Shown: piece after piece, positions 1 through 64,000 of the stretch
How the letters are laid out: the number at the start of each line of letters is the position of its first letter
How positions within the stretch are numbered: position 1 is the stretch's first letter
DNA from: Callorhinchus milii
Taxonomy: Eukaryota
Assembly (NCBI RefSeq): GCF_018977255.1
Contig: NW_024704742.1
Span: 42,720,001 to 42,784,000 of the forward strand
Direction of reading: 5' to 3'
Length of the DNA: 64,000 bases
Program-made: the position numbers and the translations under genes
Notes under the pieces: model-generated
What the model was told of the DNA's origin: nothing
Database searches by the model: none
What the model saw: the letters and a program-made list of their open reading frames with translations, nothing else

Positions 1-1089
1 AAGGCTGCCTGTAGATAGAGATGGATGGATAAAAATTATAGGATTTCCTTTGGATGGTATTAGTGGCTCAACATTTCTCATGATCTTAGCTTTTAGGCCA
101 TTGTCTTAAGATTGGGCAGAATTCTTGAAAAATGTCCCAGATTCAACCTTAATTTAGAAACTGTTTTTCTGCAGTATGCAATGCAGTTCAAAAAGAACTC
201 CAGAAAATGGATTATTAACTAGCCAATGTTTCTCTTTCATGGTTTGACTGGTTTTGTGCTGGATGCCCTGGTGGGAAATGAGCACGCGGTACAGTCAATC
301 TGTAGGGTAAGCTTCTGACACCGTGGTCGTTACTGTATATCTCTGAGATCCAGCTCGGGCTCCTTCAACTTATGGTCAGGTCAGGTAAAACTTAAGAGGG
401 TAATCATCTGCCTGTTGGTAAATTTATAACCCTTGTCGGCACATGCAATTTCTAAATGCTCACCACCAAAATGGGTACATTTATTGTAAACTGAATAATA
501 ATCCTTGCATTTCTTAAATTTTTGTGTATTGCAAGCAGAGAATCACAGCTATAGTTTTGGATTTGGAAAATTCATAATTTAGAGTCAGACCATTAAAATC
601 TAAAACTAAATAAATGTGAACAATTATTGTAATTCAGAGGTAATGAACAACCACTGTCTTTAAGCATGAACTGAGACACCATGACAGACGTGATGAGTAA
701 CCTGCATTAATCACTTGACAAATACTTCTATCTTTGGCATCAAAGTAAAAACTTTTCTAAGATCACAATTGTTTAACTGTTTAGAAAAATACAAAAAAAA
801 TTCTGAGAAATGTTCTGTGCCACTTTAGGCTTCTAAATTTCAATGTGGGAAAGAGTTTGTAGTATGATACTATGTGCATGTACCCTATTGTTTGGAGACA
901 GCAAAGAGCTGCAGCTCTTAAGGTAAAGCATCACTTCACCAAGAAACTCAGAACATTTCTCACATTTCTAATTGGGCCACTATTTGCTACTGTTTGTTAT
1001 ATCAGGCCATTATTTGCTACTGGTTGGTATCTTTGTTGCTTGCTACAGGAAATTTAAAAATATTTCTTAATGTGCCAGCAATTGTAAAA

Positions 1090-1350
1090 TCAATGTCACA
1101 AGATAACAAGATGGGTCGAAGTGGCCCTACCAATCTCAACCCTCCAGAACATCCACCCTACCATCCCCACATCACTGCTTCAAGCTGCTTTTTAAATGAG
1201 CCTAGTGTCCTGGCCTCTACCACCTTTCCTGCAATCTGATCCAGTTGTTGATCATGAAGAAAAATTTCCTGGTATCATTCTTGAATTTACCCTTTAACCC
1301 TATGTATTCTTATCTCTAAACCTATGTCCTCTTGATCTGCTGTCTTAATG
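1090..1350 (-). mobile_element. Decayed CR1 LINE 3' end
   Basis: Resembles the reverse complement of the CR1 ORF2 C-terminus and 3'UTR (gtcctggcctctaccacctttcc...aatttcctgg...ccctatgtcctcttg). Confidence 0.5.
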
Positions 1351-1637
1351 CACCCTAAAATAGTGAGGTCAATGGAAGGGAAATGTGGTGGGGGTAGGGG
1401 TGAACGGGAGTTCAAAGACTGTCAGCAAACCACAAACAGGTTAGCAGGTTGAGTTAACACATTGCATACGTACACGTACTGAGAGAAATACAGATGTTTT
1501 TAACAATGTAAGTTACAACTAATAAAAAAAGGATCCTAGGCGACTATAATCGTTTACATTGGTTGATAATGACATATTTAAGGACACATGGTTCAACTCA
1601 TCTCACAAATTATGTCTACCCCACACATTAAACCCCC

Positions 1638-2000
1638 TAGATAGATAGGTAGGTAGGATAGATAGATAGATAGGATAGGTAGTAGGTAGGTAGGATAGAT
1701 AGATAGATAGATAGATAGATAGGTAGATAGGTAGATAGGTAGGTAGGTAGGTAGGTAGGTAGGTAGGTAGGTAGGTAGGTAGGTAGGTAGGTAGGTAGGT
1801 AGGTAGGTAGGTAGTTAGGTAGGTAGGTAGGTAGGTAGGTAGGTAGGTAGGTAGGTAGGTAGGTAGGTAGGTAGGTAGGTAGGTAGGTAGGTAGGTAGGT
1901 AGGTAGGTAGGTAGGTAGGTAGGTAGGTAGGTAGGTAGGTAGGTAGGTAGGTAGGTAGGTAGGTAGGTAGGTAGATAGATAGATAGATAGATAGATAGAA
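1638..2000. repeat. (TAGG)n/(TAGA)n tetranucleotide microsatellite
   Basis: Directly visible; it generates the spurious LPTY-repeat ORFs. Confidence 0.99.
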
Positions 2001-2421
2001 AGAAAAAAACAATCAATGCTCAATTGGGTCATAACGTTCCAAAATAAATAAGCAATGAAATGAGTAATGCTTCTGGGTATAATATGTAATATATATTGTT
2101 ATATACATTGGGTGTAATATAAGTGCCTAAAACATGATCCTCCACAGCAGTGACTTGAGAATTAGCTTTGTTGCTTTCTGAGATATTTACATCCTGGGAG
2201 TAAGTTAAAGGATTATTTTCTGAGTAGTCTGAACCTGACTTGCATTTTCTAAATATTCCTATGACTTGTTCTTTGAAATTGATATTAACAGCAGGAAGAA
2301 ATTAAACCATGTAGCTAGCAACTTCACTTGACAAAGCAATGCTAACAGATACTCACCACTCAGTTTATTTGAAAGAATGAATGAGTCGTTTCTGGTTTCT
2401 TTATACATTCCAAGTCCACTA

Positions 2422-2844
2422 AACAACAACAACAACAACAAGATTCCATTTATAGAGCGTCTTTCACGTCGGGAGGACGTCCCAAGGCGCTGTACAGTTG
2501 GGTCAGGACCCGAGCAGGGGGGAAATGGTCAGGGTGAGGGGAGGGAAGGGAGGGAGCGAGGAGGGGGTAGAGAGTCGAGAGGGGAGCTGAAGGCTCGGTC
2601 AAAGAGAAAGGTCTTGAGACCGGCTTTGAAGGAGGAAAGGGAGGAGGCGGCGAAGGCACTGGGGGATGGAGTTCCAGAGCCTATGGCCTGAGAGGCTGAA
2701 GGCCCGGCCAGCGATGGTAGGGCGGTTGGGGCGGGGAATGTGGAGCAGACCGGAGCCAGAGGAATAGAGGGTAAGGGCAGGTAGGTAGGGGGATAGTAGG
2801 TCGGAGAGGTAGGAGGGAGCAAGGCCGTGAATGGCCGTGAAAGT
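2422..2844 (-). mobile_element. Young L2 LINE 3' fragment
   Basis: (AAC)n tail on +; the minus frame gives FTAIHGLAPSYLSDLL...GRAFS...LWNSIP, the L2 ORF2 C-terminus; terminal stem-loop gggacgtcctcccgacgtg. Confidence 0.93.
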
Positions 2845-3581
2845 AGGATCGAAATAGTACTGAAGACACATTCATGATTTACTATCCCTTTCTTACATAA
2901 AGTACCTTAATGCATGTCCACAAAAGGGAAAGTGGGATCATTCAATGAGAAGGAGAAAATAGCATTGTTAAAGGAGCAGCCCTTTTACAAAATGCAGTAA
3001 CAGCACATATGATAAGGTCTTTCCTCCTGTGTTTATTCTGAGGGAAAGGAAACTGACTTATTTTGCTTACGAAATGCAACTATTGTACAAAAGAACACAT
3101 CCTGCCGTTGTATACTATTTATACATCAGTGGGTTTTGTTGTTTGAATTCAATTTCATTTTTGTTCAAAAAAAAGTAAAGTCACTTTAGTTTGTTTGATA
3201 CAGGTAAAATTTGTGAGAAGGGCTGCTCTTTCATGCCTCCTGGTGGCTCTTTCAAACATGGCAGAGAAGGCAACTTTGAGCATTCTGACCAATCACCTCC
3301 TCAGTTGCTGCAGATACAAGACTAGAAAAAGAGAATGTGGAAATGTACAACTTAAATACGCATATTCTTCAATAATAGAAAACTTTGCACATATGCACAT
3401 TCTTTCCACCCTATGAACTTGATTTTATTGTCTCTAGATTGCCACTTTGTAGTGCAAATTTGACAGGGGCGACTTTTATAGACTGTGGTTATTCGCTTTT
3501 GTGGACATGCATTAAGGTACTTTATGTAAGAAAGGGATAGTAAAGCATGAATGTGTCTTCAGTACTATTTCGTTGCTACTT
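2841..3581. repeat. 86-bp inverted duplication (arms 2841-2926 and 3496-3581)
   Basis: Manual reverse complement shows only about 3 mismatches between the arms. Confidence 0.95.
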
Positions 3582-3659
3582 CCAATTCGGGGTCCACAGC
3601 AATTGATGATTCAGGAGCAGTAATCCCGAATCATCTCAAGGCTTAACTAGGGAAACCCC

Positions 3660-4187
3660 CCAGAGATCATCCAGAACTCTGCAGCTAGTATCCTCTCCCG
3701 CACCAGGCTCCGTGAGCCCATCACCCCCACCCTCGCCTGGCTCCACTGGCTCCCCATCCCTCAGAGGATAAAATTAAAAATCCTCGTCCTCACTTTCAAG
3801 GCCCTCCATGGCCTTGCCCCCTCCTACATCTCTGACCTGCTGACTCCCTACCAACCTGCCCGCTCCCTCCATTCAGCGGGCTCCGGTCTGTTCCGTGTCT
3901 TCCTCCCAATACGCCCTACCATCGGCTGCCGGGCTTTCTGCCTCTCTGCCCCCACCCTTTGGAACTCCATTCCACAATCCCTTCGCCTCACTCCCTCTCT
4001 TACCTCCTTCAAGGCATGACTCAAGACTCTCCTTTTCGACCGAGCTGCCCTCCTACCCCCTCTGCCCTCCCACATCCCAACCCTCCCCCCACCATGCTCA
4101 GGTCCTGATCCTCGACTGTTCAGCGTCTTGGGATGTCCTCTCAATGTGAAAGACATTTTACAAATATAATTTTGTTGTTGCTGTTGT
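3660..4187 (+). mobile_element. L2 LINE 3' fragment
   Basis: IIQNSAA..HWLPI..KILVLTFKALHGLAP coding remnant; ends in a (GTT)n tail. Confidence 0.92.
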
Positions 4188-5444
4188 AATGTATAGAAAT
4201 GAATCTGATCAGAGCCAGCAAAGAAGCCTGAGATCTTCTTACCTGCACATCTTGGTGTAAACTCTGATGCCTTTACCCATTAGCCAATCAGAAGATGCCA
4301 AACATACTCGTTCTTTTATTTTATAATAGATAGAAGAATTCATATTAAAACATCTTGTAATTCAGGAAATTCTTGGAATACATACGTAATAGATTCATCA
4401 TTATCTGAAGAGCTCTGCCTAAACTATCCAGATTAATTCGTTCTCTTTTGGGGAGGCTGGCAATTCTCACCTTTGTCGATAGTCATATTTCTTGCCATCT
4501 CTAGGCAACTTATAGAATTAACAGTTAACATGTGCCAGTTTGATTCCTCCATCTCAATGGTCTTTGGGACAATTTTTCATTATTTCAGACAATTGGATAA
4601 AGTCATTGCTTTAGAGAAATATGATTTAAGCAATTATTACAAGATTATTATCAAATCCAACTCTGCACAAAGTAAAAGCCAATTTTGTGGATAATGCACA
4701 CCTAAAATAGAAAAGTCATCAAATTCAACATCCAAGAAATATAAATTTAAAACTTATTTGCTTAGGAATCAATGTGAAATGTCAAAATATGGAAATAAAT
4801 AACATAATGTCCCATTTGAAACACCAGTAATTGTTTTGGCTGGAAAATCATAAAAGCTATTTTATATTTGCATTGGATTGTTTTCCTATTTGAACAACAT
4901 TTTTTTTATAGTGGAGACGGAAAATCGGTGCAACCAAAGAAAAGATAATGAAAATCCTTTCAGATTAATGACTGCGAACAATTCCATTAGACAATTTCTT
5001 CCCCACTATTCCACTGCTCTCCAGGGCTGAAACCACCACCAAAAATAACTTGCATTTATATATCGCCCTTCACACTGGATAACGTGAAAACTAAGTGAAA
5101 ATCATACCAATTGCTCTCAAGCATGTATGTCTTAGTGCTACAGCGAGCATTTTCTTTTCTCACAAGGTCATCAAGGGAATCAAACAAAACTTTTTAATGC
5201 ATACATGGATGACTTTAAGATAAAACAGCTTGTAATTCAGAAAGAGTTGGGAATGCACAACAGATCAATCGTCATCTGAAATCAAAAATAGTTTAAGATT
5301 TTAATGTGACCCTTTACTTTAATCCAAATGGTGATCCTCTTTGAGATACCAACCAACTTTCAGTTCATTTCTAATATGTTCTAGTTTTATTTCAGAGTTC
5401 CAGTTTATTTTTCTTTAATTTATAAATTACAGTATAACAGAGCT

Positions 5445-5490
5445 CATGGTGATGGGTTTCCGCATGTTTCAGACACCCAGCCTACCACGA
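5445..5490 (+). mobile_element. Short 3' remnant of the unclassified poly(A) retroposon
   Basis: catggtgatgggtttccgcatgtttcagacacccagcc matches the terminus of the 30690-31272 element. Confidence 0.6.
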
Positions 5491-5850
5491 CAAAAGTGCA
5501 ACTTCCTGCTAAATCACCAATCTTCTTCAGAAACTGAAAAATATTATCAACGGAACCCAGATTTGTAAGCTAAAAACAACTCACTTTGTTTGCTAGATTG
5601 AAAAAGATCATAAAACAAGCACAAACTAGTAATAAATAATCACACAAGAAAATATTTACAAGTATTTGAAGAAAATACGTCATTCAACAGTCTGAAGTTA
5701 TTTACTGTCCTTACAGATATAGTAGTGGGTAATAACCTTGGCTCTTTTTGATATTGAAAGATTGCTCAGGAAATTCAGTACATTTGCTCATTGTAGACTT
5801 GCTGGTGCGTATTGTTAATGGAGATTTCTCACCAATTCATTCATTCAGAT

Positions 5851-6200
5851 GGAGTGTTAGCCTCGCTCAGTCAGTAGCACTATGCCTCTGAGTCATAAGG
5901 TTGTAGGTTGAAGCCCCACATTGGGACTTTGAACTCACAGTCCAAGCTGACACTCCAGTGCTGTGCTGGGAGCCCATTGTAATTTCAGAGAAGCCATCAT
6001 TGTTAAATCAACCTCCCGTTGTGATCAAATGGCACTATTCAAAAAGAGAAGGGAGTTTCTCCTGATGTCCTGGCCATTAATCCCCCGGATAAAATTAACA
6101 CAGTCCCTGCACTTCATAGCAAATCCTTTGAACTGCTTTCAGCTGTCCTCCTGACATGAAAAATGCAATATCAAATGCAAGGATTATTATTATTATTATA
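5851..6200 (+). mobile_element. Old tRNA-derived Deu-type SINE (SacSINE1-like)
   Basis: tRNA-like head (gctcagtcagtagcac..ctctgagtca..ggttgaagcccc), body ggcactattcaaaaagag, (TAT)n tail. Confidence 0.85.
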
Positions 6201-6825
6201 AGCAATAACTAATTGTGCAATATAAAATGGGAGCTTTTGTGCCCCGAGCCTCCTTATTGGTAAAATTGCTCAGAACAAAAAAAATCATCCTAAATTGTAC
6301 CTTTTTAAGCTGTATAAGACTTTGATTTCAAATACATCTCTTTGAGAAACGCATTTCAAAAGGCCCTTTAATGAACCTGATCTGACTAAAGCAATAGTCA
6401 AAAGCAAGTGGTGACGTACTAGACAACACCCAGATTAAAGCATCGGAGCATACCTGAAGCACATTAAAACATAATATAACACATGATTGTAAATAAAGCC
6501 AGTCATTGCCTCGGTCCCTGAGATGTTAACTCTGCACAGTCTGGAAAGATGCTGCCTTGTACAATTTTAAACTAAAGCATTTGAAAACAGCCACAAGTCC
6601 TGTTTCATCTCAAATTAAAACGTTAAAGGGAAAAGTAATACAGTGTTAAATGGTTCACTAGTCTTCATCAATGTCAGACACAGAGCACTTATCTAAATGC
6701 GCTTAACTAATAACATGATACACATGATTGGTTTAACCCTTAGATTGCTTAAACCCTTAGACTACTTGTATCCTTGGATTTGTAGGTGTTTGCGTATAAA
6801 TTGCACAGTCACTACACTTTATATG

Positions 6826-7306
6826 ATAATAAATAATCCTTGCATATCATATAGCACCTTATCACATCATTGAGACATCTAAAAGGGCATCACAGGATAT
6901 CCTCTAAAGTGGTGTGTCTATGTATATTTGTGGGCAAATGCAGCAGACAATTTGCGCGCAGCAATGTCCCACAAATAGCCAAGGAATGAATGAGCAATTT
7001 TATTTGGTGGATTGTTGGGCAGGACGCCAGGAGAAATTCCCTCACCTTCCGAATAGTATCATGGGATCTTTAATGTCTCCCCAAACAGCTGACAGGACCT
7101 CAGTTTAACATCCCAACCACAGGATAACCTCTTTGGCATTGCAACACAACCACAGCATTGCATTCGAGTTACATCTTAGACTACACAAGTTCCAAGACCC
7201 AATGTGGGGTTTGAATGCAGAACCTTCTGACTCAGAGGCGAGTTGGGCCACTAACCGAGCTAGGATGACACTATTACCATTTAACACAGTACAAGGAAAG
7301 CTTCTT
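6826..7306 (-). mobile_element. SacSINE1-like SINE with an extra 5' leader
   Basis: Tail, Deu core (gcgcgcagcaatgtcccacaaa) and head on the minus strand; the 36-bp leader is shared with 13091-13126. Confidence 0.85.
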
Positions 7307-7321
7307 CCTCCTTGTTCCCAC

Positions 7322-9305
7322 AACAACAACAAAATGACATTTATAGAGCGCCTTTCATGTCGGGAGGACGTCCCAAAGCGCTGAACGGTCAGGTGTCGGG
7401 GCTGGAGCATGGGAGAGGGGTGGAGTAGGGGTGAGGGAAGGCAGAGAGGTGGGAGGGAGACCAAAGGCATGATCGAAGAGAAGAGTCTTGAGACCGGCCT
7501 TTGGCCTTGAAGGAGGCAAGGGAGGAAGAGAGGTGAAGGGACCGTGGGATGAAGTTCCAGAGTGTGGGGTCAGAGACTCTGAAAGCCCAGCCACCGATCA
7601 TAGGGCTGGTCGGGTGGGTGACATGGAGCAGACCGGAGCCCGCTGAATGGGGGGAGTGGGCAGGTTGGTAGTGAGTCAGCAATTCAGAGAGGTAGGAGGG
7701 GGCAAGGCCATGGATGGCCTTGAAAGTGAGGATGAGGATCTTGAATTCGAAACTCTGGGGGATAGGGAGCCAGTGGAGTCGGGCGAGGATGGGAGTGATG
7801 GGGTCACGCAGCCTGGTTTTGGATGATCTGCAGCTTGTGAAGGGAAGAGTTGGGAAGGCCGATGAGGAGGGAGTTCCCGTAATCAAGCCTTGAGGTGACG
7901 AATGCGTGGGTGAGGGTTTCGGCAGCCTGAGGGGTGAGGCAGTGGCAGAGTCTGGCAATGTTGCGGAGGTGGTGGTAGGCAGTGCAGGTCATGGCGCGGA
8001 TGTGGGGGAGAAAGGACAGTTCAGGGTCAAACAAGATACCCAGGTTCCTGACTGGCTTAGTGAGGTTGAGTGTGCAGCCGTGGAGGCTGATGCTGCCAGC
8101 GCCCGAGGTGCGGAGGTGCTGGTGTGAGCCAATCAGGAGGGCCTCGATCTTGTTGATATTGAGTTGGAGAAAGTTGACCCTCATCCAGGACTTGATGTCG
8201 GACAGGCAGTTGGTCAGGACGCCAGTAATCCTGGAGTTGAGGGTGGAGGCAGAGAGGTAGAGTTGGGTGTCATCCGCATACATGTGGAAATTTACCCCAT
8301 GTCTGCGGATGACATCACCAAGGGGGAGCATGTAGAGGGTGAAGAGGAGAGGACCAAGGACGGAGCCCTGAGGAACACCACACGAGACGGTGCGAGGGTT
8401 GGAGGAGAAGCCATTTGCCGTGACGAAGTGGAGGCAGTGTGAAAGGTAGGACCTAAACTAGTCAAGGACAGAACCTTGAAGGTTGAGGTGGGAGGAGAGG
8501 CGGTGGAGGAGGATTGAGTGGTCCACGGTGTGAAAGGCGGCGGAAAGGTCCAGGAGGATGAGAAGCCAGAGGGAGCCCTGGTCACACATGGTCAGGATGT
8601 CGTTTGTGACCTTGACCATGCTGTGGGCAGCACAGAAACCCGATTGGAGGGGTTCATGGAGGGAGTGGGAGGAGAGAAAAGAGCGAAGCTGGACGGCAAT
8701 GGCTCTCTCAAGGACCTTCGATAGGAAGGGGAGATTTGAGATGGGCCGGTATATAGATGGCTGTGATGGGTCGAGGGAAGGTTTCTTCAAGGTGGGGCTG
8801 ATAGTGGCTGTTTTGAGGGGGGAAGGAACAGTGCCAGATGACAGGGAGAGGTTAATGATGTCGGCGAGTAGTGGGACAAGGAGGTGGAGCTGGGATTTAA
8901 GGAGAGGGGTGGAGATGGGTCCAGGGAACAGGTGGTGGGCTTCATGGAGGTTACCGTGTTGAAGACAGAGGAGGGGGTGACAGGTTCAAAGGTGTGGAAG
9001 GAGGGATGGGTAATTGTCGGATGGGTAATTGTGTGGGGTGGGGGTAGGGAGGGGTTGGAAGTTGGGAGGGCAGTGGCAGCTGAGCAGATTCTCTCAATTT
9101 TGGACTCAAGGAAGTCCAGCATTGTCTCGCAGTGAAAGTCAGAGGAAAGTATCTGTGAGGCGTGTCGTGGAGGAGCCGGTTAGTGATGGAGAATAGGAGC
9201 TTGGGATTGCCTTCTGCGTCCAGGATTAACCTGGAACAGAAAGATGATTTGGCTGAGGCGAGAGCGGAGCGGTAGTTCTTGATGAGGTCCAGCCAGATGT
9301 TGCGG
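7322..9305 (-). mobile_element. L2 LINE, ~2 kb 5'-truncated, with a disrupted reverse transcriptase
   Basis: ORF pieces [46 protein letters not shown]; several frameshifts; (AAC)n tail. Confidence 0.97.
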
Positions 9306-9339
9306 TATATATTTATACAGCGGTATATAAATAGATGCA

Positions 9340-10790
9340 TATTTTGGAGTTAGAAGCAAGTTATCAAAACAATGATTGAGTGAAAAGCAGTGTTAAAGTG
9401 TATTTTTCAGTCAGTGAGAAGCTAGAAAGGTAATGATTAATAGGGGAATTTTGTAATGTGGCAGAGCAGTTAGTGTCAAGCAAACATCTTTCTTGGATGC
9501 CAACAGGAAAACAGTCCCAATGAGTGAGTAAATTTGTCAGTGGTACATAAAGTGTTAAAATAAGAGAATGCATATTCCAAGCCTTTAAGAGAGCCTGTCT
9601 CAGGATTGTCGAGGAGAAGCATCGAGGAGAAGCAATGTGGGAAGCATTTAGTGGGAACAGAAGGAAGTCGAAAATAAGGTAAAAAAAGAAATATGGTAAT
9701 TTCCAAGCACTGTTTTAATGACATGAAACTGAAATCCATCATTTGGAGAAAAGGAGGAAACATAGGAGGGACCACAGAGGTCGAATAAAGAAGTCAAACA
9801 TAACCTAAAGACTAATAAGAATTATTGTCAAAACTACAAAGAAATATAAAAATCGCAAGTCAGGGTGCCATCAAATGACTGGTGAGCACAATTAAAATGA
9901 TTATTCTGAGGAAGAGAAAATAGAAAGGCAGATTATAAGTAGCTGCAAGACAGCAACAAAGAAATCACTTAGCAATGTAAGATGTAAGTCGTGTTAAAAG
10001 AACAGATAGATCCTTAAGGGATGAGCTCAATAGTAATATAAAGTGGTATTAGGAAATGACAGATGTGTTAAATTAATTCTTCATACTGCTGTTTCTTCAT
10101 GCTGCTGTTCACAAATGGATTTAAATGTGGAATAATGTAAGGTAATGCACATCAGCAAGAGAAATATGAAACGTGTCGAGAACAAATAGTGTTCATTTAT
10201 GAATTATTGACCATTCGCTAAGAGTATCCAGTGAACGTACATCTGTTATCAACAAAACTGATTAGGTGTTATTACGGATACACTGTAATTACATTTAATG
10301 TGTTCAAACAGATCATTTTAACCCCATGTAACCCGTTTGTAACTTATTACAAAAGCCACAGTTAGAATATTGTGTGTAATTGTTGATATCATGCACACCA
10401 AATAAATTGATGGATTGGAGAGGATCCAAAATGAGCAACAGAGATAATTCTGAGAATTAAAACCACAAGATATGAAGGACTGTTTAACGAAATGCACAAA
10501 TAATCATTGGAATAAGTTTGGATCTGATCATGGACTTCAATGTGGTTTCTTTCCAATGACGTAGGTAACACACCTCAACAATAAATTAGTTTTAAAAATA
10601 ATCTATATTAATATTTGATTAAATAAATTAATAAATAATCATGCATTTACAGAATTATTTATTATTATTAATAAAAACTTTTGGAGCGCAGCAGTCTGGA
10701 ATGGTGCAATCCTTCCCAGAAATATATTTCAACAAGGAGAAGCAACACGGTCCTGTTGGGAAAGAAAAGTGCACCATTTATAGTCTGGAT
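9340..10790 (+). mobile_element. Highly decayed CR1 LINE fragments (endonuclease region, RT C-terminus, 3' region)
   Basis: Remnants such as gaagcaatgtgggaag (EAIW), atggatttaaatgtggaataatgtaaggtaatgcac (FNVEKCKVMH-like) and tggaatggtgcaatccttccc. Confidence 0.65.
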
Positions 10791-12129
10791 TACTTTCTCA
10801 GTGCAGCAGAGAACAGTCCTGGACTCTTGGCAATACATTTGCTTTTAGTATCTTACTGAAATTAACAATTTATGTTGAACTTTGACATTCCACCACTCGT
10901 AAAGATACAGCTCCTTATTACGTTGTCGATATGTCTCAAAGCATTGTAAGGTATATTGTCTAGATACATGCAGAGGATTGACTACAGATGGAATTTTATA
11001 AGAGTTAATTTAGCTCTTTATTGTACACTATGTTGCTCGAGGCATGGGGATGTTACTGGTAATGCACAACTGGTCAGGGCCAGGGAATAATTTCAGAGTT
11101 ATATCTTGTTAGTTTAACCTATGATTGCTCATCTCCAACAATAGATTAAGGCAGATGACACCTCAGTTTTAACATCTCAACTGTGCTGTCTTTCAAGATT
11201 TTGCCAAGAAAACATTTATACATTCACTATTTTAAAATTTTGGATCCAGAATCGTAAAGTTTGGTGCAGGATCATTCAGGAAAATTGCAGATCTCAGTCT
11301 GAATTGGATTCAGACTCGCTGAAGTATGTGGATCATTAATCTTATCCTGCGTCTATATCCACAGCATGAAACTGAGTACTCCATATAAATTACCACATTA
11401 ATGGTAGAATATAAACAGTTGCAATTACCACCAATGCTAATACCACTAATAATGAATATAAAATGAAGTCCCAGGGCTATTTGTGTCTCTTTTCCCCTTG
11501 AAGCAGAGTGCAGAAAACCCACAACGATGTATAATTCTCCTATTACCCTTAACCACAAAAAAATCCTTGAATGACATTTCATTACATACAAAGAAACCTC
11601 TCCGACATGTAGTTTCTTAGTATTTTAACTAGCTGTAGGAAGGCTCCTGATATCATCACTTTAATATACGGTTATTTACAAGTTATTAAAAAGCAATCCA
11701 TGGTTACTGTGAATTCTTGACAGAAAATCTTTCTGAAGCCTGCAGATAAAATGATCAACTGGATTATTGCAAGGGACTGGATAGAGAAGCAGAGTGCAGT
11801 GCTTTTTAAAAAAAATCTAAATGTTTCCCTGAAATGTAGTGAGTTGAAGCCACCTAAATTAACAGTAAATCAATTGGGTGAATAGTGTTGAGGATCCCTC
11901 TGTCGCTGTATTTTTAGCACAATGATATTAAGGTTTATCACTGGACTTGCTAGCATTTGTTCTAATCACCCTGACTGAATCTTGCAGTTAAATCAATGAA
12001 AGTTAACAGGCAGAAATATTAGAAAACTCCAATATTACTATTATATTAATGTGCTAAAAATAGAGTGATCAAATTACGTACATGCTAGAACTTCAAAATC
12101 AGTATGTCTAACTGTTATTTAAGCCTCAC

Positions 12130-12370
12130 TGTTGTTCACGTCTAACCAGAGGAGGCATAGTGAACAAGAATATTTTACAATAAGGCAGTTGCTAGTTGCT
12201 GTGACCTGACAAGTAAGGACTAGAAAATCCAAAGATAAGTATTTCAAAGCTAAAAAGGCACAATGACTGAAGTATGTGTCGGAGTATTATAATTTTGTAC
12301 AGGTACTGAGACATTGTTAGAAGATTCAGCAAACTTGGATGGGCTTATCGTTCCTCTTTTCCTCAACAAT
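12130..12370 (+). mobile_element. Decayed CR1 3' end
   Basis: accagaggaggcatag...ttttacaataaggcagtt...gatgggcttatcgttcctctttt, a CR1 3'UTR-like pattern. Confidence 0.5.
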
Positions 12371-12478
12371 TTATGCGTGTCATTGCCCTTATGGATCTCA
12401 AAGAATCCATATGTGTCTTCCTACACAAATGTGTGTGTCACTCCCTTCTTGCTGCTCCTTCACACAGGAACCTGGAAT

Positions 12479-13290
12479 TGTGTTCAGCCTGGCACAGTGG
12501 CAGCACTGTCGCCTCTGAATCAGAAGGTTGTAGGTTAAAGCCCCACATAGACTAAGATGACACTCCAATGTGGTGCTGGGGAGTGTCACATCTTCGGAGG
12601 TGCCGTCCTTCGGATGAAATGTTAAACCGCAGTCTCTCGAGGTCCTTGTACAGCTGGAAGTTAAAGATTCCTTGGCACGATTCAAAAAGAGGAGGGAGTT
12701 TATCCTAGTGTTCTGGCCAACAAATCGCTCAGATAAAATTGCTCACTCACTCCATGGTTATTTGTGGGATATTGCTGTGTGTAATTGGCTGCCTGGAAAG
12801 TCTGCCAGACAGTAATATCAGTGTCAAGCTATGGGGATTAAGCTGATTAGACTCCAACAGTACCCCAAAGCACACTCTAGGGTCCCCAAGCCTTGGCTCT
12901 TGCCAACTTGTGCCTAATACTTTCTGGAATTAGGCAAGCAGGCTAGGTCCCTCCAGGGAGAGAGTGTGCATCCCATTCCAACAAGTTATCTCTGGAATTC
13001 TCAGTTTGGTTTGGATACTCTTAAGCATGGTGAACCCACAACCCTCTGACTCAGAGGTGAGTGGGGACACTAACTGAGACAGGCTGACACTATGACCATC
13101 TAGCACAATACGAAGAAAGTTTCTTCTGCTGCGTGTGTCAGACACCCAGCTGCCCAAAACTAAAACACCCACAAAATACATAGTCAATCCTCTTCATGGT
13201 ATATCGTGTGAAGAGCCTTGAGATGCCTTGACGATGTGTAAGGCACTATGTAAAATCCAAGGACTATTATTTATTATTATTAATAATAAC
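12479..13290 (+). mobile_element. SacSINE1-like SINE split by nested insertions
   Basis: Head and body at 12479-12793; tail resumes ~13165-13290 ending in (TAT)n. Confidence 0.85.
12795..13165 (+). mobile_element. Unclassified poly(A) retroposon copy, itself interrupted by a minus-strand SINE head (~13033-13128)
   Basis: Aligns by eye to the reverse complement of 30698-31000; ends gtcagacacccagctgccc plus an A-rich tail. Confidence 0.85.
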
Positions 13291-13739
13291 CCGTGTTCCC
13301 ACTGACACTCTATTCCTCTAATGTCCAGTAAACCTCAGAAGGACTGAATGACTATAGTGGTATTGCATTCAATAACTACATTCAATACAGCTGCTATTCA
13401 AACAGAATATATAGGTATGCAATAGAAATTAATCGTACATTTCAATAAAACCCCCTCTTTTCTCAGGTGAATAGTCTCTTTGCTTCTTTTCTATTAGTAT
13501 CCACCCCAGTTCAGAATTCTGATCTCCACATAATTTCCTCACATAATAATACTGTATTGCTAAAGAAAATCTGACGGCGGTAGCAGATGATATGAACACG
13601 TGTAACAAAACTTAAATGAGAAAGAGTGAAAAATCTGTAACAAATATCTCTCCAGAACATACCTCTGACTACAACCACAACTTGCACATATTGTGTGTTT
13701 CCTGGATCAGTTGGTAGAACTCTTTCCTCTAAATCAGAC

Positions 13740-14585
13740 AACTAAGGCCCTCCTGCTTGGCTCACGCCAGTGCCTCTGCACCTCAGGCTCTGGCAGTATC
13801 AAACACCATGGCTGCACATTACAATTCACCAAGCCAGTCAGGAACTTAGGTGTCTTGTTCGACTCTCAACTGTCTTTTCTTCCCCACATCCAAGCCATGA
13901 TCCACTCTGCCTTCCCTCACCTCCGTAACATCGTCCGACTCCACCACTACCTCACCCCTCAGGCCACTGAAACTCTTGTTCACGCTTCATCACATCCAGA
14001 CTCAACTATGCAAACTCCCTGCTTGTCGGCCTTCCCAACTCCTCCCTCCACAAGCTGCAGATAATCTAGAACTCTGCAGCCTGTGTCCTCTCCCGCACCA
14101 AACTCCGTGACCCCATCGCCCCCATTCTCGCCCGACTCTATTGGCTCCTTATCCTTCAGAGGATCCAGTTCAAGATCCTGGTCCTCACCTACAAAGCCCT
14201 CCATGGCCTCGCCCCACCCTACCTCTGCGACCTCCTAATCCCCTACCAACCCGCCCGTTCCCTCCACTCAGCCGGCTCCAGCCTGCTCCATGTCTCCCGA
14301 CCCACCCGCCCCACCATTGGCGGGAGAGCCTTCAGGCACTCTGCTCCCAACCTCTGGAATTCCATCACCCAATCACTCCGCCTCGCCCCCTCCTTAGCTC
14401 CTTCAAGTCCCGCTTCAAGACCCTCCTCTTTGACTATGCCATCGGTCAGCCCCCCGCCCCTCCCCTCCCTTCTCCCTCCTTACCCCAGCTCGGGTCTGAA
14501 ATGCTGTACGCTGTCCAGCACCTTGGGACGTCCTCCCGACGTGAAAGGCGCTATACAAATGTAATCTTATTATTGTTGTTGTTGT
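13740..14585 (+). mobile_element. L2 LINE 3' fragment
   Basis: VRNLGVLFDSQLSFLPHI..HLRNI; gggacgtcctcccgacgtg; (GTT)n tail. Confidence 0.95.
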
Positions 14586-14629
14586 GAGTACAAGCTCCGT
14601 GTAAAGATTTTAAACTCACAGGCTGACTT

Positions 14630-14890
14630 ACAGTGCTGGTGGCGCACCGCATTATTGGAGATGCCAACTTTTGGATGAGATGTTAAATTAAGTTCGGTGG
14701 ATATTATAGTTCCTATGGCATTACTTGAAAACAGAAGGGAGTTTCTCCTTGTGCCCTGGATAAAGTTGATCATGTACTTTGTGATTGTTTGTGCCAAATT
14801 GCTGTACTCAAATTAATGTTGTGTTCACCTATAACATACACAATCGTTACACTTTACAGTACCTCCTGTGAACTGCTTTGAGATATTAAG
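14630..14890 (+). mobile_element. Partial old Deu-type SINE
   Basis: ggctgacttacagtgc...ggatgagatgttaaa...ggcattacttgaaaacagaagggagtttctcc. Confidence 0.7.
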
Positions 14891-15093
14891 GAATGGAGCC
14901 ATTTGAAAGTAAGAATGAAAATCTTGAAGTCAATCTTCTGTGTAATAGGAAGCCAACAAAGCCTGGTAAGGATGGGGATGATGAGCTTGCAGATGCTAGG
15001 GCAGGAGGTGTGGAGGTCTGGATAATGGGCTGTAGAGGTCTGGATAATTTGGAACTTGTAGAGGTTTGAGCTAGGAAGTTCACCAAGGACAGG

Positions 15094-15128
<35 letters not shown>

Positions 15129-15432
15129 CCTTGCATTTGATATAGCGCTTTTCACGTCAGGAGGACGTCCCAAAGCGCTTCACAGAACACACTGTAAAGT
15201 GAATTGACTGTATATTTGTGGGCGAACGCGGCAGCCAATTGCGCACAGCAATGTCCCACAAACAGTCGTAGATTGAAAATGACCAATTTAATTATTGTTT
15301 TTGGTTTTGGAGGGATTATTATTAGGCGTGTGGAGTAAGGAAACTTGCCCAAGGTTTCGCCCTGCCTGGAATTGAACTCAGGTCTCTCACTTGCAAAGCG
15401 AGTGCTCTAACCACTGAGCTACAGGACTCCAC
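15094..15432 (-). mobile_element. Full-length young tRNA-Ala-headed Deu-type SINE (SINE2-1_CM-like)
   Basis: Head gtggagtcctgtagctcagtggttagagcactcgctttgcaagtgagag with A/B boxes; Deu core; L2-like 3' end; (TAT)n. Near-identical to 51268-51593. Confidence 0.96.
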
Positions 15433-18052
15433 GATTGGAGGGAGCTGCACTAGTTAAGTATTGTTTGTTTTCACATGCTCACACGCTTAGGTCAGTAAAT
15501 TCATTCCTGAACAGAAGATCACACCTCAATGTCGGGATCAAATGCTTTCTAATCAAGCGCAACATTCCAACTTAAAAGAGGTTTTCCTGGTGCACAAATA
15601 GTAATTTTCCATTACCCACATTGATCATCCTATGGCCTCTTAGACTGAGGGCACCAATGGGGTCTAACACGCAGAATTCACAATCACAATAGCAATTCTT
15701 GCTGCTAAATGGAAGTTCATCCAAGTTGACCCACAATAACTCTGACACAATCTATTTGCAGTTCTGATGTTCCTGCAGTTTGGATGAGTCACTATTAATC
15801 ACTATGAATTATACCCCAATATATACAGAGATCTGGGAGGTTTGTGCTGTTGATGTGTGCATCCACTAGAAATTGTATTAAAGTGGCCACAAACCCATTT
15901 TATCTAAGACTCATATGCACCAGTGAGATTTTTTATTTAATTCTTTGGCCCTTCTTTCAAAGCCAAGTAAAGGTGAGAAGATAATGCACTACTGAACTAC
16001 TGCACCATTAGGTACAAATTCATAATGGCATTTCACATTCTCTAATTTGATGGTAGAGTTAAGATAAATAAAAATGTTCTTCACATGACATAAGTTGGAC
16101 ATCGTTCATAAATCTTTGCCGTAAATGACATATCATTATAGTGCAGAAGCTCCATTCAAGCTATTTTAAAAATGGATTGATGAGCAGCCTGCAACTGCTT
16201 AACTGGCAAACAGGGCAGGGTTGCAATATTTATGAATATTTATCTATAAAGTCAAGGACAAACGTAAATTTAGCTAAAAGTTCTGAGACCTACTGATGTC
16301 TATCATATGTATCATTATTCACAATATTGTTTTCTCTGCTTTGTTTCTGCTGAGTTGTCCACGAATATGCTCCTTTTCTGTTTGTGTTAATACAACAGAG
16401 GCTCCACTACGGCTCTGAGAAGGGGAAAAGAGAAAGGGAAGACTATGACTTTGTTTACAAACAACTTTGAATTCCTTCCTTCAAAAGAGCAGTGTCAGGG
16501 AAGTACAGTCTATTAAGAATTGGTTGGGTTCTTCAAGGCTCAGTGGGCTTTTGACCTTTACACCAATGGATCTACTTTCCACCAATGAAAGTGGTTCAAA
16601 GATTAAATGTGCGGGAGCATAGCAATAAAGCACAAGTGCTATTGAAGAAAAAAAAGAAATTTAGTGATTCACTTTTTGGGTGTATCTGAGACTTGGTGTG
16701 ACAAATTGTCTGTTGCTTTTGCTAGAAATAGTCACTACACTATCAGCAATTACCTGTGAAACATTTTGAGATGCTGTGACATTATAGGCACTAAATCAAA
16801 TGGAGGGATTATTTTTATGAAATAAAAGCAGCTGAGTCATCATTGCAAAGGACTTTAGCTATTCATCCGATGGTTACTCAACATCTGTGTCTGGATCTTG
16901 ACTTATATTATCTTGACTTATATTGCCACATTAAAAATGATGATTCAGACAGAGTTCAGAAAGTGGTAGGAAAAGTGAATGAGGTAAGTGGATCACAGGG
17001 GAATATAATTGGAATATATATAATTCCTGCTGCAGAAAAATGTTAGGTCTCAACTAGTCTAACATAATCACTTTAGGATAACCAGAAGTATTGTTGCACT
17101 CTTGTGCAAAATCCCCATTTAATGTCAGTTTATTTTAACCCATCAGGAGATGTGGCCAAGATTGGACAGAACCAACATTTATTGCCTTCTGTTTAAATGA
17201 CTCCCATGCTTGGAACTTTTCTGTAAAGGCTGTCTTATACCTAAGTGGCTCACTAGGCCATTTCAGTTGGCATTTATGAGTCAACCACATGATGTGGGAT
17301 TGTCACATATAGGCCAGACTGGATATGATAATATTTCCTTGTTTTTTTGCAAATAAATCTGACAGTTCTGTGGGCAAGATGCTGGCTCAATTAACAACTG
17401 CCATTGAAGTTTTGATAGCTACTTCACAGGTGTTTACGGACCATTATTGTGTGCTAATTGTCCGCCAAATTTGTTTTCAAATTTCACAGCTGCTAAACTA
17501 TACTTTACTGTATATCATGTGAAGTGCTTTGAGATGTTCCAGTGAAATGGTTCTATATCAACAGTTCACTACCATCCCATTCATAATTGTGATCCTTTCA
17601 GATCTATTCTGGCCTCAATGTAAGATAGTGCTATGTGGATTTTGATACAAATGACTATGGAAAAATATAAAATATTGTTGCCTACAAAATATACAGAACT
17701 GCAAAGAAACTTTGTGAAGCACTTTGAGACGTTCTTCAATGTTATACATAAATATATATATCTATGTCAAACTCAAGACTTATTACTATTATTATGAGTG
17801 CTAAATTACAATCTATTCTTGCAATTTGTAATTAGATTCTTGACTAGGGTTCCTTGAGGCATTGTTATGCCACTGACTGAGGCATAAAATGTGGAGAGAA
17901 TTCACCCTAGGTTTTCAGATAATGTCTGTATAATGCAAAGAATGCACAACAACTGTGCGGGGTGAATAGGAAAACTTTTCAGTCATAATTTTATATTGCC
18001 TTAGTTTACACATTTACATCAGCAGGGTCAGACTGGGACTTAACAGGGACCC

Positions 18053-18150
18053 GATAATAATAATAATCATAATCCTTACATTTGCTATAGTATCTTTCAT
18101 GTCAGCAGGATATTTCACAGGATATGCTGTAAACTATTGTGAATATATTT
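18053..18150 (-). mobile_element. SINE 3' tail remnant
   Basis: (ATA)n followed by aatccttacatttgctatag. Confidence 0.7.
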
Positions 18151-18189
18151 TGTAGATGAATGGTAGCATCAGGCCTGCAAGGGAGCACT

Positions 18190-18375
18190 GAAGACCCGCC
18201 TACCAGTTGCAGGGTGTCCTGCAGACTAATAACGTCTCTCCTGGCATGAGCAAAGAACAGTGCCTTTGAGGACTTGCACTGGCCCATGATGTAATGTTGG
18301 AGCTCTGCAATATGAGGCCTCTGGACGTGTTAGGAGATTACGGAGTGCTCACCAGTGGCAATGACGGTAACACCT
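18190..18375 (+). mobile_element. PIF/Harbinger transposase N-terminal relic
   Basis: MSKEQCL*GLALAHDVMLELCNM from 18246 and PVAMTVT at 18352-18372 resemble the Harbinger motifs 'SEEQCLRRLR...ELC' and 'LPVAVKVT'. Confidence 0.6.
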
Positions 18376-20289
18376 AACATCCTTTCCGGACGCTACCTGT
18401 AGACATTGTGTTATCCATCAATCATTTATAAATACACATATAACAACAGTAGCAATGCCCTGATTTGAGTTAGACAATGTTTTCTTCTGAGGAGGTCAGA
18501 TGGGATCATCACCACTTGTGTCACCTTGGTTTGTCCTGATTTTAACCTTTATGCAGAAATCAGCACTACAGCTGTATCTATAGCAACAGCATTTGCCATC
18601 AGCAAGCAATGAACATCAATTTTGGTGCCCTAAGAAATTGTTGCAGCATGTAACAGCTCTGAGGCATCATATACGCATATTCCACATGATTCCCCAAAGA
18701 GAAACATCTTTTCTGTTCACCAACAATAATTGTGAGAGTTTGCCTATAAAATACACAGTCACTACATTTTATAGTAATTCCTTGAAGGGCTTTGAGATAT
18801 TCTGCCAATGTGAAAGGCAGTATATCAAATGTAAGAATTATTAATAAAATATTAAATACAACAAATTCTTTGCAATAGACTGCGAGGCTGTGGAGAGGTG
18901 CCTCAAATCCTGAAATTTCCATCCTTACTCTTGGCTGGTGGAACAAACATAATTGGAAGAAATGTAAAATTAGATGCGGAAAAGGCAGAGGAGTGGGACT
19001 AATCGGATTGGTACAATCTGTAAGGATGATAGACCAAATGGCTTTCTTCTGCCTCGAAAGTTTTACAGTGCTTTGAGTGACCCTATTTGTCCTCTGCGAG
19101 GAGGTCATGTGTCATCATGAAACTCTCCTCCTTAGTGCTGATACAAACCCACATCCCCCTCCCCTCAACGCCATGCACTCTCCACCACGTCTTTGCTCCT
19201 CTAAGCAACTGCCGCCACATGGAAGGCTGTGAAAAAGATTTGTACAACTACCTTCCACTTTCAAATAGGATTCAACTCACTGACTGCTGGATTACACACC
19301 CACGGGAGTTTTGCAAGTAATATCTGATAACAATTCAAATCAAGTGTGAAATTGGTGACTTTATACTGGCACCTGAGACCGAAATCGCTCATAGTTTTAG
19401 TCTTATAGCCATTGTGCGATTTAAAATTTTAAGACAGTGGACTTGAGCCTGAGACTGTGAGAAACTACCTGTGAGAAAGGTTATCTGCAAGTTGTTGTCG
19501 TCAATGCCATTTGTGATAGAACATCAGTTACCACAAGAATGCCTCACAGGCCCCCAGTGGTATTGTGCCTCAGCAAATAGTATCCAATGGGCCTTACGCA
19601 TCAGCTGGAAAGCTTGGTGGCAAAAAGAACATCCCCAATTCAGAGAGATGGCATAAAAGGACATTATTATTGAAAATGTCTCCTTGCATTTTTTAAGAGA
19701 GAAAACAGTTGACCCAAACTGACAAGAAGGATGACATTGGGTCTCTTAACTTGAAAAGATCAATGTTCTTTTGTGAACTGCTCCATAAAATGATCACCTT
19801 TCAGTGGGCTCATGACTTTGGAATAGTAAGTGGAAATAGAGGTGATTGTTTCACAACCATATATTTTCGGTCATGTCAAGAGCATTGTAGACTACAAATA
19901 ACAGAATAGGAAGGTATTTCTAATTCACCTTAGGTACCCTTTACAGTCACAAGCCTCGAGACTAATGGCTCATCGCCAAAGTTCATTCCTTAATAATTAC
20001 AAGTGTTCTCTTCTAGAGCAACTGTCTCCTATTCAATTTGTGTAGAATACAGCATTATGGAAGCTGTTTGCGACAGAACAAATTCTCCTCCACTGTGTCA
20101 GTGTCACTAGTTATCTGCTACAGTCTGAGAACATGTTTTATGAATGCTAATACATTTCATAACAAAAATAAAGGAAAAATAGTCATTGATTTGCATGAAA
20201 TATGCTCATTTGTGACCACTTTGAAGGATTTGTAGAGGTTACAAACTGAGTCCCTGAGTATTTGTAGACGTGCATAATCCCAGGTGGGG

Positions 20290-20862
20290 AGAAACCTCAG
20301 ACAAGTTTCCTTACTGAGAGCGAAACCTTGGCAGGGCAAAACCTTGAGCAAATTTCCTTACTCCACATGCCTGATAATAATCCCTCAAGAAGAAAGAAAT
20401 AATGAATTGGTCACTTCAATTCACGACTGTTTGTGGGACACTGCTGTGCGCAATTGGCTGCCGCGTTTTGCCCACAAATATACAGTCAATTCACTTTACA
20501 GTATATTCTGTGAAGCGCTTTGAGACGTCTAGAAGATGTGAAAAGCGCTATATCAAATGCAAGGATTGTTATTACTTATTATTACTCCACATGTTTCTGT
20601 TTACCTAGCAGTAAGTAGGAACCCGGTTGTTAGTCGATTAGTCGATCACTTTCCAAGGGTAATAATTCTGCCAAAAAAACAAAAATTTGGTCACTCAATC
20701 CACGACTGTTTGTGGGACACTGCTGTGTATAATTGGCTGCCACGTTTTGTCCACAAAATACACAGTCAATCCACTTTACAATATATTCTGTGAAGCACTT
20801 TGAGATGTCTTAATGACCCGATGAGGCGCTATATCAAATATAAGGTTGATGATTATTATTAC
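20290..20862 (+). mobile_element. Two tandem 5'-truncated tRNA-Ala-type SINEs (~20290-20585 and ~20686-20862)
   Basis: Deu core and (TAT)n tail occur twice; aaacct..caagtttccttact is duplicated at the 5' junction. Confidence 0.9.
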
Positions 20863-21116
20863 AATATCATACTATCATTTAGGGTATATTTACTTGGCAA
20901 AGATTCATGTAACTTTAATTTATTCAGAATATTTGCCATGTGTTTTATGAGCATTAGAATCTAAATGGAATCCACAATATTCCTGGATCAGCTTGATCAT
21001 AAATTTTGCTTCATCTTTTTAACTTTGCATTGTTACAAAGGATTTTGTACAAATTCGCTTTTCATGTCGAAAAATAATCAGACCACACCTTACACTTTTT
21101 GGTGATTTTGTGTTTT

Positions 21117-21117
21117 C

Positions 21118-21145
<28 letters not shown>
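21117..21145. repeat. (TG)n microsatellite
   Basis: Directly visible. Confidence 0.95.
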
Positions 21146-21153
<8 letters not shown>

Positions 21154-21379
21154 TCATCAAGACGAGGAACTTAGTCCCGGGGTCTGAAACACTTGCTTTG
21201 ATTTTCAGCCAGTGTCAGCATCAAGTACCTTCAGTCATCTCAGTAAAAGCATCTGCACTGCACCAGTTTGAATAATATTTACGCTTCGCACACTGACCGG
21301 CCCACCGATGAGTATCTGAACACAATGTCAATTAGGCCTCAATTTGTATGCAGGTTTGTGCTTTGGGCTCAGAACTCAC

Positions 21380-21427
21380 CAGGAACTGTCCATGCACATT
21401 CTGCATAGGACTCTTACAGCCAGCAGA
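21380..21427 (-). other. Candidate 48-nt internal exon of an unidentified minus-strand gene
   Basis: Minus strand reads gactaac (branch point) tgttttctcttgcag | 48 nt | gtgagt. Open in two frames (SAGCKSPMQNVHGQFL or LLAVRVLCRMCMDSS). Lies in unique, CpG-retaining sequence. Confidence 0.55.
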
Positions 21428-22469
21428 CTGCAAGAGAAAACAGTTAGTCTCCCATCACTCTCAAGCTGGAATTTCCCATCACTCTGGAATTTCACTGTGG
21501 TTCTAAAGGGAGAAAGGGCAATGTGCCTATACATAATGCAACTTATTCCTCCTTTTAAAATGTTATTTTTTGCTTGACAGATTGCAACATCCACCATGTG
21601 CTGGCCTTTCCCTTACCCCTGTGATTACAGGGTCGTTTTGGCCATCATGTGCTAGCAGTATTCAGATCATTATCATGCTGTTAACGCTGAATAACTCCAC
21701 AGGCAGGTGGACACAGGCGTTCTGTACGGTAGCATTAAAATAGCACAGTTGTGCTGATCGCTTCCTCCTGCTTTTGTTATTCTCTTCACACAGTTATTTA
21801 ATTGTAAAAATATTAGTTTTTGTTTTCTTTATCTGGTCTACTGAAGCCGCCGACGGAACTGAATCTTGCACATCAACAGGAAGCGACTGTGAGATTGAAT
21901 TTTTAGAAAGTTGTGAAAGTATGCATTAATAATTACCATCCAAACTGAGGTATTTTGTATAAAAACATCCAATTTTAAATTGGCAATATGGTGCGTGAGA
22001 TAGCATTTTGTTTTCACAATTGAAAAGCTGCCAGTGCAAAGTGCTGATTTGGGTTGCTATTAGTGCTCTGCAGACGACATTCTGAGGTGTAGGACGTACT
22101 GTTTCTATCACTGTTTCTGACATCTACTCAGTTTTATTGCCTTGTATAAGCAATTTTTTTTAAAGCAAACAAATGTTATGTCAAACTATTGAATCTCTCT
22201 TGCCTTTTGGCAATATTTGGGGATTTTAGATATATAATACATTAATGCAGAAATTACACAAGGTGAACTTGTACTTTTAAAGTGAATTATTTTTAGTTCA
22301 AAAATAACTACAGTCTAGTAAACTGTGGTCACAGAAAGGTAATGTTGCAAGGACAAAAAATGTTAAAAGTGTATGCTCATTTGTTTTCTGATCATAAAAA
22401 CACACCAAGTGGTGATACAATTAAGGTGAAATACTCTAACATGGCTCATTATTATTTTGAATATGAGAG

Positions 22470-22830
22470 ATATGTCAATGTTGCTGCAAAGCCTTTCTAA
22501 AGAACATGTTCTCACTCCCATCCTATCTTGCAATCTCCTTGGACTCAATTGCCCAGTCGCTACATCCGCTCAGCAAACACCAGCCTGCTTCACACTACCC
22601 CTGATCTACTCCTCATTTGAGCCATTCTGTCCCTGCTCTCTGGAACTCCATCAAGATTCCCTCTGCCTTGGGCCTGCCTTAAGAAAACAACCTTAAAACT
22701 TATCCTTTCAACTGTGTTTTCAGCCACCTCCCCACACAGCTCGGGCTCTCAATCAGTCGTGTGAAGTGCTTTGAGTCATCCCCCTGATGTGAGAGGAGCA
22801 ATCTAAATGTAAAATGTTATTGTTGTTATG
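22470..22830 (+). mobile_element. Old L2 3' fragment
   Basis: cactcccatcct...ctctggaactccatc...cttatcctttcaactgtg...tgttattgttgtt tail. Confidence 0.75.
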
Positions 22831-23224
22831 TGGTCCTCAGATAGATTATATAGTGTGGCATTTGTTCCCACTAACCAATCTTAATGGTACATTTCTGCTG
22901 TTCCATCACAGGCAATAGACCAACCAATTTAAAGCTTAGTTAAACCTGTGAATAATCTTCTGGAAACAGCATCCTTAAAACCATGATTACTGTTGGAATC
23001 TTGCTGCAGTAACTATCTGAGTTGAAAGAGATGTAATTGAAACTCAAATGGTTATACAAGGCTAGTTCTTTAGCAGGGTTGCTAGGTAAGGAATCGCATG
23101 AGGTCAGAGGAGAGTAGGCATGAAGGTCTATCATTCGAGTCGTGTGAACCATACGTAAATCCTTTGATTGTGTAATGAACATCCATTGAAAATAAATAAG
23201 TGTATCTCTATTTCTTTCCATCTT

Positions 23225-23495
23225 CTGTTGAATCTTCCTGGGATATGGATCCAAGGGGATGTGCAACCCACTGGGTACCTCACCCAAATTGTCATTCACA
23301 CGCCAGTCTGGTGAATTTGGAACATTACTTGTCTGGCCATATTCCTCCTGCCCCAGTACACACACACACACACACACTTTCCAGCAAGGTCAATGTCCGA
23401 TGATCAGGGATGTTGAAGCCATCTTTCTAGTCCTTTCTGTTACACAACCTGAAATCAGCACAGAGTAGAGCTGGGCTTGGGACTTTCAGGCTTGT
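23225..23495 (-). mobile_element. Ancient LF-SINE-like shark SINE with an internal (CA)n
   Basis: gtacctcacccaaattgtcattc...cacactttccagcaaggtca...cctgaaatcagcacag; similar to 59390-59720. Confidence 0.55.
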
Positions 23496-23539
23496 TCATC
23501 AACAATAAAAAAGTAACTACAGTAGCTTTTCAATGCTGA

Positions 23540-23735
23540 TTAGCACATATAGAAGTCTANTTTTTTTAAAAAGGAAATAGATAAATACTTGAAAAACAGG
23601 AATATTAAAGAGTGTTGAGATCGAGCAGGAGAGTGGGATTAGATTAAAGTTGCATGTGAAGAAAAACACCAGCTCAGACTTGATGGGTCAAATAAGTCAA
23701 TTTCTATGCCCTAACATTTTATGATTCTATGATAA
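23540..23735 (+). mobile_element. CR1 3' end
   Basis: ggaaatagataaatacttgaaa...gcaggagagtgggattag...gacttgatgggtcaaat...(ATGATTCT)n tail. Confidence 0.75.
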
Positions 23736-24250
23736 GCGTACATATTCAGTGCATCATATTGTTAAGAGAATGCAGTCAGAAATATGACTTCCTTCTGCCG
23801 GCTCACACCATTTGATTGACCTTATGTTTAACATAAGCGAGTGTTTATTGGAGCAGCTTCAATCAACTGGGATGGAATGTGACTGTGGTACCCAATGGCT
23901 CAGATCAATTTCAATTTTACATCAATAGACAAAATGTGAGTAAACTTGTACTGACTTCATGAACTGTTCCATTCTGGTTTTTCAAGATGGGGTGGAACGT
24001 TTAACTGCCATTGTTGATGTTACTGATAATCCAAAACATAATAATTCATATTTTTTGCATCATAAACATTTAGTATCAATAAATAGCATAACTAAACAAA
24101 TAGCATTATTATTAGCATCAAGAGGAAGGTCATCCGCAAGCAGCTGTTTTGTAAGAACAAAATTCCAGCTTGTGTTGTAGCTCTGATAACCACGTTTGCA
24201 GTAATCTTAGGTTATAAGGTTCAGTGTCACTCAATGGAATAGTTTTACAA

Positions 24251-24575
24251 TGGAGTCCTGTAACTCAGTACTTAGAGCACTTGCCTCACAAGCGAGAGAC
24301 CTGGGTTTGATTCCTGGCAGGGTGAAACTTTGGGCAAGTTTCCTTACTCCACACGCCTGATAATATTCCCTCAAGAAAAATAAAACAATAACAAATTGGT
24401 CACTTCAATCCACGAATGTTTGTGGGACACTGCTGTGCACAATTGGCTGCCGCTTTTCGCCCACAAATATACAGTCAATTCACTTTACAGTATATTCTGT
24501 GAAGCGCTTTGAGACATCTATTGTGAAGTACTTTGAGACGTGAAAAGCGCTATATCAAATACAAGGATTATTATA
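24251..24575 (+). mobile_element. Full-length tRNA-Ala-type SINE (older subfamily)
   Basis: Head, Deu core and tail; small tandem duplication tgtgaag..ctttgagac near the 3' end. Confidence 0.93.
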
Positions 24576-25759
24576 GTTCTTGTGAACGACCACTCTGATA
24601 TGAATCTCCCATGTCACACAGTGAGGCAGCCTTTCAAAGTCAAAATTAATTTCTTTACACAGTATGAGAGAGGCACGCTGACTTTGACTAAAAGTTCAGC
24701 AGCGTGTTTGTCCTTCTCGAATGTACTGCTTCAAAGATGAAGGTCATAACGTCCGTGTTAAAATCTTTCATGTGCGTAACACAGCCTAACATTTTCTGCT
24801 CAATTTGGTTCTACATTTGTGGCATAACTCAAGCAATGTCTTACCTGCTCAGGCTTAGTCTCTTCTTATTTTTGACCATTTAACAACTGCAAACTAGCAG
24901 AAGATGAATGTTACCATTTATGCAGGATGACTAGGCACCAATCTGGCAGCATCTGTTTTGCTGTTTAGAAAAGCACGTAGTATGTTGCTGAGCAAAACCA
25001 ATGTGAAGAGTGACAGGGACAGACAATGTTCTGATTGATTGGTAAGTTGCCCCTTGATGGATGTCGTTTTATGTAACAGCTGGAATAATCTTGTTTATTT
25101 ATCTGCAGTTCCAGCTGATCATTATGGCAAAAATATATTTTATAGATCCGTGTGTTGTTACAGTATGTATACACCTGGTAGGAGACTGGGTTGCCTTCAG
25201 CAAAGGAGAAAAATGAGGAAGGCATGGTATAGTGATGAGACAATTGAAGGTCCATCAGGACCTCTCTGGATCGCAGGCAGGTAAATCCTGCACTGAATTT
25301 GGCAATGGAAGCTGTCCCAATTTAGCATTTAATGGGCACAGATTTATCAATATGCCTTAAAGATTTTACAAATGATGGTTTATCACCGACTGCTTAAATA
25401 ATGCTGAGCAAATCTTCATAAAGTACTACCATAATTATTTGTTCACATAATAATAATATAATAATATCAAACTCTGAATCCTACACAATTGGCATTAAAT
25501 ATTCAAACCATATCTCCAATGAGTAAGAGAAAGGAAGTTACAGTAAAGATTAAGTTTATCTGGACTGAGTTGTTGGAACATACATCATCTCTGAATATTC
25601 ATAAGTATTGGATTTTTTTTATAATTCATTCAATTATGGTCTGAACTGAGAAATCTGTCAATCATGCAAATATACCAATTATGATATTATAAAGTTGCTA
25701 TGATAATTACATTAGTTTTCTGCAAACATTTATTTTGTTATTTTCCTCCTTAAAAGAAT

Positions 25760-26030
25760 AATTATTATAATGATCCTTGAATTTATATAAGATGTCTCAA
25801 AGTGCTTCACAGAAATTACTGTACTATGTTTTGTAGACTATTCTGGAGTGAATTTTCACATACCAATGTCCCACAAACAACCAAGAAGTGAATGACCAAT
25901 TTTATCTTGTCAATCAGGACACTGAATAGTGCTAATGGAATCTTTAACATCCACCTGAACAGACAGATGGAGCCTTGGTTTAATGCCTCATCCAACAAAA
26001 AGCACCTCTTAAAATGCAACGCAACAAAAA
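25760..26030 (-). mobile_element. Partial SacSINE1-like SINE
   Basis: caatgtcccacaaacaacc...gaatagtgctaatggaatctttaacatccacctgaacag. Confidence 0.8.
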
Positions 26031-27142
26031 CATTTTGACTCCCCAAGGAGAACAGTCACTAGACCAAAGACCAAACTACACTGCACCTCTCTGGTTACAA
26101 AAGGATAGTCAATACAACTCCAATATAGTCAAAATATACCTAAGTTAGCAAATCTAAAGAAATCATGGGAAGAATTCAGTAGTTAAATTACTAAAACGGT
26201 AATAGCTACTGGGGTGAAAATTGTAGTTTGCCAAAACCCATTCCATACCTTAAGTATTGCCACTGAAAATTAAGAAACACTTCATCAACTGGAAACTGTC
26301 CTTAGGGACAGGTGCAGACTTGAACATCCCTGACTTCAGGAGACTGACTGGTTTCTCCTTCAGGCTTCTTTCTCATTGTCAGTTTGACATTGATGTGCTT
26401 TTTGAAAAATAATTAGTGAAAGCCAATTTTTGAATTCCCAGCTGTTAGAACAGCTTTTAGAACTATAACCTTTTAATTTTAAAATTACTTAGCCAGTATC
26501 TGGCAAAGAAGCAGACAATCCACATTTGTGAGCCAATTAAAGACTTGGTCAAATAAAACAAAATGCAATTTTGCTTGTATCAATTGGTTCCCTTGAATGT
26601 ACTGTAATCGGTTTCCTTTCCTATGGACTAACAACAACAACAACAACAAGATTCCATTTATTGAGCGCCTTTCACGTCGGGAGAACGTCCCAAAGTGCTG
26701 TACAGTTGGGTCAGGACCCGAGCAGGGGGGATATGGTCAGGGTGAGGGGAGGGAAGGGAGGGAGCGAGGAGGGGGTAGAGTTGAGAGGGGAGCTGAAGGC
26801 ACGGTCAAAGAGAAAGGTCTTGAGCGGCCTTCAAGGAGGAAAGGGAGGAGGCGGTGAAGGCACTGGGGGATGGAGTTCCAGAGCCTCGGGGCTGAGAGGC
26901 TGAAGGCCCGGCCACCGATGGTAGGGCGGTTGGGGCGGGGGATGTGGAGTAGACCGGAGCCAGAGGAACGGAGGGTACGGGCAGGTAGGTAGGGGGATAG
27001 TAGGTCGGAGAGGTAGGAGGGAGCAAGACCGTGAATGGCCTTGTAGGTGAGGATGAGGATCTTGAATTCGATCCTCTGGGGGATGGGGAGCCAGTGGAGG
27101 CGAGCGAGGGTGGGAGTGATGTGGTCCCGAAGCCTGGTGCGG

Positions 27143-27314
27143 ATCAGGAGGACAGACCGCCAACTCGCAGCAGGACTGTTGGGACAGTATCATCGACTCG
27201 ATAGCTAAACCCACATCACCGTTACAGTGGTCCAGAACAGTCTGCAGCAACTCCGGATTCTGTTGTGGGAACGCGTGGCAGAGCACCGCGAGGTGGGTCG
27301 GATACCCGTGGATG
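27143..27314 (-). pseudogene. Captured gene fragment resembling a DMRT-family DMA (CUE/UBA-like) domain
   Basis: Open frame IHGYPTHLAVLCHAFPQQNPELLQTVLDHCNGDVGLAIESMILSQQ matches the DMA pattern L..hFP.Q....L..VL..C.GDV..AIE; CpG-rich; no homology to the surrounding L2 or SINE. Confidence 0.75.
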
Positions 27315-27424
27315 TACAGTCAATTCACTTTACAGTCTATTCTGTGAAGCGCTTTGGGACGTCCTCCCGACGTGAAAAGCGCTATATCAAATGCAAGGAT
27401 TATTATTATTATTATTATTATTAT
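27315..27424 (+). mobile_element. Young SINE 3' tail fused to the DMA-like fragment
   Basis: Nearly identical to the 3' ~110 nt of SINE 51268-51593, including (TAT)n. Confidence 0.95.
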
Positions 27425-27829
27425 AGTACACGAGCTGCAGAGTTCTGAATGACCTGCAGCTTGTGGAGGGAGGTACCGGGAAGGCCGGCGAGGAGAGAGT
27501 TCCCATAGTCCAGCCTTGACTAAAGAGAGTGATGTGAAAATGCTCTCAATCTGCCAATACTTAAAATATTTTGAAAAATACTACAGTTATGGTACTTAAG
27601 TTAGTGCATTTAGCTGCACAGAAAAGTTGAATTATTGGTAAAACCAGTGCAGAACTCATTGTTCCAACAGAGCCACAAATCGATTACCTTGTAATAATGT
27701 CTGATACAATCTACCAAAATGTTTAATGTCAGTTTTCATCTCAAGGTCTTCAGTTGACAAATTTCATCATCACCAATGTGCACAGTATCAGCTGTAGTAG
27801 AAAACTCTTAATATCATAGTCAGCTTTTA

Positions 27830-28170
27830 CTCAAACGCACTCCTCACCAACCTCCTCACTCCCCAATCCACCAACCGGCGTTTCCACTCAACTGACACCG
27901 GGCTCCTGCTCATCCCTCACACCTTCTTCCCCACCATCAGAGGTTGCGCTTTCAGCCACTACGCCCTGAAACTCTGAAACACTCTCCCTCAATTTCTCCG
28001 CCTTGCCCCCTCTCTCCCCTCTTTCAAGTCCTGCCTGAAAATCTTCCTCTTCGATCGTGCTTATGGCTACCTCCCCCCGCCCTGACTCAGAGTCAGGCTC
28101 CGCCACTGTTAAGCGCACTGAGATGCTACCCTCTGTGAAGGGTGCTCTATAAGTGCAAGTTGTTGTTGTG
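27830..28170 (+). mobile_element. L2 3' fragment (second L2 family)
   Basis: Tail gagatgctaccctctgtgaagggtgctctataagtgcaag(ttg)n; same family as 48650-48900 and 33376-33475. Confidence 0.85.
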
Positions 28171-28855
28171 TTTTTATAAGACACTATGCACAGACAATAA
28201 ACTACTGCAATTTTCACATAATTTGCAAAACAAGAAGTTGACCTTTAGAAAAAAATGATGAAGTTGCATTTTCAAATTTAGACTGTAGCAGCTAAAAAGT
28301 ATTGATCTGAAGCAGGAAACATGTTTGTCAAAAGTTTAACTTGCACACTGCTTGAAAGTCAAACTGACACATTCTCTTTACTCAATCATGGGTCTTGTGA
28401 TGCCAATGACAGGAAGAAGGAAGGAATGGCTATTAGTACTTAAACAAGTCGATAATACTCAAAAATCTGGTGTATATTTTATACGTTTATGCAAGTTATC
28501 ATATTGTTGAAATACAAGGGTTAGTCTCGGGTTTAAGCTATGGTCTGCTGGTGACATATTCCCTCCATTGCCATCAGCCTCCAGAGTGTGAACCCCACCA
28601 ACTATATCAGTCTAACTGATAGGAGATTTTGAGGAGATATTGTAAGTTAGGGTGCAATTTACACACTGAATTCATGGTAAATTATACCTTGCAATCAAGG
28701 AAACTTTTTTTTAGATTTTAGTTTGGTGACTTTGCAATTAGAATACGCCTTAAGGTAAAAGCAAGTTGATGAGTGCAAATTGGTGAGAGATCTGTGAGTT
28801 ATCCTTCACCATTGTTGCAGTTTCCCTTCACCTATTCGATTGTATATACACCACA

Positions 28856-29127
28856 AGAGAGACCTGAGTTCAATTCCCGGCAGGGCGAAACCTTGGGCAA
28901 GTTTCCTTACTCCACACGCCTAATAATAATCCCTCCAAAACCCCAAACAATAATAAATTGGTCTTTTTCAATCTACGACTGTTTGTGGGACATTGCTGTG
29001 CGCAATTGGCTGCCGCATTCGCCCACAAATATAGTCAATTCACTTTACAGTGTGTTCTGTGAAGCGCTTTAGGACGTCCTCCCGACGTGAAAAGCGCGAT
29101 ATCAAATGTAAGGATTATTATTATTAA
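28856..29127 (+). mobile_element. Young tRNA-Ala-type SINE, 5'-truncated
   Basis: Near-identical to the body and tail of 51268-51593. Confidence 0.95.
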
Positions 29128-29149
29128 TAGCTCACTATGGATTGCTTGT

Positions 29150-29350
29150 ATATTAAATAGTAATTCTTGTATTTGACATAATGCCTATAATGTTGAAAAT
29201 TAGCTCAAAGCATTTCACTAAATTTCTGTGAAGTGTTGTACCTAGAGATTTGTAGGCAAACATGGAAACCAATTTGTGCACAACAAACAGCCCACAAACA
29301 CCCCTGAAGTAAATGATATATGCACGCACAGCAATGTCCCACAAATAGTT
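29150..29350 (-). mobile_element. Old SINE 3' part with a duplicated Deu core
   Basis: aatttgtgcacaacaaacagcccacaaac followed by gcacagcaatgtcccacaaa. Confidence 0.7.
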
Positions 29351-30579
29351 CACGGCTATTTAATGACCTCCTTGTACTATATTAAATGCCACAGTTATTT
29401 ATTACTATTTATATTTATCGCTGGCCTGCTGCCCTTCATGGAGCCTTTCCTGCCTCCCCCTTATCAAGCAGCACAGAAACATTGTGTTCCATGCAATATT
29501 TAATTCATCTCAGTTTGTACTTGTTCCAGTATCCTACAAAACTGAATGAAATTATTGACTTGTACATGTCTGTTGACTGGACCCATGCTCTGTGATCTGC
29601 TGTATTAATATATGCCTGGATTTACTGGACATCTTGTGACTCAGAACAGAAATGGGAGAGATTTTTTTTATCTGATTGTCTAGTATGGATTCAATTATAG
29701 ATGTATAACAGCATTGCTTTCATCCATCACATGAACCAGATTCCTATTACTATATAAAATGATCTCTTTTTGTGATTTTGTTTTAAAGAATTACATATAT
29801 TGATCTCGTGTTAACGCAGAGGAGTGTTCCACTTCTGAATTTGAATCAAGTTGTTGGTGTTGTTAATAGCATCTCCTCTTGTAAGAGTTGGATTTATTTC
29901 CCCATTGCCCAAACCACCCATCCTTTAGTGCTTCTGTGAATCAGACTGCCAATTTAATGGAAATAAGTACTAAATTACAGGCAGTTGTGCGCTGTGCTTT
30001 GCCCATGAACAATTGGACGAAGACTTCCAAAGGTCATTTCTCTCAGAGCTGTCAGATGCTGTCATTATACTGCACTTAGCAGTACAGAATTAACACCATC
30101 TGTGCAGTAGTGCGAGCCCAAAGCAGTTGAATTACTGCACAAGTCGCCGTTGGGGGGGAAAGAGAGTAACAGAGTTCATATGTGCACAGATTGTGATTAA
30201 AAAAAAGCCTTTTGCACTGCCGATGAAGGTTCTACTCATTGGAAGAACTGACAGTCAACTGAAAATAGAATGTGAGTAAAAAAGAAAATGTAGATTAAAG
30301 GTGAGTTTTATGAGGCTATGCTAGGTGGTGGAAGACCATCTCTTACTGTATTGGTACCAATGACCTGGGTACATCCTGGCAACATTATACTGCACTTGTC
30401 GTATCGTCACAATGGAAATCACTTCAGTTACTGGTAAGAGAAAACAGTTTATTGACAAGAACAGACAGCAGACTCACCACCAACAATTTTAAACCAAGGT
30501 CCCAGAAATGAAGCAACAGTAACCCAGAACCTGTGCATTGAAGCAGCATTTTGAGGCTTTGAGCTCATATAGTCTATTT

Positions 30580-31500
30580 ACACTCCAGTGCTGGGGAAAC
30601 ATTGCATCGTCTGAGGCGCCATCCTTCAGATGAGGCATTAAACCCAGGTCTTGTTTACCTATTTACATGGATGTTAAAGATCTCATTCCTTTTTTTTGGT
30701 CAGCTGGGTGTTTGACATATGCGTAAACCCATCACAATGCTTAAGAGTATCCAAACCAAGCTGAGATTTCCATGCATCCCACCTACATATGGAAATCTCA
30801 GAGATAGACTGTTGGAATGGAATGTACACTCTCTCCCTGGAGGGACGTATCCTGCTTACATAATTCCGGAAAGTATTAGGCCCTGGTTGGCAAGAGCCAA
30901 GGCATGGGGACCCCAGAGTGTGCGTTGGGGTACTGCTGGAGTCTAACCAGCTAAAACCACATTGCTTGCCATTGATATTGATGTCTGGCAAGCTTTCCCA
31001 CTGCTTGTTCAGCTAGGACTACCCTACCCATTAAGGCTTTGGCTTGCAGGGTTAACACGAGGTCGGTGGGATGACTCTGTGCCTCCAGACTGGTCTGCCG
31101 TTCCAGGTCCTGCCGATGAGCCAGGCTGGCTGTGATGACATCAGCAGTGCCCTGGAATACTGCGGACCCACCTGGCTCAGGAACCGGACTATCGAGCCCA
31201 ACACAGAGGGCTGACTCAATTCCGACATTCCATTCTCAGGCATGTCACCTTGGAGCCTGTTCAGTTCAAAGGAGATCCCACTTATCTCCCCAACCCCACA
31301 AGGACACTATTCTAAAAGAGAAGGAATTTTTTTCCGGTGCATGGCCAACAATCTCCCAGATAAAACTGGTCATTCGCTTTATGGCTGTATGTGGGGATTG
31401 CTGTGTGGACATTTGTTGCCATCTTCAACAAAGTACACTTTACAATAAATCTTGTGAAGTGCTGTGAGAAGTCTCAACAATATTCTTTATGATAATAATT
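30580..31500 (+). mobile_element. SacSINE1-like SINE split by the unclassified retroposon
   Basis: SINE body ends at gatgttaaagatctcat (~30687) and resumes at ggacactattctaaaagag (~31302). Confidence 0.8.
30690..31272 (-). mobile_element. Unclassified poly(A)-tailed structured retroposon (longest copy in the window)
   Basis: The T-run on + is poly(A) on the minus strand; terminus ...acacccagctgacc(A)n; TSD-like agatctca/agatccca; internal hairpin with a 13-bp stem; homologous to about 7 other loci. Confidence 0.85.
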
Positions 31501-31944
31501 TGCATTCATTATTATCTTCATTTTTACATATTGCTTTGTCCATCATGGCAAATGTACACAGGTTGAATAACAATTCAAACAGTTTAGAAAAACTCAAATA
31601 AATTTGAATGAGGTCTTAAATTAATTCCTGCGGTATCAACAAGGATAAGATATTGACAATCTTTTAAGGGTTGTAATGAACCAGAACAGAATGTAACACA
31701 AGAACGTGGCAGCAAATAAATCCCCATGTCCTGTTAAAGACGGGTAGAAAATGTGTGGATTAATTAAGTATGAAACTAGATTGAAGAGCAGGAATTATTA
31801 ACACAAATTTCCAGAGATAAATCAGAGCTAGGAAATAGATCTCCAACTGAAACAAATGAAACATCTAATTATTAAGAAAACAACAAGAAAGGTCTCAACC
31901 TCCTGCAAAGTTATTGCTAATTCACTGGTGTCATGGGAACAGCG

Positions 31945-32125
31945 TTTTCTTTGGTCAGCCGGGGGCCTGACACATGCGGAAAGCCATCACTGTATTTAAA
32001 AAAGGGTATCCAACCCAGATAGAGTTCCGCATATGTAAGCCACTATGAATGGCAATTTCCCTGTATCTGGATTGGAATGCGCACTTTCTCACTGAAGGAA
32101 TACACCCGGCTTACTTAATTTCAAA
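31945..32125 (-). mobile_element. Unclassified poly(A) retroposon 3' remnant
   Basis: tttctttggtcagccgggggcctgacacatgcggaaagccatcac. Confidence 0.8.
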
Positions 32126-32129
32126 TAGA

Positions 32130-32290
32130 ATTATAATAACAATCCTAGCATTTGATATGGCGCTTATCACATCGTCGAGACGTCAGTAAGCGCTTCACAG
32201 AATATACTGTAAAGTGAATTGATTGTGTATTTTGTGAGCGAAACACAGCAGCCAACTGCACACAGGAATGTCCCACAAACAGCTATGGAG
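32130..32290 (-). mobile_element. SINE 3' part
   Basis: aatcctagcatttgatatggcgc...gcgcttcacagaatatactgtaaagtgaattg...aatgtcccacaaacag. Confidence 0.9.
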
Positions 32291-33375
32291 TTCATGAAAG
32301 GTGCTATATAAAAGTGATTTGTAGCTGTTTTTTGTTTTGCAAGATCCTTTGCTCTTATTCTGATTCTTTCTATCTTTTTCTGTATTTTTTTGGTAGCTTT
32401 CCCCCCTTTTCCAATTTTTCGTCTTAAATTCTTTACTTGACTAGAACCATTTTGTTTCAGTTTCATCAACTCGTCATACTCTGAACTCAAAACTTTAGGA
32501 CTCTCATTGACTTCATCCTCTCCCATTTCTTGTTGCTTTTGTTCAAATTCTTGTTTTTCCATTTCAAATTTGACAAGATCCATTTCATCTCTAGGAAATT
32601 TAGCGCCTGTGAGGGCAAGATTATTTTTATCATCTTCTATATCTTTTTTCGCTACGGCAATCCCCTTTTTTAAATCTTCAATCTTTTCCTCAACACTTTT
32701 CTTTGTTTCTATTGGTGTGGTTACTTTGCCTTTATCTGTGTCCAAATCTTCCTTTTTGGGCTCTTTCTTCTGCTGTTTCTTTGTCTCCTCGTGTTTTTTT
32801 CCCATCGCTGATCTTGATTTCTCCATTGCTGTCACTGTCATTGCCCATACTGCTAGAGATTGAAGCTAACCTCTCGGGCTTCGGTCTCCTTCCTTGCGGC
32901 GTTGGCTTCTTCTTCTTGGCCACTGGCTCCTTGCCTCTGGGAGGTTTCTTCACAGAATCTGATCAGTACCATTGCATCAATCAAGTACTCATCTTCCTCA
33001 TCACTAATAGAGGATTCCTGATCAGAGCTGTCCAAGATTCCATGTTACTTTGATCGCACTTGATCTATCCTGGTTCTCTGCTGTTTGCTTGTCATTTTAT
33101 AATCTTTCTGTTCTGTCAGCTTTTCTCCTGTGTTCCTCTGGCATAGTTCCTTACAAGTTCTTGTTGTCTACTCTTGCCCATACTGGCTGCACACATAACA
33201 TTTCCCGTCTCCTGCTGGACCTCTCCGTAAAGGATGCAGTAACCCATATTTGTCACAGGTATCCTCTTTTATACTTCCTGGTCTTCTTTCATTGGTTTCC
33301 AGTTAATTGTTTATTTACTCTTATTGGGTTATTGAACAGTCTGTCATTGTCAATGTTTCAGTTGGATTTATAGGT
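32291..33375 (-). pseudogene. Gypsy-type gag C-terminal fragment: degenerate double zinc knuckle, acidic linker, long K/E-rich coiled coil
   Basis: TCDKYGLLHPLRRGPAGDGKCYVCSQYGQE*TTRTC (33153-33260) lies in the same frame as DSSDQESSISDEEDEYLIDAMV; frameshifts then lead into ~170 open K/E-rich codons. Confidence 0.65.
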
Positions 33376-33475
33376 ACAACAATAACAACTTGCATTTATA
33401 TAGTCTTCTTCACGCAGGGTAGCGTCTTGGAGCATTTAACAGAGCTTGATGCTGAGCTGGGGGGAAGTGACTGTA
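33376..33475 (-). mobile_element. L2 (second family) 3' tail
   Basis: acaacaataacaacttgcatttatatag..cttcacgcagggtagcgtc. Confidence 0.85.
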
Positions 33476-34099
33476 AGGAACTTATGTTTTTCTGTGCTAA
33501 CCCGATTGTCTTGTTATCACTGGTGTAGGCATTACTGTATTTAAAGCACGTCTGAATCTCCAATCCCAAGGGTGCAACACAATAAGGGGCACCAGCCACA
33601 TTGCCCTTTTTCTATTCTCTAACCTGCAGCTGCTGGTAGGTACCAGTTTGCTCTCACTCAGTTCAACAGTATATTATGCTTTTGGGGCTTCTCATTGGAA
33701 TTGACAAACTTATATAAAAATTGCTTTACCTTGAATTATATCCTTGGTTTAATTGTGAATGGATAGTGTTACTCAATTCTGAGTAAGATTGTATTTGGAT
33801 TTTATAGTAAACAAATGGCATTTAAATCAAGTTAATATGTTAATTCAATCTACAGGGAATATTATTGTGATGCATACTGGAGATTGGTTTGTATTGGAAA
33901 CAACATTTTTTTGACCAGATTTTATGATGGCATATGATGAAAACCAGACTGAGAGTTCTACATATGCACACCACCAATGCATAATTTTTATCTGGAATAG
34001 AAAACACACTCTCTCACTCAGAGAAATGCACACTGTTCACCTAATTCCAGAAAGTATTAATAATCCATGCATTTGATATAGCGCCTTATCCGTATCTCA

Positions 34100-34238
34100 G
34101 ACACCAGCAGCATCGATGAATGCACACTGCACCTCACCAAGCCAGTCAGGAACCTAAGCATCTTGTTCGACCCTCAATTGTACTTTCTCCTCCACATGTG
34201 TGCCATGACCTGCACTGCCTTCCACCACCTCCACAACA
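34100..34238 (+). mobile_element. L2 internal fragment
   Basis: aagccagtcaggaacctaagcatcttgttcgaccctc ([15 protein letters not shown]). Confidence 0.75.
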
Positions 34239-34344
34239 TTCTGACGAAGGGTCATGGATCCAAAGCATTGACTTACTTTCCTATCTCCATAGATGCTGCC
34301 TGACCTGCTGAGTGTTCCCAGCGACTTCTATTTTTGTTTCAGAT
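34239..34344 (+). mobile_element. Penelope-like pseudo-LTR remnant with a decayed hammerhead core
   Basis: ttctgacgaagggtcatggatccaaagc...agatgctgcctgacctgctgagtgttcccagc; same family as 47024-47236. Confidence 0.8.
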
Positions 34345-34700
34345 GTAGGTCGGCAAGAGTCGAGTGTTAGAGGAACCCAGAATGTGATGGTGTACTGCTG
34401 GAATTTAACCAGCTAAAACTGCATAGATTGTTAGTGTAAACACTGTCTGGCAAGCTTCCTGCTGCGCCTCCAGCAAGGAGCAATCTATCTGCTAAGACTT
34501 TGGCTTGGAGGTTTAACAGCAGCTGAGTGGGAAGAATCCCTGCCCCAAGTGATTTAGTCTGTACTCCAAGTCGGACTCCCTGGTCTTGTCATCAACAGTG
34601 CCTTGAAGTACTGCAAACCCTCCTGACTCAGCAGCCAGACTACCAAGATTCTGCTATTCCACTGCCATGCCTGATACTTTGGAGCAATCTCAGACCTGCT
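34345..34700 (-). mobile_element. Unclassified retroposon, internal/5' portion
   Basis: ggtcggcaagag...gtactgctggaatttaaccagctaaaac...ctggcaagctt; colinear with 30885-31260. Confidence 0.8.
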
Positions 34701-34929
34701 GAGGACTCACCCTAGTTTCTGGAGAGACATTATAAACACAGGTTTAATCATTACATTGATACCAGTTATTAGAAACTCACTGCAAACTGGAATTCAGTGG
34801 GAGCAGGTGACTCCTATTCTCATGATTAGTTTAATTATCTTCTTTGTGGACCATTAATTGTTAAGGTCCTAAAACAGGGCCTTGTCAGCAATTTACACAC
34901 TGTAACATTATGCCACCTAGTCTGTATTA

Positions 34930-35340
34930 AACTTGACCCCCACCCCCATCAATCCAGTCCTTGCTTCACTAGCTCCCTATTGGCAGAACAGATAGATTTA
35001 AAGATCCTCACACTCAACTCACTTCATGCCTTGGTACCTCCCTACCTCTCTGGCTTTCTTACACATCACTCCTCTACCCACTCCCTTCACTCATTAGCTC
35101 CAGCCTCCTCCCTCGTCTCCTCTGTGCATCATTGGTGGCCATGCTTTCAGCCATTATGCCCCAAGACTCTACCTTAATCCTTCTGTCTTGCGCCTCCTCA
35201 TCTGTCTTCAGATCACACCTGAAGACCTTCCTCTTTGAACGTGCCTACAGTCACCTCCTCTCTCTCCCTAGCTCGGTGTCTACTGTTAGACACTGTCTGG
35301 TGTGAAGGATGCTATATAAATCCAAGTTGTTATTGTCGTA
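34930..35340 (+). mobile_element. Old L2 3' fragment
   Basis: IDLKILTL..LHALVPPYLS remnant; tail aagttgttattg. Confidence 0.8.
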
Positions 35341-35542
35341 GTCCAACAGCATGGCCAGAAGGTCCAAGTAAAAGTCTAATCTCTCCATCGTTCCATCCTA
35401 TTTCAGATAACCCAGTAGATAGATGAAGTGTAACCAAGTACTATTTAAATTCCATACCACAAGATCACAAGAGCATGATGAAAAAGGCATTTGGGCCTAT
35501 TTAACCTAATTCTTCTAAATTATCCTGTCTACAATCTTGCCA

Positions 35543-35851
35543 TTATAATAAATAATAATAATCCTTGCATTTGATATAATGCTTTATCACGTCTTCTAGA
35601 CATCTCAAAGCGCTTCACAGAATATACGGTGAAGTGAATTGACTGTATATTTGTGGGTGAAACATGGCAGCCAAATCCACATAGGAGTCGTGAATTGAAG
35701 TGACCAATTTATTATTGTTTTTTTTCTTGAGGGTTTATTATCAGGCGTGTGGCGTAAGGAAACTTGCCCAAGGTTTTGCCCAGCCGGGAATAAAACCCAG
35801 GTCTCTCACTTGCAAGGCGAGTGCTCTAATCCCTGAGCTACAGGACTCCAC
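35543..35851 (-). mobile_element. tRNA-Ala-type SINE (older 'tagaa'-loop subfamily)
   Basis: Head ends ggactccac at ~35851; tail cacgtcttctagacatctc. Confidence 0.93.
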
Positions 35852-36474
35852 ATTATATCATCAAGCATTAGAGTTTTTGGCCTTAACCATCCTTTTTTGT
35901 AACCCATTACCCTCTGTATACATCAATTACCAGTAAGAAATCAACTTTAGAAATCTATGTCTAATAATTCTGAACTAAAGTTCAACAGGAAATACTGTCA
36001 GTGTAGCACTCATGACAAATCTCTCTGCATTTCTGGCATTCACCAGCAAGACAATTCATTTGGGCTATCATCCAATTTACCAGAATACATCACAGATCTG
36101 TTCAGGTGTTGTGGGTAAAGGAAGATATATGGAAGGAATATAAAAACTCAATCTCTTGTGATGAAACTGAATGCTGAAATTCTTGATTTGGGGAAGGGTT
36201 ACACAGTAAGTCTCACATGAAAACAGAAAGACATATGCTTGTCTATTCTTCACACTTCAGTCTCTATAGTCTGATACATATTTTCTGATATGAAATAATC
36301 TCTCAAATTGTACATCTTTCAACATCTGCAATAAAGTAACCCTAATGATAGAGCACAGGTTGTCTTAGATCTTACATTTTGATTAAAACACATCCAATTT
36401 AAATATAGAAGTGTATAATATTTCTCATGGTAACTGATTTGAACAATTTTTGTTTGTTCCTTTGGAATAATATG

Positions 36475-36905
36475 TTATTATAAGAATCCTTGCATTTGAT
36501 ATAGCCTTGGGATGACATCTCAAAGAGCTTCATAACATTCACTGTATATTTTATCAGGGAACACAGCAAGCAAATTGGTTGCTGTGTTCCCTTACAAAAT
36601 GCACAGCGAACTTACAAGATATCCCACAAACAGCCATGAAAGTGAATAGCCTGTTTGATCTGGGGGGATTATTGGCCAGGACACCAGGAGAAACTTCACT
36701 TTCAAAAAGTATATGGGATTTCTTTAATATCCCCTTGAACAGGCCTCAGTTTAATATCTCACCCGAAGGATCTCACCTCCAACAATGCAATATTCCCCAA
36801 TGGAGTGTCAGCCTAGATATGTAAGTTCAAAGTCCTGACCTAGGACTTGAATCCATAACCTTCTGACTCAAAGGTGACAGGACTATTAAGGCAGCCAAAT
36901 GATAC
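36475..36905 (-). mobile_element. SacSINE1-like SINE
   Basis: Tail, body and head (ccttctgactcaaaggtg) are recognisable. Confidence 0.85.
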
Positions 36906-36908
36906 GCA

Positions 36909-37137
36909 GATCTACAATTTCACCTAGTTTTAGCAAATAAGCCTATTTTGTTTTAAATTTCAAGATAGCACTGTGGAAGATTGTAAATTCAATTGTAATT
37001 TGGATGTCGGTTCTTTGTAAGAACTAACCAACTGGCTTCAAAATTGTTCCGCATTTTAGCATTTTGCACAATTCTGCATGATTTTAAAAAGAAAAAGAAA
37101 TGAGCTTATTGACTACAATTGGGTGAAATGTCATACC
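36909..37137. mobile_element. Old MITE-like palindromic element
   Basis: atttcacctagttttagcaaataagcctattt versus the reverse complement of the right end, atttcacccaattgtagtcaataagctcattt. Confidence 0.6.
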
Positions 37138-37624
37138 TAAAGTCTACACATATCTAAATTTAGTAAAATAACTAAAGGAAATGGGAGAAGCATTACAGTG
37201 ATGGATAAGGCAGTGGGATTTCATCATCAACCGATCAAATTACAATCAGGGGGTCAGATGAAACCACAAGATTAATAATAGGCATCATTGATTCCTCACT
37301 GATGTGCATATTATCAATGAGTTTGAGCTGCAGCAAATATGATAATGGATTTAATTGGCAGAATGCCTGTGGTATCATAATGAATCTCTGATAATCATAT
37401 TATAAAATTTTCAGAATTAATGACTTCCTTGCCAAGCCTTGAAATGTTTTAGACATTTTAATTAGCTGCTGCACTACAAGAACCTCAGAGAAATGTCAGC
37501 GATTATAAAACCCTCTGCAAATGTAAACTGTATTTTAAAGTGCAAACAAACATTATTCAAGTTCCACTTAGTGACTGTTCTCCGTGGGGGGATGGGGAGG
37601 TAAACTGGATCTCCTTGGAGTTAA

Positions 37625-37690
37625 ACTGGAATTCTCAGTTTGGTTGGATACTCATGGTGATGGATTTCCGCATATGTCAGACCTAAGTCC
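37625..37690 (+). mobile_element. Unclassified retroposon 3' remnant
   Basis: ggaattctcagtttggttggatactcatggtgatggatttccgcatatgtcagac. Confidence 0.75.
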
Positions 37691-38339
37691 TACACAAGTC
37701 TGAAAATAAAACCAATATAAACCATCGTACATTGTATAGACTATAATTTTGCATGTATAATGTTGTGTAGCTCTTGTAAAAAAAATTGTGCATCTTGCAG
37801 AGCCTCAAAAACTAAACTTACAGCAAAGTAGTTGGCAGAGGCTTGAAATTGACCCAAGAGTGAAGTAATCTGATTTATGTTTGGTCTTCAATAGTTTGAT
37901 GTTTGAGTTATTGAAGGTGAACCTCAAAGTACTTGAATTATTAGCAGATGGGTCATTAGCCTGACTCATTTAAGAAACAGCTTGCAGCTATAATGGGAGG
38001 ACAGTATATATGCTGGAAAGATGAGATCAAATAGTCCAAAGGGGCCTTCTTTTTGGGACTTTGTGAACTTAGTGAACCTTGTGAACACCAGTCTTATTCA
38101 TCTATTGTTTTAAACATTCAGTTCTCTCAGACTGCTGGGCACCTTTAGTTTCATGAGCAATTTTTGCCTTGAATTACTCATCTTTAATTGGAAAGATGAG
38201 ATGGTACAGGTCACAATTTTTTGCATAATCACAGCACTGTTCAATCAGATTGTTGTGAAGGTGGAAGAACCACATCAATTTTACCAAACTCTCTCCATCC
38301 CTTGAGGGTTCATTTGTGACTAAGTCTCTTGAGTACCAA

Positions 38340-38750
38340 TGAATTCATCTCAAAGCTCTTCAGAGGAATTTCAATAAAGTGTAGTGCCCGTGTATTTGTA
38401 GGGGAATGTGGCAGTCAATTTATGTGCAACAATTGTGCCACAAAAAACAGCCTTGAAATGAATGACCAATTTATCAAGAGGAATACTGGCCAAGACACAG
38501 GGGAAAAACTGCCTTTGTTTTTCACACAATGCGATGAAATCTTTACGTTCCAGCTAAACAAGCAGGCAGAACCTTAATTTAACATCTCATTCGAAAGAGA
38601 GCAACTCTGATAATGCAGTACTTACTCACTACTTGCAGTGAAGTGTCAACCTGGACTATGAGTTGAGATTCACATATTGGAAGCTTGAACCTACAGCAGT
38701 CTGACCCAGAGGTCAGAATGCTATCAACTAAGCCTCCAAATCTGAGACTG
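38340..38750 (-). mobile_element. SacSINE1-like SINE
   Basis: Deu core, body and head on the minus strand. Confidence 0.8.
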
Positions 38751-39234
38751 CATGACATGGAAATAAATAATAATGAGTAACTGACAATCTTTTTGACTGT
38801 GCCTTCAGCCACCTCCACCCCACTTGCCCTAAGTCTAACTTAGTTAGTGCTCCCAGGTTGTTGGTATTGTACATTCATGACATTTGGGCTCATCATATTT
38901 TATGGAGAAGTCTTAATATAACATTATCATGAAAGTGCAAGCTACTTGGATCTATTACCATGGAATATAAAAGTTAAAGGAATAATCTTTAATGTAGCAG
39001 TGGTGCCACCTGCTGACCACAAAACCAGTTTAATACTGCATACAATGTTCTCATTTTCAAACAGGCCTCTGTATTTTGGGGAATTGCGAAAGTAACAGTA
39101 AATTTTTAAAAGTAAACTTTGAGACGTCGAGAAGATGTGAAAAGCACTATGTCAAATGCAAGGATTATCATTATAAATAATAATTTACAAAATACATAAA
39201 CTGACACTTTTTCCTTCATCATACAAAAAAAATA

Positions 39235-39780
39235 AACAACAACAAACTTGCATTTATATAGTGCCCTTCATGAGGGGCAGCATTCGGAATGCTTAAACAT
39301 GGACAAGATGGAAACCATCCTCCTTGTCTCCTGCCTATGTTTCATAACTTCCAGCTCCAACTTCCTCAAAATCGCAAAACGAGTGTGTAACCTTGGCATC
39401 GACTTTGATCCTCAGCTCCCTTTTCTAACCCTTACTGTCTCTGACTACTGACAAAAGACTACTTTTGTTCATCTCCACCAAATTGTCTGCCTCTGACCTT
39501 AGCACACTAAAAATGCCTCCAAAATACTTATTGACGCTTTCAGCACCTCCTGGCTGGATTTTTCTAATGCACTCTTGCTGGTCTCCTAGTCCACCATCCA
39601 TAAACCTTTATCCAAAACTACACCACCCGCATTCTCCAACCTTTATATGTCCAAAACCACAGTCCGGGTCATGCTCCATTAGTATCCTGTCCCTGAGCAG
39701 ATCGATGTCAAGGTACTCACTCTCACCTACTAAACTCTCCAAGATGTTATTTTATCTGAAGAGAGCTATATACATGTAGG
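39235..39780. mobile_element. L2 tail (minus, ~39235-39300) abutting an old plus-strand L2 fragment
   Basis: aacaacaacaaacttgcatttatatagtgccc followed by aaccttggcatcgactttgatcctcagctc. Confidence 0.7.
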
Positions 39781-39954
39781 TTGTAAAATCTTAATTTCTT
39801 CAACTGATAAATAAGTTGAGTAATTAAAGAATAGAACACACATTTTCTTTTTGGAAATTCACAAAAGCTTGATAATTTGACTGTAATGTTGCTGTAAGAT
39901 GTGGTATCAGAATAGGTCATCATTCTTGTAAAAGGTGCATCTGCATATCAAACA

Positions 39955-40150
39955 ATCATAACATAACATAACACAACACAACATAACACAGCATATGTAG
40001 GAGCAGGAGTAGGCCATTCAGCCCTTCGAGCCTGCCCCGCCATTCAATCATGGCTGATCTTCTAATCTAACGCCAGTTAATAATCTAACCCTGCCTTATC
40101 CCCATATCCCTAATCCCTTTTGCAATAAGAAATCTATCTACCTCAGTCTA
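39955..40150 (-). mobile_element. CR1 3' end with an (ACATA)n tail
   Basis: taggagcaggagtaggccattcagcccttcgagcctg, a typical shark CR1 3'UTR. Confidence 0.88.
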
Positions 40151-40559
40151 TCTCAATCCTAAAACACGCATTTGACCCTTTATTTAGTTTATTTGCCCTT
40201 TGCTGGCAAGGCAATGCTAACAGGCTGTGACAATGATGGTGGCAGATTTTGCTGTAATGGAGCGTTAAGTTGTGTGCATTTGTTCCAGCTGTCTGGATAT
40301 GTCCTCATAACCAGGATACCACTCTAGTAGCAGACAAATACAATGAGGAGAGACTGATCTTGCCCCAAATCATAACAAGAACAGACTGCCAGAAGACCAA
40401 GGACTAAAGTATGATTTAAAAGTTGTTAAGGACAAAACACTGAATGTCAGAATGGGTAATAACTTGATCAGGTGCATTCAAGAAAGTTATTTCAAAAAGT
40501 TTTGAAAAATGATCTTATGAAATAAGAGAAGGTGCTAATATTTATTTCCAAACATTTTG

Positions 40560-40900
40560 TAGGAAAATGAGGCAGCCAATTTGCACACAGCAATGTCACA
40601 CAAACAGCAAAGAAGTGAATGATCTTTTTTTTATTATGAAGGAAAGTTAGCCAGGACAGCAGGAAAAACTCCCTTCTCTTTTCAAACAGTCCTATGGGAT
40701 CTTTAACATCCACCAATCGTCAGGCGAGACCTCGGATTAATGTCTCATCCAAAGGATGGCAATTCAGAGAATGCCGCATTTCTTCAGCATTGCAGTGGTG
40801 TGTCAACCTAAACTGGAAGCTCAAGTTCCGACAAGATGCTTGAATCCACAACACTTGGACTCAGAGATGAGAGTGCTACCAACTGAGCCAGCCTGACACA
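40560..40900 (-). mobile_element. SacSINE1-like SINE
   Basis: ggcagccaatttgcacacagcaatgtc...gagtgctaccaactgagccagcctgacac. Confidence 0.87.
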
Positions 40901-41104
40901 CTGACACCTCACAGGTGGATCTATGCCAAACAGTTTGAAGATTCTTTTGTAAAGGTGAACATGTTTACCAATATTAAACACAGTAAATTACATTTCATTT
41001 CAAGCTAAGATTGCTCTACCCATTGGCTTATGTGGTACAGTCTGGCTAGGAAATGGCTTTACCCATTGGCACCTGAAGACTTTTCCCTTGACCATGCCTA
41101 CTCT

Positions 41105-41335
41105 GGATTTTTACACAAATGGTAGTGGAAATCTGTAACTCTCTCCCCCAGAAAGGCTGTGTGGATGCTGGATCAATTGAAATTTTCAAGACCGAGGTTG
41201 ATAGATTTTTGTGAGGTAAGGGTATCAAGTGATATGAAGGAAAGGCGGCTAAATGGAGTTGAGATAGAGATAACCATGATTGAATAGAATGACAAAACAG
41301 GCTCGAGGTCCTGTAGCTGTTGATTCACAGCAATG
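41105..41335 (+). mobile_element. CR1 3' end
   Basis: actctctcccccagaaaggctgtgtggatgctggatcaattgaaattttcaagaccgaggttgatagattttt. Confidence 0.88.
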
Positions 41336-41616
41336 AAGAAAAAGGAATGATAATCCTTGCAGTTGAACAATATAACAAAAAAGCAATATGAGCAAAAAAA
41401 GAGACAATATATGATCACAATAATAATCCTTGCAATTGATATTGAATTGGATTATCGTGGTGTCAGAATGTCTCAAAGCACTTCACAAGATTCACTGAAA
41501 GGGCGGTGACTATGTATTTGTAGGCTAATAAGAGCAACAAAGAAGCAATAATAAAATAATAATTAGGCAAACGCCATAATTCTCTTTATTTTAACTCTTA
41601 TCTTTTTGAGTGGGAC

Positions 41617-41934
41617 ATCAGACTCCGGCTGCTCCATGTCTCCCGCCCGACCTGCCCTACCATCGGTGGCCGGGATTTCAGCCTCTCTGCCCCCACACTC
41701 TGGAACTCCATCCCACGCTCTCTTCGCCTCGCTTCCTCCCTTGCCTCCTTCAAGACCGGTCTCAAGACCCTTCTCTTCAACTGTGACTTTGGTCTCCCTC
41801 CCACCTCTTTGCCTTCCCTCACCCCTACACCACCCCTCCCCCATGCTCGGGCCCCGACACCCGACTGTTCAGCGCTTTAGGACGTCCTCCCGACATGAAA
41901 GGCGCTCTATAAATGTAATTTAGGTTCTTGTTGT
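41617..41934 (+). mobile_element. L2 3' fragment
   Basis: Similar to the reverse complement of 7322-7640; ggacgtcctcccgacatgaaaggcgctct. Confidence 0.92.
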
Positions 41935-42319
41935 GGGAGAGTGATGTTCCATTTCATCATGATGAGAGATTTCACTGCCAGGAAATGGAACTTTTCACAT
42001 TTTTTTTACCCCTGGGGCCAGCTTTAAGAACTCACAGTTCAGAGATAATTTTGGCCAAAATTAGTCTCCTACCACACAGTGCCAACAGCATGTCTTCAAC
42101 ACAATTTGAGGAGGGAGCCACCTGCTGCCGGCTTCAGCACTTTCAGGCTGCTGCTGCGTTAATAATAGTGAAGGGCAGAGGACTGTAACGCCATAGCAGA
42201 ATAAGCTGCAAAGAAATATTTAAACCAAAATTCTAGGCACAATAACAGAATTTAAAGCAGTCAGAGCTATACACTGTATACAGAACACGTGCTCTAACAA
42301 AGCCATGTACCACAATATT

Positions 42320-42535
42320 TTACAATTAAATAGCACTTTTCACATCAGGAGGACTTTTCAAAGTGTTTCATATACAGCTGACTGGGAGCCTGAGCTGGGT
42401 GAGTGGGGTGAGAAGGGGAGGGCAAAAGTGCTTGAAAGCCTGGTCGAAGTGATAGGTCTTAAAGTGGGTTTTGAAGACGGGGAAGAAAGGGCCAGGCAGA
42501 GGGTCTGTGGGATGAAGTCCCGAGCTGGAATATAA
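42320..42535 (-). mobile_element. Old L2 3' end
   Basis: cacttttcacatcaggaggac...ggtcttaaagtgggttttgaagacgggg. Confidence 0.75.
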
Positions 42536-43676
42536 CCAAAGGAAGCAGGTGCGTTTTATAGTGAGTTGGGAATGATCAAGGCAAGGGTTTGATGGGGAAG
42601 GTTTACACATGGAATGGATACCTAGGAATGGTTACAAGGCAATAGATTCATTGAACAGTTTGGATGATTTCTACACCGAGAAGAATATAAAACAGACTGA
42701 TTTGAAGTCAGTAAAGATAATTAAGGACTTTGAATCTTCATCAGCCACCACAGTGACAAAACATGAGTTTGTAAGGCTCACTTCAATCCTGATTAGAGGT
42801 GTGATTAGAGCATTCAGATTGCAATACAGTAGATGCAACCATTTATTTTTGTGCACTGCGTGTTTTATTCATTGCTGAGTCTATTTTTGTGCTGAAATAG
42901 GTTGGTAGTGCAGCTGCCTAACGATAGCACACTCCATTTTGTCTGTGTGTGATGGGCTTCAAGATGCAGCTTGTCAGGTCTTCATATGAATCTATTGATA
43001 AATTAGTTTCAAGATGAAGTTCTTCATTTTTTTTTGGACGGATATTATTAGAATGTGCAACGCCTTACCACAACTGGCTGCAGAAACCAAGTCAATTAGA
43101 GTATTTATCAGAACAAATACTTGAAAAAAATAATATTAAAGGGTATTGGGAAAGGATGTCAGGATGGGATTAGAGCAGATGGCTACAGTGGGTGAGCTGA
43201 TGTCAGCACAGACCTGATAGTTGATTGGTCTCCTATAATTGTTCTATGATTCTATGATATCAGATAGCGCACCATGACGCTTTCCTTATAGGAGATAATG
43301 CCTTTCCATACATATACGAATCCAAGTTGTTGTTGCTCTTGACATTGAAGGAAAACTGCAATGTGTTTCACCGACAAAAATACACAGTCAATTTACTTTA
43401 CAGTATTTTTTGTGAAGCGCTTTGAGACTTCTCAATGATGTGATAAGGCGCTATATCACGTATGAAGTATCAAACGTTCTAGTATATAAGTTAGTTTTTA
43501 CATTTCTTTTCAAATTTGAGTTTTTATTATTATATTTAAATAGATTACAAGAGATTTAGCAAAATCCTAATGTCGTATTTGTCCTACATTATATAATATG
43601 AGAGCACATGAGTCATGAAGACAATGCATGTGCGTCCTACTCACCATTCATTTACTCTTTCCTCAAATCAGACCCT

Positions 43677-43945
43677 CAAGCAAGTGAGAGACCTGGGTTT
43701 GATTCCTGGCTGGGCAAAACCTTGGGCCAGTTTCCTTACCCCACACGCCTGATAATAATCTCTCAAGAAAAGAAACAATAATAAATTGGTCATTTCAATC
43801 CACGACTGTTTGTGGGATACTGCTGTGCACAATTGGCTGTCATGTTTCGCCCACAAATATACAGTCAATTCCCTTTAGAGTATATTCTGTGAAGCACTGA
43901 GATGTCTAGAAGACGTGAAAAACGCCATATCAAGGATTATTATTG
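43677..43945 (+). mobile_element. tRNA-Ala-type SINE, 5'-truncated
   Basis: gcaagtgagagacctgggtttgattcc...gatgtctagaagacgtgaaa. Confidence 0.92.
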
Positions 43946-44254
43946 TTACAATGAAAGACAGCTGAGGAAGAGTTTCAGCCTTTATTCATTGTACGGGAGA
44001 AAGAAACCAGCTAAACATCTCAGCTGGCAGGTATAATTTGATCTGCAAGAATTATTATTTGACAAACATTAACTTCTAACCGAAAGATTTCTTCACGGGA
44101 TTCTTTCTTATCTTAGCTTCTATAAATGGTGCAGGACCTTTGAGATCCATTTCTAGTCATACCCATCAACAGAAGCTGTGAACATTTGGTCAACCTTTAA
44201 TGCACTGCATTATTATCAATGCCAACACTAAATGGATTGGTCCAATGAAAAATT

Positions 44255-44910
44255 AGCAACAACTCACACGTATATGGTGCCTTTTACACAGAACAATTCA
44301 AAACTCTTCACCTGGATAGTGTGGGACACTGAGCAAGATGGGAAGTAAGGGAATAAGGAAAGAGGGACTGAAGGATTGGTCAAGGAAGTAGCTTAATTGC
44401 AGAATTTGAAGGAATTGTGAGAGATTAGTGACTAGTGGTCACCCATAGCGGGTCAGAAGATGAAAGGGATGTGCACATGACTGGAAGAGAGAAGGGAGTA
44501 AATAGGACAGCCAGAGGAAACTGCAGAGGAAGGAAGGGACAAGGACATGGAAAATATAAAGGTTAGTATGAGGATCTTGAAGTCAATCTGATAGGAGATC
44601 AGGAGACAGTAGAGCCTGATGAGGATCAGGATGACAAGAACAGGAAGCCTAGTGCAGTAAAGGCTACAGGATGCAGATCAACTTATCCATATTAAGTTGG
44701 AGGATGTTTTGGCTCATCGAGGCTTTAATGTCTGACAGAGACTTTAAAGTGAACAGAATATTAGTGTACCTGGAGTCAAGGGTAGAAGTGGAAAAGTAGA
44801 CTTGCATGTCATATGTATACATGAGGAAGTTAACCCCTTGTCTGTGGATTCTGTTGCCAAGAAGGAACATGTGGATGAGGAAAAGGAGGGGGCCATGGAT
44901 AGAGTACTGA
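44255..44910 (-). mobile_element. Old L2 with an RT remnant
   Basis: GVNFLMYTYDMQVY (a decayed [10 protein letters not shown]) and LSDIKASMSQNILQLN. Confidence 0.85.
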
Positions 44911-45429
44911 GTTCAAGAATGCTACCAAAAGAGCTTCTCGATGTACAACAAGGCCAGTAATATAAACTGTCAACAGTAATTGTAATCAGTCAATTGACAT
45001 GCAGGCAATTGCAATCTTACTGTTAAAAGACAATTTATTTGCAATGTGTTATGTGAAGTTCCAGGACTGCTTTATTGCAACAATTCAGTTTGACCAGAAG
45101 GTGGTGCCCTTGATTCATGGAATCACAGTACATTTGCAGTGCTTGTCAAACTGTAATGAACTCATCATTCCCTTAAAAGAAAACATGGTAAGAAGCTAAA
45201 CTTCGAATATTTTCGTTAGGAAATTAAACACTCAAATGAATGACTTTGTGTCATTTTGATAATACTATATATATCTAACATATATGGTGAGCTATTTTCA
45301 GAATTCAACTCTGTGTCATGCTTATTATTGTAGCTAGCACTGGATTCAATTGGATTCAATAAATACTCAATTTATTTGCTAGAACATTTTTCATGTTACA
45401 AGCACAAAATGTGAAATAAATTTATAAAT

Positions 45430-45910
45430 TGTATTAAACTTTTGTGTGAAGTGTGCAATGTTGACAAGTTCCATAACCGGGGACAGACGTATAAGATAGC
45501 GATGAGGGAGAATTTCTTTGTGCAGACGGTAATGAGAATGTGGAACTTGCTGTAGAGCAGATGGTACAATAATAATAATCCTTGCATTTGATATATTGCC
45601 TTATTACGTCTTCTAGACGTCTCAAAGCGCTTCATAGAATATACTGTAAAATGAATTGACTGTATATTTTGTGGGCCAAACGTGGCAGCCAATTGCGCAC
45701 AGCAGTGTCCCACAGAAGGTCGTGGATTGAGTGTCAAAATTATTATTGTATAGGTGCATTTTAGAGGAAGTTGAATGTACACACAAGAGAGAAAGGAATA
45801 GAAGGGTATGGGAGGCAGTAAGAAATGAGTGGAGACTCATGTGGAGTATGAACATCAGCAAAAACTTGTTGGGCCATATGTCGAGATTCCAAGCTTTACA
45901 GTCCATGTAA
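45430..45910 (+). mobile_element. CR1 3' end split by a minus-strand SINE (45567-45750)
   Basis: aatttctttgtgcagacggtaatgagaatgtggaacttgct...[SINE]...gcattttagaggaagttgaatg. Confidence 0.8.
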
Positions 45911-46141
45911 ATATAGTATAGAAATAATGCATTTCAGCAGTGGTATGAGATTTTTAAAATATAAATTCAAAAACTTATTTTTAAGAAAAAACAAATCTTG
46001 AACTATAGGTCCATAAACCCAACATGGAAAAATACCCGAAAAATTCAAAGTCTCAAATGTGAAAACTGAAATTCTGGGGAATCTAACGAAAGTTTCATCA
46101 CAAGAATATAAGATGATGTGGAACAAAAAAGTGTTTTTTTT

Positions 46142-46545
46142 TATAATCATAATGCTTGCATTTGATAAATGTGCCTTATCACATTCTCTAAATATTTCAA
46201 AGTGCTTCACAGAAATTTACTGCAAAATGCTGTGACTGACTGTGTATTTGTATTTGTGGGCAAACGTACAGTCATGCATATTGCACAAAGCAATGTCCCA
46301 CAAGCAGCTGTGAAGTGAATGGTCAATTTTACCTGGGAGATTTGTTGACCAAGACATTGGGAGGAACTCCCTTTTCTTTTTTAATAGTACTGTGGGATAT
46401 TTAACCTCCACCTGAACAGGAAAACAAGACCTCGGTTTAATGTTTCATCCAAAGGATTGTATTGGAGTGTCAGCCAAGACTGCAAGCTAAAAGTCCTGAC
46501 ATGCAGATGGAACGCATAATCATTTGATTCAAGGGCGGAGACCTA
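46142..46545 (-). mobile_element. SacSINE1-like SINE
   Basis: Tail, Deu core and body. Confidence 0.82.
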
Positions 46546-47023
46546 CTTTACATCCTGATGCACATTTTCAGTCAAGAGATGCTATTTACCCTGCCATTTG
46601 CTAGGCAAGCTCGTTTTAAACCCTGTTTCCAAAACTGTTTTTGTTGTTTTATTCATGTATGTCCCAGAAAAAATAATGATCCAAATTTCCAACAATATCT
46701 ATATTATTTAGTATTTATCATTGCTTTTCTCCCTCTGTGTTGCTTGCACCCTCTCTCTGCTAATTCTTCCCCCATCATTCTTTGTTCAGTTGCTTGCTTC
46801 TTTGCTCTATTTCTGTATAATTGCTTTTTGTCCTGGTGTCATCTTTCATTTATTTCCATTCCATTCTGGGACATCAATCCAAACTCAGGGCACACACTCT
46901 CCAACAGCTGCTTAGACCCAACATATGGCATACAAAATTTTCATGAAATCAGATTGTAGCCAAAGGAAGCTTCTGAGAGGAGTTTGGTGGATCGAGTGAA
47001 GTTATGGCAGGTCACCTTGAGCT

Positions 47024-47236
47024 ACAAAAACAGAAGTCGCTGGGAACACTCAGCAGGTCAAGCAGCATCTACGGAGAAAGGAAAGTGAGTCAATGTTTTG
47101 GGTCCATGATCCTTCATCAGAACCTGAAAAGTTGACTCACTTTCCTTTCTCCATAGATGCTGCCTGACCTGCTGAGTGTTCCCGGCGATTTCTGTTTTTG
47201 TTTTCAGATTTCCAGCATCTGCAGTATTTTGGGTAC
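47024..47236. mobile_element. Penelope-like element end with an inverted 5' arm; hammerhead-like core at the centre
   Basis: 70-bp inverted arms (47024-47093 and 47132-47201); the minus-strand centre reads ctgatgaaggatcatggacccaaaac. Confidence 0.85.
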
Positions 47237-47919
47237 TGTGAGATACATTTGGGTTTATAGACAATTCACTATTTGTAAATTCTTTTACAAATCCAGCAGA
47301 ATATCTATCCCCTCGCCACCATCTGTATCCTTAATCCCTTCAATTCTGACTTTAACTTGATATTTATCAAGTGTAAACTATTTTTCTATCAGCAATGAAG
47401 AGCCAGAAGAAATACGCGTTATTTTTGACATAATGGTACTCTATGTGAGAAATACATGCAATTTCTACCACCCCATTTCAAACAGAAAAGGATTTACAAC
47501 CATTTTTGCATAAACATATACTGGTTCCACCCCATCATGTCTCCCTCTTCTTCCACTGAACTTTTGTGAGACAGTATATGAGATTATATTCACTTCAAAC
47601 TCTTCCAGAATATCTATTACTAAAAACAACTGGCAACTGAGTGCCAATATTAAAAATAAAATGAGGCGAGACCTTGTTTTGGTTCAGATAAACCAAAACA
47701 AGATCAAACTAAATGATTTTGCATGTAACACTTTCGCAAAATTTTAGAGAGCTATGATGCTGAATAAAACATATGTGTCATTCTTTGAAATTGGCTGACA
47801 ATTTGACATTTCTGAGATGGATGATAATTATTCTGTGTCATCTCAATAAGTCTCTGAGAATCTCCAGTTTTAAGGTCCTATGAACTTGGTTCAAATACTT
47901 TTAAAATAATTTCTAATGC

Positions 47920-48900
47920 CATTCCTTGAAGCTCCCTGGCCTCTCTCTCAAACTCCCACAAAACCGCTGTCATCAGTTCTCTCTTACCCTCGATCCCTCG
48001 AACCTCACAAATTGCAGACTCATCTCAAACCCGCCCTTCCTGGCCAAAGTTTTGGAACGCGTGGTTGCAAATCAACTTCGCTCACACCTCTTCCTCCACT
48101 CCCTACTCGAAAACCCCCAGTTTTCGCACTGCCTACAGCACAGAGACAGCACGCGTCAAAATAACAAATTACATCCTCTCTCTCTGTGACTAGTGCTCCC
48201 TCTGCTTCCTAGTCCTCCTGGATCTCTCTGCCACATTTGACACAGTCGACCATTCCATCCTCCTTCACCGCCTCTCCGCCTCATCCACCTTAGTGGGACC
48301 GCACTTGCATGGTTCGAGCGCTACTTGACTAACTGGCAACAATATATCTCGGCAAACGGTTTCTCCTCTCACCCTGCCCGGTTACCTGCCAGGTACCCCA
48401 GGGCTCCATCCTTGTCCCTCTTCTTTTCCTTATCTATATGCTCCCTCTGGCGATGTCATCCGCAGATTTCCACATGTATGCGGATGACACCCAAATCTAC
48501 TTTGCCTCCTCCAGCTGTGACTCCCAGTCCGCTACTATCCTGTCAGCTTGTTTGACGGACATCAAGGCCTGGATGAGCGCAAATTTCCTGCAGCTTGAAC
48601 GTCAGCAAGATGAAAACCATACTCTTTGGCTCCCTTTAACGTCTCCTCCACTCCACCATCGGCGGACGTGCTTTCAGCCACAACGCCCTGAAACTCTGGA
48701 ACTCTCTCCCTCAATCGCTCCGCCTTGCCCCCTCCCTCTCCACTTTAAAATCTCACCTAAATACCTTCCTTTTTGATCGTGCTTACGGTCACCTCCCATT
48801 CCCTCTCCCCCGGCTCAGGATCAGGCTCCACCACTGTCAAGCGCTCCAGAACGCTACCCTGCATGAAGGGCATTACACAAATGCAAGTTGTTGTTGTTGT
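47920..48900 (+). mobile_element. L2 with an RT remnant and internal deletion
   Basis: [38 protein letters not shown]; (GTT)n tail. Confidence 0.95.
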
Positions 48901-49378
48901 AAATGATCCAGTGTGCAACTTTAGCTTTCTGTTTAAGCCATAGTTCTCCTTCCTTCTTCATGTTCGGTCTCTTACCGAGATTGCACACAAAATGCTGCCA
49001 AACCCTCATTCACTCCATTGTTTACACCAGACTTGATTTCACAAATACACTAATCATTCCCTAGTTTCACCATCCACAGGTTTCGAATCGTACAAATCTC
49101 CACCATCCACTAGTTCACCTGCACAAAACTCCACATGTCCTTGCCAGGCTCTACACCTCACACTCACTTATAAATTCCTTAATACGCTATAATTTTCCTA
49201 CCACTTTGATCTTCTCCCACTTCACTTTACTTCTACCCTTCTCTGCTTGGCAAATTTGTTACATCCTGCATCCCGTCTATCTCACCACTGCTGCTGAGTT
49301 TTCAGCAACTAGACACATTACCTGTGAAACCCCTTCCCTCGACCCTTCGATCTCACCCCCTCCCCATTTATCTTTAAA

Positions 49379-49597
49379 CACAGTCAGTAAGTTTCCAATA
49401 TTTCTACTTGGTTGTTGATTCCTGATCAAGTAAGAAGGGGGAGGTGATTGTAGGTGTGGTAGAAAAAGTAGGTTTTTAAAAAGGATAAATTTACTTGGCA
49501 GAATTTACAAATTTAATAACAAAATATTTGGATCTCACATACCAATTAGATTCGGAATCAAGAACCAAGTAGAAATATTGGAAACTTACTGACTGTG
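49379..49597. repeat. 44-bp inverted duplication (arms 49379-49422 and 49554-49597)
   Basis: One mismatch between the arms on manual reverse complement. Confidence 0.93.
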
Positions 49598-49954
49598 GAC
49601 GTAAGTCGTTTTTTTTTAAATTCTGCTTCAGAAATGCAAATGGTTTTAACCTCAGTCTTTCAAGCATCAAATCATGTCATTTGCTTGCTGAAATGAATTC
49701 ATGACTTTGCTTTGACTTGAATGGCCCCATTTGCGATCCACATTATGAATTGTGAGTTTTTAATATATTATTAGAGATAAATGTTAAACATGAGTGGGAA
49801 AAAATGAAAACATTGCAGTTTGTGTCAAAGATGAAGAATCGATGTCCCAAATTTGACATTTGGGGTGCAAAGAGTTGATTAAAGACCCTGGTTATTGTAG
49901 GCAATGTGTTTGTTTTATAATTTATATGATGGGATCATAAAGGTTAACATTTCT

Positions 49955-50280
49955 ACATGCCCTCATTTCTCCCTACCTCTGTGACCTTCTCCAGTTTGAT
50001 TCTCCTGCTCAACCCCTCCACTTGATAAACTTGGACCGGTTGTGTGTTCCTCTCCCCTCCTCCTCACCATCAACTAACTGAGTCTTTAGCTACTGGTCCT
50101 CAAATCTCTGGAACTCCCTCCCTAAATTCTCCAGCTTATCTTTATCTGCCTGTCTGTCTGTCTTTAAAAGCTCCCTGGAAAACAGCCGCTTCAAGTATGC
50201 CTATTCCCTGCTTGTTGTCTCAGTGAAGTATGTTAAGATCCCAAATGAAAGGTGCTCTGTACATTCAAGTTGCTGGTGTG
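49955..50280 (+). mobile_element. Old L2 3' fragment
   Basis: ccctacctctgtgaccttctccag...ctctggaactccctccct...aaggtgctctgtacattcaagttgctg. Confidence 0.75.
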
Positions 50281-50621
50281 GTTTAAACACTTACTGGTGT
50301 TGAGGGTCCAAGATACAAACTTTGTTTAAACTAAGTCAAAGAAAGATTGGCAATACCATGGATAGCTATGCATTGGTCTGGACGTTCGCTTGGGGTTTTG
50401 CCTTTTGAGAAATGTTCAAAATATTTCTAAACACAGTGCACGTTTGAAGTCCTCTGACTCACTGAAGCAATTATAAATATACGTTTGCTTCCATCATTCT
50501 GGAGTAGACTTTCAGATGGAAAGCCAGGAAGTCTCACGGGATACAAGCTTCAGTTATGAAGTAACATTTCTGAAACGATTCAACTCCTACATGAATTGTT
50601 CTCTTCAATGAAGCTTCTAGA

Positions 50622-50818
50622 TGTTTTTTTTAGGTCAGCCGGGTGTCTGACAAATGCGGAAAACCTTTGCCACGCTTAAGAGTATCCAAACCAAGATTTA
50701 CATGCATTTCCACGCTGCTTGTCCAGCTAGGACCAAACGACCCGAAAGGGGTTTAGCTTACAGGGTTAACGGGAGCAAAGTGGGATGACTTTATGCCCCC
50801 AGTGACTGGTCTGGCCTG
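50622..50818 (-). mobile_element. Unclassified poly(A) retroposon, internally deleted copy
   Basis: ttttttttaggtcagccgggtgtctgacaaatgcggaaaacc...gcttaagagtatccaaacc...gctgcttgtccagctagg. Confidence 0.85.
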
Positions 50819-51267
50819 TTTTAAAGAATAATAATAATAATAATCCTTACATTTGACAGTGTCAGTGTCAGGAGGACACAATTTACTTTAATGTGTAGTG
50901 ACCGTGTTTTGTGGGCAATCACAGCAACCAACTTGAGCACAATCTATTTATTTGTTCTATCTGTAAATAATTACATCTGTCAGTAGCCAAACTGTTATTT
51001 GCGTGAATGAACTACAAGTATTGGTGGTATATCTGTAATCAGACTTCACTTTAGGAGTTTGTGACTTGGGATGTGTAATATGTCAAACCTCTAAACGCAT
51101 ATTTTATCCTGATTTTCCTTCTACGGAACACAATAAGAACTTCATAGAATCAGATGAATCATATAATTATACAGCACAGAAGGAGGGCATTCGGCCCATC
51201 GTGTCTATGTCGGCTCTTTGAGCTATCCAAATCAATCCCACTACCCCACTCTCTCCCCATAGTACAG

Positions 51268-51593
51268 GTGGAGTCCTGTAGCTCAGTGGTTAGAGCACTC
51301 GCTTTGCAAGTGAGAGACCTGAGTTCAATTCCAGACAGGGCGAAACCTTGGGCAAGTTTCCTTACTCCACACAGAGCCTAATAATAATCCCTCCAAAACC
51401 AAAAACAATAATAAATTGGTCATTTTCAATCTACGACTGTTTGTGGGACATTGCTGTGCGCAATTGGCTGCCGCGTTCGCCCACAAATATACAGTCAATT
51501 CACTTTACAGTGTGTTCTGTGAAGCGCTTTGGGACGTCCTCCCGACGTGAAAAGCGCTATATCAAATGCAAGGATTATTATTATTATTATTAT
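51268..51593 (+). mobile_element. Full-length young tRNA-Ala-type SINE inserted into a CR1 3' end (~51143-51263, minus)
   Basis: Complete head, core and tail; flanking atagt duplication; the CR1 3'UTR resumes after the tail. Confidence 0.96.
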
Positions 51594-51635
51594 AGTCCTA
51601 CAAATATTTTCTCCCCAAATAATTATCTAATAATT

Positions 51636-51915
51636 AACAACAACAACAAGATTCCATTTATAGAGCAACTTTCACATCGGGAGGACGTCCCAAGGCGCTG
51701 GACAGTTGGGTCAGGAACCGAGCCTTGGGGGGAAAATGGTCAGGGTGAGGGGAGGGAAGGGAGGGAGCGAGGAGGGGGGAAATGGTCAGGGTGAGGGGAG
51801 GGAAGGAAGGGAGCGAGGAGGGGCGAAATGGTGAGGGGAGGGAAGGGAGGGAGCGAGGAGGTGGTAGAGAGTCGAGAGGGGAGCTGAAGGCATGGTCAAA
51901 GAGAAAGGTCTTGAG
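51636..51915 (-). mobile_element. L2 3' end with a triplicated ~45-bp purine-rich segment
   Basis: gaaatggt(cagggt)gaggggagggaagggagggagcgaggag occurs three times. Confidence 0.93.
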
Positions 51916-52619
51916 AAATAACTTGTGAAATAGGAGTTCTAGCCTGATGAATAGGGCACTAGCAGAAGGTTGTAGGACCTCCAATGAGGAGATGGAGAAG
52001 GTGGAGTAGAAAGTTTCATTGTATTATCCTTCCAGAATACCAGCTCTAAGATCAAATTTAGTGATTATCTCTTCTGGTTACAGTTATCGGCAGCTGCACC
52101 ATTTTAAATGCCACTTATCAAAAATATTCAGACTTGTAGCATCAACTATTGCACAGATATTTTCTAACATGGCTAGATAACGAGTTAAAGTGCAACAATT
52201 TACTGGCACATTTCCTTTCTATTTCAATTAGGTTGTAATTCAATCATGATTCAAAAAATCACTTATTTAGGTAACGGAAGTAATGTCCCTAATTGTAAGG
52301 CTTTCTGCTGAGATACTATGGACTTCAAAACATTCATCAGTCACCAGTCTCTAGCACACAGAGAGAGAGAGAGAGAAATCAACAGCTATTATTGGTAATG
52401 TGTTCAATCTGGTCTGAAAGAAAACATTCAGCTTTTATTCGTCTCTTTAACTATTTAATGCTAAATACAATCCTATTAATGAACTAAAGTTGGTTAACTG
52501 TTCTCATTAAATTCGGATATCAAGGGTGCAAGCACATTTAGCAACAACAGTTCAGAACAATTACAGCAAACATAAACACAAGCAGGGAGAAACGTCACCT
52601 GGATCCACATTTGCACTAA

Positions 52620-52737
52620 CATTTTCACCCACAAAATATACAGTCAATCCACTTTACAGTGTATTCTGTGAAGTGCTTTGAGATGTTTTTTAGCGTGTTA
52701 AGGCACTATATCAAATACAATGATTATTATTATTATT
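52620..52737 (+). mobile_element. SINE 3' tail
   Basis: cccacaaaatatacagtcaatccactttacag...(TAT)n. Confidence 0.85.
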
Positions 52738-53041
52738 TAGCAATTTGTTGAACTGAATCTTAACTTTGAAGTTTTTTTTGTAAGTTCCTATATAAAACTG
52801 GCTTCAAAATCAAGAGTTGTAAATTTGCCAATTTTTGGCACTCTAAAATGCTGAGAAAATAGAGTAAATCTAGGCCAAGTGGAATTTCTCCCGAATGATG
52901 TCTGCTGTTTCTGGCGGGTTTAGATGTACAATCACTCTGCACAATCTTGAAAACCTCCATCAGATCACTTTGTAATCTTTTCAGCTCTCGTGAACCGCCC
53001 CCCACTCCCACCCACCTTCTCAGGTCCCTTCAAAATTTTTA

Positions 53042-54178
53042 CATAGAATTACATATAATATACAGCACAGAAACAGGCCATTTGGCCCAACTGGTCTATA
53101 CCGGTGTTTATGCTCCACATGAGCCTCTTCCTGTCTTTCCTCAACTAAGTTTATCAGCCTAATCTTCTATTCCTTTCTCCCTCATGTACTTATCTGGCTT
53201 CCCCTTAAATGCATCTATTTTGTTTGCCTCAAGTACTCCTTGTGGTAGTAAGTTCCACATTTCCACCACTCCCTGGGTAAAGAAATTCCTTCTGACTTCC
53301 CTATTTGATTTATTGGTGACTATCTTACAGTCATGGCCCCTGGTTTTGGTCTCTTCCACAAGTGGAAACTTCTCTATGTCTACCCTGTTAAAACCTTCCA
53401 TAATTTTAAAGACCTCTATTAGGTCACCCCCTCACCCTTCTCTTTTCAAGAGAAAAGAGTCCTAGCTTGTTCAACCTTTCATGATAGGTATAAACTTGCA
53501 GTTCCGATATCATCCTTGTAAATCTCCTTTGCACCTTCTCCAGTGCCTCTATATCCTTTCGATAATATGGGGACCAGAGCTGTACACAGTACTCCAAGTG
53601 TCTAACCAAGGTTCGATATAAGTTCAGCATAACTTCCCTGTTTTTCATTTCTATCCCATAGAAATGAACCCCAACACTTGTGGGGGGTTTTATGGCCTTA
53701 TTAACCTGTATCGCTACTATTAGCGATTTGTGTATCTGTACACCTGGATCCCCTTGCTTCCTTACCCCATTTAGATTCTTATTTTCCAGGCAGTACGCGA
53801 CCTCCTTACTCCTCCTACCAAAATGTACCACCTCCCACTTATCTATATTGAAGTTCATTTGCCAATTAAATGCCCATTCAGCAAGTTTATTAATGTCTTG
53901 TAATTTGTTGCAGTTCTCCTCAGTATTAACTACATCCCACAATTTGGTGTCAGCGGCAAATTTTGAAATTGTACTTTCGATCCCGAGACCAAATTGTTAA
54001 TGTAAATTGTGAAGAACTAATCGGTTCCAATACCGATCCTTGTGAAACACCACTGCCCATCCTCTGCCAGTCTGAGTAGCTACCCTTTACCCCTACTCTC
54101 TGTTTTCTGTCTTGTAGCCAGCTTGCTATCCATTCTACTACTTTTCACCTGACTCCACATGCTGTGACCTTATTCATT
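53042..54178 (-). mobile_element. CR1 LINE, ~1.1 kb with RT C-terminus
   Basis: KFAADTKL (decayed KFADDTKL), WQMNFNIDKW, LYRTLVRHLEYCVQLWSPY, TRGH..RRNFFTQGVVEMWNLLP. Confidence 0.96.
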
Positions 54179-54782
54179 AAATAAGGTGTTGAACCAATAA
54201 GCCATATTGTCCCACTGAGAACCAGGTTACCTCTATTAAACAAAACTTTGCTAAATACATACCTTCATTACTCTCATTAGATCATAATACATTTTATTAT
54301 GACTCGATCTGAAGTAGGTACACAGTAATTTATTTCTGATTATGGCCAAATATCTAATGAAAGAGATAGACAAAATATATTACAGTCATCCCATTAATTA
54401 GTTTTAGAAAACCTGCGAAAATCTGAGTATAGGTCAATGAATCCTATGCTAAAGCAACTGGGATTACATTTTTTAATTTTCATATGCCACTTTGAAAAAT
54501 TCCGAACATTAATACTAGAAATTATTTGAGCGGGTGTTGAAGAGGGTCATGGAAGATCATGGATAATTATACATGCTTATTGGTTTTCTAGGATTTGTGC
54601 ACTCTTACAGTTCCTGAGTCAAATAATGTGATAGCCATGGTTTACAGTTATTAGACAGTTTAGCAATATCCAGATTTGGTACGCAATTTTATTATGCACA
54701 GTGGTGATGAACCATGAACCACTATAGCCATTTTACTTCAAAGTTTGTTTGTTTCACTTGAAGTGAGAAATTCCTACTGTAG

Positions 54783-54905
54783 ATGTCAGCCTGGCTCAGT
54801 TGGTGTAAATTATACAGTCACTACACCTTACAGTAAGATCAGGTTAGGCACTTTAAGATGTCCTCTTAATGTGAAAGGCACAGTATCAAATGCAAAGATT
54901 ATTAT
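54783..54905 (+). mobile_element. Internally deleted SINE (head joined to tail)
   Basis: tgtcagcctggctcagttggt followed directly by atacagtcactacac...tatcaaatgcaaagattatt. Confidence 0.65.
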
Positions 54906-55399
54906 GAAACTTCTCTGCCTTGTGAGGAAATTTCCTCCCTAGAGTTCTATTGTAGCACAGTCATGGTAAGAATTACAATCAATATTTAATTAACTGAACA
55001 ATATTATTATTTGGTGTCTTGAATGTTGATTTCACAATCCTGAATAAAATCACTTTGCATTACACCAGAATTCTGCCACCTACAAATCACTTCATGCCCC
55101 TTACCTCTCTGACTTGCTTACACCCCACTCTTCCATTCACCCCCTTTAATGAGCTGACTCTAGCTTCCTGCCCGTTCCTCACTCCCTCCGTTCCACCATC
55201 GGCAGTTGTGCTTCCAGCCATTACGCCCCAAAGCACATTACTGCAGTCCTTGGCCTGCCTTTTTTCAGGTGCAGATTGATCTGCCGTGTGTTTCTGTTTT
55301 TTTTTTAGGAGCAATAATTGGGCCTTAAAAGTTTTGTTAGTTTAGAATTTATTTGTAGGACCCGAAAAAGGTTCAACTGACTCTAGAAATCTATAATAG

Positions 55400-55796
55400 T
55401 ATAATAATCCGTGCATTTGATATTGCTCCTTTCCTGGATTTACTGTGGAGTTATTGTGTACTTGTGGACAAACGCAGCAGCAATTTGCATACAGCAATGC
55501 CTCACATCAGCCATGTAGTGAACGACTAATTTATTTGAGGAATGTTGGCCAGCACACTGGGAGAAATTCCCTTCCCTTTTCGAATAGTGCCATGGCATCT
55601 TTAACATTCACGTGAACAGGCAGACATCAGTTAAAGATCGCATTCGAAGGCTGGCACCCCGACAATGCAGTGTAACACCCAGCACTGCATTGCAGTGTCA
55701 TCTTAGACTATGTGAGTTCAAATCCCGATGTGAGAATTGAACCGACAGCATTCTGACTCAGAGGTGAGAGTGCTGCCACTGAGCCAGGCTGACACT
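55400..55796 (-). mobile_element. SacSINE1-like SINE
   Basis: Tail through head gccactgagccaggctgacac. Confidence 0.88.
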
Positions 55797-55952
55797 CTGT
55801 TTTTCTGGTCTGCTGCTCAATCCTCACTCCCTCTATCCCACAGTCAGAGGCCAGGCTTTCAGCCGCTAATGCTACAGCTCCATGAAACTCTCTCCTAAAA
55901 TCCATTTGCCTTCTCTCCCAGAATATCTCTATGTCTGTACTTTGGTCATTAC

Positions 55953-56486
55953 CTGGGCCAAAAGAAAAGTGAGTCCACACTTTTTCCGCAGAATCCACTA
56001 CGAACGCTCCTCTGCTACAAACACCCCACTCCATTACAAACCTGTACACATAGTGTGCTAGGCCCTGGGTGTCTCGCACTGTTTGCTCGACGCTACTACT
56101 GTGTGCAGAGCGGCTCCGGTCGCATGTGCGCGGGGTTTGTTGGGATCGCGGAAGCGGCGCGAGAGGGTAATTGGCTTTGCCAGCTAGTGAGTGTACCACA
56201 ATAGAATTACCAGCTTGCGTGACACTACTGCTGTCTATTTGCTAAACCCCAGCCTAAACTGAGCTCCTGCAAATAATTCTTGATAAGTGCTGTACTATTC
56301 AAATTAGCATTTTTAGTATTTTAAACAGAACTACATGTTTAATTTTTATCAATAAAGTGAAAACATGTAGGTTAACAGCATAATGCGTCTTTCAATAGCA
56401 CCAATCTACCCTCCGCAATTTTCCGCAAAACTTTTCACACTTCTCTGCATTTTGGCCAATATTTCCGCAGTTTTCTATCAGCCCAG
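55953..56486. mobile_element. Non-autonomous TIR DNA transposon, hAT-like (8-bp TSD GTCATTAC)
   Basis: Perfect TSD at 55945-55952 and 56487-56494; imperfect TIR ctgggccaaaagaaaagtg / ctgggctgatagaaaactg; repeated subterminal TCCGCA; inserted into an old L2. Confidence 0.85.
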
Positions 56487-59389
56487 GTCATTACCCCAAA
56501 GTCCCATTCATTTGCTCCACACTTGGTGATTTCCATCCGCCTTGAAAAACACTGAGAGATATTTACCCTACGTTATCGGTGCAGAATTTTTTAGCGTTCA
56601 ATTCACAAAATAAATAGCACAGGAGCACAAATAGCACAGGAATGCTGGAGACTCATGTGGAGTATAAAAACTGTGTGGATTATTTGGACCAAACTTGTGC
56701 TGTAATTCTGTATGTAAGTTAACCGTAGTTTTTGTTGGAGTAGTTTTAAGTTGAAGTTAAAACAAGCAATTTACTGACCCGTTCCTACTGAATAAGAATA
56801 GCAGAAACAGGAAAAGAGATTGGGCGCAAAGCTGCCTCATATTCTTGTGCTACTCCAGGCTGATGCAACCATTATTTGGGTTACAGCCAAAGTGTCAAAC
56901 CTTTCACCCAGACATCATCATTTCATGCATTTTAGCTGCATATCATATGTAAAATTATATTGTTATTTTTTCCATGCACGTGCAGAAATAATTGCCAGAA
57001 ATCTTTTAGAAACAAAGGACTAGGACTCTTAAGCACTGCCGTATGAATAATGCTCTTTATCAAACCAGCATAATTGTTCTCTCCCCTTCAAAAACCTGTA
57101 AGCAACATCTCTCGAATACAAAGGAACGCAAAGATCAATAGCAATAAGCTAAATGCTGACTACATTACACTATATTCTGGTCTTGCTTGGATCTGTGGAA
57201 GTGAATACAAATGACTCACAAATTCTAAAATAAATAGGACATGCAATATTTTCACTCATGAGCAGATTGACAAAGGCCATTTGCAAGTTGATAGTGCATA
57301 AGTTATCCAGTTGCACCATTAAATTATTTGCTATATTCATTTCTCCCCTGATGCACTTACTCTACCAGTGCAGATCAAGAGAACTGTGTAATTATCATTA
57401 AACCAAAACATAACATAAATAAGGAACATAGATTGTTTAAAATAGATTGAATGAAATGAATGACTTAATCTATCAAATCTTTCTTTAAGTATCTCTGCAT
57501 TTAGGTTTTGTCATATTTAATAAACATGCTACTTTTAATCCACAAGGTGGAGCTGGAGTCTACCAATAGTGATACAGCCAATACACTACATAAAGAAAAA
57601 CAATCTATGCACATCTGGAACTGCATGGTTTATATTCATCTCGATGCCAACTCCTGAATTCATAACAGAAGAATAATAAAAACTGAGCAATTAACTGCGA
57701 GAGCATCCTTAATAATGAATACCCCTAACCTGTAATTAAAGGGGAGGGGGAAACTATGTAATATTAGTGGATTGAATATTCATTCTTGTCAACTATACAA
57801 TTGGTGATCTGTAAAGAATACAAATTTCAGCAGGATTGTGGCCCGCTTTGGTTCTTTAATATTTGTTTTACATGGATGATCACTGAAGACAGGTAGAGAA
57901 TTTATTTCAGCTGCAAGCTCAATGACACCTGGAGAGACTTGAACATCTTCACAGTGCTGAGTTAACGATACACAAAAGGCTTCAATATCATGACTTACTG
58001 CAGCACCAAAGCTCTTAAAAAAACAATAAATTATAATGAAGTATCATGCTATTTAACATCATTATTTTGTAACTAATTGTAATGTTAACTTCACACAATA
58101 TGAACATTTGCCTTCCTTTGCAAAAAGAATTCTGTTGTCTGTTTTGCTTTTAAAAAAAACTCCCAGAGTAAAATAGATTTTTTAATTGCACAAATATCTA
58201 AACAAATGGGGTAAAGGGATCAAGTTAAGCAGAAGCCATCTCTAACTTCTTGTAACCCGGCGAAAGTCTTTGAAGTACTTTTTGTTTTAAACTTTGATAA
58301 ACGCTTGGATAACGACAAAAGTGAATGAAATTGGGTTGTGGAAGGCTACTATCTATAGCATTTTCTATGATACATGAGTACAAGATGGTATTTTTAAAAA
58401 TCTACAACTATTACAACAGATGGAATGATAAAAGGTCATTTGGTCCATCAACGTAATTCCATGCATAATGTTTGTTGTCACGGACTCAATTCAAACAGCT
58501 TAATTCTTGAGCTAGGTGGCCAAGAACAGGTTGCATTTCCAAGAGATAAATATTGACTAAAGTTCTCTGATGCCCTGGAAGTAATGTGCAAAAAAAACAG
58601 ATTATCAGTCTACACTACAACTCATACTGTTCAGCTCCAGTTACCGGTGTTCTCACGAGGAAACTGCTATAATTTCAGCAGAACAGAAGCCATCGCACCC
58701 TTTTTCATATTTTATCATTTCATCTTGAATTTTATTCATTATCCTCGATCTGATTTGAACAAGTACGAAAGTAGATCTTTTGTTTTCAATTGGACACACC
58801 ACTGACTGCTTTCATCTATTATCTGTTAATCTTGTATTCATGTTTGCTTCCTATGCTTACACACCATTCAATTTTCAATACTCTGATCATCTCTCAAATG
58901 AAAATAAATTCAGTTCCATGAGCTTCTCTTCAGAATTTAGAATCAAAAGATCTACAAATATCGCTGGTGCAGTTTGAACTTTCTAAAATGTAATAACATC
59001 CTCTCTGAAAGTAAACTGCATATAGTTGCATGAATATTCCAAATATTTCAGTTTATTCTATTAATGCCCACTCCAACATTGCCTGCACATTCTGGGAATG
59101 TCATGCAAAAGTGACAGTAGGATTTAATACCTGAATCAGCAATATTGTACTGACTTGGACTGTAGTAACCAAGTCACTGTTTTAGAATTATTGATGGACA
59201 TGATTTACCTACATTGTATTGACATTTTATGTCCTCTATCACATCCAGTTAGGACTGGATTTTATTCCACTCTTTCATACATATTCATCTGAGAATATTT
59301 CAAGGAATTTCAAAATGTGCCCTTGATGGAAAATGCTTGATTAAAATAGGCTTGTCTCCCTTACAATATGCCTTTAACTTTTTTATATT

Positions 59390-59720
59390 ATTTTTCCTTC
59401 TCTCCTGAAGGTGCTGCTGGGTATGCAATCAGACAGACCTCTAGTACTTCACAAAAGTGATGTTTACATTTGAACCCAGACAGTGACAATTAGAGGGCTA
59501 TTGGAAGGGCAGTCAAAGTCTAAGTGTTTTCTCATCCCCGGTCACAAAGTCACTGTCTAGAGGTAGGAATTCTGGTCGAGTTTGCCCTCCCTAGGCCTGT
59601 GGTGCTGAAGATAATTTAAATCCCCAAATTGCTTCTCAATCTGAGATCAGGGTCTTAGCACATTGGGTATCAAACTTGCAATCATCTTATGTTATGCCAG
59701 CTAGTGCCTTTACCTGTTAG
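59390..59720 (-). mobile_element. Ancient LF-SINE-like shark SINE
   Basis: ccttctctcctgaaggtgctg...ctctagtacttcac...gaacccagacagtga...ccctccctagg...ctgagatcag. Confidence 0.6.
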
Positions 59721-59790
59721 GTTGTTTGGCGGAAGCTAACTAATAACTCTTTATAAATTGTACAGTGTTTATTAAATCTTCCTCTCTTTA

Positions 59791-60002
59791 GGGTAGAAAT
59801 TTCATCTGGGTCTATATTTACTCTGGTCTCTTACAATTTTAGAATGACTAGAATGTGTCAAATTCTTAAATACAGCCATTCTTTCCAGAACTACAGAAAA
59901 TGGCTTCAAAGTTAATACTGAATTGAACACAATTTGCCACATTCTGCACACTTTGAAATGCTAAGAATATAGAAGAAATCTAAACCCAGGTGGAATTTCG
60001 CC
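59791..60002. mobile_element. Harbinger/Tourist-like hairpin MITE
   Basis: Follows TTA and starts gggtagaaatttcatctgggtc; ends aaacccaggtggaatttcgcc; ~75-bp imperfect arms. A right-half relative lies at ~52790-52893. Confidence 0.7.
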
Positions 60003-61391
60003 TTTTCTGTGCCTTCTCAGACTACATACTATTCGCCAAGCAAATGATCTCTTCACAAGTGCTGCATCTGTTCCATCTACATGACAATGCATAAAAGTAG
60101 CCTGAGATTGTCCGCTCATTGATTTTCCCTCCTTCTATTTAGCACCTCATCTGATAGCTTGAATGTGTTCAGCAACTGAGAATGGAGAAAATTGTCAGCC
60201 TGAATCTGTGCGGCATCATTCTTTAGTATAGGCCATTGGGGGACCAATCTTGTGGCAACAATAGATACATTGAAAACCATTCATCTCAGAATTTCATTGC
60301 TCAGCTAATGTTAATATAATATATACCATCACTTTTCTGGGTATGATAGATTGCTTATTTTTAAGCAACTTCACTTAATGTGTGACATTAAGAAAATTCA
60401 ATTTCTGAATCAGAAAGATATCAGAACGGTTTGCCAAAAAATATGCTATGTGTCTTGTGATGATTTAAACTATTATACTTACACTAGAATCCAATTTGAA
60501 ACCATTCTAAAAGGCAATAATAAAATAATTTCATTTGTTCACTCAGCGACAAGCACTGCAGCTGCTCATTAGAAGCTGGTCATTTATCACACAAATTGTT
60601 TTACACAGACACTCAGGAAACATATTGCTAAGTGCTCTGCATTTTGTATTTTACATCAGCTTGACCCTATGCATTGTGCATATTTCTACCTTACAAATGA
60701 GAAAAATATACGACTGCAATGAAACCACATTTTCTCAAGGGGACTTTACACCTTGCAGTTTGAATGAGGTTGTACCCAATCGAAAACAACAACTAATGTA
60801 CTTGCATTTATGACACAACAACAACTTGCATTTATATACAGTAAGCTTCAAGGTCGTTAAGTGCTTATGCGGTGAAGGATCCCTATCACTCTCCACGTGA
60901 TCAGGCATTCCTCGCCACCTCCACATGATTAGATGATGCTCTTTCCTCTCTCGGTCCCCCCCTTACCCCGTTGCTGTATGTGATGCCGTTGATGTTACAC
61001 CCCGGGTCGGACGACGAGGAGAGTGTCAAGGTGTGAATGTGAGGTGTTCCGTTTGAGGTAGGTGCAGGAAACTAAGTTTTGACCCAGCAGCTGCTAAGTG
61101 CAGCACTGGCGTTACGAGTTACACAATTATTAACACAGCTAATGCAAATAAATTTAAATGATTTAATAGGAAATTCAATGGGACTTGGGAGATGTATGAG
61201 TTAGGTGATTATATGGATTATACAGATCAGATTTATGTAAGCTTTCCTGTAGCTCCCTTCATTCAAGTATATAAAAACATAAAGGGATCTGTCTTGAATT
61301 AGGCTATTTCGGGCATGACTTTTTAATTTGGCTCAATTCAGGTTTAGATGCATTTTGTTCCAAATCATGGTTGTGTGCGTGAGATGGGGCA

Positions 61392-61885
61392 TATTATAAT
61401 ATAGTAATAATCTGTGCATTTGATATAGTGTTTTTCACATCTTCTAGATGTCTCAAAGCACTTCATAGAATATACTGTAAAGTGTAGTGACTGTATATTT
61501 GTGGAAACGCAGCAACAACAACAACAACAAGATTTCATTTATAGAGCGCCTTTCACGTCAGAAGGACAGTTGGGTCGGGACCCGAGCAGGGGGGAAATGG
61601 TCAGGGGAGGGAAGGGAGGAAGCGAGGAGGGGATAGAGAGTGGAGAGGGGAGCTGAAGGCACGGTTGAAGAGACTGCTGTGTGCAGTCAATTGCACACAG
61701 CAGTGTCCCACAAACACTCATGGATTGAGTGACCAAATTATTATTATTTATTTATTATAGTTTTTATTTTGTTTCTTGAGGGATTATTATCAGGGGTGTG
61801 GAGTAAGGAAACTTGCCCAAGGTTTCGCCTGCTGGGAATCGAACCCAAGTCTCTCGCTTGCAAGGTGAGTGCTCTAACCACTGTC
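61392..61885 (-). mobile_element. tRNA-Ala-type SINE with a nested, internally deleted L2 3' end (~61512-61675)
   Basis: SINE tail and body flank (AAC)n gatttcatttatagagcgcc...ggcacggttgaagaga. Confidence 0.9.
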
Positions 61886-63714
61886 TGGAGACAGGATTGA
61901 AATTAATTTATGTCCGTGCATCACCATTTTCAATGTCTCTTTTAGACAATATAAGGGGATCAAAATGTTCAAGCTACAGACATTAGAAACATTTCCATCT
62001 ACCCCCCTTGTTGTAAGTGATCAGGTGATGGTCTGTAAAGCTATTTTATCTTAAAATTCAGGATCTCTCAGAATTATGGAAGATTCTTACATTTTGAAAC
62101 CCATTCTATTTTTAAAAGCTTGCAGAAAAACAGATTCCAAATCAAAACTCAATTTAAGAATTTTCCACCTTTCTGAACCATTGTAAATTTAAAGGACAAT
62201 TTGGCCTTACAGGCTATGACGAGTGTCTTAAAATTCAGGATTGAATGGAATTTTGGAACACAATCTTAAGTATAGTCTTCATTTGGAAACCAATTTTCCA
62301 TAGTACTCAAAAAAGAAAATTGGTTAAATTGCTGCAAATTAGCTTTCAGACAAAGAATGAATTCAAGATTGCTTTCCAAAGTTCTACACAATCTTTTCAA
62401 TTTCCAGTCAAATATTTGGTTCATAGCAGATAATGTAGCTTGCTGTTATTTCCCACATATAATTGCGGTTATCTTGACATAGAAGGCTTAAAAAGTACAG
62501 CTTTAAAATAAGTTTGTACTTTATTGAATTCAATCTAAATATACAAGGCAAAAGGGTCACAGAGATGATATCGACAGTTCACTTATATAAATTATATAAA
62601 TCTGAGATAGCCACTGGATGTAAGCTAATTAAAGTGGCGTGTCAGAACTGAAGTGGTAATTGGTCTTGTCAACTGAATTGTACCTCTGATAAAATTCCAC
62701 TAGACTTAAAACAAACAAATCATGCCAAATCCACCAGAAGGTACAGTTATTCAATTCATCAAACCACCCACATTTTTCAAGCAACAACTTTCTCTTCATG
62801 GACACTTTCATGCAACCGTGTCTCAATGTCAGCACACAAAGTCAGGATTGGCACTGGCTCTGCTTTGTGTGCCTGGACACACAATTACCAATCAACAAAA
62901 TGTGAGATTGGACAGTGCATCGCTTTCAGAGTTCAGCATTAGCTAAGCTCACAGGAGAGCCCACCAATGAAAAACACACAGCATTAAACACTCCTGAAAA
63001 GACAAAACAAATGATATTTCACAGAAAATGAAAGTTGTTACTTTTAAAGCAAACAAAAACCTCACTATCGCATGAAAGACTCCTCCACAAACTGTAGTCA
63101 CTGGGTATCAAGGGTACGTCATGGGCGTGGTTTCAGAATTTTTTTTTCATATTTTTTGTTATATCCTATGAATGATGCAAATGATTAATCTATCAAAAGC
63201 AGCAGTGTTTATACTTTAAATGAGAACTCCACTCATCCTAATCCTCTCACATTAACCCTCCCACATACCCCTCTATTGCTTTCTCTCATTTTGCAGGTTT
63301 TGGTGCTATAAGTAAGGATCATGCTATAATAAATACAAGTAAGCTTAAAATACATTTTGTTAAACGCTAGAAGCTTGAAAAATAAAACAAGTTTTATGAA
63401 ACAATGACACTGGATCCGATCAATGAAATTAAACGGCTGAAAGAAAAGCTACGCTCTAGGGCTGGGCCGAAAAATCTATTAAAACAATGATCTGATTTAG
63501 GAATCTGGCATCAGGTACACTATTCTTATGCTGCTCATGCTTGCTTGAACATGCAGCTTTACTTTTTATTTCCTCACTTTTTAAAGTTGTTTCTATATCC
63601 TCTTAAGCGCTATATCAAAAGCAAGGATTATTATTATTATTATTAACAGGGACTTTTTGTTCAGTAAGGTGTGTCTGATAATGCGAGAAACTATTGGAAA
63701 GATTATTCAAACCA

Positions 63715-63865
63715 ACAGGAAACAGCAATAAATTATATTTGTATAGCACCTTTCTCGTCGGGAGGACATCTCAAGACACTGGACAGTTAGGGATTTGGAC
63801 CCGAGTAGGGGGTTGGAATTAGGAGGGGTGGAGGGCAAAGAGAGTAGGGATAGGAGGATGACCAA
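63715..63865 (-). mobile_element. L2 3' end
   Basis: gcacctttctcgtcgggaggacatc...ggacccgagtaggggg. Confidence 0.85.
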
Positions 63866-63985
63866 AACCAGACAGAGTTCCACATATGTATGCCACCTAT
63901 ACATGGAAATTTTCCTTAGTCTGCAATGGAATGCGGACTCTCCCTGGAGAAATGTACCCTGCTTACCTAATTCCAGAAAGGACTG
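63862..63985 (-). mobile_element. Unclassified retroposon fragment
   Basis: ccacctatacatggaaatt...atggaatgcggactctccctggag...cctgcttacctaattccagaaag matches 30750-30872. Confidence 0.7.
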
Positions 63986-64000
63986 TATTGGACACAAGTA

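What the first reader, a model, noticed from the sequence alone, without database searches (positions are those of the whole stretch)
2422..61120. Recurrent foreign-sequence capture at 5' junctions of short L2/SINE tails
Seen: at least four cases in 64 kb where a short retroposon 3' tail is joined at its 5' end to unrelated sequence. They are the DMA-like fragment (27143), the gag-like fragment (32291), an exon-like GC-rich piece (60841) and an inverted copy of neighbouring DNA (2841). Knowledge: LINE 5' junctions can carry extra templated nucleotides from template switching or end-joining repair. Inference: in this genome the L2/SINE pair may act as a frequent gene-fragment shuffling system that captures 80-1100-nt pieces in either orientation.
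Basis: inference. Interest (0 to 1): 0.7.

Follow-up and report, generated by a model that had tools for sequence, protein, structure and literature searches.

The report
Host scraps beside truncated shark retroposons
Two of the four flagged spots are real one-off accidents in which a cut-short jumping gene was inserted together with a copied scrap of host DNA, one is unresolved and one is simply a DNA transposon, so this is a known by-product of retrotransposition and not a shown gene-shuffling system.

Summary
Two of the four cases hold. Site 1: a truncated L2 ends in a ~71-nt inverted copy of DNA 561 nt away, with microhomology at both ends. Site 2: a 160-nt antisense piece of a shark-type DMRTC2-like exon plus a young SINE tail interrupts an L2 copy, so both most likely arrived together. 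I found a fifth, 9-nt fold-back case (61674). Site 4 fails: the GC-rich piece lies in a 411-nt TA-flanked multicopy element that splits an L2 tail. Site 3 is unresolved: the part nearest the SINE is a decayed, probably spliced nexilin fragment (not gag), but an inverted L2 micro-tail lies between them and no empty site was tested. These structures match known 5' extra nucleotides of zebrafish L2, fold-back duplications at L1 ends and antisense L1-mRNA chimeras. Nothing shows re-mobilisation or function, so 'shuffling system' is unsupported. The open, bolder point is the rate of distant exon capture by a 'stringent' L2/SINE pair; it needs a genome, which was not held. The scan noted similar cases before on other DNA of this genome (NAF1, TSNAXIP1; unchecked).

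The parts
2422..2849 (-). Site 1: 5'-truncated young L2 3' end with (AAC)n tail
   Evidence: 93% to the L2 at 26630-27054 over 429 nt
2850..2930 (.). Site 1: inverted copy of 3492-3572 at the L2 5' junction; 71-77 nt copied, outer 10 nt (9 of 10 alike) read as priming microhomology; L2 end 2838-2849 pairs 9 of 12 with 3573-3584
3492..3584 (.). Site 1: donor arm in the 5' flank, 561 nt from the copy
26624..27154 (-). Site 2: host L2, 3' part
27155..27314 (-). Site 2: 160-nt stop-free piece of a DMRTC2-like (DM + DMA) gene exon, antisense to the SINE; left edge may lie up to 8 nt further left
   Evidence: Pfam DMA 39.9 bits; 54-55% to whale shark, bamboo shark and zebra shark proteins, E 1e-11 to 9e-11
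27315..27427 (+). Site 2: young 5'-truncated tRNA-Ala SINE tail with (ATT)n
   Evidence: 96-97% to SINEs at 15103-15215 and 51487-51593
27428..27585 (-). Site 2: host L2 resumes; ACA at 27152-27154 and 27428-27430 is a possible 3-nt target duplication
   Evidence: ORF2 frame match 27585-27433
32126..32292 (-). Site 3: older 5'-truncated SINE 3' part
   Evidence: 84.5% to the youngest SINE
32293..32339 (+). Site 3: decayed L2 micro-tail, inverted relative to the SINE
   Evidence: 81.6% over 38 nt, E 0.004; 15.8 bits against 9.3 in shuffles
32341..32571 (-). Site 3: decayed nexilin (NEXN) coding fragment, sense to the SINE, probably spliced across one exon junction
   Evidence: best hit C. milii nexilin, 60% over 80 aa, E 5e-13; 38 of 49 codons alike without gaps; junction inferred
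32572..33370 (-). Site 3: unassigned K/E-rich stretch and decayed Cys/His motifs (gag-like by eye only)
   Evidence: no Pfam, PDB, Atlas or homologue support
33375..33463 (-). Site 3: old L2 tail whose 3' end abuts the other side of the piece
60781..60838 (-). Site 4: 3' part of an old L2 tail (partly doubled), ending at a TA
60839..61249 (.).
61250..61262 (-). Site 4: second TA and the 11-nt continuation of the split L2 tail
   Evidence: 9 of 11 alike to other window tails; 0.14% of window 11-mers reach that
61513..61673 (-). New site 5: truncated young-family L2 nested in a SINE (61391-61883), GCA duplicated
61674..61682 (.). New site 5: 9 extra nucleotides, part of a 13-bp perfect hairpin (61673-61685 with 61692-61704) with the adjacent 5' flank
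   Evidence: DNA fold z -5.0, 0 of 200 shuffles

Best explanation
The real cases are dead, one-off by-products of 5' end joining during L2-driven retrotransposition. After target-primed reverse transcription stops early (inferred), the free target end opposite the cDNA anneals through a few bases to another template and is extended before the two ends are joined. If it folds back on its own resected strand, an inverted copy of the flank results (site 1, 71-77 nt; site 5, 9 nt: structure shown, fold-back inferred). If it anneals to a distant sequence, a foreign piece lies head to head with the tail (site 2: co-insertion shown by the interrupted L2; the template was most likely the DMRT mRNA, copied by a second priming, about 55%, or genomic DNA, about 45%: inferred). 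Site 4 is an unrelated TA-specific DNA-transposon-like insertion into an old tail. Site 3 is an old composite with a retrocopied nexilin piece whose link to the SINE is unproven (about 40%).
For: Position exactly at L2 5' ends, with microhomology on both sides of the copy. 2 of 40 5' ends, 0 of 40 3' ends and 0.33% of random positions have such inverted matches. Sites 2 and 5 interrupt older repeats that give the empty site, with 0-3 nt duplication. The L2 flank supplies the in-frame Pro-Pro that all three shark proteins have at that place, as expected if priming used that match. Same structures are published: flank-templated extra nucleotides at about 40-50% of zebrafish L2 junctions (PMC2666801, PMC4760211, PMC4245944), inverted duplications at the reciprocal end of L1 insertions (10.1101/2024.12.14.628481), antisense mRNA/L1 chimeras (PMC13174262). 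Site 4.
Against: No true empty allele or orthologue was seen for sites 1, 2, 3 or 5, and the DMRT donor was not found in this species (no candidate; no look-alike). The window's other unique inverted duplication (49379-49427 / 49549-49597) is not at a tail's 5' end, and earlier notes list several tail-free inverted copies in this genome (unchecked), so site 1 could be background. Cell assays saw no 5' inversions with zebrafish ZfL2-1 (PMC4245944), which speaks against second priming by an L2 enzyme.
Confidence: 0.7

Rival explanations
1. One reading: the L2/SINE pair is a frequent gene-fragment shuffling system; captured pieces ride with a recognisable tail, can be copied again and seed new genes or SINE heads.
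For: Two host coding pieces (DMRTC2-like, nexilin) lie next to SINE 5' ends in 64 kb; 3 of 7 young truncated copies carry templated additions; the site 2 tail keeps the full 3' end shared with L2; earlier notes report more cases (e1-7812105, e1-7811903; unchecked).
Against: Site 4 is refuted and site 3 is not a direct fusion. Each piece is single in the window; none has a promoter or is shown to be expressed; the DMRT piece is antisense to the tail. Copy number elsewhere in the genome was not measured for sites 2 and 3.
Confidence: 0.12
2. Break repair without target-primed reverse transcription: a double-strand break was patched by host polymerases with whatever DNA or cDNA was at hand, and the tails are just one of the fillers or later neighbours.
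For: Target duplications are 0-3 nt; fold-back and distant templated insertions form at plain breaks in yeast (PMC11724301, abstract); a tail-free inverted duplication exists in the window; site 3 is a multi-source patchwork; the related species shows a deletion with 17 filler letters at site 4.
Against: At sites 1, 2 and 5 the retroposon keeps its intact microsatellite 3' end on the far side and the extra piece is always at the 5' end (0 of 40 at 3' ends); short or no duplications are normal for L2 (PMC4245944).
Confidence: 0.13
3. Site 3 alone: one insertion built by successive same-strand template switches (SINE RNA, then nexilin mRNA, then a retroelement RNA), making it the largest true capture (about 1.08 kb).
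For: Nexilin piece is sense to the SINE and seems spliced; its decay (78% of codons alike, about 8-15% nucleotide change) is near the SINE's 15%; one frame is open from the K/E-rich part through to the SINE.
Against: An inverted L2 micro-tail lies at the junction and a second L2 tail abuts the far end, both with 3' ends facing the piece, as if it were their target; I saw no target duplication by eye; no empty site was tested; the piece could be a remnant of an element that took up nexilin earlier.
Confidence: 0.4

Closest known systems
5' extra nucleotides (5' EX) of zebrafish L2 elements ZfL2-1/ZfL2-2, 'annealing' pathway (PMC2666801 passages; PMC4245944 parts 2-3 of 5 and passages; PMC4760211 passages)
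   Same: L2-clade element, 5' truncation, short or no target duplication, extra sequence templated from the flank, microhomology. Site 5 is a textbook case.
   Different: Site 1 is 71-77 nt from 561 nt away and site 2 is from a distant gene; the passages I read give no length distribution, and the supplementary insert tables were not read.
L1 insertions with inverted duplication or inversion of genomic DNA on the reciprocal end (10.1101/2024.12.14.628481, passages)
   Same: Self-annealing of the resected target end opposite the cDNA gives an inverted copy at the 5' junction, as at sites 1 and 5.
   Different: Somatic human L1 in cell lines and tumours; here germ-line L2 insertions in a cartilaginous fish.
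Antisense mRNA/LINE-1 chimeric insertions ascribed to twin priming (PMC13174262, passages; 17 mRNA/lncRNA chimeras in hg38)
   Same: A non-first exon piece head to head with a truncated retroposon, inserted in one event (site 2).
   Different: Partner is a SINE tail moved by an L2 enzyme that needs its own 3' tail; duplication is 0-3 nt, not 7-17; RNA template not shown.
CmiSINEs (SINE2-1_CM, SINE2B-1_CM), SacSINE1-CM and L2-2_CM of Callorhinchus milii (PMC5499810, passages)
   Same: tRNA-Ala head, shared 3' tail with L2; about 303,000 and 218,000 copies reported.
   Different: I did not align to the published consensus sequences; in the passages found for 'chimer' and 'truncat' (0 hits for the latter) the paper does not treat junction captures.
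Non-autonomous Tc1/mariner (pogo/Tigger-like) DNA elements (recalled)
   Same: Site 4: TA duplication, CAG...CTG ends, many diverged copies, sharp terminus with varied flanks.
   Different: Only about 10 of 11 terminal bases are inverted-complementary in this copy; no transposase or named family was matched.

Membership tests
L2 5' extra nucleotides templated from the flank (sites 1, 5) | Extra sequence exactly at the 5' end of a truncated L2 with intact 3' tail | tested here: met
L2 5' extra nucleotides templated from the flank (sites 1, 5) | Extra sequence copied from the 5' flank, with microhomology | tested here: met
   site 1: 9 of 12 and 9 of 10 at the two ends; site 5: 13-bp hairpin
L2 5' extra nucleotides templated from the flank (sites 1, 5) | Absent from the pre-insertion site | tested here: inconclusive
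   met for site 5 through the host SINE; no empty site for site 1
Antisense chimeric insertion by second priming (site 2) | Partner in opposite orientation to the retroposon | tested here: met
   DMA frame on -, SINE on +
Antisense chimeric insertion by second priming (site 2) | Both parts arrive in one event | tested here: met
   host L2 rejoins with 0-3 nt overlap; paralogue-based, no allele seen
Antisense chimeric insertion by second priming (site 2) | Partner copied from RNA | tested here: inconclusive
   the piece seems to lie inside one exon (inferred from where P0002-P0004 diverge), so it cannot show splicing
Antisense chimeric insertion by second priming (site 2) | Donor locus identified, with microhomology to the target end | not testable with these tools
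Sense template-switch chimera (site 3) | Partner is spliced mRNA in the sense of the retroposon | tested here: inconclusive
   sense shown; the exon junction rests on a one-residue Gln variant in 1 of 48 nexilins with the motif (3 of 51 lacked it) and a recalled human boundary
Sense template-switch chimera (site 3) | Direct fusion of partner to the truncated 5' end | tested here: not met
   inverted L2 micro-tail in between
Sense template-switch chimera (site 3) | Empty site lacks both parts | not tested
Retroelement gag (site 3, 5' part) | CCHC zinc knuckle or capsid match | tested here: not met
   no Pfam, PDB (57-59) or homologue hit; likeness by eye only
Tc1/mariner-type non-autonomous element (site 4) | TA target duplication and CAG...CTG ends | tested here: met
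Tc1/mariner-type non-autonomous element (site 4) | Dispersed copies with a common terminus | tested here: met
   other contigs at about 80-87% in all 4 runs; loose ends with unlike flanks behind 61251 in all 4
Tc1/mariner-type non-autonomous element (site 4) | Long terminal inverted repeats and a matching transposase | tested here: inconclusive
   about 10 of 11 terminal bases only, no longer arm; no Pfam hit in six frames of 60841-61121
Gene-fragment shuffling system (as 3' transduction, Pack-MULE or Helitron capture; recalled) | Captured piece is re-mobilised, expressed or fused into a gene | tested here: inconclusive
   each piece single in the window; genome-wide copy number and expression not measured

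The most novel reading that the evidence does not exclude
In holocephalans the 'stringent' L2 enzyme, once engaged on its own or a SINE's tail, often primes a second cDNA on unrelated mRNAs or switches among several RNAs, so that 1% or more of the roughly half a million SINE insertions carry a distant, partly spliced host exon piece: thousands of exon fragments, far above the 17 mRNA chimeras catalogued for human L1, some of them copied on through their tail.
Probability: 0.2. Interest if true: 0.62.

Novelty: new member of a known kind. Interest (0 to 1): 0.3.

Why it matters
As shown, it adds germ-line examples of known LINE junction chemistry in a cartilaginous fish and warns that exon-like scraps beside SINE tails can mislead gene annotation. 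If the rate of distant, RNA-templated capture proves high, it would show that an L2 enzyme held to be template-strict can copy host mRNA pieces once engaged, and this genome would be a large natural data set for how 5' ends of LINE insertions are joined.

Tried and rejected
Whole-genome work: no genome is held. DMRT donor in this species: no candidate among longer proteins (weak evidence); no look-alike in earlier notes; PDB gave nothing meaningful. Gag identity of 32572-33370: Pfam, PDB, Atlas and homologue searches blank (the uL13 rows, E 0.1 or worse, are taken as chance). Site 4 as a coding exon or structured RNA: Pfam six frames blank, Rfam nothing above chance, Atlas only unnamed phage-like clusters at 0.90 or less; no long near-identical donor among the listed contig pieces (913 shorter pieces not shown). 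Site 4 orthologue: organism B (run X12, one contig, about 92% alike) skips 60781-61242 with 17 other letters; at first sight an empty site, but it aligns again from 61243, inside the element's end, and keeps the tail remnant beyond, so I read it as a later deletion in B; polarity is not proven. My first in-silico removal at site 4 was two bases out of register and was redone. Site 1 as a MITE with 90-nt arms: no target duplication, single copy. The 17-nt match at 54784 was dropped as repeat-to-repeat. No RNA holder listed. The human NEXN exon 10/11 boundary could not be confirmed in print (only that c.1302 lies in exon 11).
Full report
Setting. The window is repeat-rich animal DNA (40% GC) with L2 fragments (RVT_1 hit) and tRNA-Ala-headed SINEs that share a 3' tail. 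The best nexilin hit is Callorhinchus milii and earlier notes call the genome elephant shark, so the elements are probably the CmiSINE, SacSINE1-CM and L2-2_CM families of PMC5499810 (passages read; not aligned). No genome was held, so tests rest on the window, protein searches and one laying of public contigs.

Baseline. From self-comparison I curated 40 truncated, tail-bearing copies. Each must border unrelated DNA at its 5' end, so the claim needs proof that the neighbour is foreign. I used three kinds: a match to a donor, an interrupted older repeat as empty site, and public contigs. Exact inverted matches of 13 nt or more within 1 kb start at 3 of 40 5' ends, 0 of 40 3' ends and 0.33% of 600 random positions; direct matches of that length at 0 of 40 for both ends. 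One of the three is a SINE head matching another SINE head and was dropped.

Site 1 (real). A young L2 (2422-2849, minus) ends in a copy of 3502-3572 turned round, 1 mismatch in 71 nt. The L2's last 12 bases match the donor's continuation at 9 of 12, and the 10 bases at the other end at 9 of 10. This is what follows if the target end opposite the cDNA folds back on its own resected strand, copies about 70 nt and is joined to the cDNA end (inferred). Against: no empty site, and the window's other unique inverted duplication (49379-49427 / 49549-49597) is not at a tail's 5' end.

Site 2 (real). The piece 27155-27314 is an open frame with a DMA domain (39.9 bits). Its true relatives among 14 hits are three shark proteins at 54-55%, one a full DM + DMA protein named DMRTC2-like; the other hits examined were CUE-repeat proteins. 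Piece and SINE tail (96-97% to the youngest SINEs) sit inside an L2 whose two halves rejoin with 0-3 nt overlap and whose ORF2 frame continues to 27585. So the piece does not predate the tail, short of two insertions at one spot. It is antisense to the SINE. The L2 flank supplies in frame the Pro-Pro that all three shark proteins have there, which suggests that the target end primed on the donor through a short match. Whether the template was mRNA or DNA cannot be told, as the piece seems to lie within one exon. The donor in this species was not found.

Site 3 (unresolved, and mislabelled). The last 230 nt before the SINE are nexilin: all 51 hits carry the nexilin domain set and are named nexilin where a name is given, best C. 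milii, 60% over 80 residues, 38 of 49 codons in the best stretch. It runs without a gap across a place where one frog isoform has an extra Gln, the mark of a tandem splice acceptor, and where I recall the human exon 10/11 boundary; papers confirmed only that c.1302 is in exon 11. So it is probably a retrocopied mRNA piece, sense to the SINE, with a decay (about 8-15%) near the SINE's 15%. But an inverted L2 micro-tail lies between the two (15.8 bits; best of 5 shuffles 9.3) and another L2 tail abuts the far end. The upstream 800 nt show Cys/His motifs like a gypsy gag by eye (recalled pattern) but no search supports it. Co-insertion with the SINE is about 40% likely.

Site 4 (refuted). Contigs of 4 of 4 runs hold other copies of parts of this stretch at about 80-87%, several contigs link its parts in order, and loose ends with unlike flanks pile up behind 61251. 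In the window 60839-61249 begins CAG, ends CTG and has TA on both sides. Cutting it out with one TA extends the tail match in register, 17.4 to 31.7 bits, above all 150 random joins (best 25.8). The 'short tail' is thus an old L2 tail split at its TA run by a Tc1/mariner-type element (family label recalled). Organism B's orthologous contig lacks 60781-61242 and has 17 other letters, but aligns from 61243, inside the element's end; I read this as a deletion in B. If instead it is a true empty site, the block is an insertion in organism A, but the split tail, the TA pair and the lack of a close donor would still need explaining. Runs X1 and X2 hold the whole stretch in one contig each.

New site 5. 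An L2 (61513-61673) nested in a SINE duplicates GCA and has 9 extra bases at its 5' end that form a 13-bp hairpin with the adjacent flank. Among seven young truncated copies of 40 nt or more (2422, 26624, 27312, 28852, 51636, 61513, 63585; my selection) three carry templated additions, two of them over 50 nt; for the others none was evident, though a distant donor could not be seen from the window.

Comparison. About 40% of genomic ZfL2-2 copies have extra 5' nucleotides (PMC2666801, passages) and these are largely templated from flanks (PMC4245944, parts 2-3 and passages; PMC4760211, passages). Inverted duplications on the reciprocal end of L1 insertions are described (10.1101/2024.12.14.628481, passages), as are fold-back and distant templated insertions at plain breaks (PMC11724301, abstract). 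Antisense mRNA/L1 chimeras ascribed to twin priming are among 17 mRNA/lncRNA cases in hg38 (PMC13174262, passages). Against second priming by L2, no 5' inversions were seen with ZfL2-1 (PMC4245944). Supplementary tables of these papers were not read and may hold long or distant extra pieces for L2. Searches showed no paper on such captures in cartilaginous fishes; the library lacks most subscription journals. Earlier notes of this scan describe like cases in this genome (159-nt inverted copy 616 nt away at NAF1; a TSNAXIP1 exon with intron) and also several tail-free inverted copies; I did not check them.

Verdict. No piece is shown to be copied on, expressed or used. Interest 0.3; new member of a known kind. 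The bold reading, frequent capture of distant and partly spliced exon pieces by a template-strict L2/SINE pair, has about 20% and is directly testable on the assembly.

Noticed in passing
window 49379-49427 and 49549-49597: 49-nt inverted duplication of unique sequence, 94% alike, 121 nt apart, not at a tail's 5' end.
   Followed up: partly
window 47024-47201 and 34244-34344: 80-nt hairpin-shaped repeat with a second copy; looks like a Penelope-type stub (label recalled).
   Followed up: no
window 51728-51861: Young L2 tail with an internal 46-nt unit repeated three times, likely slippage during reverse transcription.
   Followed up: no
window 30690-31097, 12795-13159, 31945-32133, 33934-34544, 50625-50813, 63858-63999: An unnamed ~400-nt dispersed repeat, often inserted inside old SINEs.
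   Followed up: no
window 36538-36610: 36-nt hairpin with a 1-nt loop inside an old SINE, another possible fold-back scar.
   Followed up: no
window 60780-61243, run X12: The 17 letters that replace 462 nt in organism B resemble the SINE body by eye, a possible templated filler at a deletion.
   Followed up: partly
window 61160-61251: This end of the site 4 element has far more relatives than its middle in all four runs, suggesting a large family of short derivatives in both species.
   Followed up: partly
window 55955-56240: A CpG-rich ~280-nt unique piece after an L2 fragment, with no Pfam hit in the one frame tested; another candidate inserted piece.
   Followed up: no
P0004 (zebra shark DMRTC2-like): Carries DM, DMA and DMRT-like domains together; the donor gene seems unannotated for this species in the searched set.
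   Followed up: no
window 7315-9300: 2-kb L2 fragment with RT domain, frameshifted; 53159-54000 holds a CR1-like ORF2 fragment (label by eye).
   Followed up: no

Follow-up and report, generated by a model that had tools for sequence, protein, structure and literature searches.

The twin-priming model is that of Ostertag and Kazazian. The closest described systems are chimeras of L1 with cellular RNAs (antisense tRNA, 5S, mRNA/L1), in which two cDNA segments of opposite orientation are contained in one insertion; in L1 chimeras the opposite orientation is a signature assigned to twin priming rather than to template switching (PMC13174262). The second component of the insert described here belongs to the DMRT family of genes, of which DMRT7/DMRTC2 was long regarded as mammal-specific (PMC7689362) and is newly reported in reptiles (preprint 10.64898/2026.07.14.738559). 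The words shark, cartilaginous and DMA are absent from the text of that preprint, and among the titles and abstract openings searched in the literature none was found that addresses a DMRTC2-like gene in cartilaginous fishes.

In the window, which is the whole 64,000-nucleotide stretch of Callorhinchus milii DNA that was analysed, the truncated 3' end of a SINE is joined to an inverted piece of a probably spliced DMRTC2-like mRNA within a young LINE copy. The insert belongs to the known class of LINE-mediated chimeric retro-insertions, and it probably originated in one event of twin-priming type, performed by the reverse transcriptase machinery of the LINE on which the tRNA-Ala SINE depends for its mobility. 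The features of the locus are as follows.

26629 to 27140, minus strand: 3' part of the host LINE copy, from the ...RLRDHITPTLARLHWLPIPQRIEFKIL... frame to the 3' tail and a (TTG)n microsatellite.
26831 to 27319, minus strand: stop-to-stop open frame of 162 codons, not a gene, which leaves the DMA fragment and crosses the LINE in a frame other than that of the LINE.
27141 to 27149, no strand: left junction, where target and mRNA copy share GG as microhomology, extending to at most 9 nt (GGATCAG..) with a variant target.
27141 to 27314, minus strand: inverted fragment of the presumably spliced mRNA of a DMRTC2-like gene, 174 nt, encoding (Y)IHGYP...DMA domain...CPPD.
27315 to 27398, plus strand: 5'-truncated SINE, the last ~84 nt of a ~340-bp tRNA-Ala-headed element, from alignment to full-length copies.
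27399 to 27424, plus strand: (ATT)8AT microsatellite tail of the SINE and 3' end of the insertion, read directly and present also on other SINE copies.
27425 to 27519, minus strand: 5' part of the host LINE copy, which is 5'-truncated at 27519.

The insert lies in a minus-strand LINE copy of very recent age (26629-27519) that is 5'-truncated at 27519. The left part of the copy (26950-27148) was 96-100% identical to the 39 other genomic copies scored (40 scored, self included, of 1157 first-look candidates), with 97-100% over 192-197 nt, and identity to another genomic copy was 100% over 192 nt. Eleven other copies were read through the insertion site and found to run ...GGTGCGG(G/A..)ACAG|TACACGAGC... 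with no bases between. Spelled out with the variants at the site, these empty copies read ...CCTGGTGCGG(GACAG / ATCAG / ACAG / AACAG)TACACGAGCTGCAG..., uninterrupted, and go on as ...ACAGTACACGAGCTGCAG..., while the window copy has 284 additional bases between ...GGTGC and AGTACACGAGC. The loose ends at 27519 (GGTGATAAAGGCGTGGACC) are as in other LINE copies. The host repeat is contiguous on both sides of the insert and the insertion is precise, with a target site duplication (TSD) of at most 2 bp (AG) or, alternatively, a loss of 3 bp from the target; the AG at 27425-27426 may belong to the target or be a duplicated 2 bp.

An older related copy in the window (7726-7893), 73% identical to the host, is located just 3' of open reading frames matching RVT_1 at 7804-8985 (59 and 43.8 bits), and the host is identified as a LINE on the basis that this related copy adjoins frames with reverse transcriptase domains. 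The host and partner LINE, labelled L2 in the initial annotation, is putatively of the L2 clade, with which the LHWLP motif fits. A search of Rfam for a LINE 3'-element family found none, and a sub-threshold lncRNA match was returned at 26584-26804 with 14 bits versus a gathering score of 55. Older LINE copies with RVT_1 frames broken by stops are present at 7105-9714 (minus strand) and 48333-48776 (plus strand), and the window contains a single N at 23560. No cellular protein-coding exon was recognised in the 12 long frames scanned of the 44 in the window with at least 110 codons.

The plus-strand part of the insert (27315-27424) was 96.5% identical over 113 nt to the SINE copy at 15103-15215 on the minus strand and 97.2% identical over 107 nt to that at 51487-51593 on the plus strand, with ~35 more places in the window matching it at greater divergence. 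Alignment of six copies revealed an element of ~340 bp, of which the insert keeps only the last third. Full-length copies are located at 15103-15427(-), 35542-35847(-) and 51273-51593(+), each with a tRNA-Ala(TGC) head predicted by ARAGORN (15358-15427(-), 35776-35847(-) and 51273-51342(+), respectively); the copy in the insert is without a tRNA head as a result of its 5' truncation. A 3' tail common to a SINE and a LINE is the usual mark of a SINE-LINE partnership. The tail of the present SINE and the 3' terminus of the host LINE itself (26652-26705) share 83.6% identity over 55 nt which, combined with the tRNA-like heads of the full-length copies, identifies the family as tRNA-derived with a LINE-matching tail. 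Recent activity of the family is indicated by two of the full-length copies, whose identity to the SINE tail of the insert is 96-97%.

The remaining part of the insert is rich in CpG, with an observed/expected ratio of 0.84 (12 CpG) versus 0.35 in the whole window. Its bounds, 27141-27314, are those of the stretch common to the window and the parent sequence described below, and replace the bounds first given as 27143-27314. The minus strand of the segment reads without a stop as LYIHGYPTHLAVLCHAFPQQNPELLQTVLDHCNGDVGLAIESMILSQQSCCELAVCPPD, the window portion comprising 57 codons. This peptide scored 37.4 bits against the Pfam DMA domain (PF03474), versus a gathering score of 23, which is well outside the range of chance (E 1.8e-9, covering positions 4-37 of the 37 in the profile), and a genome-wide scan for the DMA family also recovered the segment, with 40 bits. 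The score against the CUE domain (PF02845) was 14 bits, below the cut-off of 21.1. These results are in agreement with the initial annotation, which had described a non-repeat, CpG-rich segment of 172 bp joined directly to the last ~110 nt of a SINE, a cassette interrupting an L2 without an obvious TSD, and a stop-free frame with a DMA motif on the strand opposite the SINE. A derivation of the segment from the SINE body was rejected, the local score of 17 being equalled by 167 of 500 shuffles. A high-copy repeat, the alternative that the initial annotation had itself named, was likewise rejected: in searches of the 991.5-Mb assembly with the whole segment and with both halves only the window itself matched, with no second copy of 27141-27314, and the parent that was expected to be found in the source genome is absent from this assembly.

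In order to place the fragment among known proteins, 1.84 billion representative sequences were scanned with HMMER, which returned 14 matches at E ≤0.001. The real relatives among these are three shark proteins, 54-55% identical over residues 3-58, from Stegostoma tigrinum (XP_048379654.2), Chiloscyllium punctatum (GCC20917.1, a DMA-domain protein) and Rhincodon typus (a gene model). They are the sole eukaryotic matches with E <1e-10, the other three below that threshold being bacterial repeat proteins. The remaining matches, to bacterial Ig/HYR/ankyrin repeat proteins, were set aside as compositional noise. Two more shark members are a Scyliorhinus canicula protein named 'DMRTA2-like isoform X2' and Chiloscyllium plagiosum LOC122544212. 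The complete shark DMRTC2-like proteins contain a DM domain, a DMA domain and a weak DMRT-like (PF15791) region, assigned partly from precomputed domains, the last with a sub-threshold 25.2 bits in the shark protein (cut-off 27). An alignment of six sequences has 27 invariant columns, including IHGYP.H before the Pfam domain and AIES inside it, and the fragment is 48-57% identical to the shark DMRTC2-like proteins.

The family scan located four canonical DMA exons in the genome (C5:159564, C32:996725, C48:369081 and C32:984649). The fragment was only 24-28% identical to three of them (C32:996725 left out of the comparison), versus 48-53% to the shark proteins in the same comparison, and the shark query P0007 scored 69 bits on the fragment versus 36-40 bits on all four canonical exons. 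The genome's own DMA genes were therefore rejected as the parent, none of the four exons or of one further weak CUE-like place being close. Taken together, the identities and the shark-query scores indicate that the template was the counterpart of the shark DMRTC2-like gene and not DMRT3, DMRTA1 or DMRTA2. The divergence from DMRT3/A1/A2-type domains that the initial annotation had claimed is confirmed by these values; of its proposal that the source was an atypical DMRT paralogue or a DMA/CUE-bearing gene or element, the DMRT gene stands and the unplaceable oddity or element does not, given the shark counterpart. Judged by its sequence, the parent is a member of the chondrichthyan DMRTC2-like genes, with the DM domain and C-terminus seen only in the shark members. 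The label DMRTC2 derives only from the NCBI name and the sub-threshold PF15791 match in the shark protein, and orthology to DMRT7/DMRTC2 is putative.

The scans also located other DMRT genes. A seventh DM+DMA gene is present at C32:984649-986954 (L011, L030), 10-12 kb from a DMRTA1-like gene, with a DM exon reading ...CILISERRRVMAAQ; its ERRRVMAAQ is common to the shark DMRTC2-like proteins, while the other six DM exons read ERQR(V/I)MAAQ. The DM exon at C1:87596702-87596866 (L033) is taken to be DMRT1-like, and DMRT3-like and DMRT2-like exons are located together on C48:349340-384529. From this placement on C1 versus C48, DMRT1 seemingly lies outside the usual DMRT1-3-2 cluster, or the cluster is split by the assembly. 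After the DMRT3-like DM exon at C48:382847-386029 (L027) the frame enters an extended microsatellite of (CA)n type, whose translation is HTHTHT... over several hundred codons. The weak DMA/CUE-like frame at C4:14685636-14685695 (L013), LMKLQASFPHYEKDVLETLLKECNGDLENVTQLLL, scored 26.8 bits on DMA and probably belongs to some other gene as a CUE-type domain. Four dispersed places, C7:3724885, C12:9906680, C1:8402129 and C107:10493 (L032, L034-L036), match the final ~58 residues of the Stegostoma DMRTC2-like model at 41-64% identity, which suggests that the C-terminus of that model is repeat-derived.

The near-identical and possibly unannotated parent that had been predicted was found in public sequencing runs of the same organism, with 100% identity over 174 nt in four runs. 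The share of the words of 27143-27314 present in five runs of the organism was 1.00 in X1, 0.64 in X2-X4 and 0.27 in X5. Run X5 is from the same study as X2-X4; runs X6 and X7, which share their study with X1, contain next to none of the words. The low shares in X5, X6 and X7 could be due to a difference in coverage, in tissue or in presence/absence. Contigs of the four runs X1-X4 were aligned to the window at 26950-27600; X1 (2013) comprises 59 M letters of contigs and X2-X4 886-963 M letters each. A single X1 contig of 752 nt with depth 35.4 matched 27141-27314 with 0 differences at contig positions 353-526, and continued for 352 and 226 letters off the window on either side of the match. 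Neither the LINE nor the SINE thus borders the parent. Depth of X1 was zero on the unique flank 27522-27600, which indicates that X1 is not a whole-genome library; its label as RNA is a guess, none of the runs holding the segment being on record as RNA.

The contigs of X2, X3 and X4 (337, 363 and 330 nt) matched 27141-27232 only, again with 0 differences, preceded by 219, 267 and 212 unlike letters and followed by 26, 4 and 26. In all three runs the depth changes past 27232 and the next contig starts at 27232, as calculated from bin means, and in all four runs the parent alignments begin at 27141. These ends overlap by one letter at 27232, as would be predicted from a canonical intron CTGG|gt...ag|ACCAC (phase 1, codon D30), with the exon-exon junction presumably between 27232 and 27231, and the share of 0.64 in X2-X4 versus 1.00 in X1 is expected of DNA that lacks the words spanning that junction. 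The simplest reading is that the parent is present in X2-X4 as genomic DNA, its DMA domain split by an intron, and in X1 as spliced mRNA. The GT..AG intron is deduced from alignment ends and depth bins and not from intron letters, and a transposable element insertion or structural variant in the parent of X2-X4 would produce the same break. Continuity in the RNA-like X1 combined with the break at 27232 in the DNA-like X2-X4 indicates that the fragment was probably copied from a sense mRNA after splicing.

A reading in which both parts of the insert were copied on the same strand was weighed against these results. The reverse transcriptase would have switched from SINE RNA to an antisense DMRT transcript, or would have copied a read-through RNA of a DMA exon abutted by a SINE. 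According to PMC13174262, LINE chimeras classically arise by template switching, and the initial annotation had suggested antisense transcripts. However, the stretch at the 27232 break is missing from the copy as expected from removal of a GT..AG intron in the sense direction, and an antisense RNA would have retained it. Moreover, the 226 letters of the X1 contig past 27314 do not match the window SINE at ≥90%; since the contig continues unlike the SINE there, the parent has no SINE at the 27314 junction. A same-strand origin is therefore very unlikely. The 5' capture pictured in the initial annotation, if by simple template switching or read-through, does not agree with a piece that probably derives from spliced sense mRNA and is inverted with respect to the SINE, whereas an event of twin-priming type does.

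The parent, an expressed DMRTC2-like gene, is present in neither the assembly nor the annotation. Its peptide words had no match among the proteins of 32-2000 aa in a collection of 5.8 billion, PF15791 had no match in the assembly (best 17 bits, E 4.3), and no DM exon in the assembly was assignable to the parent, all seven DM exons found being those of other loci. Indirectly, the insert implies transcription of the parent in the germ line or the early embryo, and a very recent use of the parent as a template (0 differences in 174 nt). The parent is represented in one RNA-like run and in the contigs of three DNA-like runs, with a fourth in part, but not in the 991-Mb assembly. One explanation for its absence would be a location in DNA without a counterpart in the reference individual or tissue, either a sex-limited (Y-/W-type) or a germline-restricted region. 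That explanation is held to be quite improbable, and far more probably the assembly has an ordinary gap where the DNA is rich in GC or in repeats.

None of the contigs of X1-X4 among the 32 listed of >105,000 pieces bridges either junction of the insert, so that the chimeric structure is read from the assembly only, and the insert may be private to the sequenced individual. An artefact of assembly, with the 284-bp insert absent from the genome of the organism at this site, would be consistent with that result in four runs and with the lack of about a third of the sampled words in X2-X4. Against this stands the exact anatomy of a retro-insertion (a 3' tail, a precise uninterrupted target and a 5'-truncated SINE), which an assembler would not create. 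Contigs also break in repeats and are unable to demonstrate an absence, the contigs listed are 32 of >105,000 pieces, and a young insertion can be polymorphic. An artefact is accordingly regarded as highly improbable.

The SINE is on the plus strand with its tail at 27399-27424, the sense of the mRNA is on the minus strand, and the target is uninterrupted. The opposite orientation favours twin priming, since template switching, RNA ligation and read-through would each give the same orientation. In the proposed mechanism, target-primed reverse transcription (TPRT) would begin on the SINE RNA at its (AUU)n tail, the right end of the insert, and would copy the last ~110 nt only. On the opposite side of the break, the 3'-OH of the top strand (...GCGG or ...GGATCAG) would then anneal through 2-9 nt of microhomology to a bystander RNA, the spliced sense mRNA of the DMRTC2-like gene, and prime a second cDNA of 174 nt, after which the two cDNAs would be joined at 27314|27315. 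This geometry would leave the mRNA piece inverted beside the SINE. The order of the priming steps is the presumed one, and twin priming, documented for L1, is extended to the present LINE only by analogy.

At the left junction the microhomology is certain for 2 nt (GG, 27141-27142) with the consensus target GCGGGACAG, and extends up to 9 nt only if the target had the variant of locus L016, found in a single copy; of the 11 other LINE copies read at the site, eight show GCGGGACAG, one shows GCGGATCAG and two show neither. The alignment of the parent begins inside ...GCGG, and microhomology in this position is consistent with the second DNA end having primed on the mRNA. On the side of the mRNA 3' end, where 27141 joins the LINE directly, no poly(A) is present. 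The lack of a clear TSD, a hallmark of TPRT, counts against the proposed mechanism. For LINEs other than L1 the TSD is often short or absent.

The same junction bears on an origin in two separate events or by capture during break repair, in which a break in the LINE first took up a piece of the DMRT gene, as cDNA or DNA, and a truncated SINE was inserted later exactly at its edge, or a free cDNA was joined to the site. In the latter version end joining would have attached a free fragment of cDNA to the 5' side of a SINE insertion that had aborted, the second DNA end not priming. The absence of a TSD agrees with such an origin, as does a microhomology of only 2 nt if the target was the consensus. 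Filler DNA is known at the 5' junctions of LINE-mediated insertions, which is a further point on its side. However, two independent hits on the same nucleotide of a LINE copy diverged by 0-2% are improbable, and no DMRT sequence is present to the right of the SINE tail. The version with end joining differs from the favoured mechanism only in the priming of the second cDNA. Overall these origins are considered unlikely, and within a one-event chimera twin priming is somewhat more likely than plain end joining of free cDNA.

The insertion is very recent, as indicated by the 0 differences in 174 nt from the parent, the 100% identity of the LINE copy over 192 nt and the 96-97% identity of the SINE tail, and it may be polymorphic. 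The lack of any difference from the template in 174 nt also means that the partner LINE was active very recently. The insert is without a start codon, promoter or DM domain and is most likely an inert, non-functional by-product. The 162-codon frame and the intact DMA residues could be taken to indicate a functional exon or a domesticated mini-gene at the locus. Intactness of the domain is explained by age, the copy having 0 differences from its parent in 174 nt. No ATG is found ahead of the domain, and the frame runs on into LINE sequence out of frame, the part downstream of the insert being a proline-rich read-through of GC-rich LINE DNA. There are no canonical splice sites at 27140/27141 or 27314/27315 on either strand, and the only X1 contig on the segment has flanks that are not those of the window. 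There is accordingly very little likelihood of a function as an exon at this locus.

The insert is a clean natural case of a LINE/SINE system other than L1 producing an inverted mRNA chimera, a geometry that has been catalogued mainly for mammalian L1. It also flags a hidden gene, an expressed DMA-bearing member of the DMRT family that is the counterpart of the shark DMRTC2-like genes and that gene-family surveys on this assembly would miss. A DMA-bearing relative in cartilaginous fishes bears on the origin of the DMRT7/DMRTC2 subfamily. According to PMC12952989, descriptions of the sex chromosomes of holocephalans and sharks are only beginning to appear, and the sex-determining system of this lineage is essentially unknown. 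If the parent were sex-limited or germline-restricted, it would be a candidate gene for sex determination or meiosis, and if that reading were true a DMA-bearing DMRT7-like gene would be pushed back to the jawed-vertebrate ancestor.

Compared with known genes, the fragment resembles the shark DMRTC2-like proteins in the DMA domain and its specific flanks (IHGYP.H ahead of the domain, AIES inside it), but those proteins are 78-80% identical to one another and the divergence of the fragment from them is far larger. The DMA domains of DMRT3, DMRTA1 and DMRTA2 belong to the same Pfam family and have the same FP...L..VL..C.GDV..AIE core as the fragment. In the DMRT3/DMRTA1/DMRTA2-type genes of the same genome the DMA domain is inside one large exon, whereas the parent of the fragment appears to have an intron within it.

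Compared with known insertions, processed pseudogenes and retrocopies are like the insert, as it is read here, in being copied from spliced mRNA, intron-less and dead on arrival. The insert differs from these in containing only 174 nt of internal coding sequence, with no poly(A), no 3' UTR and priming that was not at the 3' end of the mRNA. The chimeras of L1 with cellular RNAs likewise consist of two cDNA segments in opposite orientation, with the 3' end and tail of a retroelement on one side, a 5'-truncated copy of a bystander RNA on the other, and microhomology at the outer junction. Unlike those chimeras, the primary template here was a SINE and not the LINE itself, the machinery would be that of a LINE other than L1, the tail is a microsatellite instead of poly(A), and there is no TSD. 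The genome is that of a cartilaginous fish, and the second template was an internal 174-nt piece of a presumably spliced mRNA.

What the first reader, a model, noticed from the sequence alone, without database searches (positions are those of the whole stretch)
32130..33475. Gag zinc-knuckle ORF with a long coiled-coil tail in place of protease, fused to a SINE tail
Seen: ~1.1 kb of purine-rich, coding-like minus-strand sequence. It holds a degenerate double knuckle (C..xG..H....xPA....C..C...G.....C), an acidic linker DSSDQESSISDEEDEYLID, a basic segment KKPPRGKEPVAKKKKP and ~170 uninterrupted K/E-rich codons. These run straight into a same-strand SINE 3' end. No LTR and no D[TS]GA protease motif is visible. 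Knowledge: in many vertebrate Gypsy elements this knuckle plus acidic linker is followed directly by the aspartic protease. Inference: this is a fragment of an unusual gag-only element, endogenous virus or domesticated gag gene, probably copied here by template switching from SINE RNA.
Basis: partly seen in the sequence, partly recalled or inferred. Interest (0 to 1): 0.7.

Follow-up and report, generated by a model that had tools for sequence, protein, structure and literature searches.

The report
Nexilin mRNA fragment fused to SINE
The supposed viral-coat gene with a long tail is a dead patchwork: a decayed retrotransposon scrap, an unidentified stretch, and a piece of the muscle gene nexilin that was probably copied back into DNA together with the tail of a short mobile element, which is a known kind of accident.

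Summary
The motifs exist, but not as one ORF. The knuckle frame has two stops, and the knuckle, basic and K/E segments lie in three frames. Contigs from 3 of 3 covering runs keep the stops. The knuckle is a decayed Ty3/Gypsy gag end (best of 2544 tiles, E 1.1e-4) with no protease behind it. The 3' half of the 'coiled-coil tail' (32571-32340) is not gag: it is nexilin (NEXN), 41 of 56 residues identical to Callorhinchus milii nexilin, 82 bits against at most 8.9 in shuffles. It is intronless across a probable exon 10/11 junction and abuts a 5'-truncated SINE of similar age (about 14-15% diverged). About 400 bases between gag and NEXN remain unassigned. The locus is single-copy at 90% identity or more, and carries frameshifting indels that differ between runs. 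Best reading (0.6): a dead SINE-primed, L2-driven template-switch chimera beside a Gypsy relic. The scan noted similar host-gene/SINE chimeras elsewhere in this genome (DMRT, WEE2, TSNAXIP1), none with NEXN. A gag-only virus or domesticated gag gene is not supported.

The parts
33375..33475 (-). L2 LINE 3' end; separate insertion at the upstream edge
   Evidence: 77% over 95 nt to the L2 copy ending at 48901; side-by-side tails
32976..33296 (-). Decayed Ty3/Gypsy gag end: double zinc knuckle (33257-33153), spacer, acidic linker (33032-32976); two in-frame stops; no protease follows
   Evidence: Profile of 68 natural Gypsy pieces: 19.4 bits, model positions 8-89 of 144, window 33296-33030. Protease Asp is model position 111. 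The linker itself is by-eye likeness to naturals.
32572..32975 (-). Unassigned purine-rich, coding-like stretch (basic segment, then K/E helix) with internal frame changes
   Evidence: Not nexilin. No relative. 98 stop-free codons, matched by 67 of 2000 shuffles.
32340..32571 (-). Nexilin (NEXN) coding fragment, C. milii residues ~392-471 (XP_007885442.1 numbering), sense, no intron
32134..32339 (-). 5'-truncated SINE 3' part with L2-type tail (CmiSINE/SacSINE1-CM type by inference)
   Evidence: Alignment with 11 other window stretches; 22 of 155 columns differ from the majority of 9 other copies; family description in PMC5499810
32293..32312 (+). 20-nt inverted L2-tail patch inside the SINE part
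   Evidence: 18 of 20 identical to L2 tails at 7359-7340 and 41894-41913
32561..32569 (-). 5' copy of a candidate 9-bp target-site duplication, at the NEXN 5' junction
32118..32126 (-). 3' copy of the candidate 9-bp duplication, about 7 nt past the SINE tail, inside repeat R
31945..32133 (-). 3' part of an older A-tailed repeat ('R'); the downstream flank of the insertion
   Evidence: 68% over 197 nt to the copy at 30878-30690
32170..32865 (-). 232-codon stop-free frame across the unassigned stretch, NEXN and SINE (this assembly's allele only)
   Evidence: indels in other runs

Best explanation
A dead chimeric retro-insertion. An L2 reverse transcriptase primed on the tail of a SINE RNA and copied about 205 nt. 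It then switched, at an A-rich micro-match, to a spliced nexilin mRNA and copied about 230 nt of its coding middle. The cDNA was sealed into a site that already held a decayed Gypsy gag end plus an unidentified coding-like scrap. It has since drifted without constraint, for very roughly 130-160 million years on the SINE clock of PMC5499810. Shown: identity of the NEXN, SINE and gag pieces, breakage, single copy, segregating indels. Inferred: spliced template, template switch, single event, age.
For: NEXN identity: the 120 listed hits (of 688 at E<=0.001) are nexilins by name or carry the nexilin segment. tblastn with masking gave E 1e-13 for 2 of 6 nexilins tried. Profile score 82.4 bits against at most 8.9 in 500 shuffles. 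NEXN abuts the SINE directly and in the same sense. Equal age: SINE 22/155 = 14%; NEXN at least 19 base changes in 56 codons, about 15% of my estimate of ~126 replacement sites. Human residue 392 is in exon 10 (PMC8359989) and 435 in exon 11 (PMC9306924). The fragment covers human-equivalent ~400-479 without an intron; my recall puts the junction after residue 417. Dispersed copy: NEXN lies on a 69.3-Mb contig, while scan notes place this window on a piece over 101 Mb, assuming one assembly. A candidate 9-bp duplication brackets NEXN+SINE (12 of 6000 random windows, 17 of 1046 local); L2 chimeras have 1-9 bp duplications (PMC4476161). No constraint: a 1-nt indel at 32857 in 2 of 4 runs and indels at 32363-32384 in 2 runs; both knuckle-frame stops are kept in 3 of 3 covering contigs. 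Simulated neutral decay to the observed identity leaves no stop in about 37% of trials.
Against: The candidate duplication is offset about 7 nt from the tail end, lies inside repeat R, and was found after looking at several junction pairs. Gag, the unassigned stretch, NEXN and SINE are all on one strand, and the unassigned stretch is in frame with NEXN (about 1 in 6 by chance), which fits one RNA origin better. Divergence from NEXN is uneven (2 of 22 then 13 of 34 residues; about 1% of simulations, split chosen afterwards). The exon junction position is recall, bracketed only to residues 393-435, and was not checked in this species. No parent NEXN DNA was available, so there is no dN/dS and no base-level junction.
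Confidence: 0.6

Rival explanations
1. The whole gag + unassigned + NEXN chain came from one RNA. Either a non-autonomous Gypsy element had captured host mRNA pieces by LTR-type template switching (then copied from, or cut by, a SINE), or one L2 event switched templates several times.
For: All pieces are in sense and the unassigned stretch is in frame with NEXN; 182-codon frame matched by 1 of 2000 shuffles. LTR-mediated and multi-parent retrocopies are documented in zebrafish, chicken and mouse (PMC5131818 section 6). Contigs break at 33296-33297 with raised depth in the DNA-like run (119 against 15), a hint that the gag edge is repeated elsewhere.
Against: No LTR, and no Gypsy sequence 3' of NEXN. 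Single copy at 90% identity or more. No protein relative of the unassigned stretch. The candidate duplication starts at the NEXN edge, not at the gag edge.
Confidence: 0.22
2. Independent pile-up: a NEXN fragment (DNA repair patch or truncated retrocopy) landed first, and a SINE later inserted next to it with a deletion.
For: 26.5% of the window has a second copy within the window itself, so adjacency to a SINE is common. The 5' part of repeat R is not found next to the insertion, so a deletion happened somewhere.
Against: Matching ages, same strand, a direct junction with no spacer, and the candidate duplication.
Confidence: 0.14
3. One reading: a functional domesticated gag gene, or a gag-only virus or element, with its own coiled-coil tail.
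For: The knuckle is Gypsy-like. The long frame models as helices, with low confidence (mean pLDDT 62, single sequence). One probable RNA run has contig depth 60-88 here against 0-36 in nearby unique pieces.
Against: The tail is half nexilin. Two stops and two frame changes are present in independent runs, and frameshifting indels segregate. No homolog among 1.84 billion representatives.
Confidence: 0.04

Closest known systems
Template-switch chimeras of cellular RNA with L2 or L2-dependent SINE tails (U6/L2 and U6/Mon-1 in platypus, U6/AnolisSINE2 in anole; PMC4476161, passages seen)
   Same: 5'-truncated cellular RNA piece in sense, upstream of a short SINE/L2 3' part; duplication short (1-9 bp) or absent.
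   Different: The 5' partner here is the coding middle of an mRNA rather than U6 snRNA. The duplication is only a candidate.
LTR-mediated retrocopies (Tan et al. 2016, PMC5131818; abstract and section 6 seen)
   Same: Internal partial mRNA piece in sense next to Gypsy-type sequence, possibly several parents.
   Different: Gypsy sequence on the 5' side only, 400 nt away; no LTR; the 3' side is a SINE.
Processed pseudogenes of cartilaginous fishes (bioRxiv 10.64898/2026.06.26.734816, passages seen: 14,081 retrocopies, 95.7% species-specific, 15.7% ORF-bearing)
   Same: Dead, lineage-specific mRNA-derived copy.
   Different: Internal fragment with no 3' UTR or poly(A); ends in a SINE tail.
Ty3/Gypsy gag-protease junctions with a CPA-type double knuckle (natural examples)
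   Same: Knuckle spacing and neighbouring residues; acidic linker.
   Different: Broken, and truncated before the protease Asp (81-124 residues after the first Cys in 50 naturals).

Membership tests
Ty3/Gypsy LTR retrotransposon (intact or gag-only) | Gag zinc knuckle similarity | tested here: met
   Best of 2544 tiles, E 1.1e-4; 0 of 2000 shuffles and 0 of 2000 Cys/His-fixed shuffles reach it. Pfam, PDB and phmmer found nothing relevant. The training pattern was chosen by me from the window's spacing.
Ty3/Gypsy LTR retrotransposon (intact or gag-only) | Protease/pol downstream | tested here: not met
   No motif and no profile score in 3 frames
Ty3/Gypsy LTR retrotransposon (intact or gag-only) | Flanking LTRs | tested here: not met
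   No LTR-sized direct repeat in 29000-37500
Ty3/Gypsy LTR retrotransposon (intact or gag-only) | Capsid domain, primer site, polypurine tract | not tested
   Only ~80 unassigned bases lie between the knuckle region and the upstream L2 tail
Domesticated gag gene | Intact ORF fixed in the species | tested here: not met
   Stops in 3 of 3 covering runs; segregating frameshifts
Domesticated gag gene | Single copy | tested here: met
   Depth 15-16 over 32711-33112 against 11-18 in most unique flanking bins of the DNA-like run, at 90% identity or more
Domesticated gag gene | Conserved orthologs under purifying selection | tested here: inconclusive
   No protein homolog; no other holocephalan genome searchable
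SINE/L2 template-switch chimera | Cellular RNA piece directly 5' of a truncated SINE/L2 3' end, same sense | tested here: met
SINE/L2 template-switch chimera | Short target-site duplication round both pieces | tested here: inconclusive
   9-bp candidate, offset about 7 nt; chance 0.2-1.6% per junction pair
SINE/L2 template-switch chimera | Both pieces of one age | tested here: met
   About 14% and about 15%; rough, different yardsticks
SINE/L2 template-switch chimera | RNA template (intron loss) | tested here: inconclusive
   Human junction bracketed to residues 393-435; the fragment starts at ~400; exact site recalled; C. milii gene DNA not available

The most novel reading that the evidence does not exclude
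A holocephalan Gypsy-derived element or gene once replaced protease/pol with a K/E tail that includes, in frame, most of the nexilin exon needed for actin binding (exon 11; PMC11640418, passages). This locus would be a SINE-primed copy of that RNA, and it may still be transcribed. That would be a gag protein tethered to actin by a captured host segment.
Probability: 0.1. Interest if true: 0.65.

Novelty: new member of a known kind. Interest (0 to 1): 0.27.

Why it matters
As it stands it is one more example that stringent L2 machinery can copy ordinary mRNA pieces when a SINE tail supplies the priming site. Published cases with L2 are mainly U6 snRNA (PMC4476161), and this scan has noted several host-gene cases in this genome, so the pattern is more interesting than the locus. 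It also shows how a pile of unrelated purine-rich pieces can mimic a gag ORF with a coiled-coil tail. It would matter much more if a parent element with gag joined in frame to nexilin's actin-binding segment were found.

Tried and rejected
Own genome: not held. Knuckle by standard searches: Pfam none relevant at E<=1, phmmer on 1.84 billion representatives 0 hits, PDB 2 chance hits, NCBIfam none. Whole region as decayed nexilin: rejected; only 32571-32335 scores, and the best upstream frame has 2.5 bits or less. Unassigned stretch: no relative among longer proteins (394 candidates, none at E<=10; near and shorter lengths not searched), Atlas blank twice, viral contigs 0 of 40 candidates, PDB 1 chance hit. 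Internal tandem duplication suggested by a 12-mer: rejected, 252 of 1000 shuffles score as well. A second junction 8-mer: 73 of 6000 by chance, not used. Assembly artefact: rejected. Splicing to the DMA piece or a host gene: no skip in the colinear contigs, but the joints table was cut (3720 rows hidden) and the laid stretch stopped at 30500. The DMA piece found no homolog. Host exons: 150 of 233 non-repeat ORFs scanned gave only one L2 RT hit; some others were scanned; short exons would be missed. Expression: no holder is on record as RNA; contigs give no strand or level, so the depth in X3 is a hint only. Rfam: only a SINE tRNA head at 35776-35847. The AlphaFold model was too weak for a fold search. 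Exact NEXN exon 10/11 edge: not found in searches or reads 33, 34, 59, 62, 63, 66; supplements of PMC11640418 and PMC12405182 could not be read and may hold it; none of the 150 nexilin proteins fetched skips exon 11. A nexilin retrocopy or gag-nexilin fusion was not seen in listings of searches (0 of 12 listed, of 126, contain 'nexilin'), 93 and 97.

Full report
Observation. They are not one ORF. The knuckle frame has stops at 33170-33168 and 33047-33045, and the knuckle, basic segment and K/E run lie in three frames. A stop-free frame runs 32865-32170 (232 codons; longest of 233 non-repeat ORFs); its last ~56 codons are SINE. Within 33300-32320 it has 182 codons, matched by 1 of 2000 dinucleotide shuffles. 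No own genome was available. Scan notes call the genome elephant shark, and the best protein hit is Callorhinchus milii.

The tail is half nexilin. Searching the 161-residue K/E run among longer proteins gave 688 hits; the 120 listed are nexilins by name or carry the nexilin segment. With low-complexity masking and composition correction, tblastn gave E about 1e-13 for 2 of 6 nexilins, 8e-10, 1e-4 and 0.18 for three, and nothing for one. A nexilin profile scores 32571-32335 at 82.4 bits (500 shuffles: at most 8.9), while the six upstream frames score 2.5 bits or less. Codon alignment covers C. milii residues ~392-471 with no intron; 41 of 56 core residues are identical. In human NEXN, residue 392 is in exon 10 (PMC8359989, passage), residue 435 is in exon 11 and exon 11 can be skipped in frame (PMC9306924, passages), and a donor lies at c.1473+1 (PMC12554398, passage). 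The fragment spans human-equivalent ~400-479. I recall the 10/11 junction after residue 417 but could not confirm it, and intron conservation in C. milii is assumed. A spliced template is therefore probable, not shown. Exon 11 is needed for the second actin-binding domain (PMC11640418, passages). NEXN lies on a 69.3-Mb contig, whereas notes place this window on a piece over 101 Mb, so the copy is probably dispersed.

The knuckle is Gypsy gag. Standard searches were blank. I collected natural Gypsy pieces with a knuckle pattern (2 viral and 121 metagenome loci). Of 118 distinct ones, 52 have a protease motif in frame. A profile from the 68 long enough ranks the knuckle tile first of 2544 window tiles (19.7 bits, E 1.1e-4; best unrelated 11.5) and above all 2000 shuffles, and above all 2000 shuffles that keep Cys and His fixed (max 13.7). 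The pattern was chosen from the window's spacing, so the test is not fully independent. The match ends at model position 89; the protease Asp is position 111, and nothing scores there in any frame. No LTR-sized repeat was found. Upstream lies an unrelated L2 3' end.

The middle 400 bases (32975-32572) are unassigned. They are coding-like (98 stop-free codons; 67 of 2000 shuffles), not nexilin, not an internal duplication, and without relatives.

The 3' junction. Alignment with other window copies shows SINE likeness from about 32339 to 32134, directly after the last nexilin codons, with a 20-nt inverted L2-tail patch inside. C. milii SINEs share their ~160-nt 3' end with the L2-2_CM LINE (PMC5499810, parts 1-2 of 6 read); the family assignment here is inference. 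This copy differs from the majority of 9 others at 22 of 155 columns. The nexilin piece needs at least 19 base changes in 56 codons, about 15% of replacement sites by my estimate. The two pieces are thus of similar age, and nexilin has changed at about the neutral rate. A 9-mer stands at the NEXN 5' edge (32569-32561) and about 7 nt past the SINE tail (32126-32118). Chance is 12 of 6000 random windows or 17 of 1046 local ones, but it lies inside the flanking repeat and several junction pairs were examined, so it is a candidate only.

Independent runs. Contigs of 4 runs were laid on 30500-36500. Three give one colinear contig over 32536-33297 with 4-5 substitutions each, all listed, none at the two stops: the breaks are real. 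A 1-nt indel at 32857 is present in 2 of 4 runs, and indels at 32363-32384 in 2 runs, so frames differ between alleles. Of five substitutions checked in the long frame, three change the residue. The DNA-like run X2 has depth 15-16 over 32711-33112, like unique flanks: single copy at 90% identity or more. Run X3 (RNA by guess) has depth 60-88 here against 0-36 in nearby unique pieces; no holder is on record as RNA and contigs give no strand or level, so transcription is a hint. Simulated neutral decay to the observed identity leaves the nexilin core stop-free in about 37% of trials, so the open frame needs no selection.

Mechanism. Most likely (0.6), L2 reverse transcriptase primed on a SINE RNA tail, switched to nexilin mRNA, and inserted the chimera beside an older Gypsy relic. 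U6 chimeras with L2 and with L2-dependent SINEs, with 1-9 bp duplications, are described in platypus and anole; the same paper notes that processed pseudogenes are rare where stringent LINEs dominate (PMC4476161, passages). The main rival (0.22) is one RNA origin for gag + unassigned + NEXN, as in LTR-mediated retroposition (PMC5131818, abstract and section 6). It is favoured by common strand and the in-frame join, and disfavoured by the lack of LTR or 3' Gypsy sequence and by the position of the candidate duplication. Independent pile-up (0.14) and a functional gag gene (0.04) are less likely. Results against my reading: the offset of the duplication, the in-frame join, the uneven divergence (2 of 22 against 13 of 34), and the unverified exon edge.

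Novelty. A new member of a known kind. The scan had noted DMRT, WEE2, TSNAXIP1 and RAP1GDS1 pieces beside SINE or element tails in this genome (unchecked except that I found the DMA domain); none concerns nexilin. I saw no report of a nexilin retrocopy or gag-nexilin fusion in the listings of searches. Retrocopies are common in cartilaginous fishes (bioRxiv 10.64898/2026.06.26.734816, passages). Interest 0.27; the boldest reading not excluded (a parent gag element carrying nexilin's actin-binding segment in frame) has probability about 0.1 and would deserve 0.65.

Noticed in passing
window 27150-27319 (-): DMRT-type DMA domain piece (Pfam PF03474, E 1.8e-9) between an opposite-strand SINE tail and an L2 fragment; already followed up by the scan (e1-7812720).
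   Followed up: partly
window 30690-31200, 31945-32133, 33934-34059, 34348-34647, 63851-63980, 12795-13033, 50625-50813: An old A-tailed repeat ('R'). Two copies (32133, 34059) carry a SINE/L2-type tail at the same internal position and a third (63980) begins there, which may mark a preferred L2 target.
   Followed up: partly
window 32523-32521 (-): The copy has Gly where C. milii nexilin has Glu and the other vertebrate nexilins aligned have Gly: either ancestral, dating the copy before that change, or a single back-transition.
   Followed up: no
window 32565-32398 (-): Divergence from nexilin is uneven (2 of 22 then 13 of 34 residues), and contigs branch at a 30-mer at 32536-32565 shared with another sequence, probably the parent gene.
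   Followed up: partly
window 31850-35600: In run X3 (RNA by guess) contigs cover most of the stretch from just below a full-length SINE (head 35776-35847, minus) to about 31850, with highest depth at 33297-32390 and none beyond 35927. This may be an unspliced transcript primed at the A-rich stretch near 32390.
   Followed up: partly
window 55900-56400 and 60750-61200: CpG-rich non-repeat stretches (observed/expected 0.7-0.9) with no Pfam hit; possible regulatory elements or exons.
   Followed up: no
window 36900-37350 (+): Second-best, non-significant score to the Gypsy profile (11.5 bits, E 0.04, non-knuckle positions); probably compositional.
   Followed up: no
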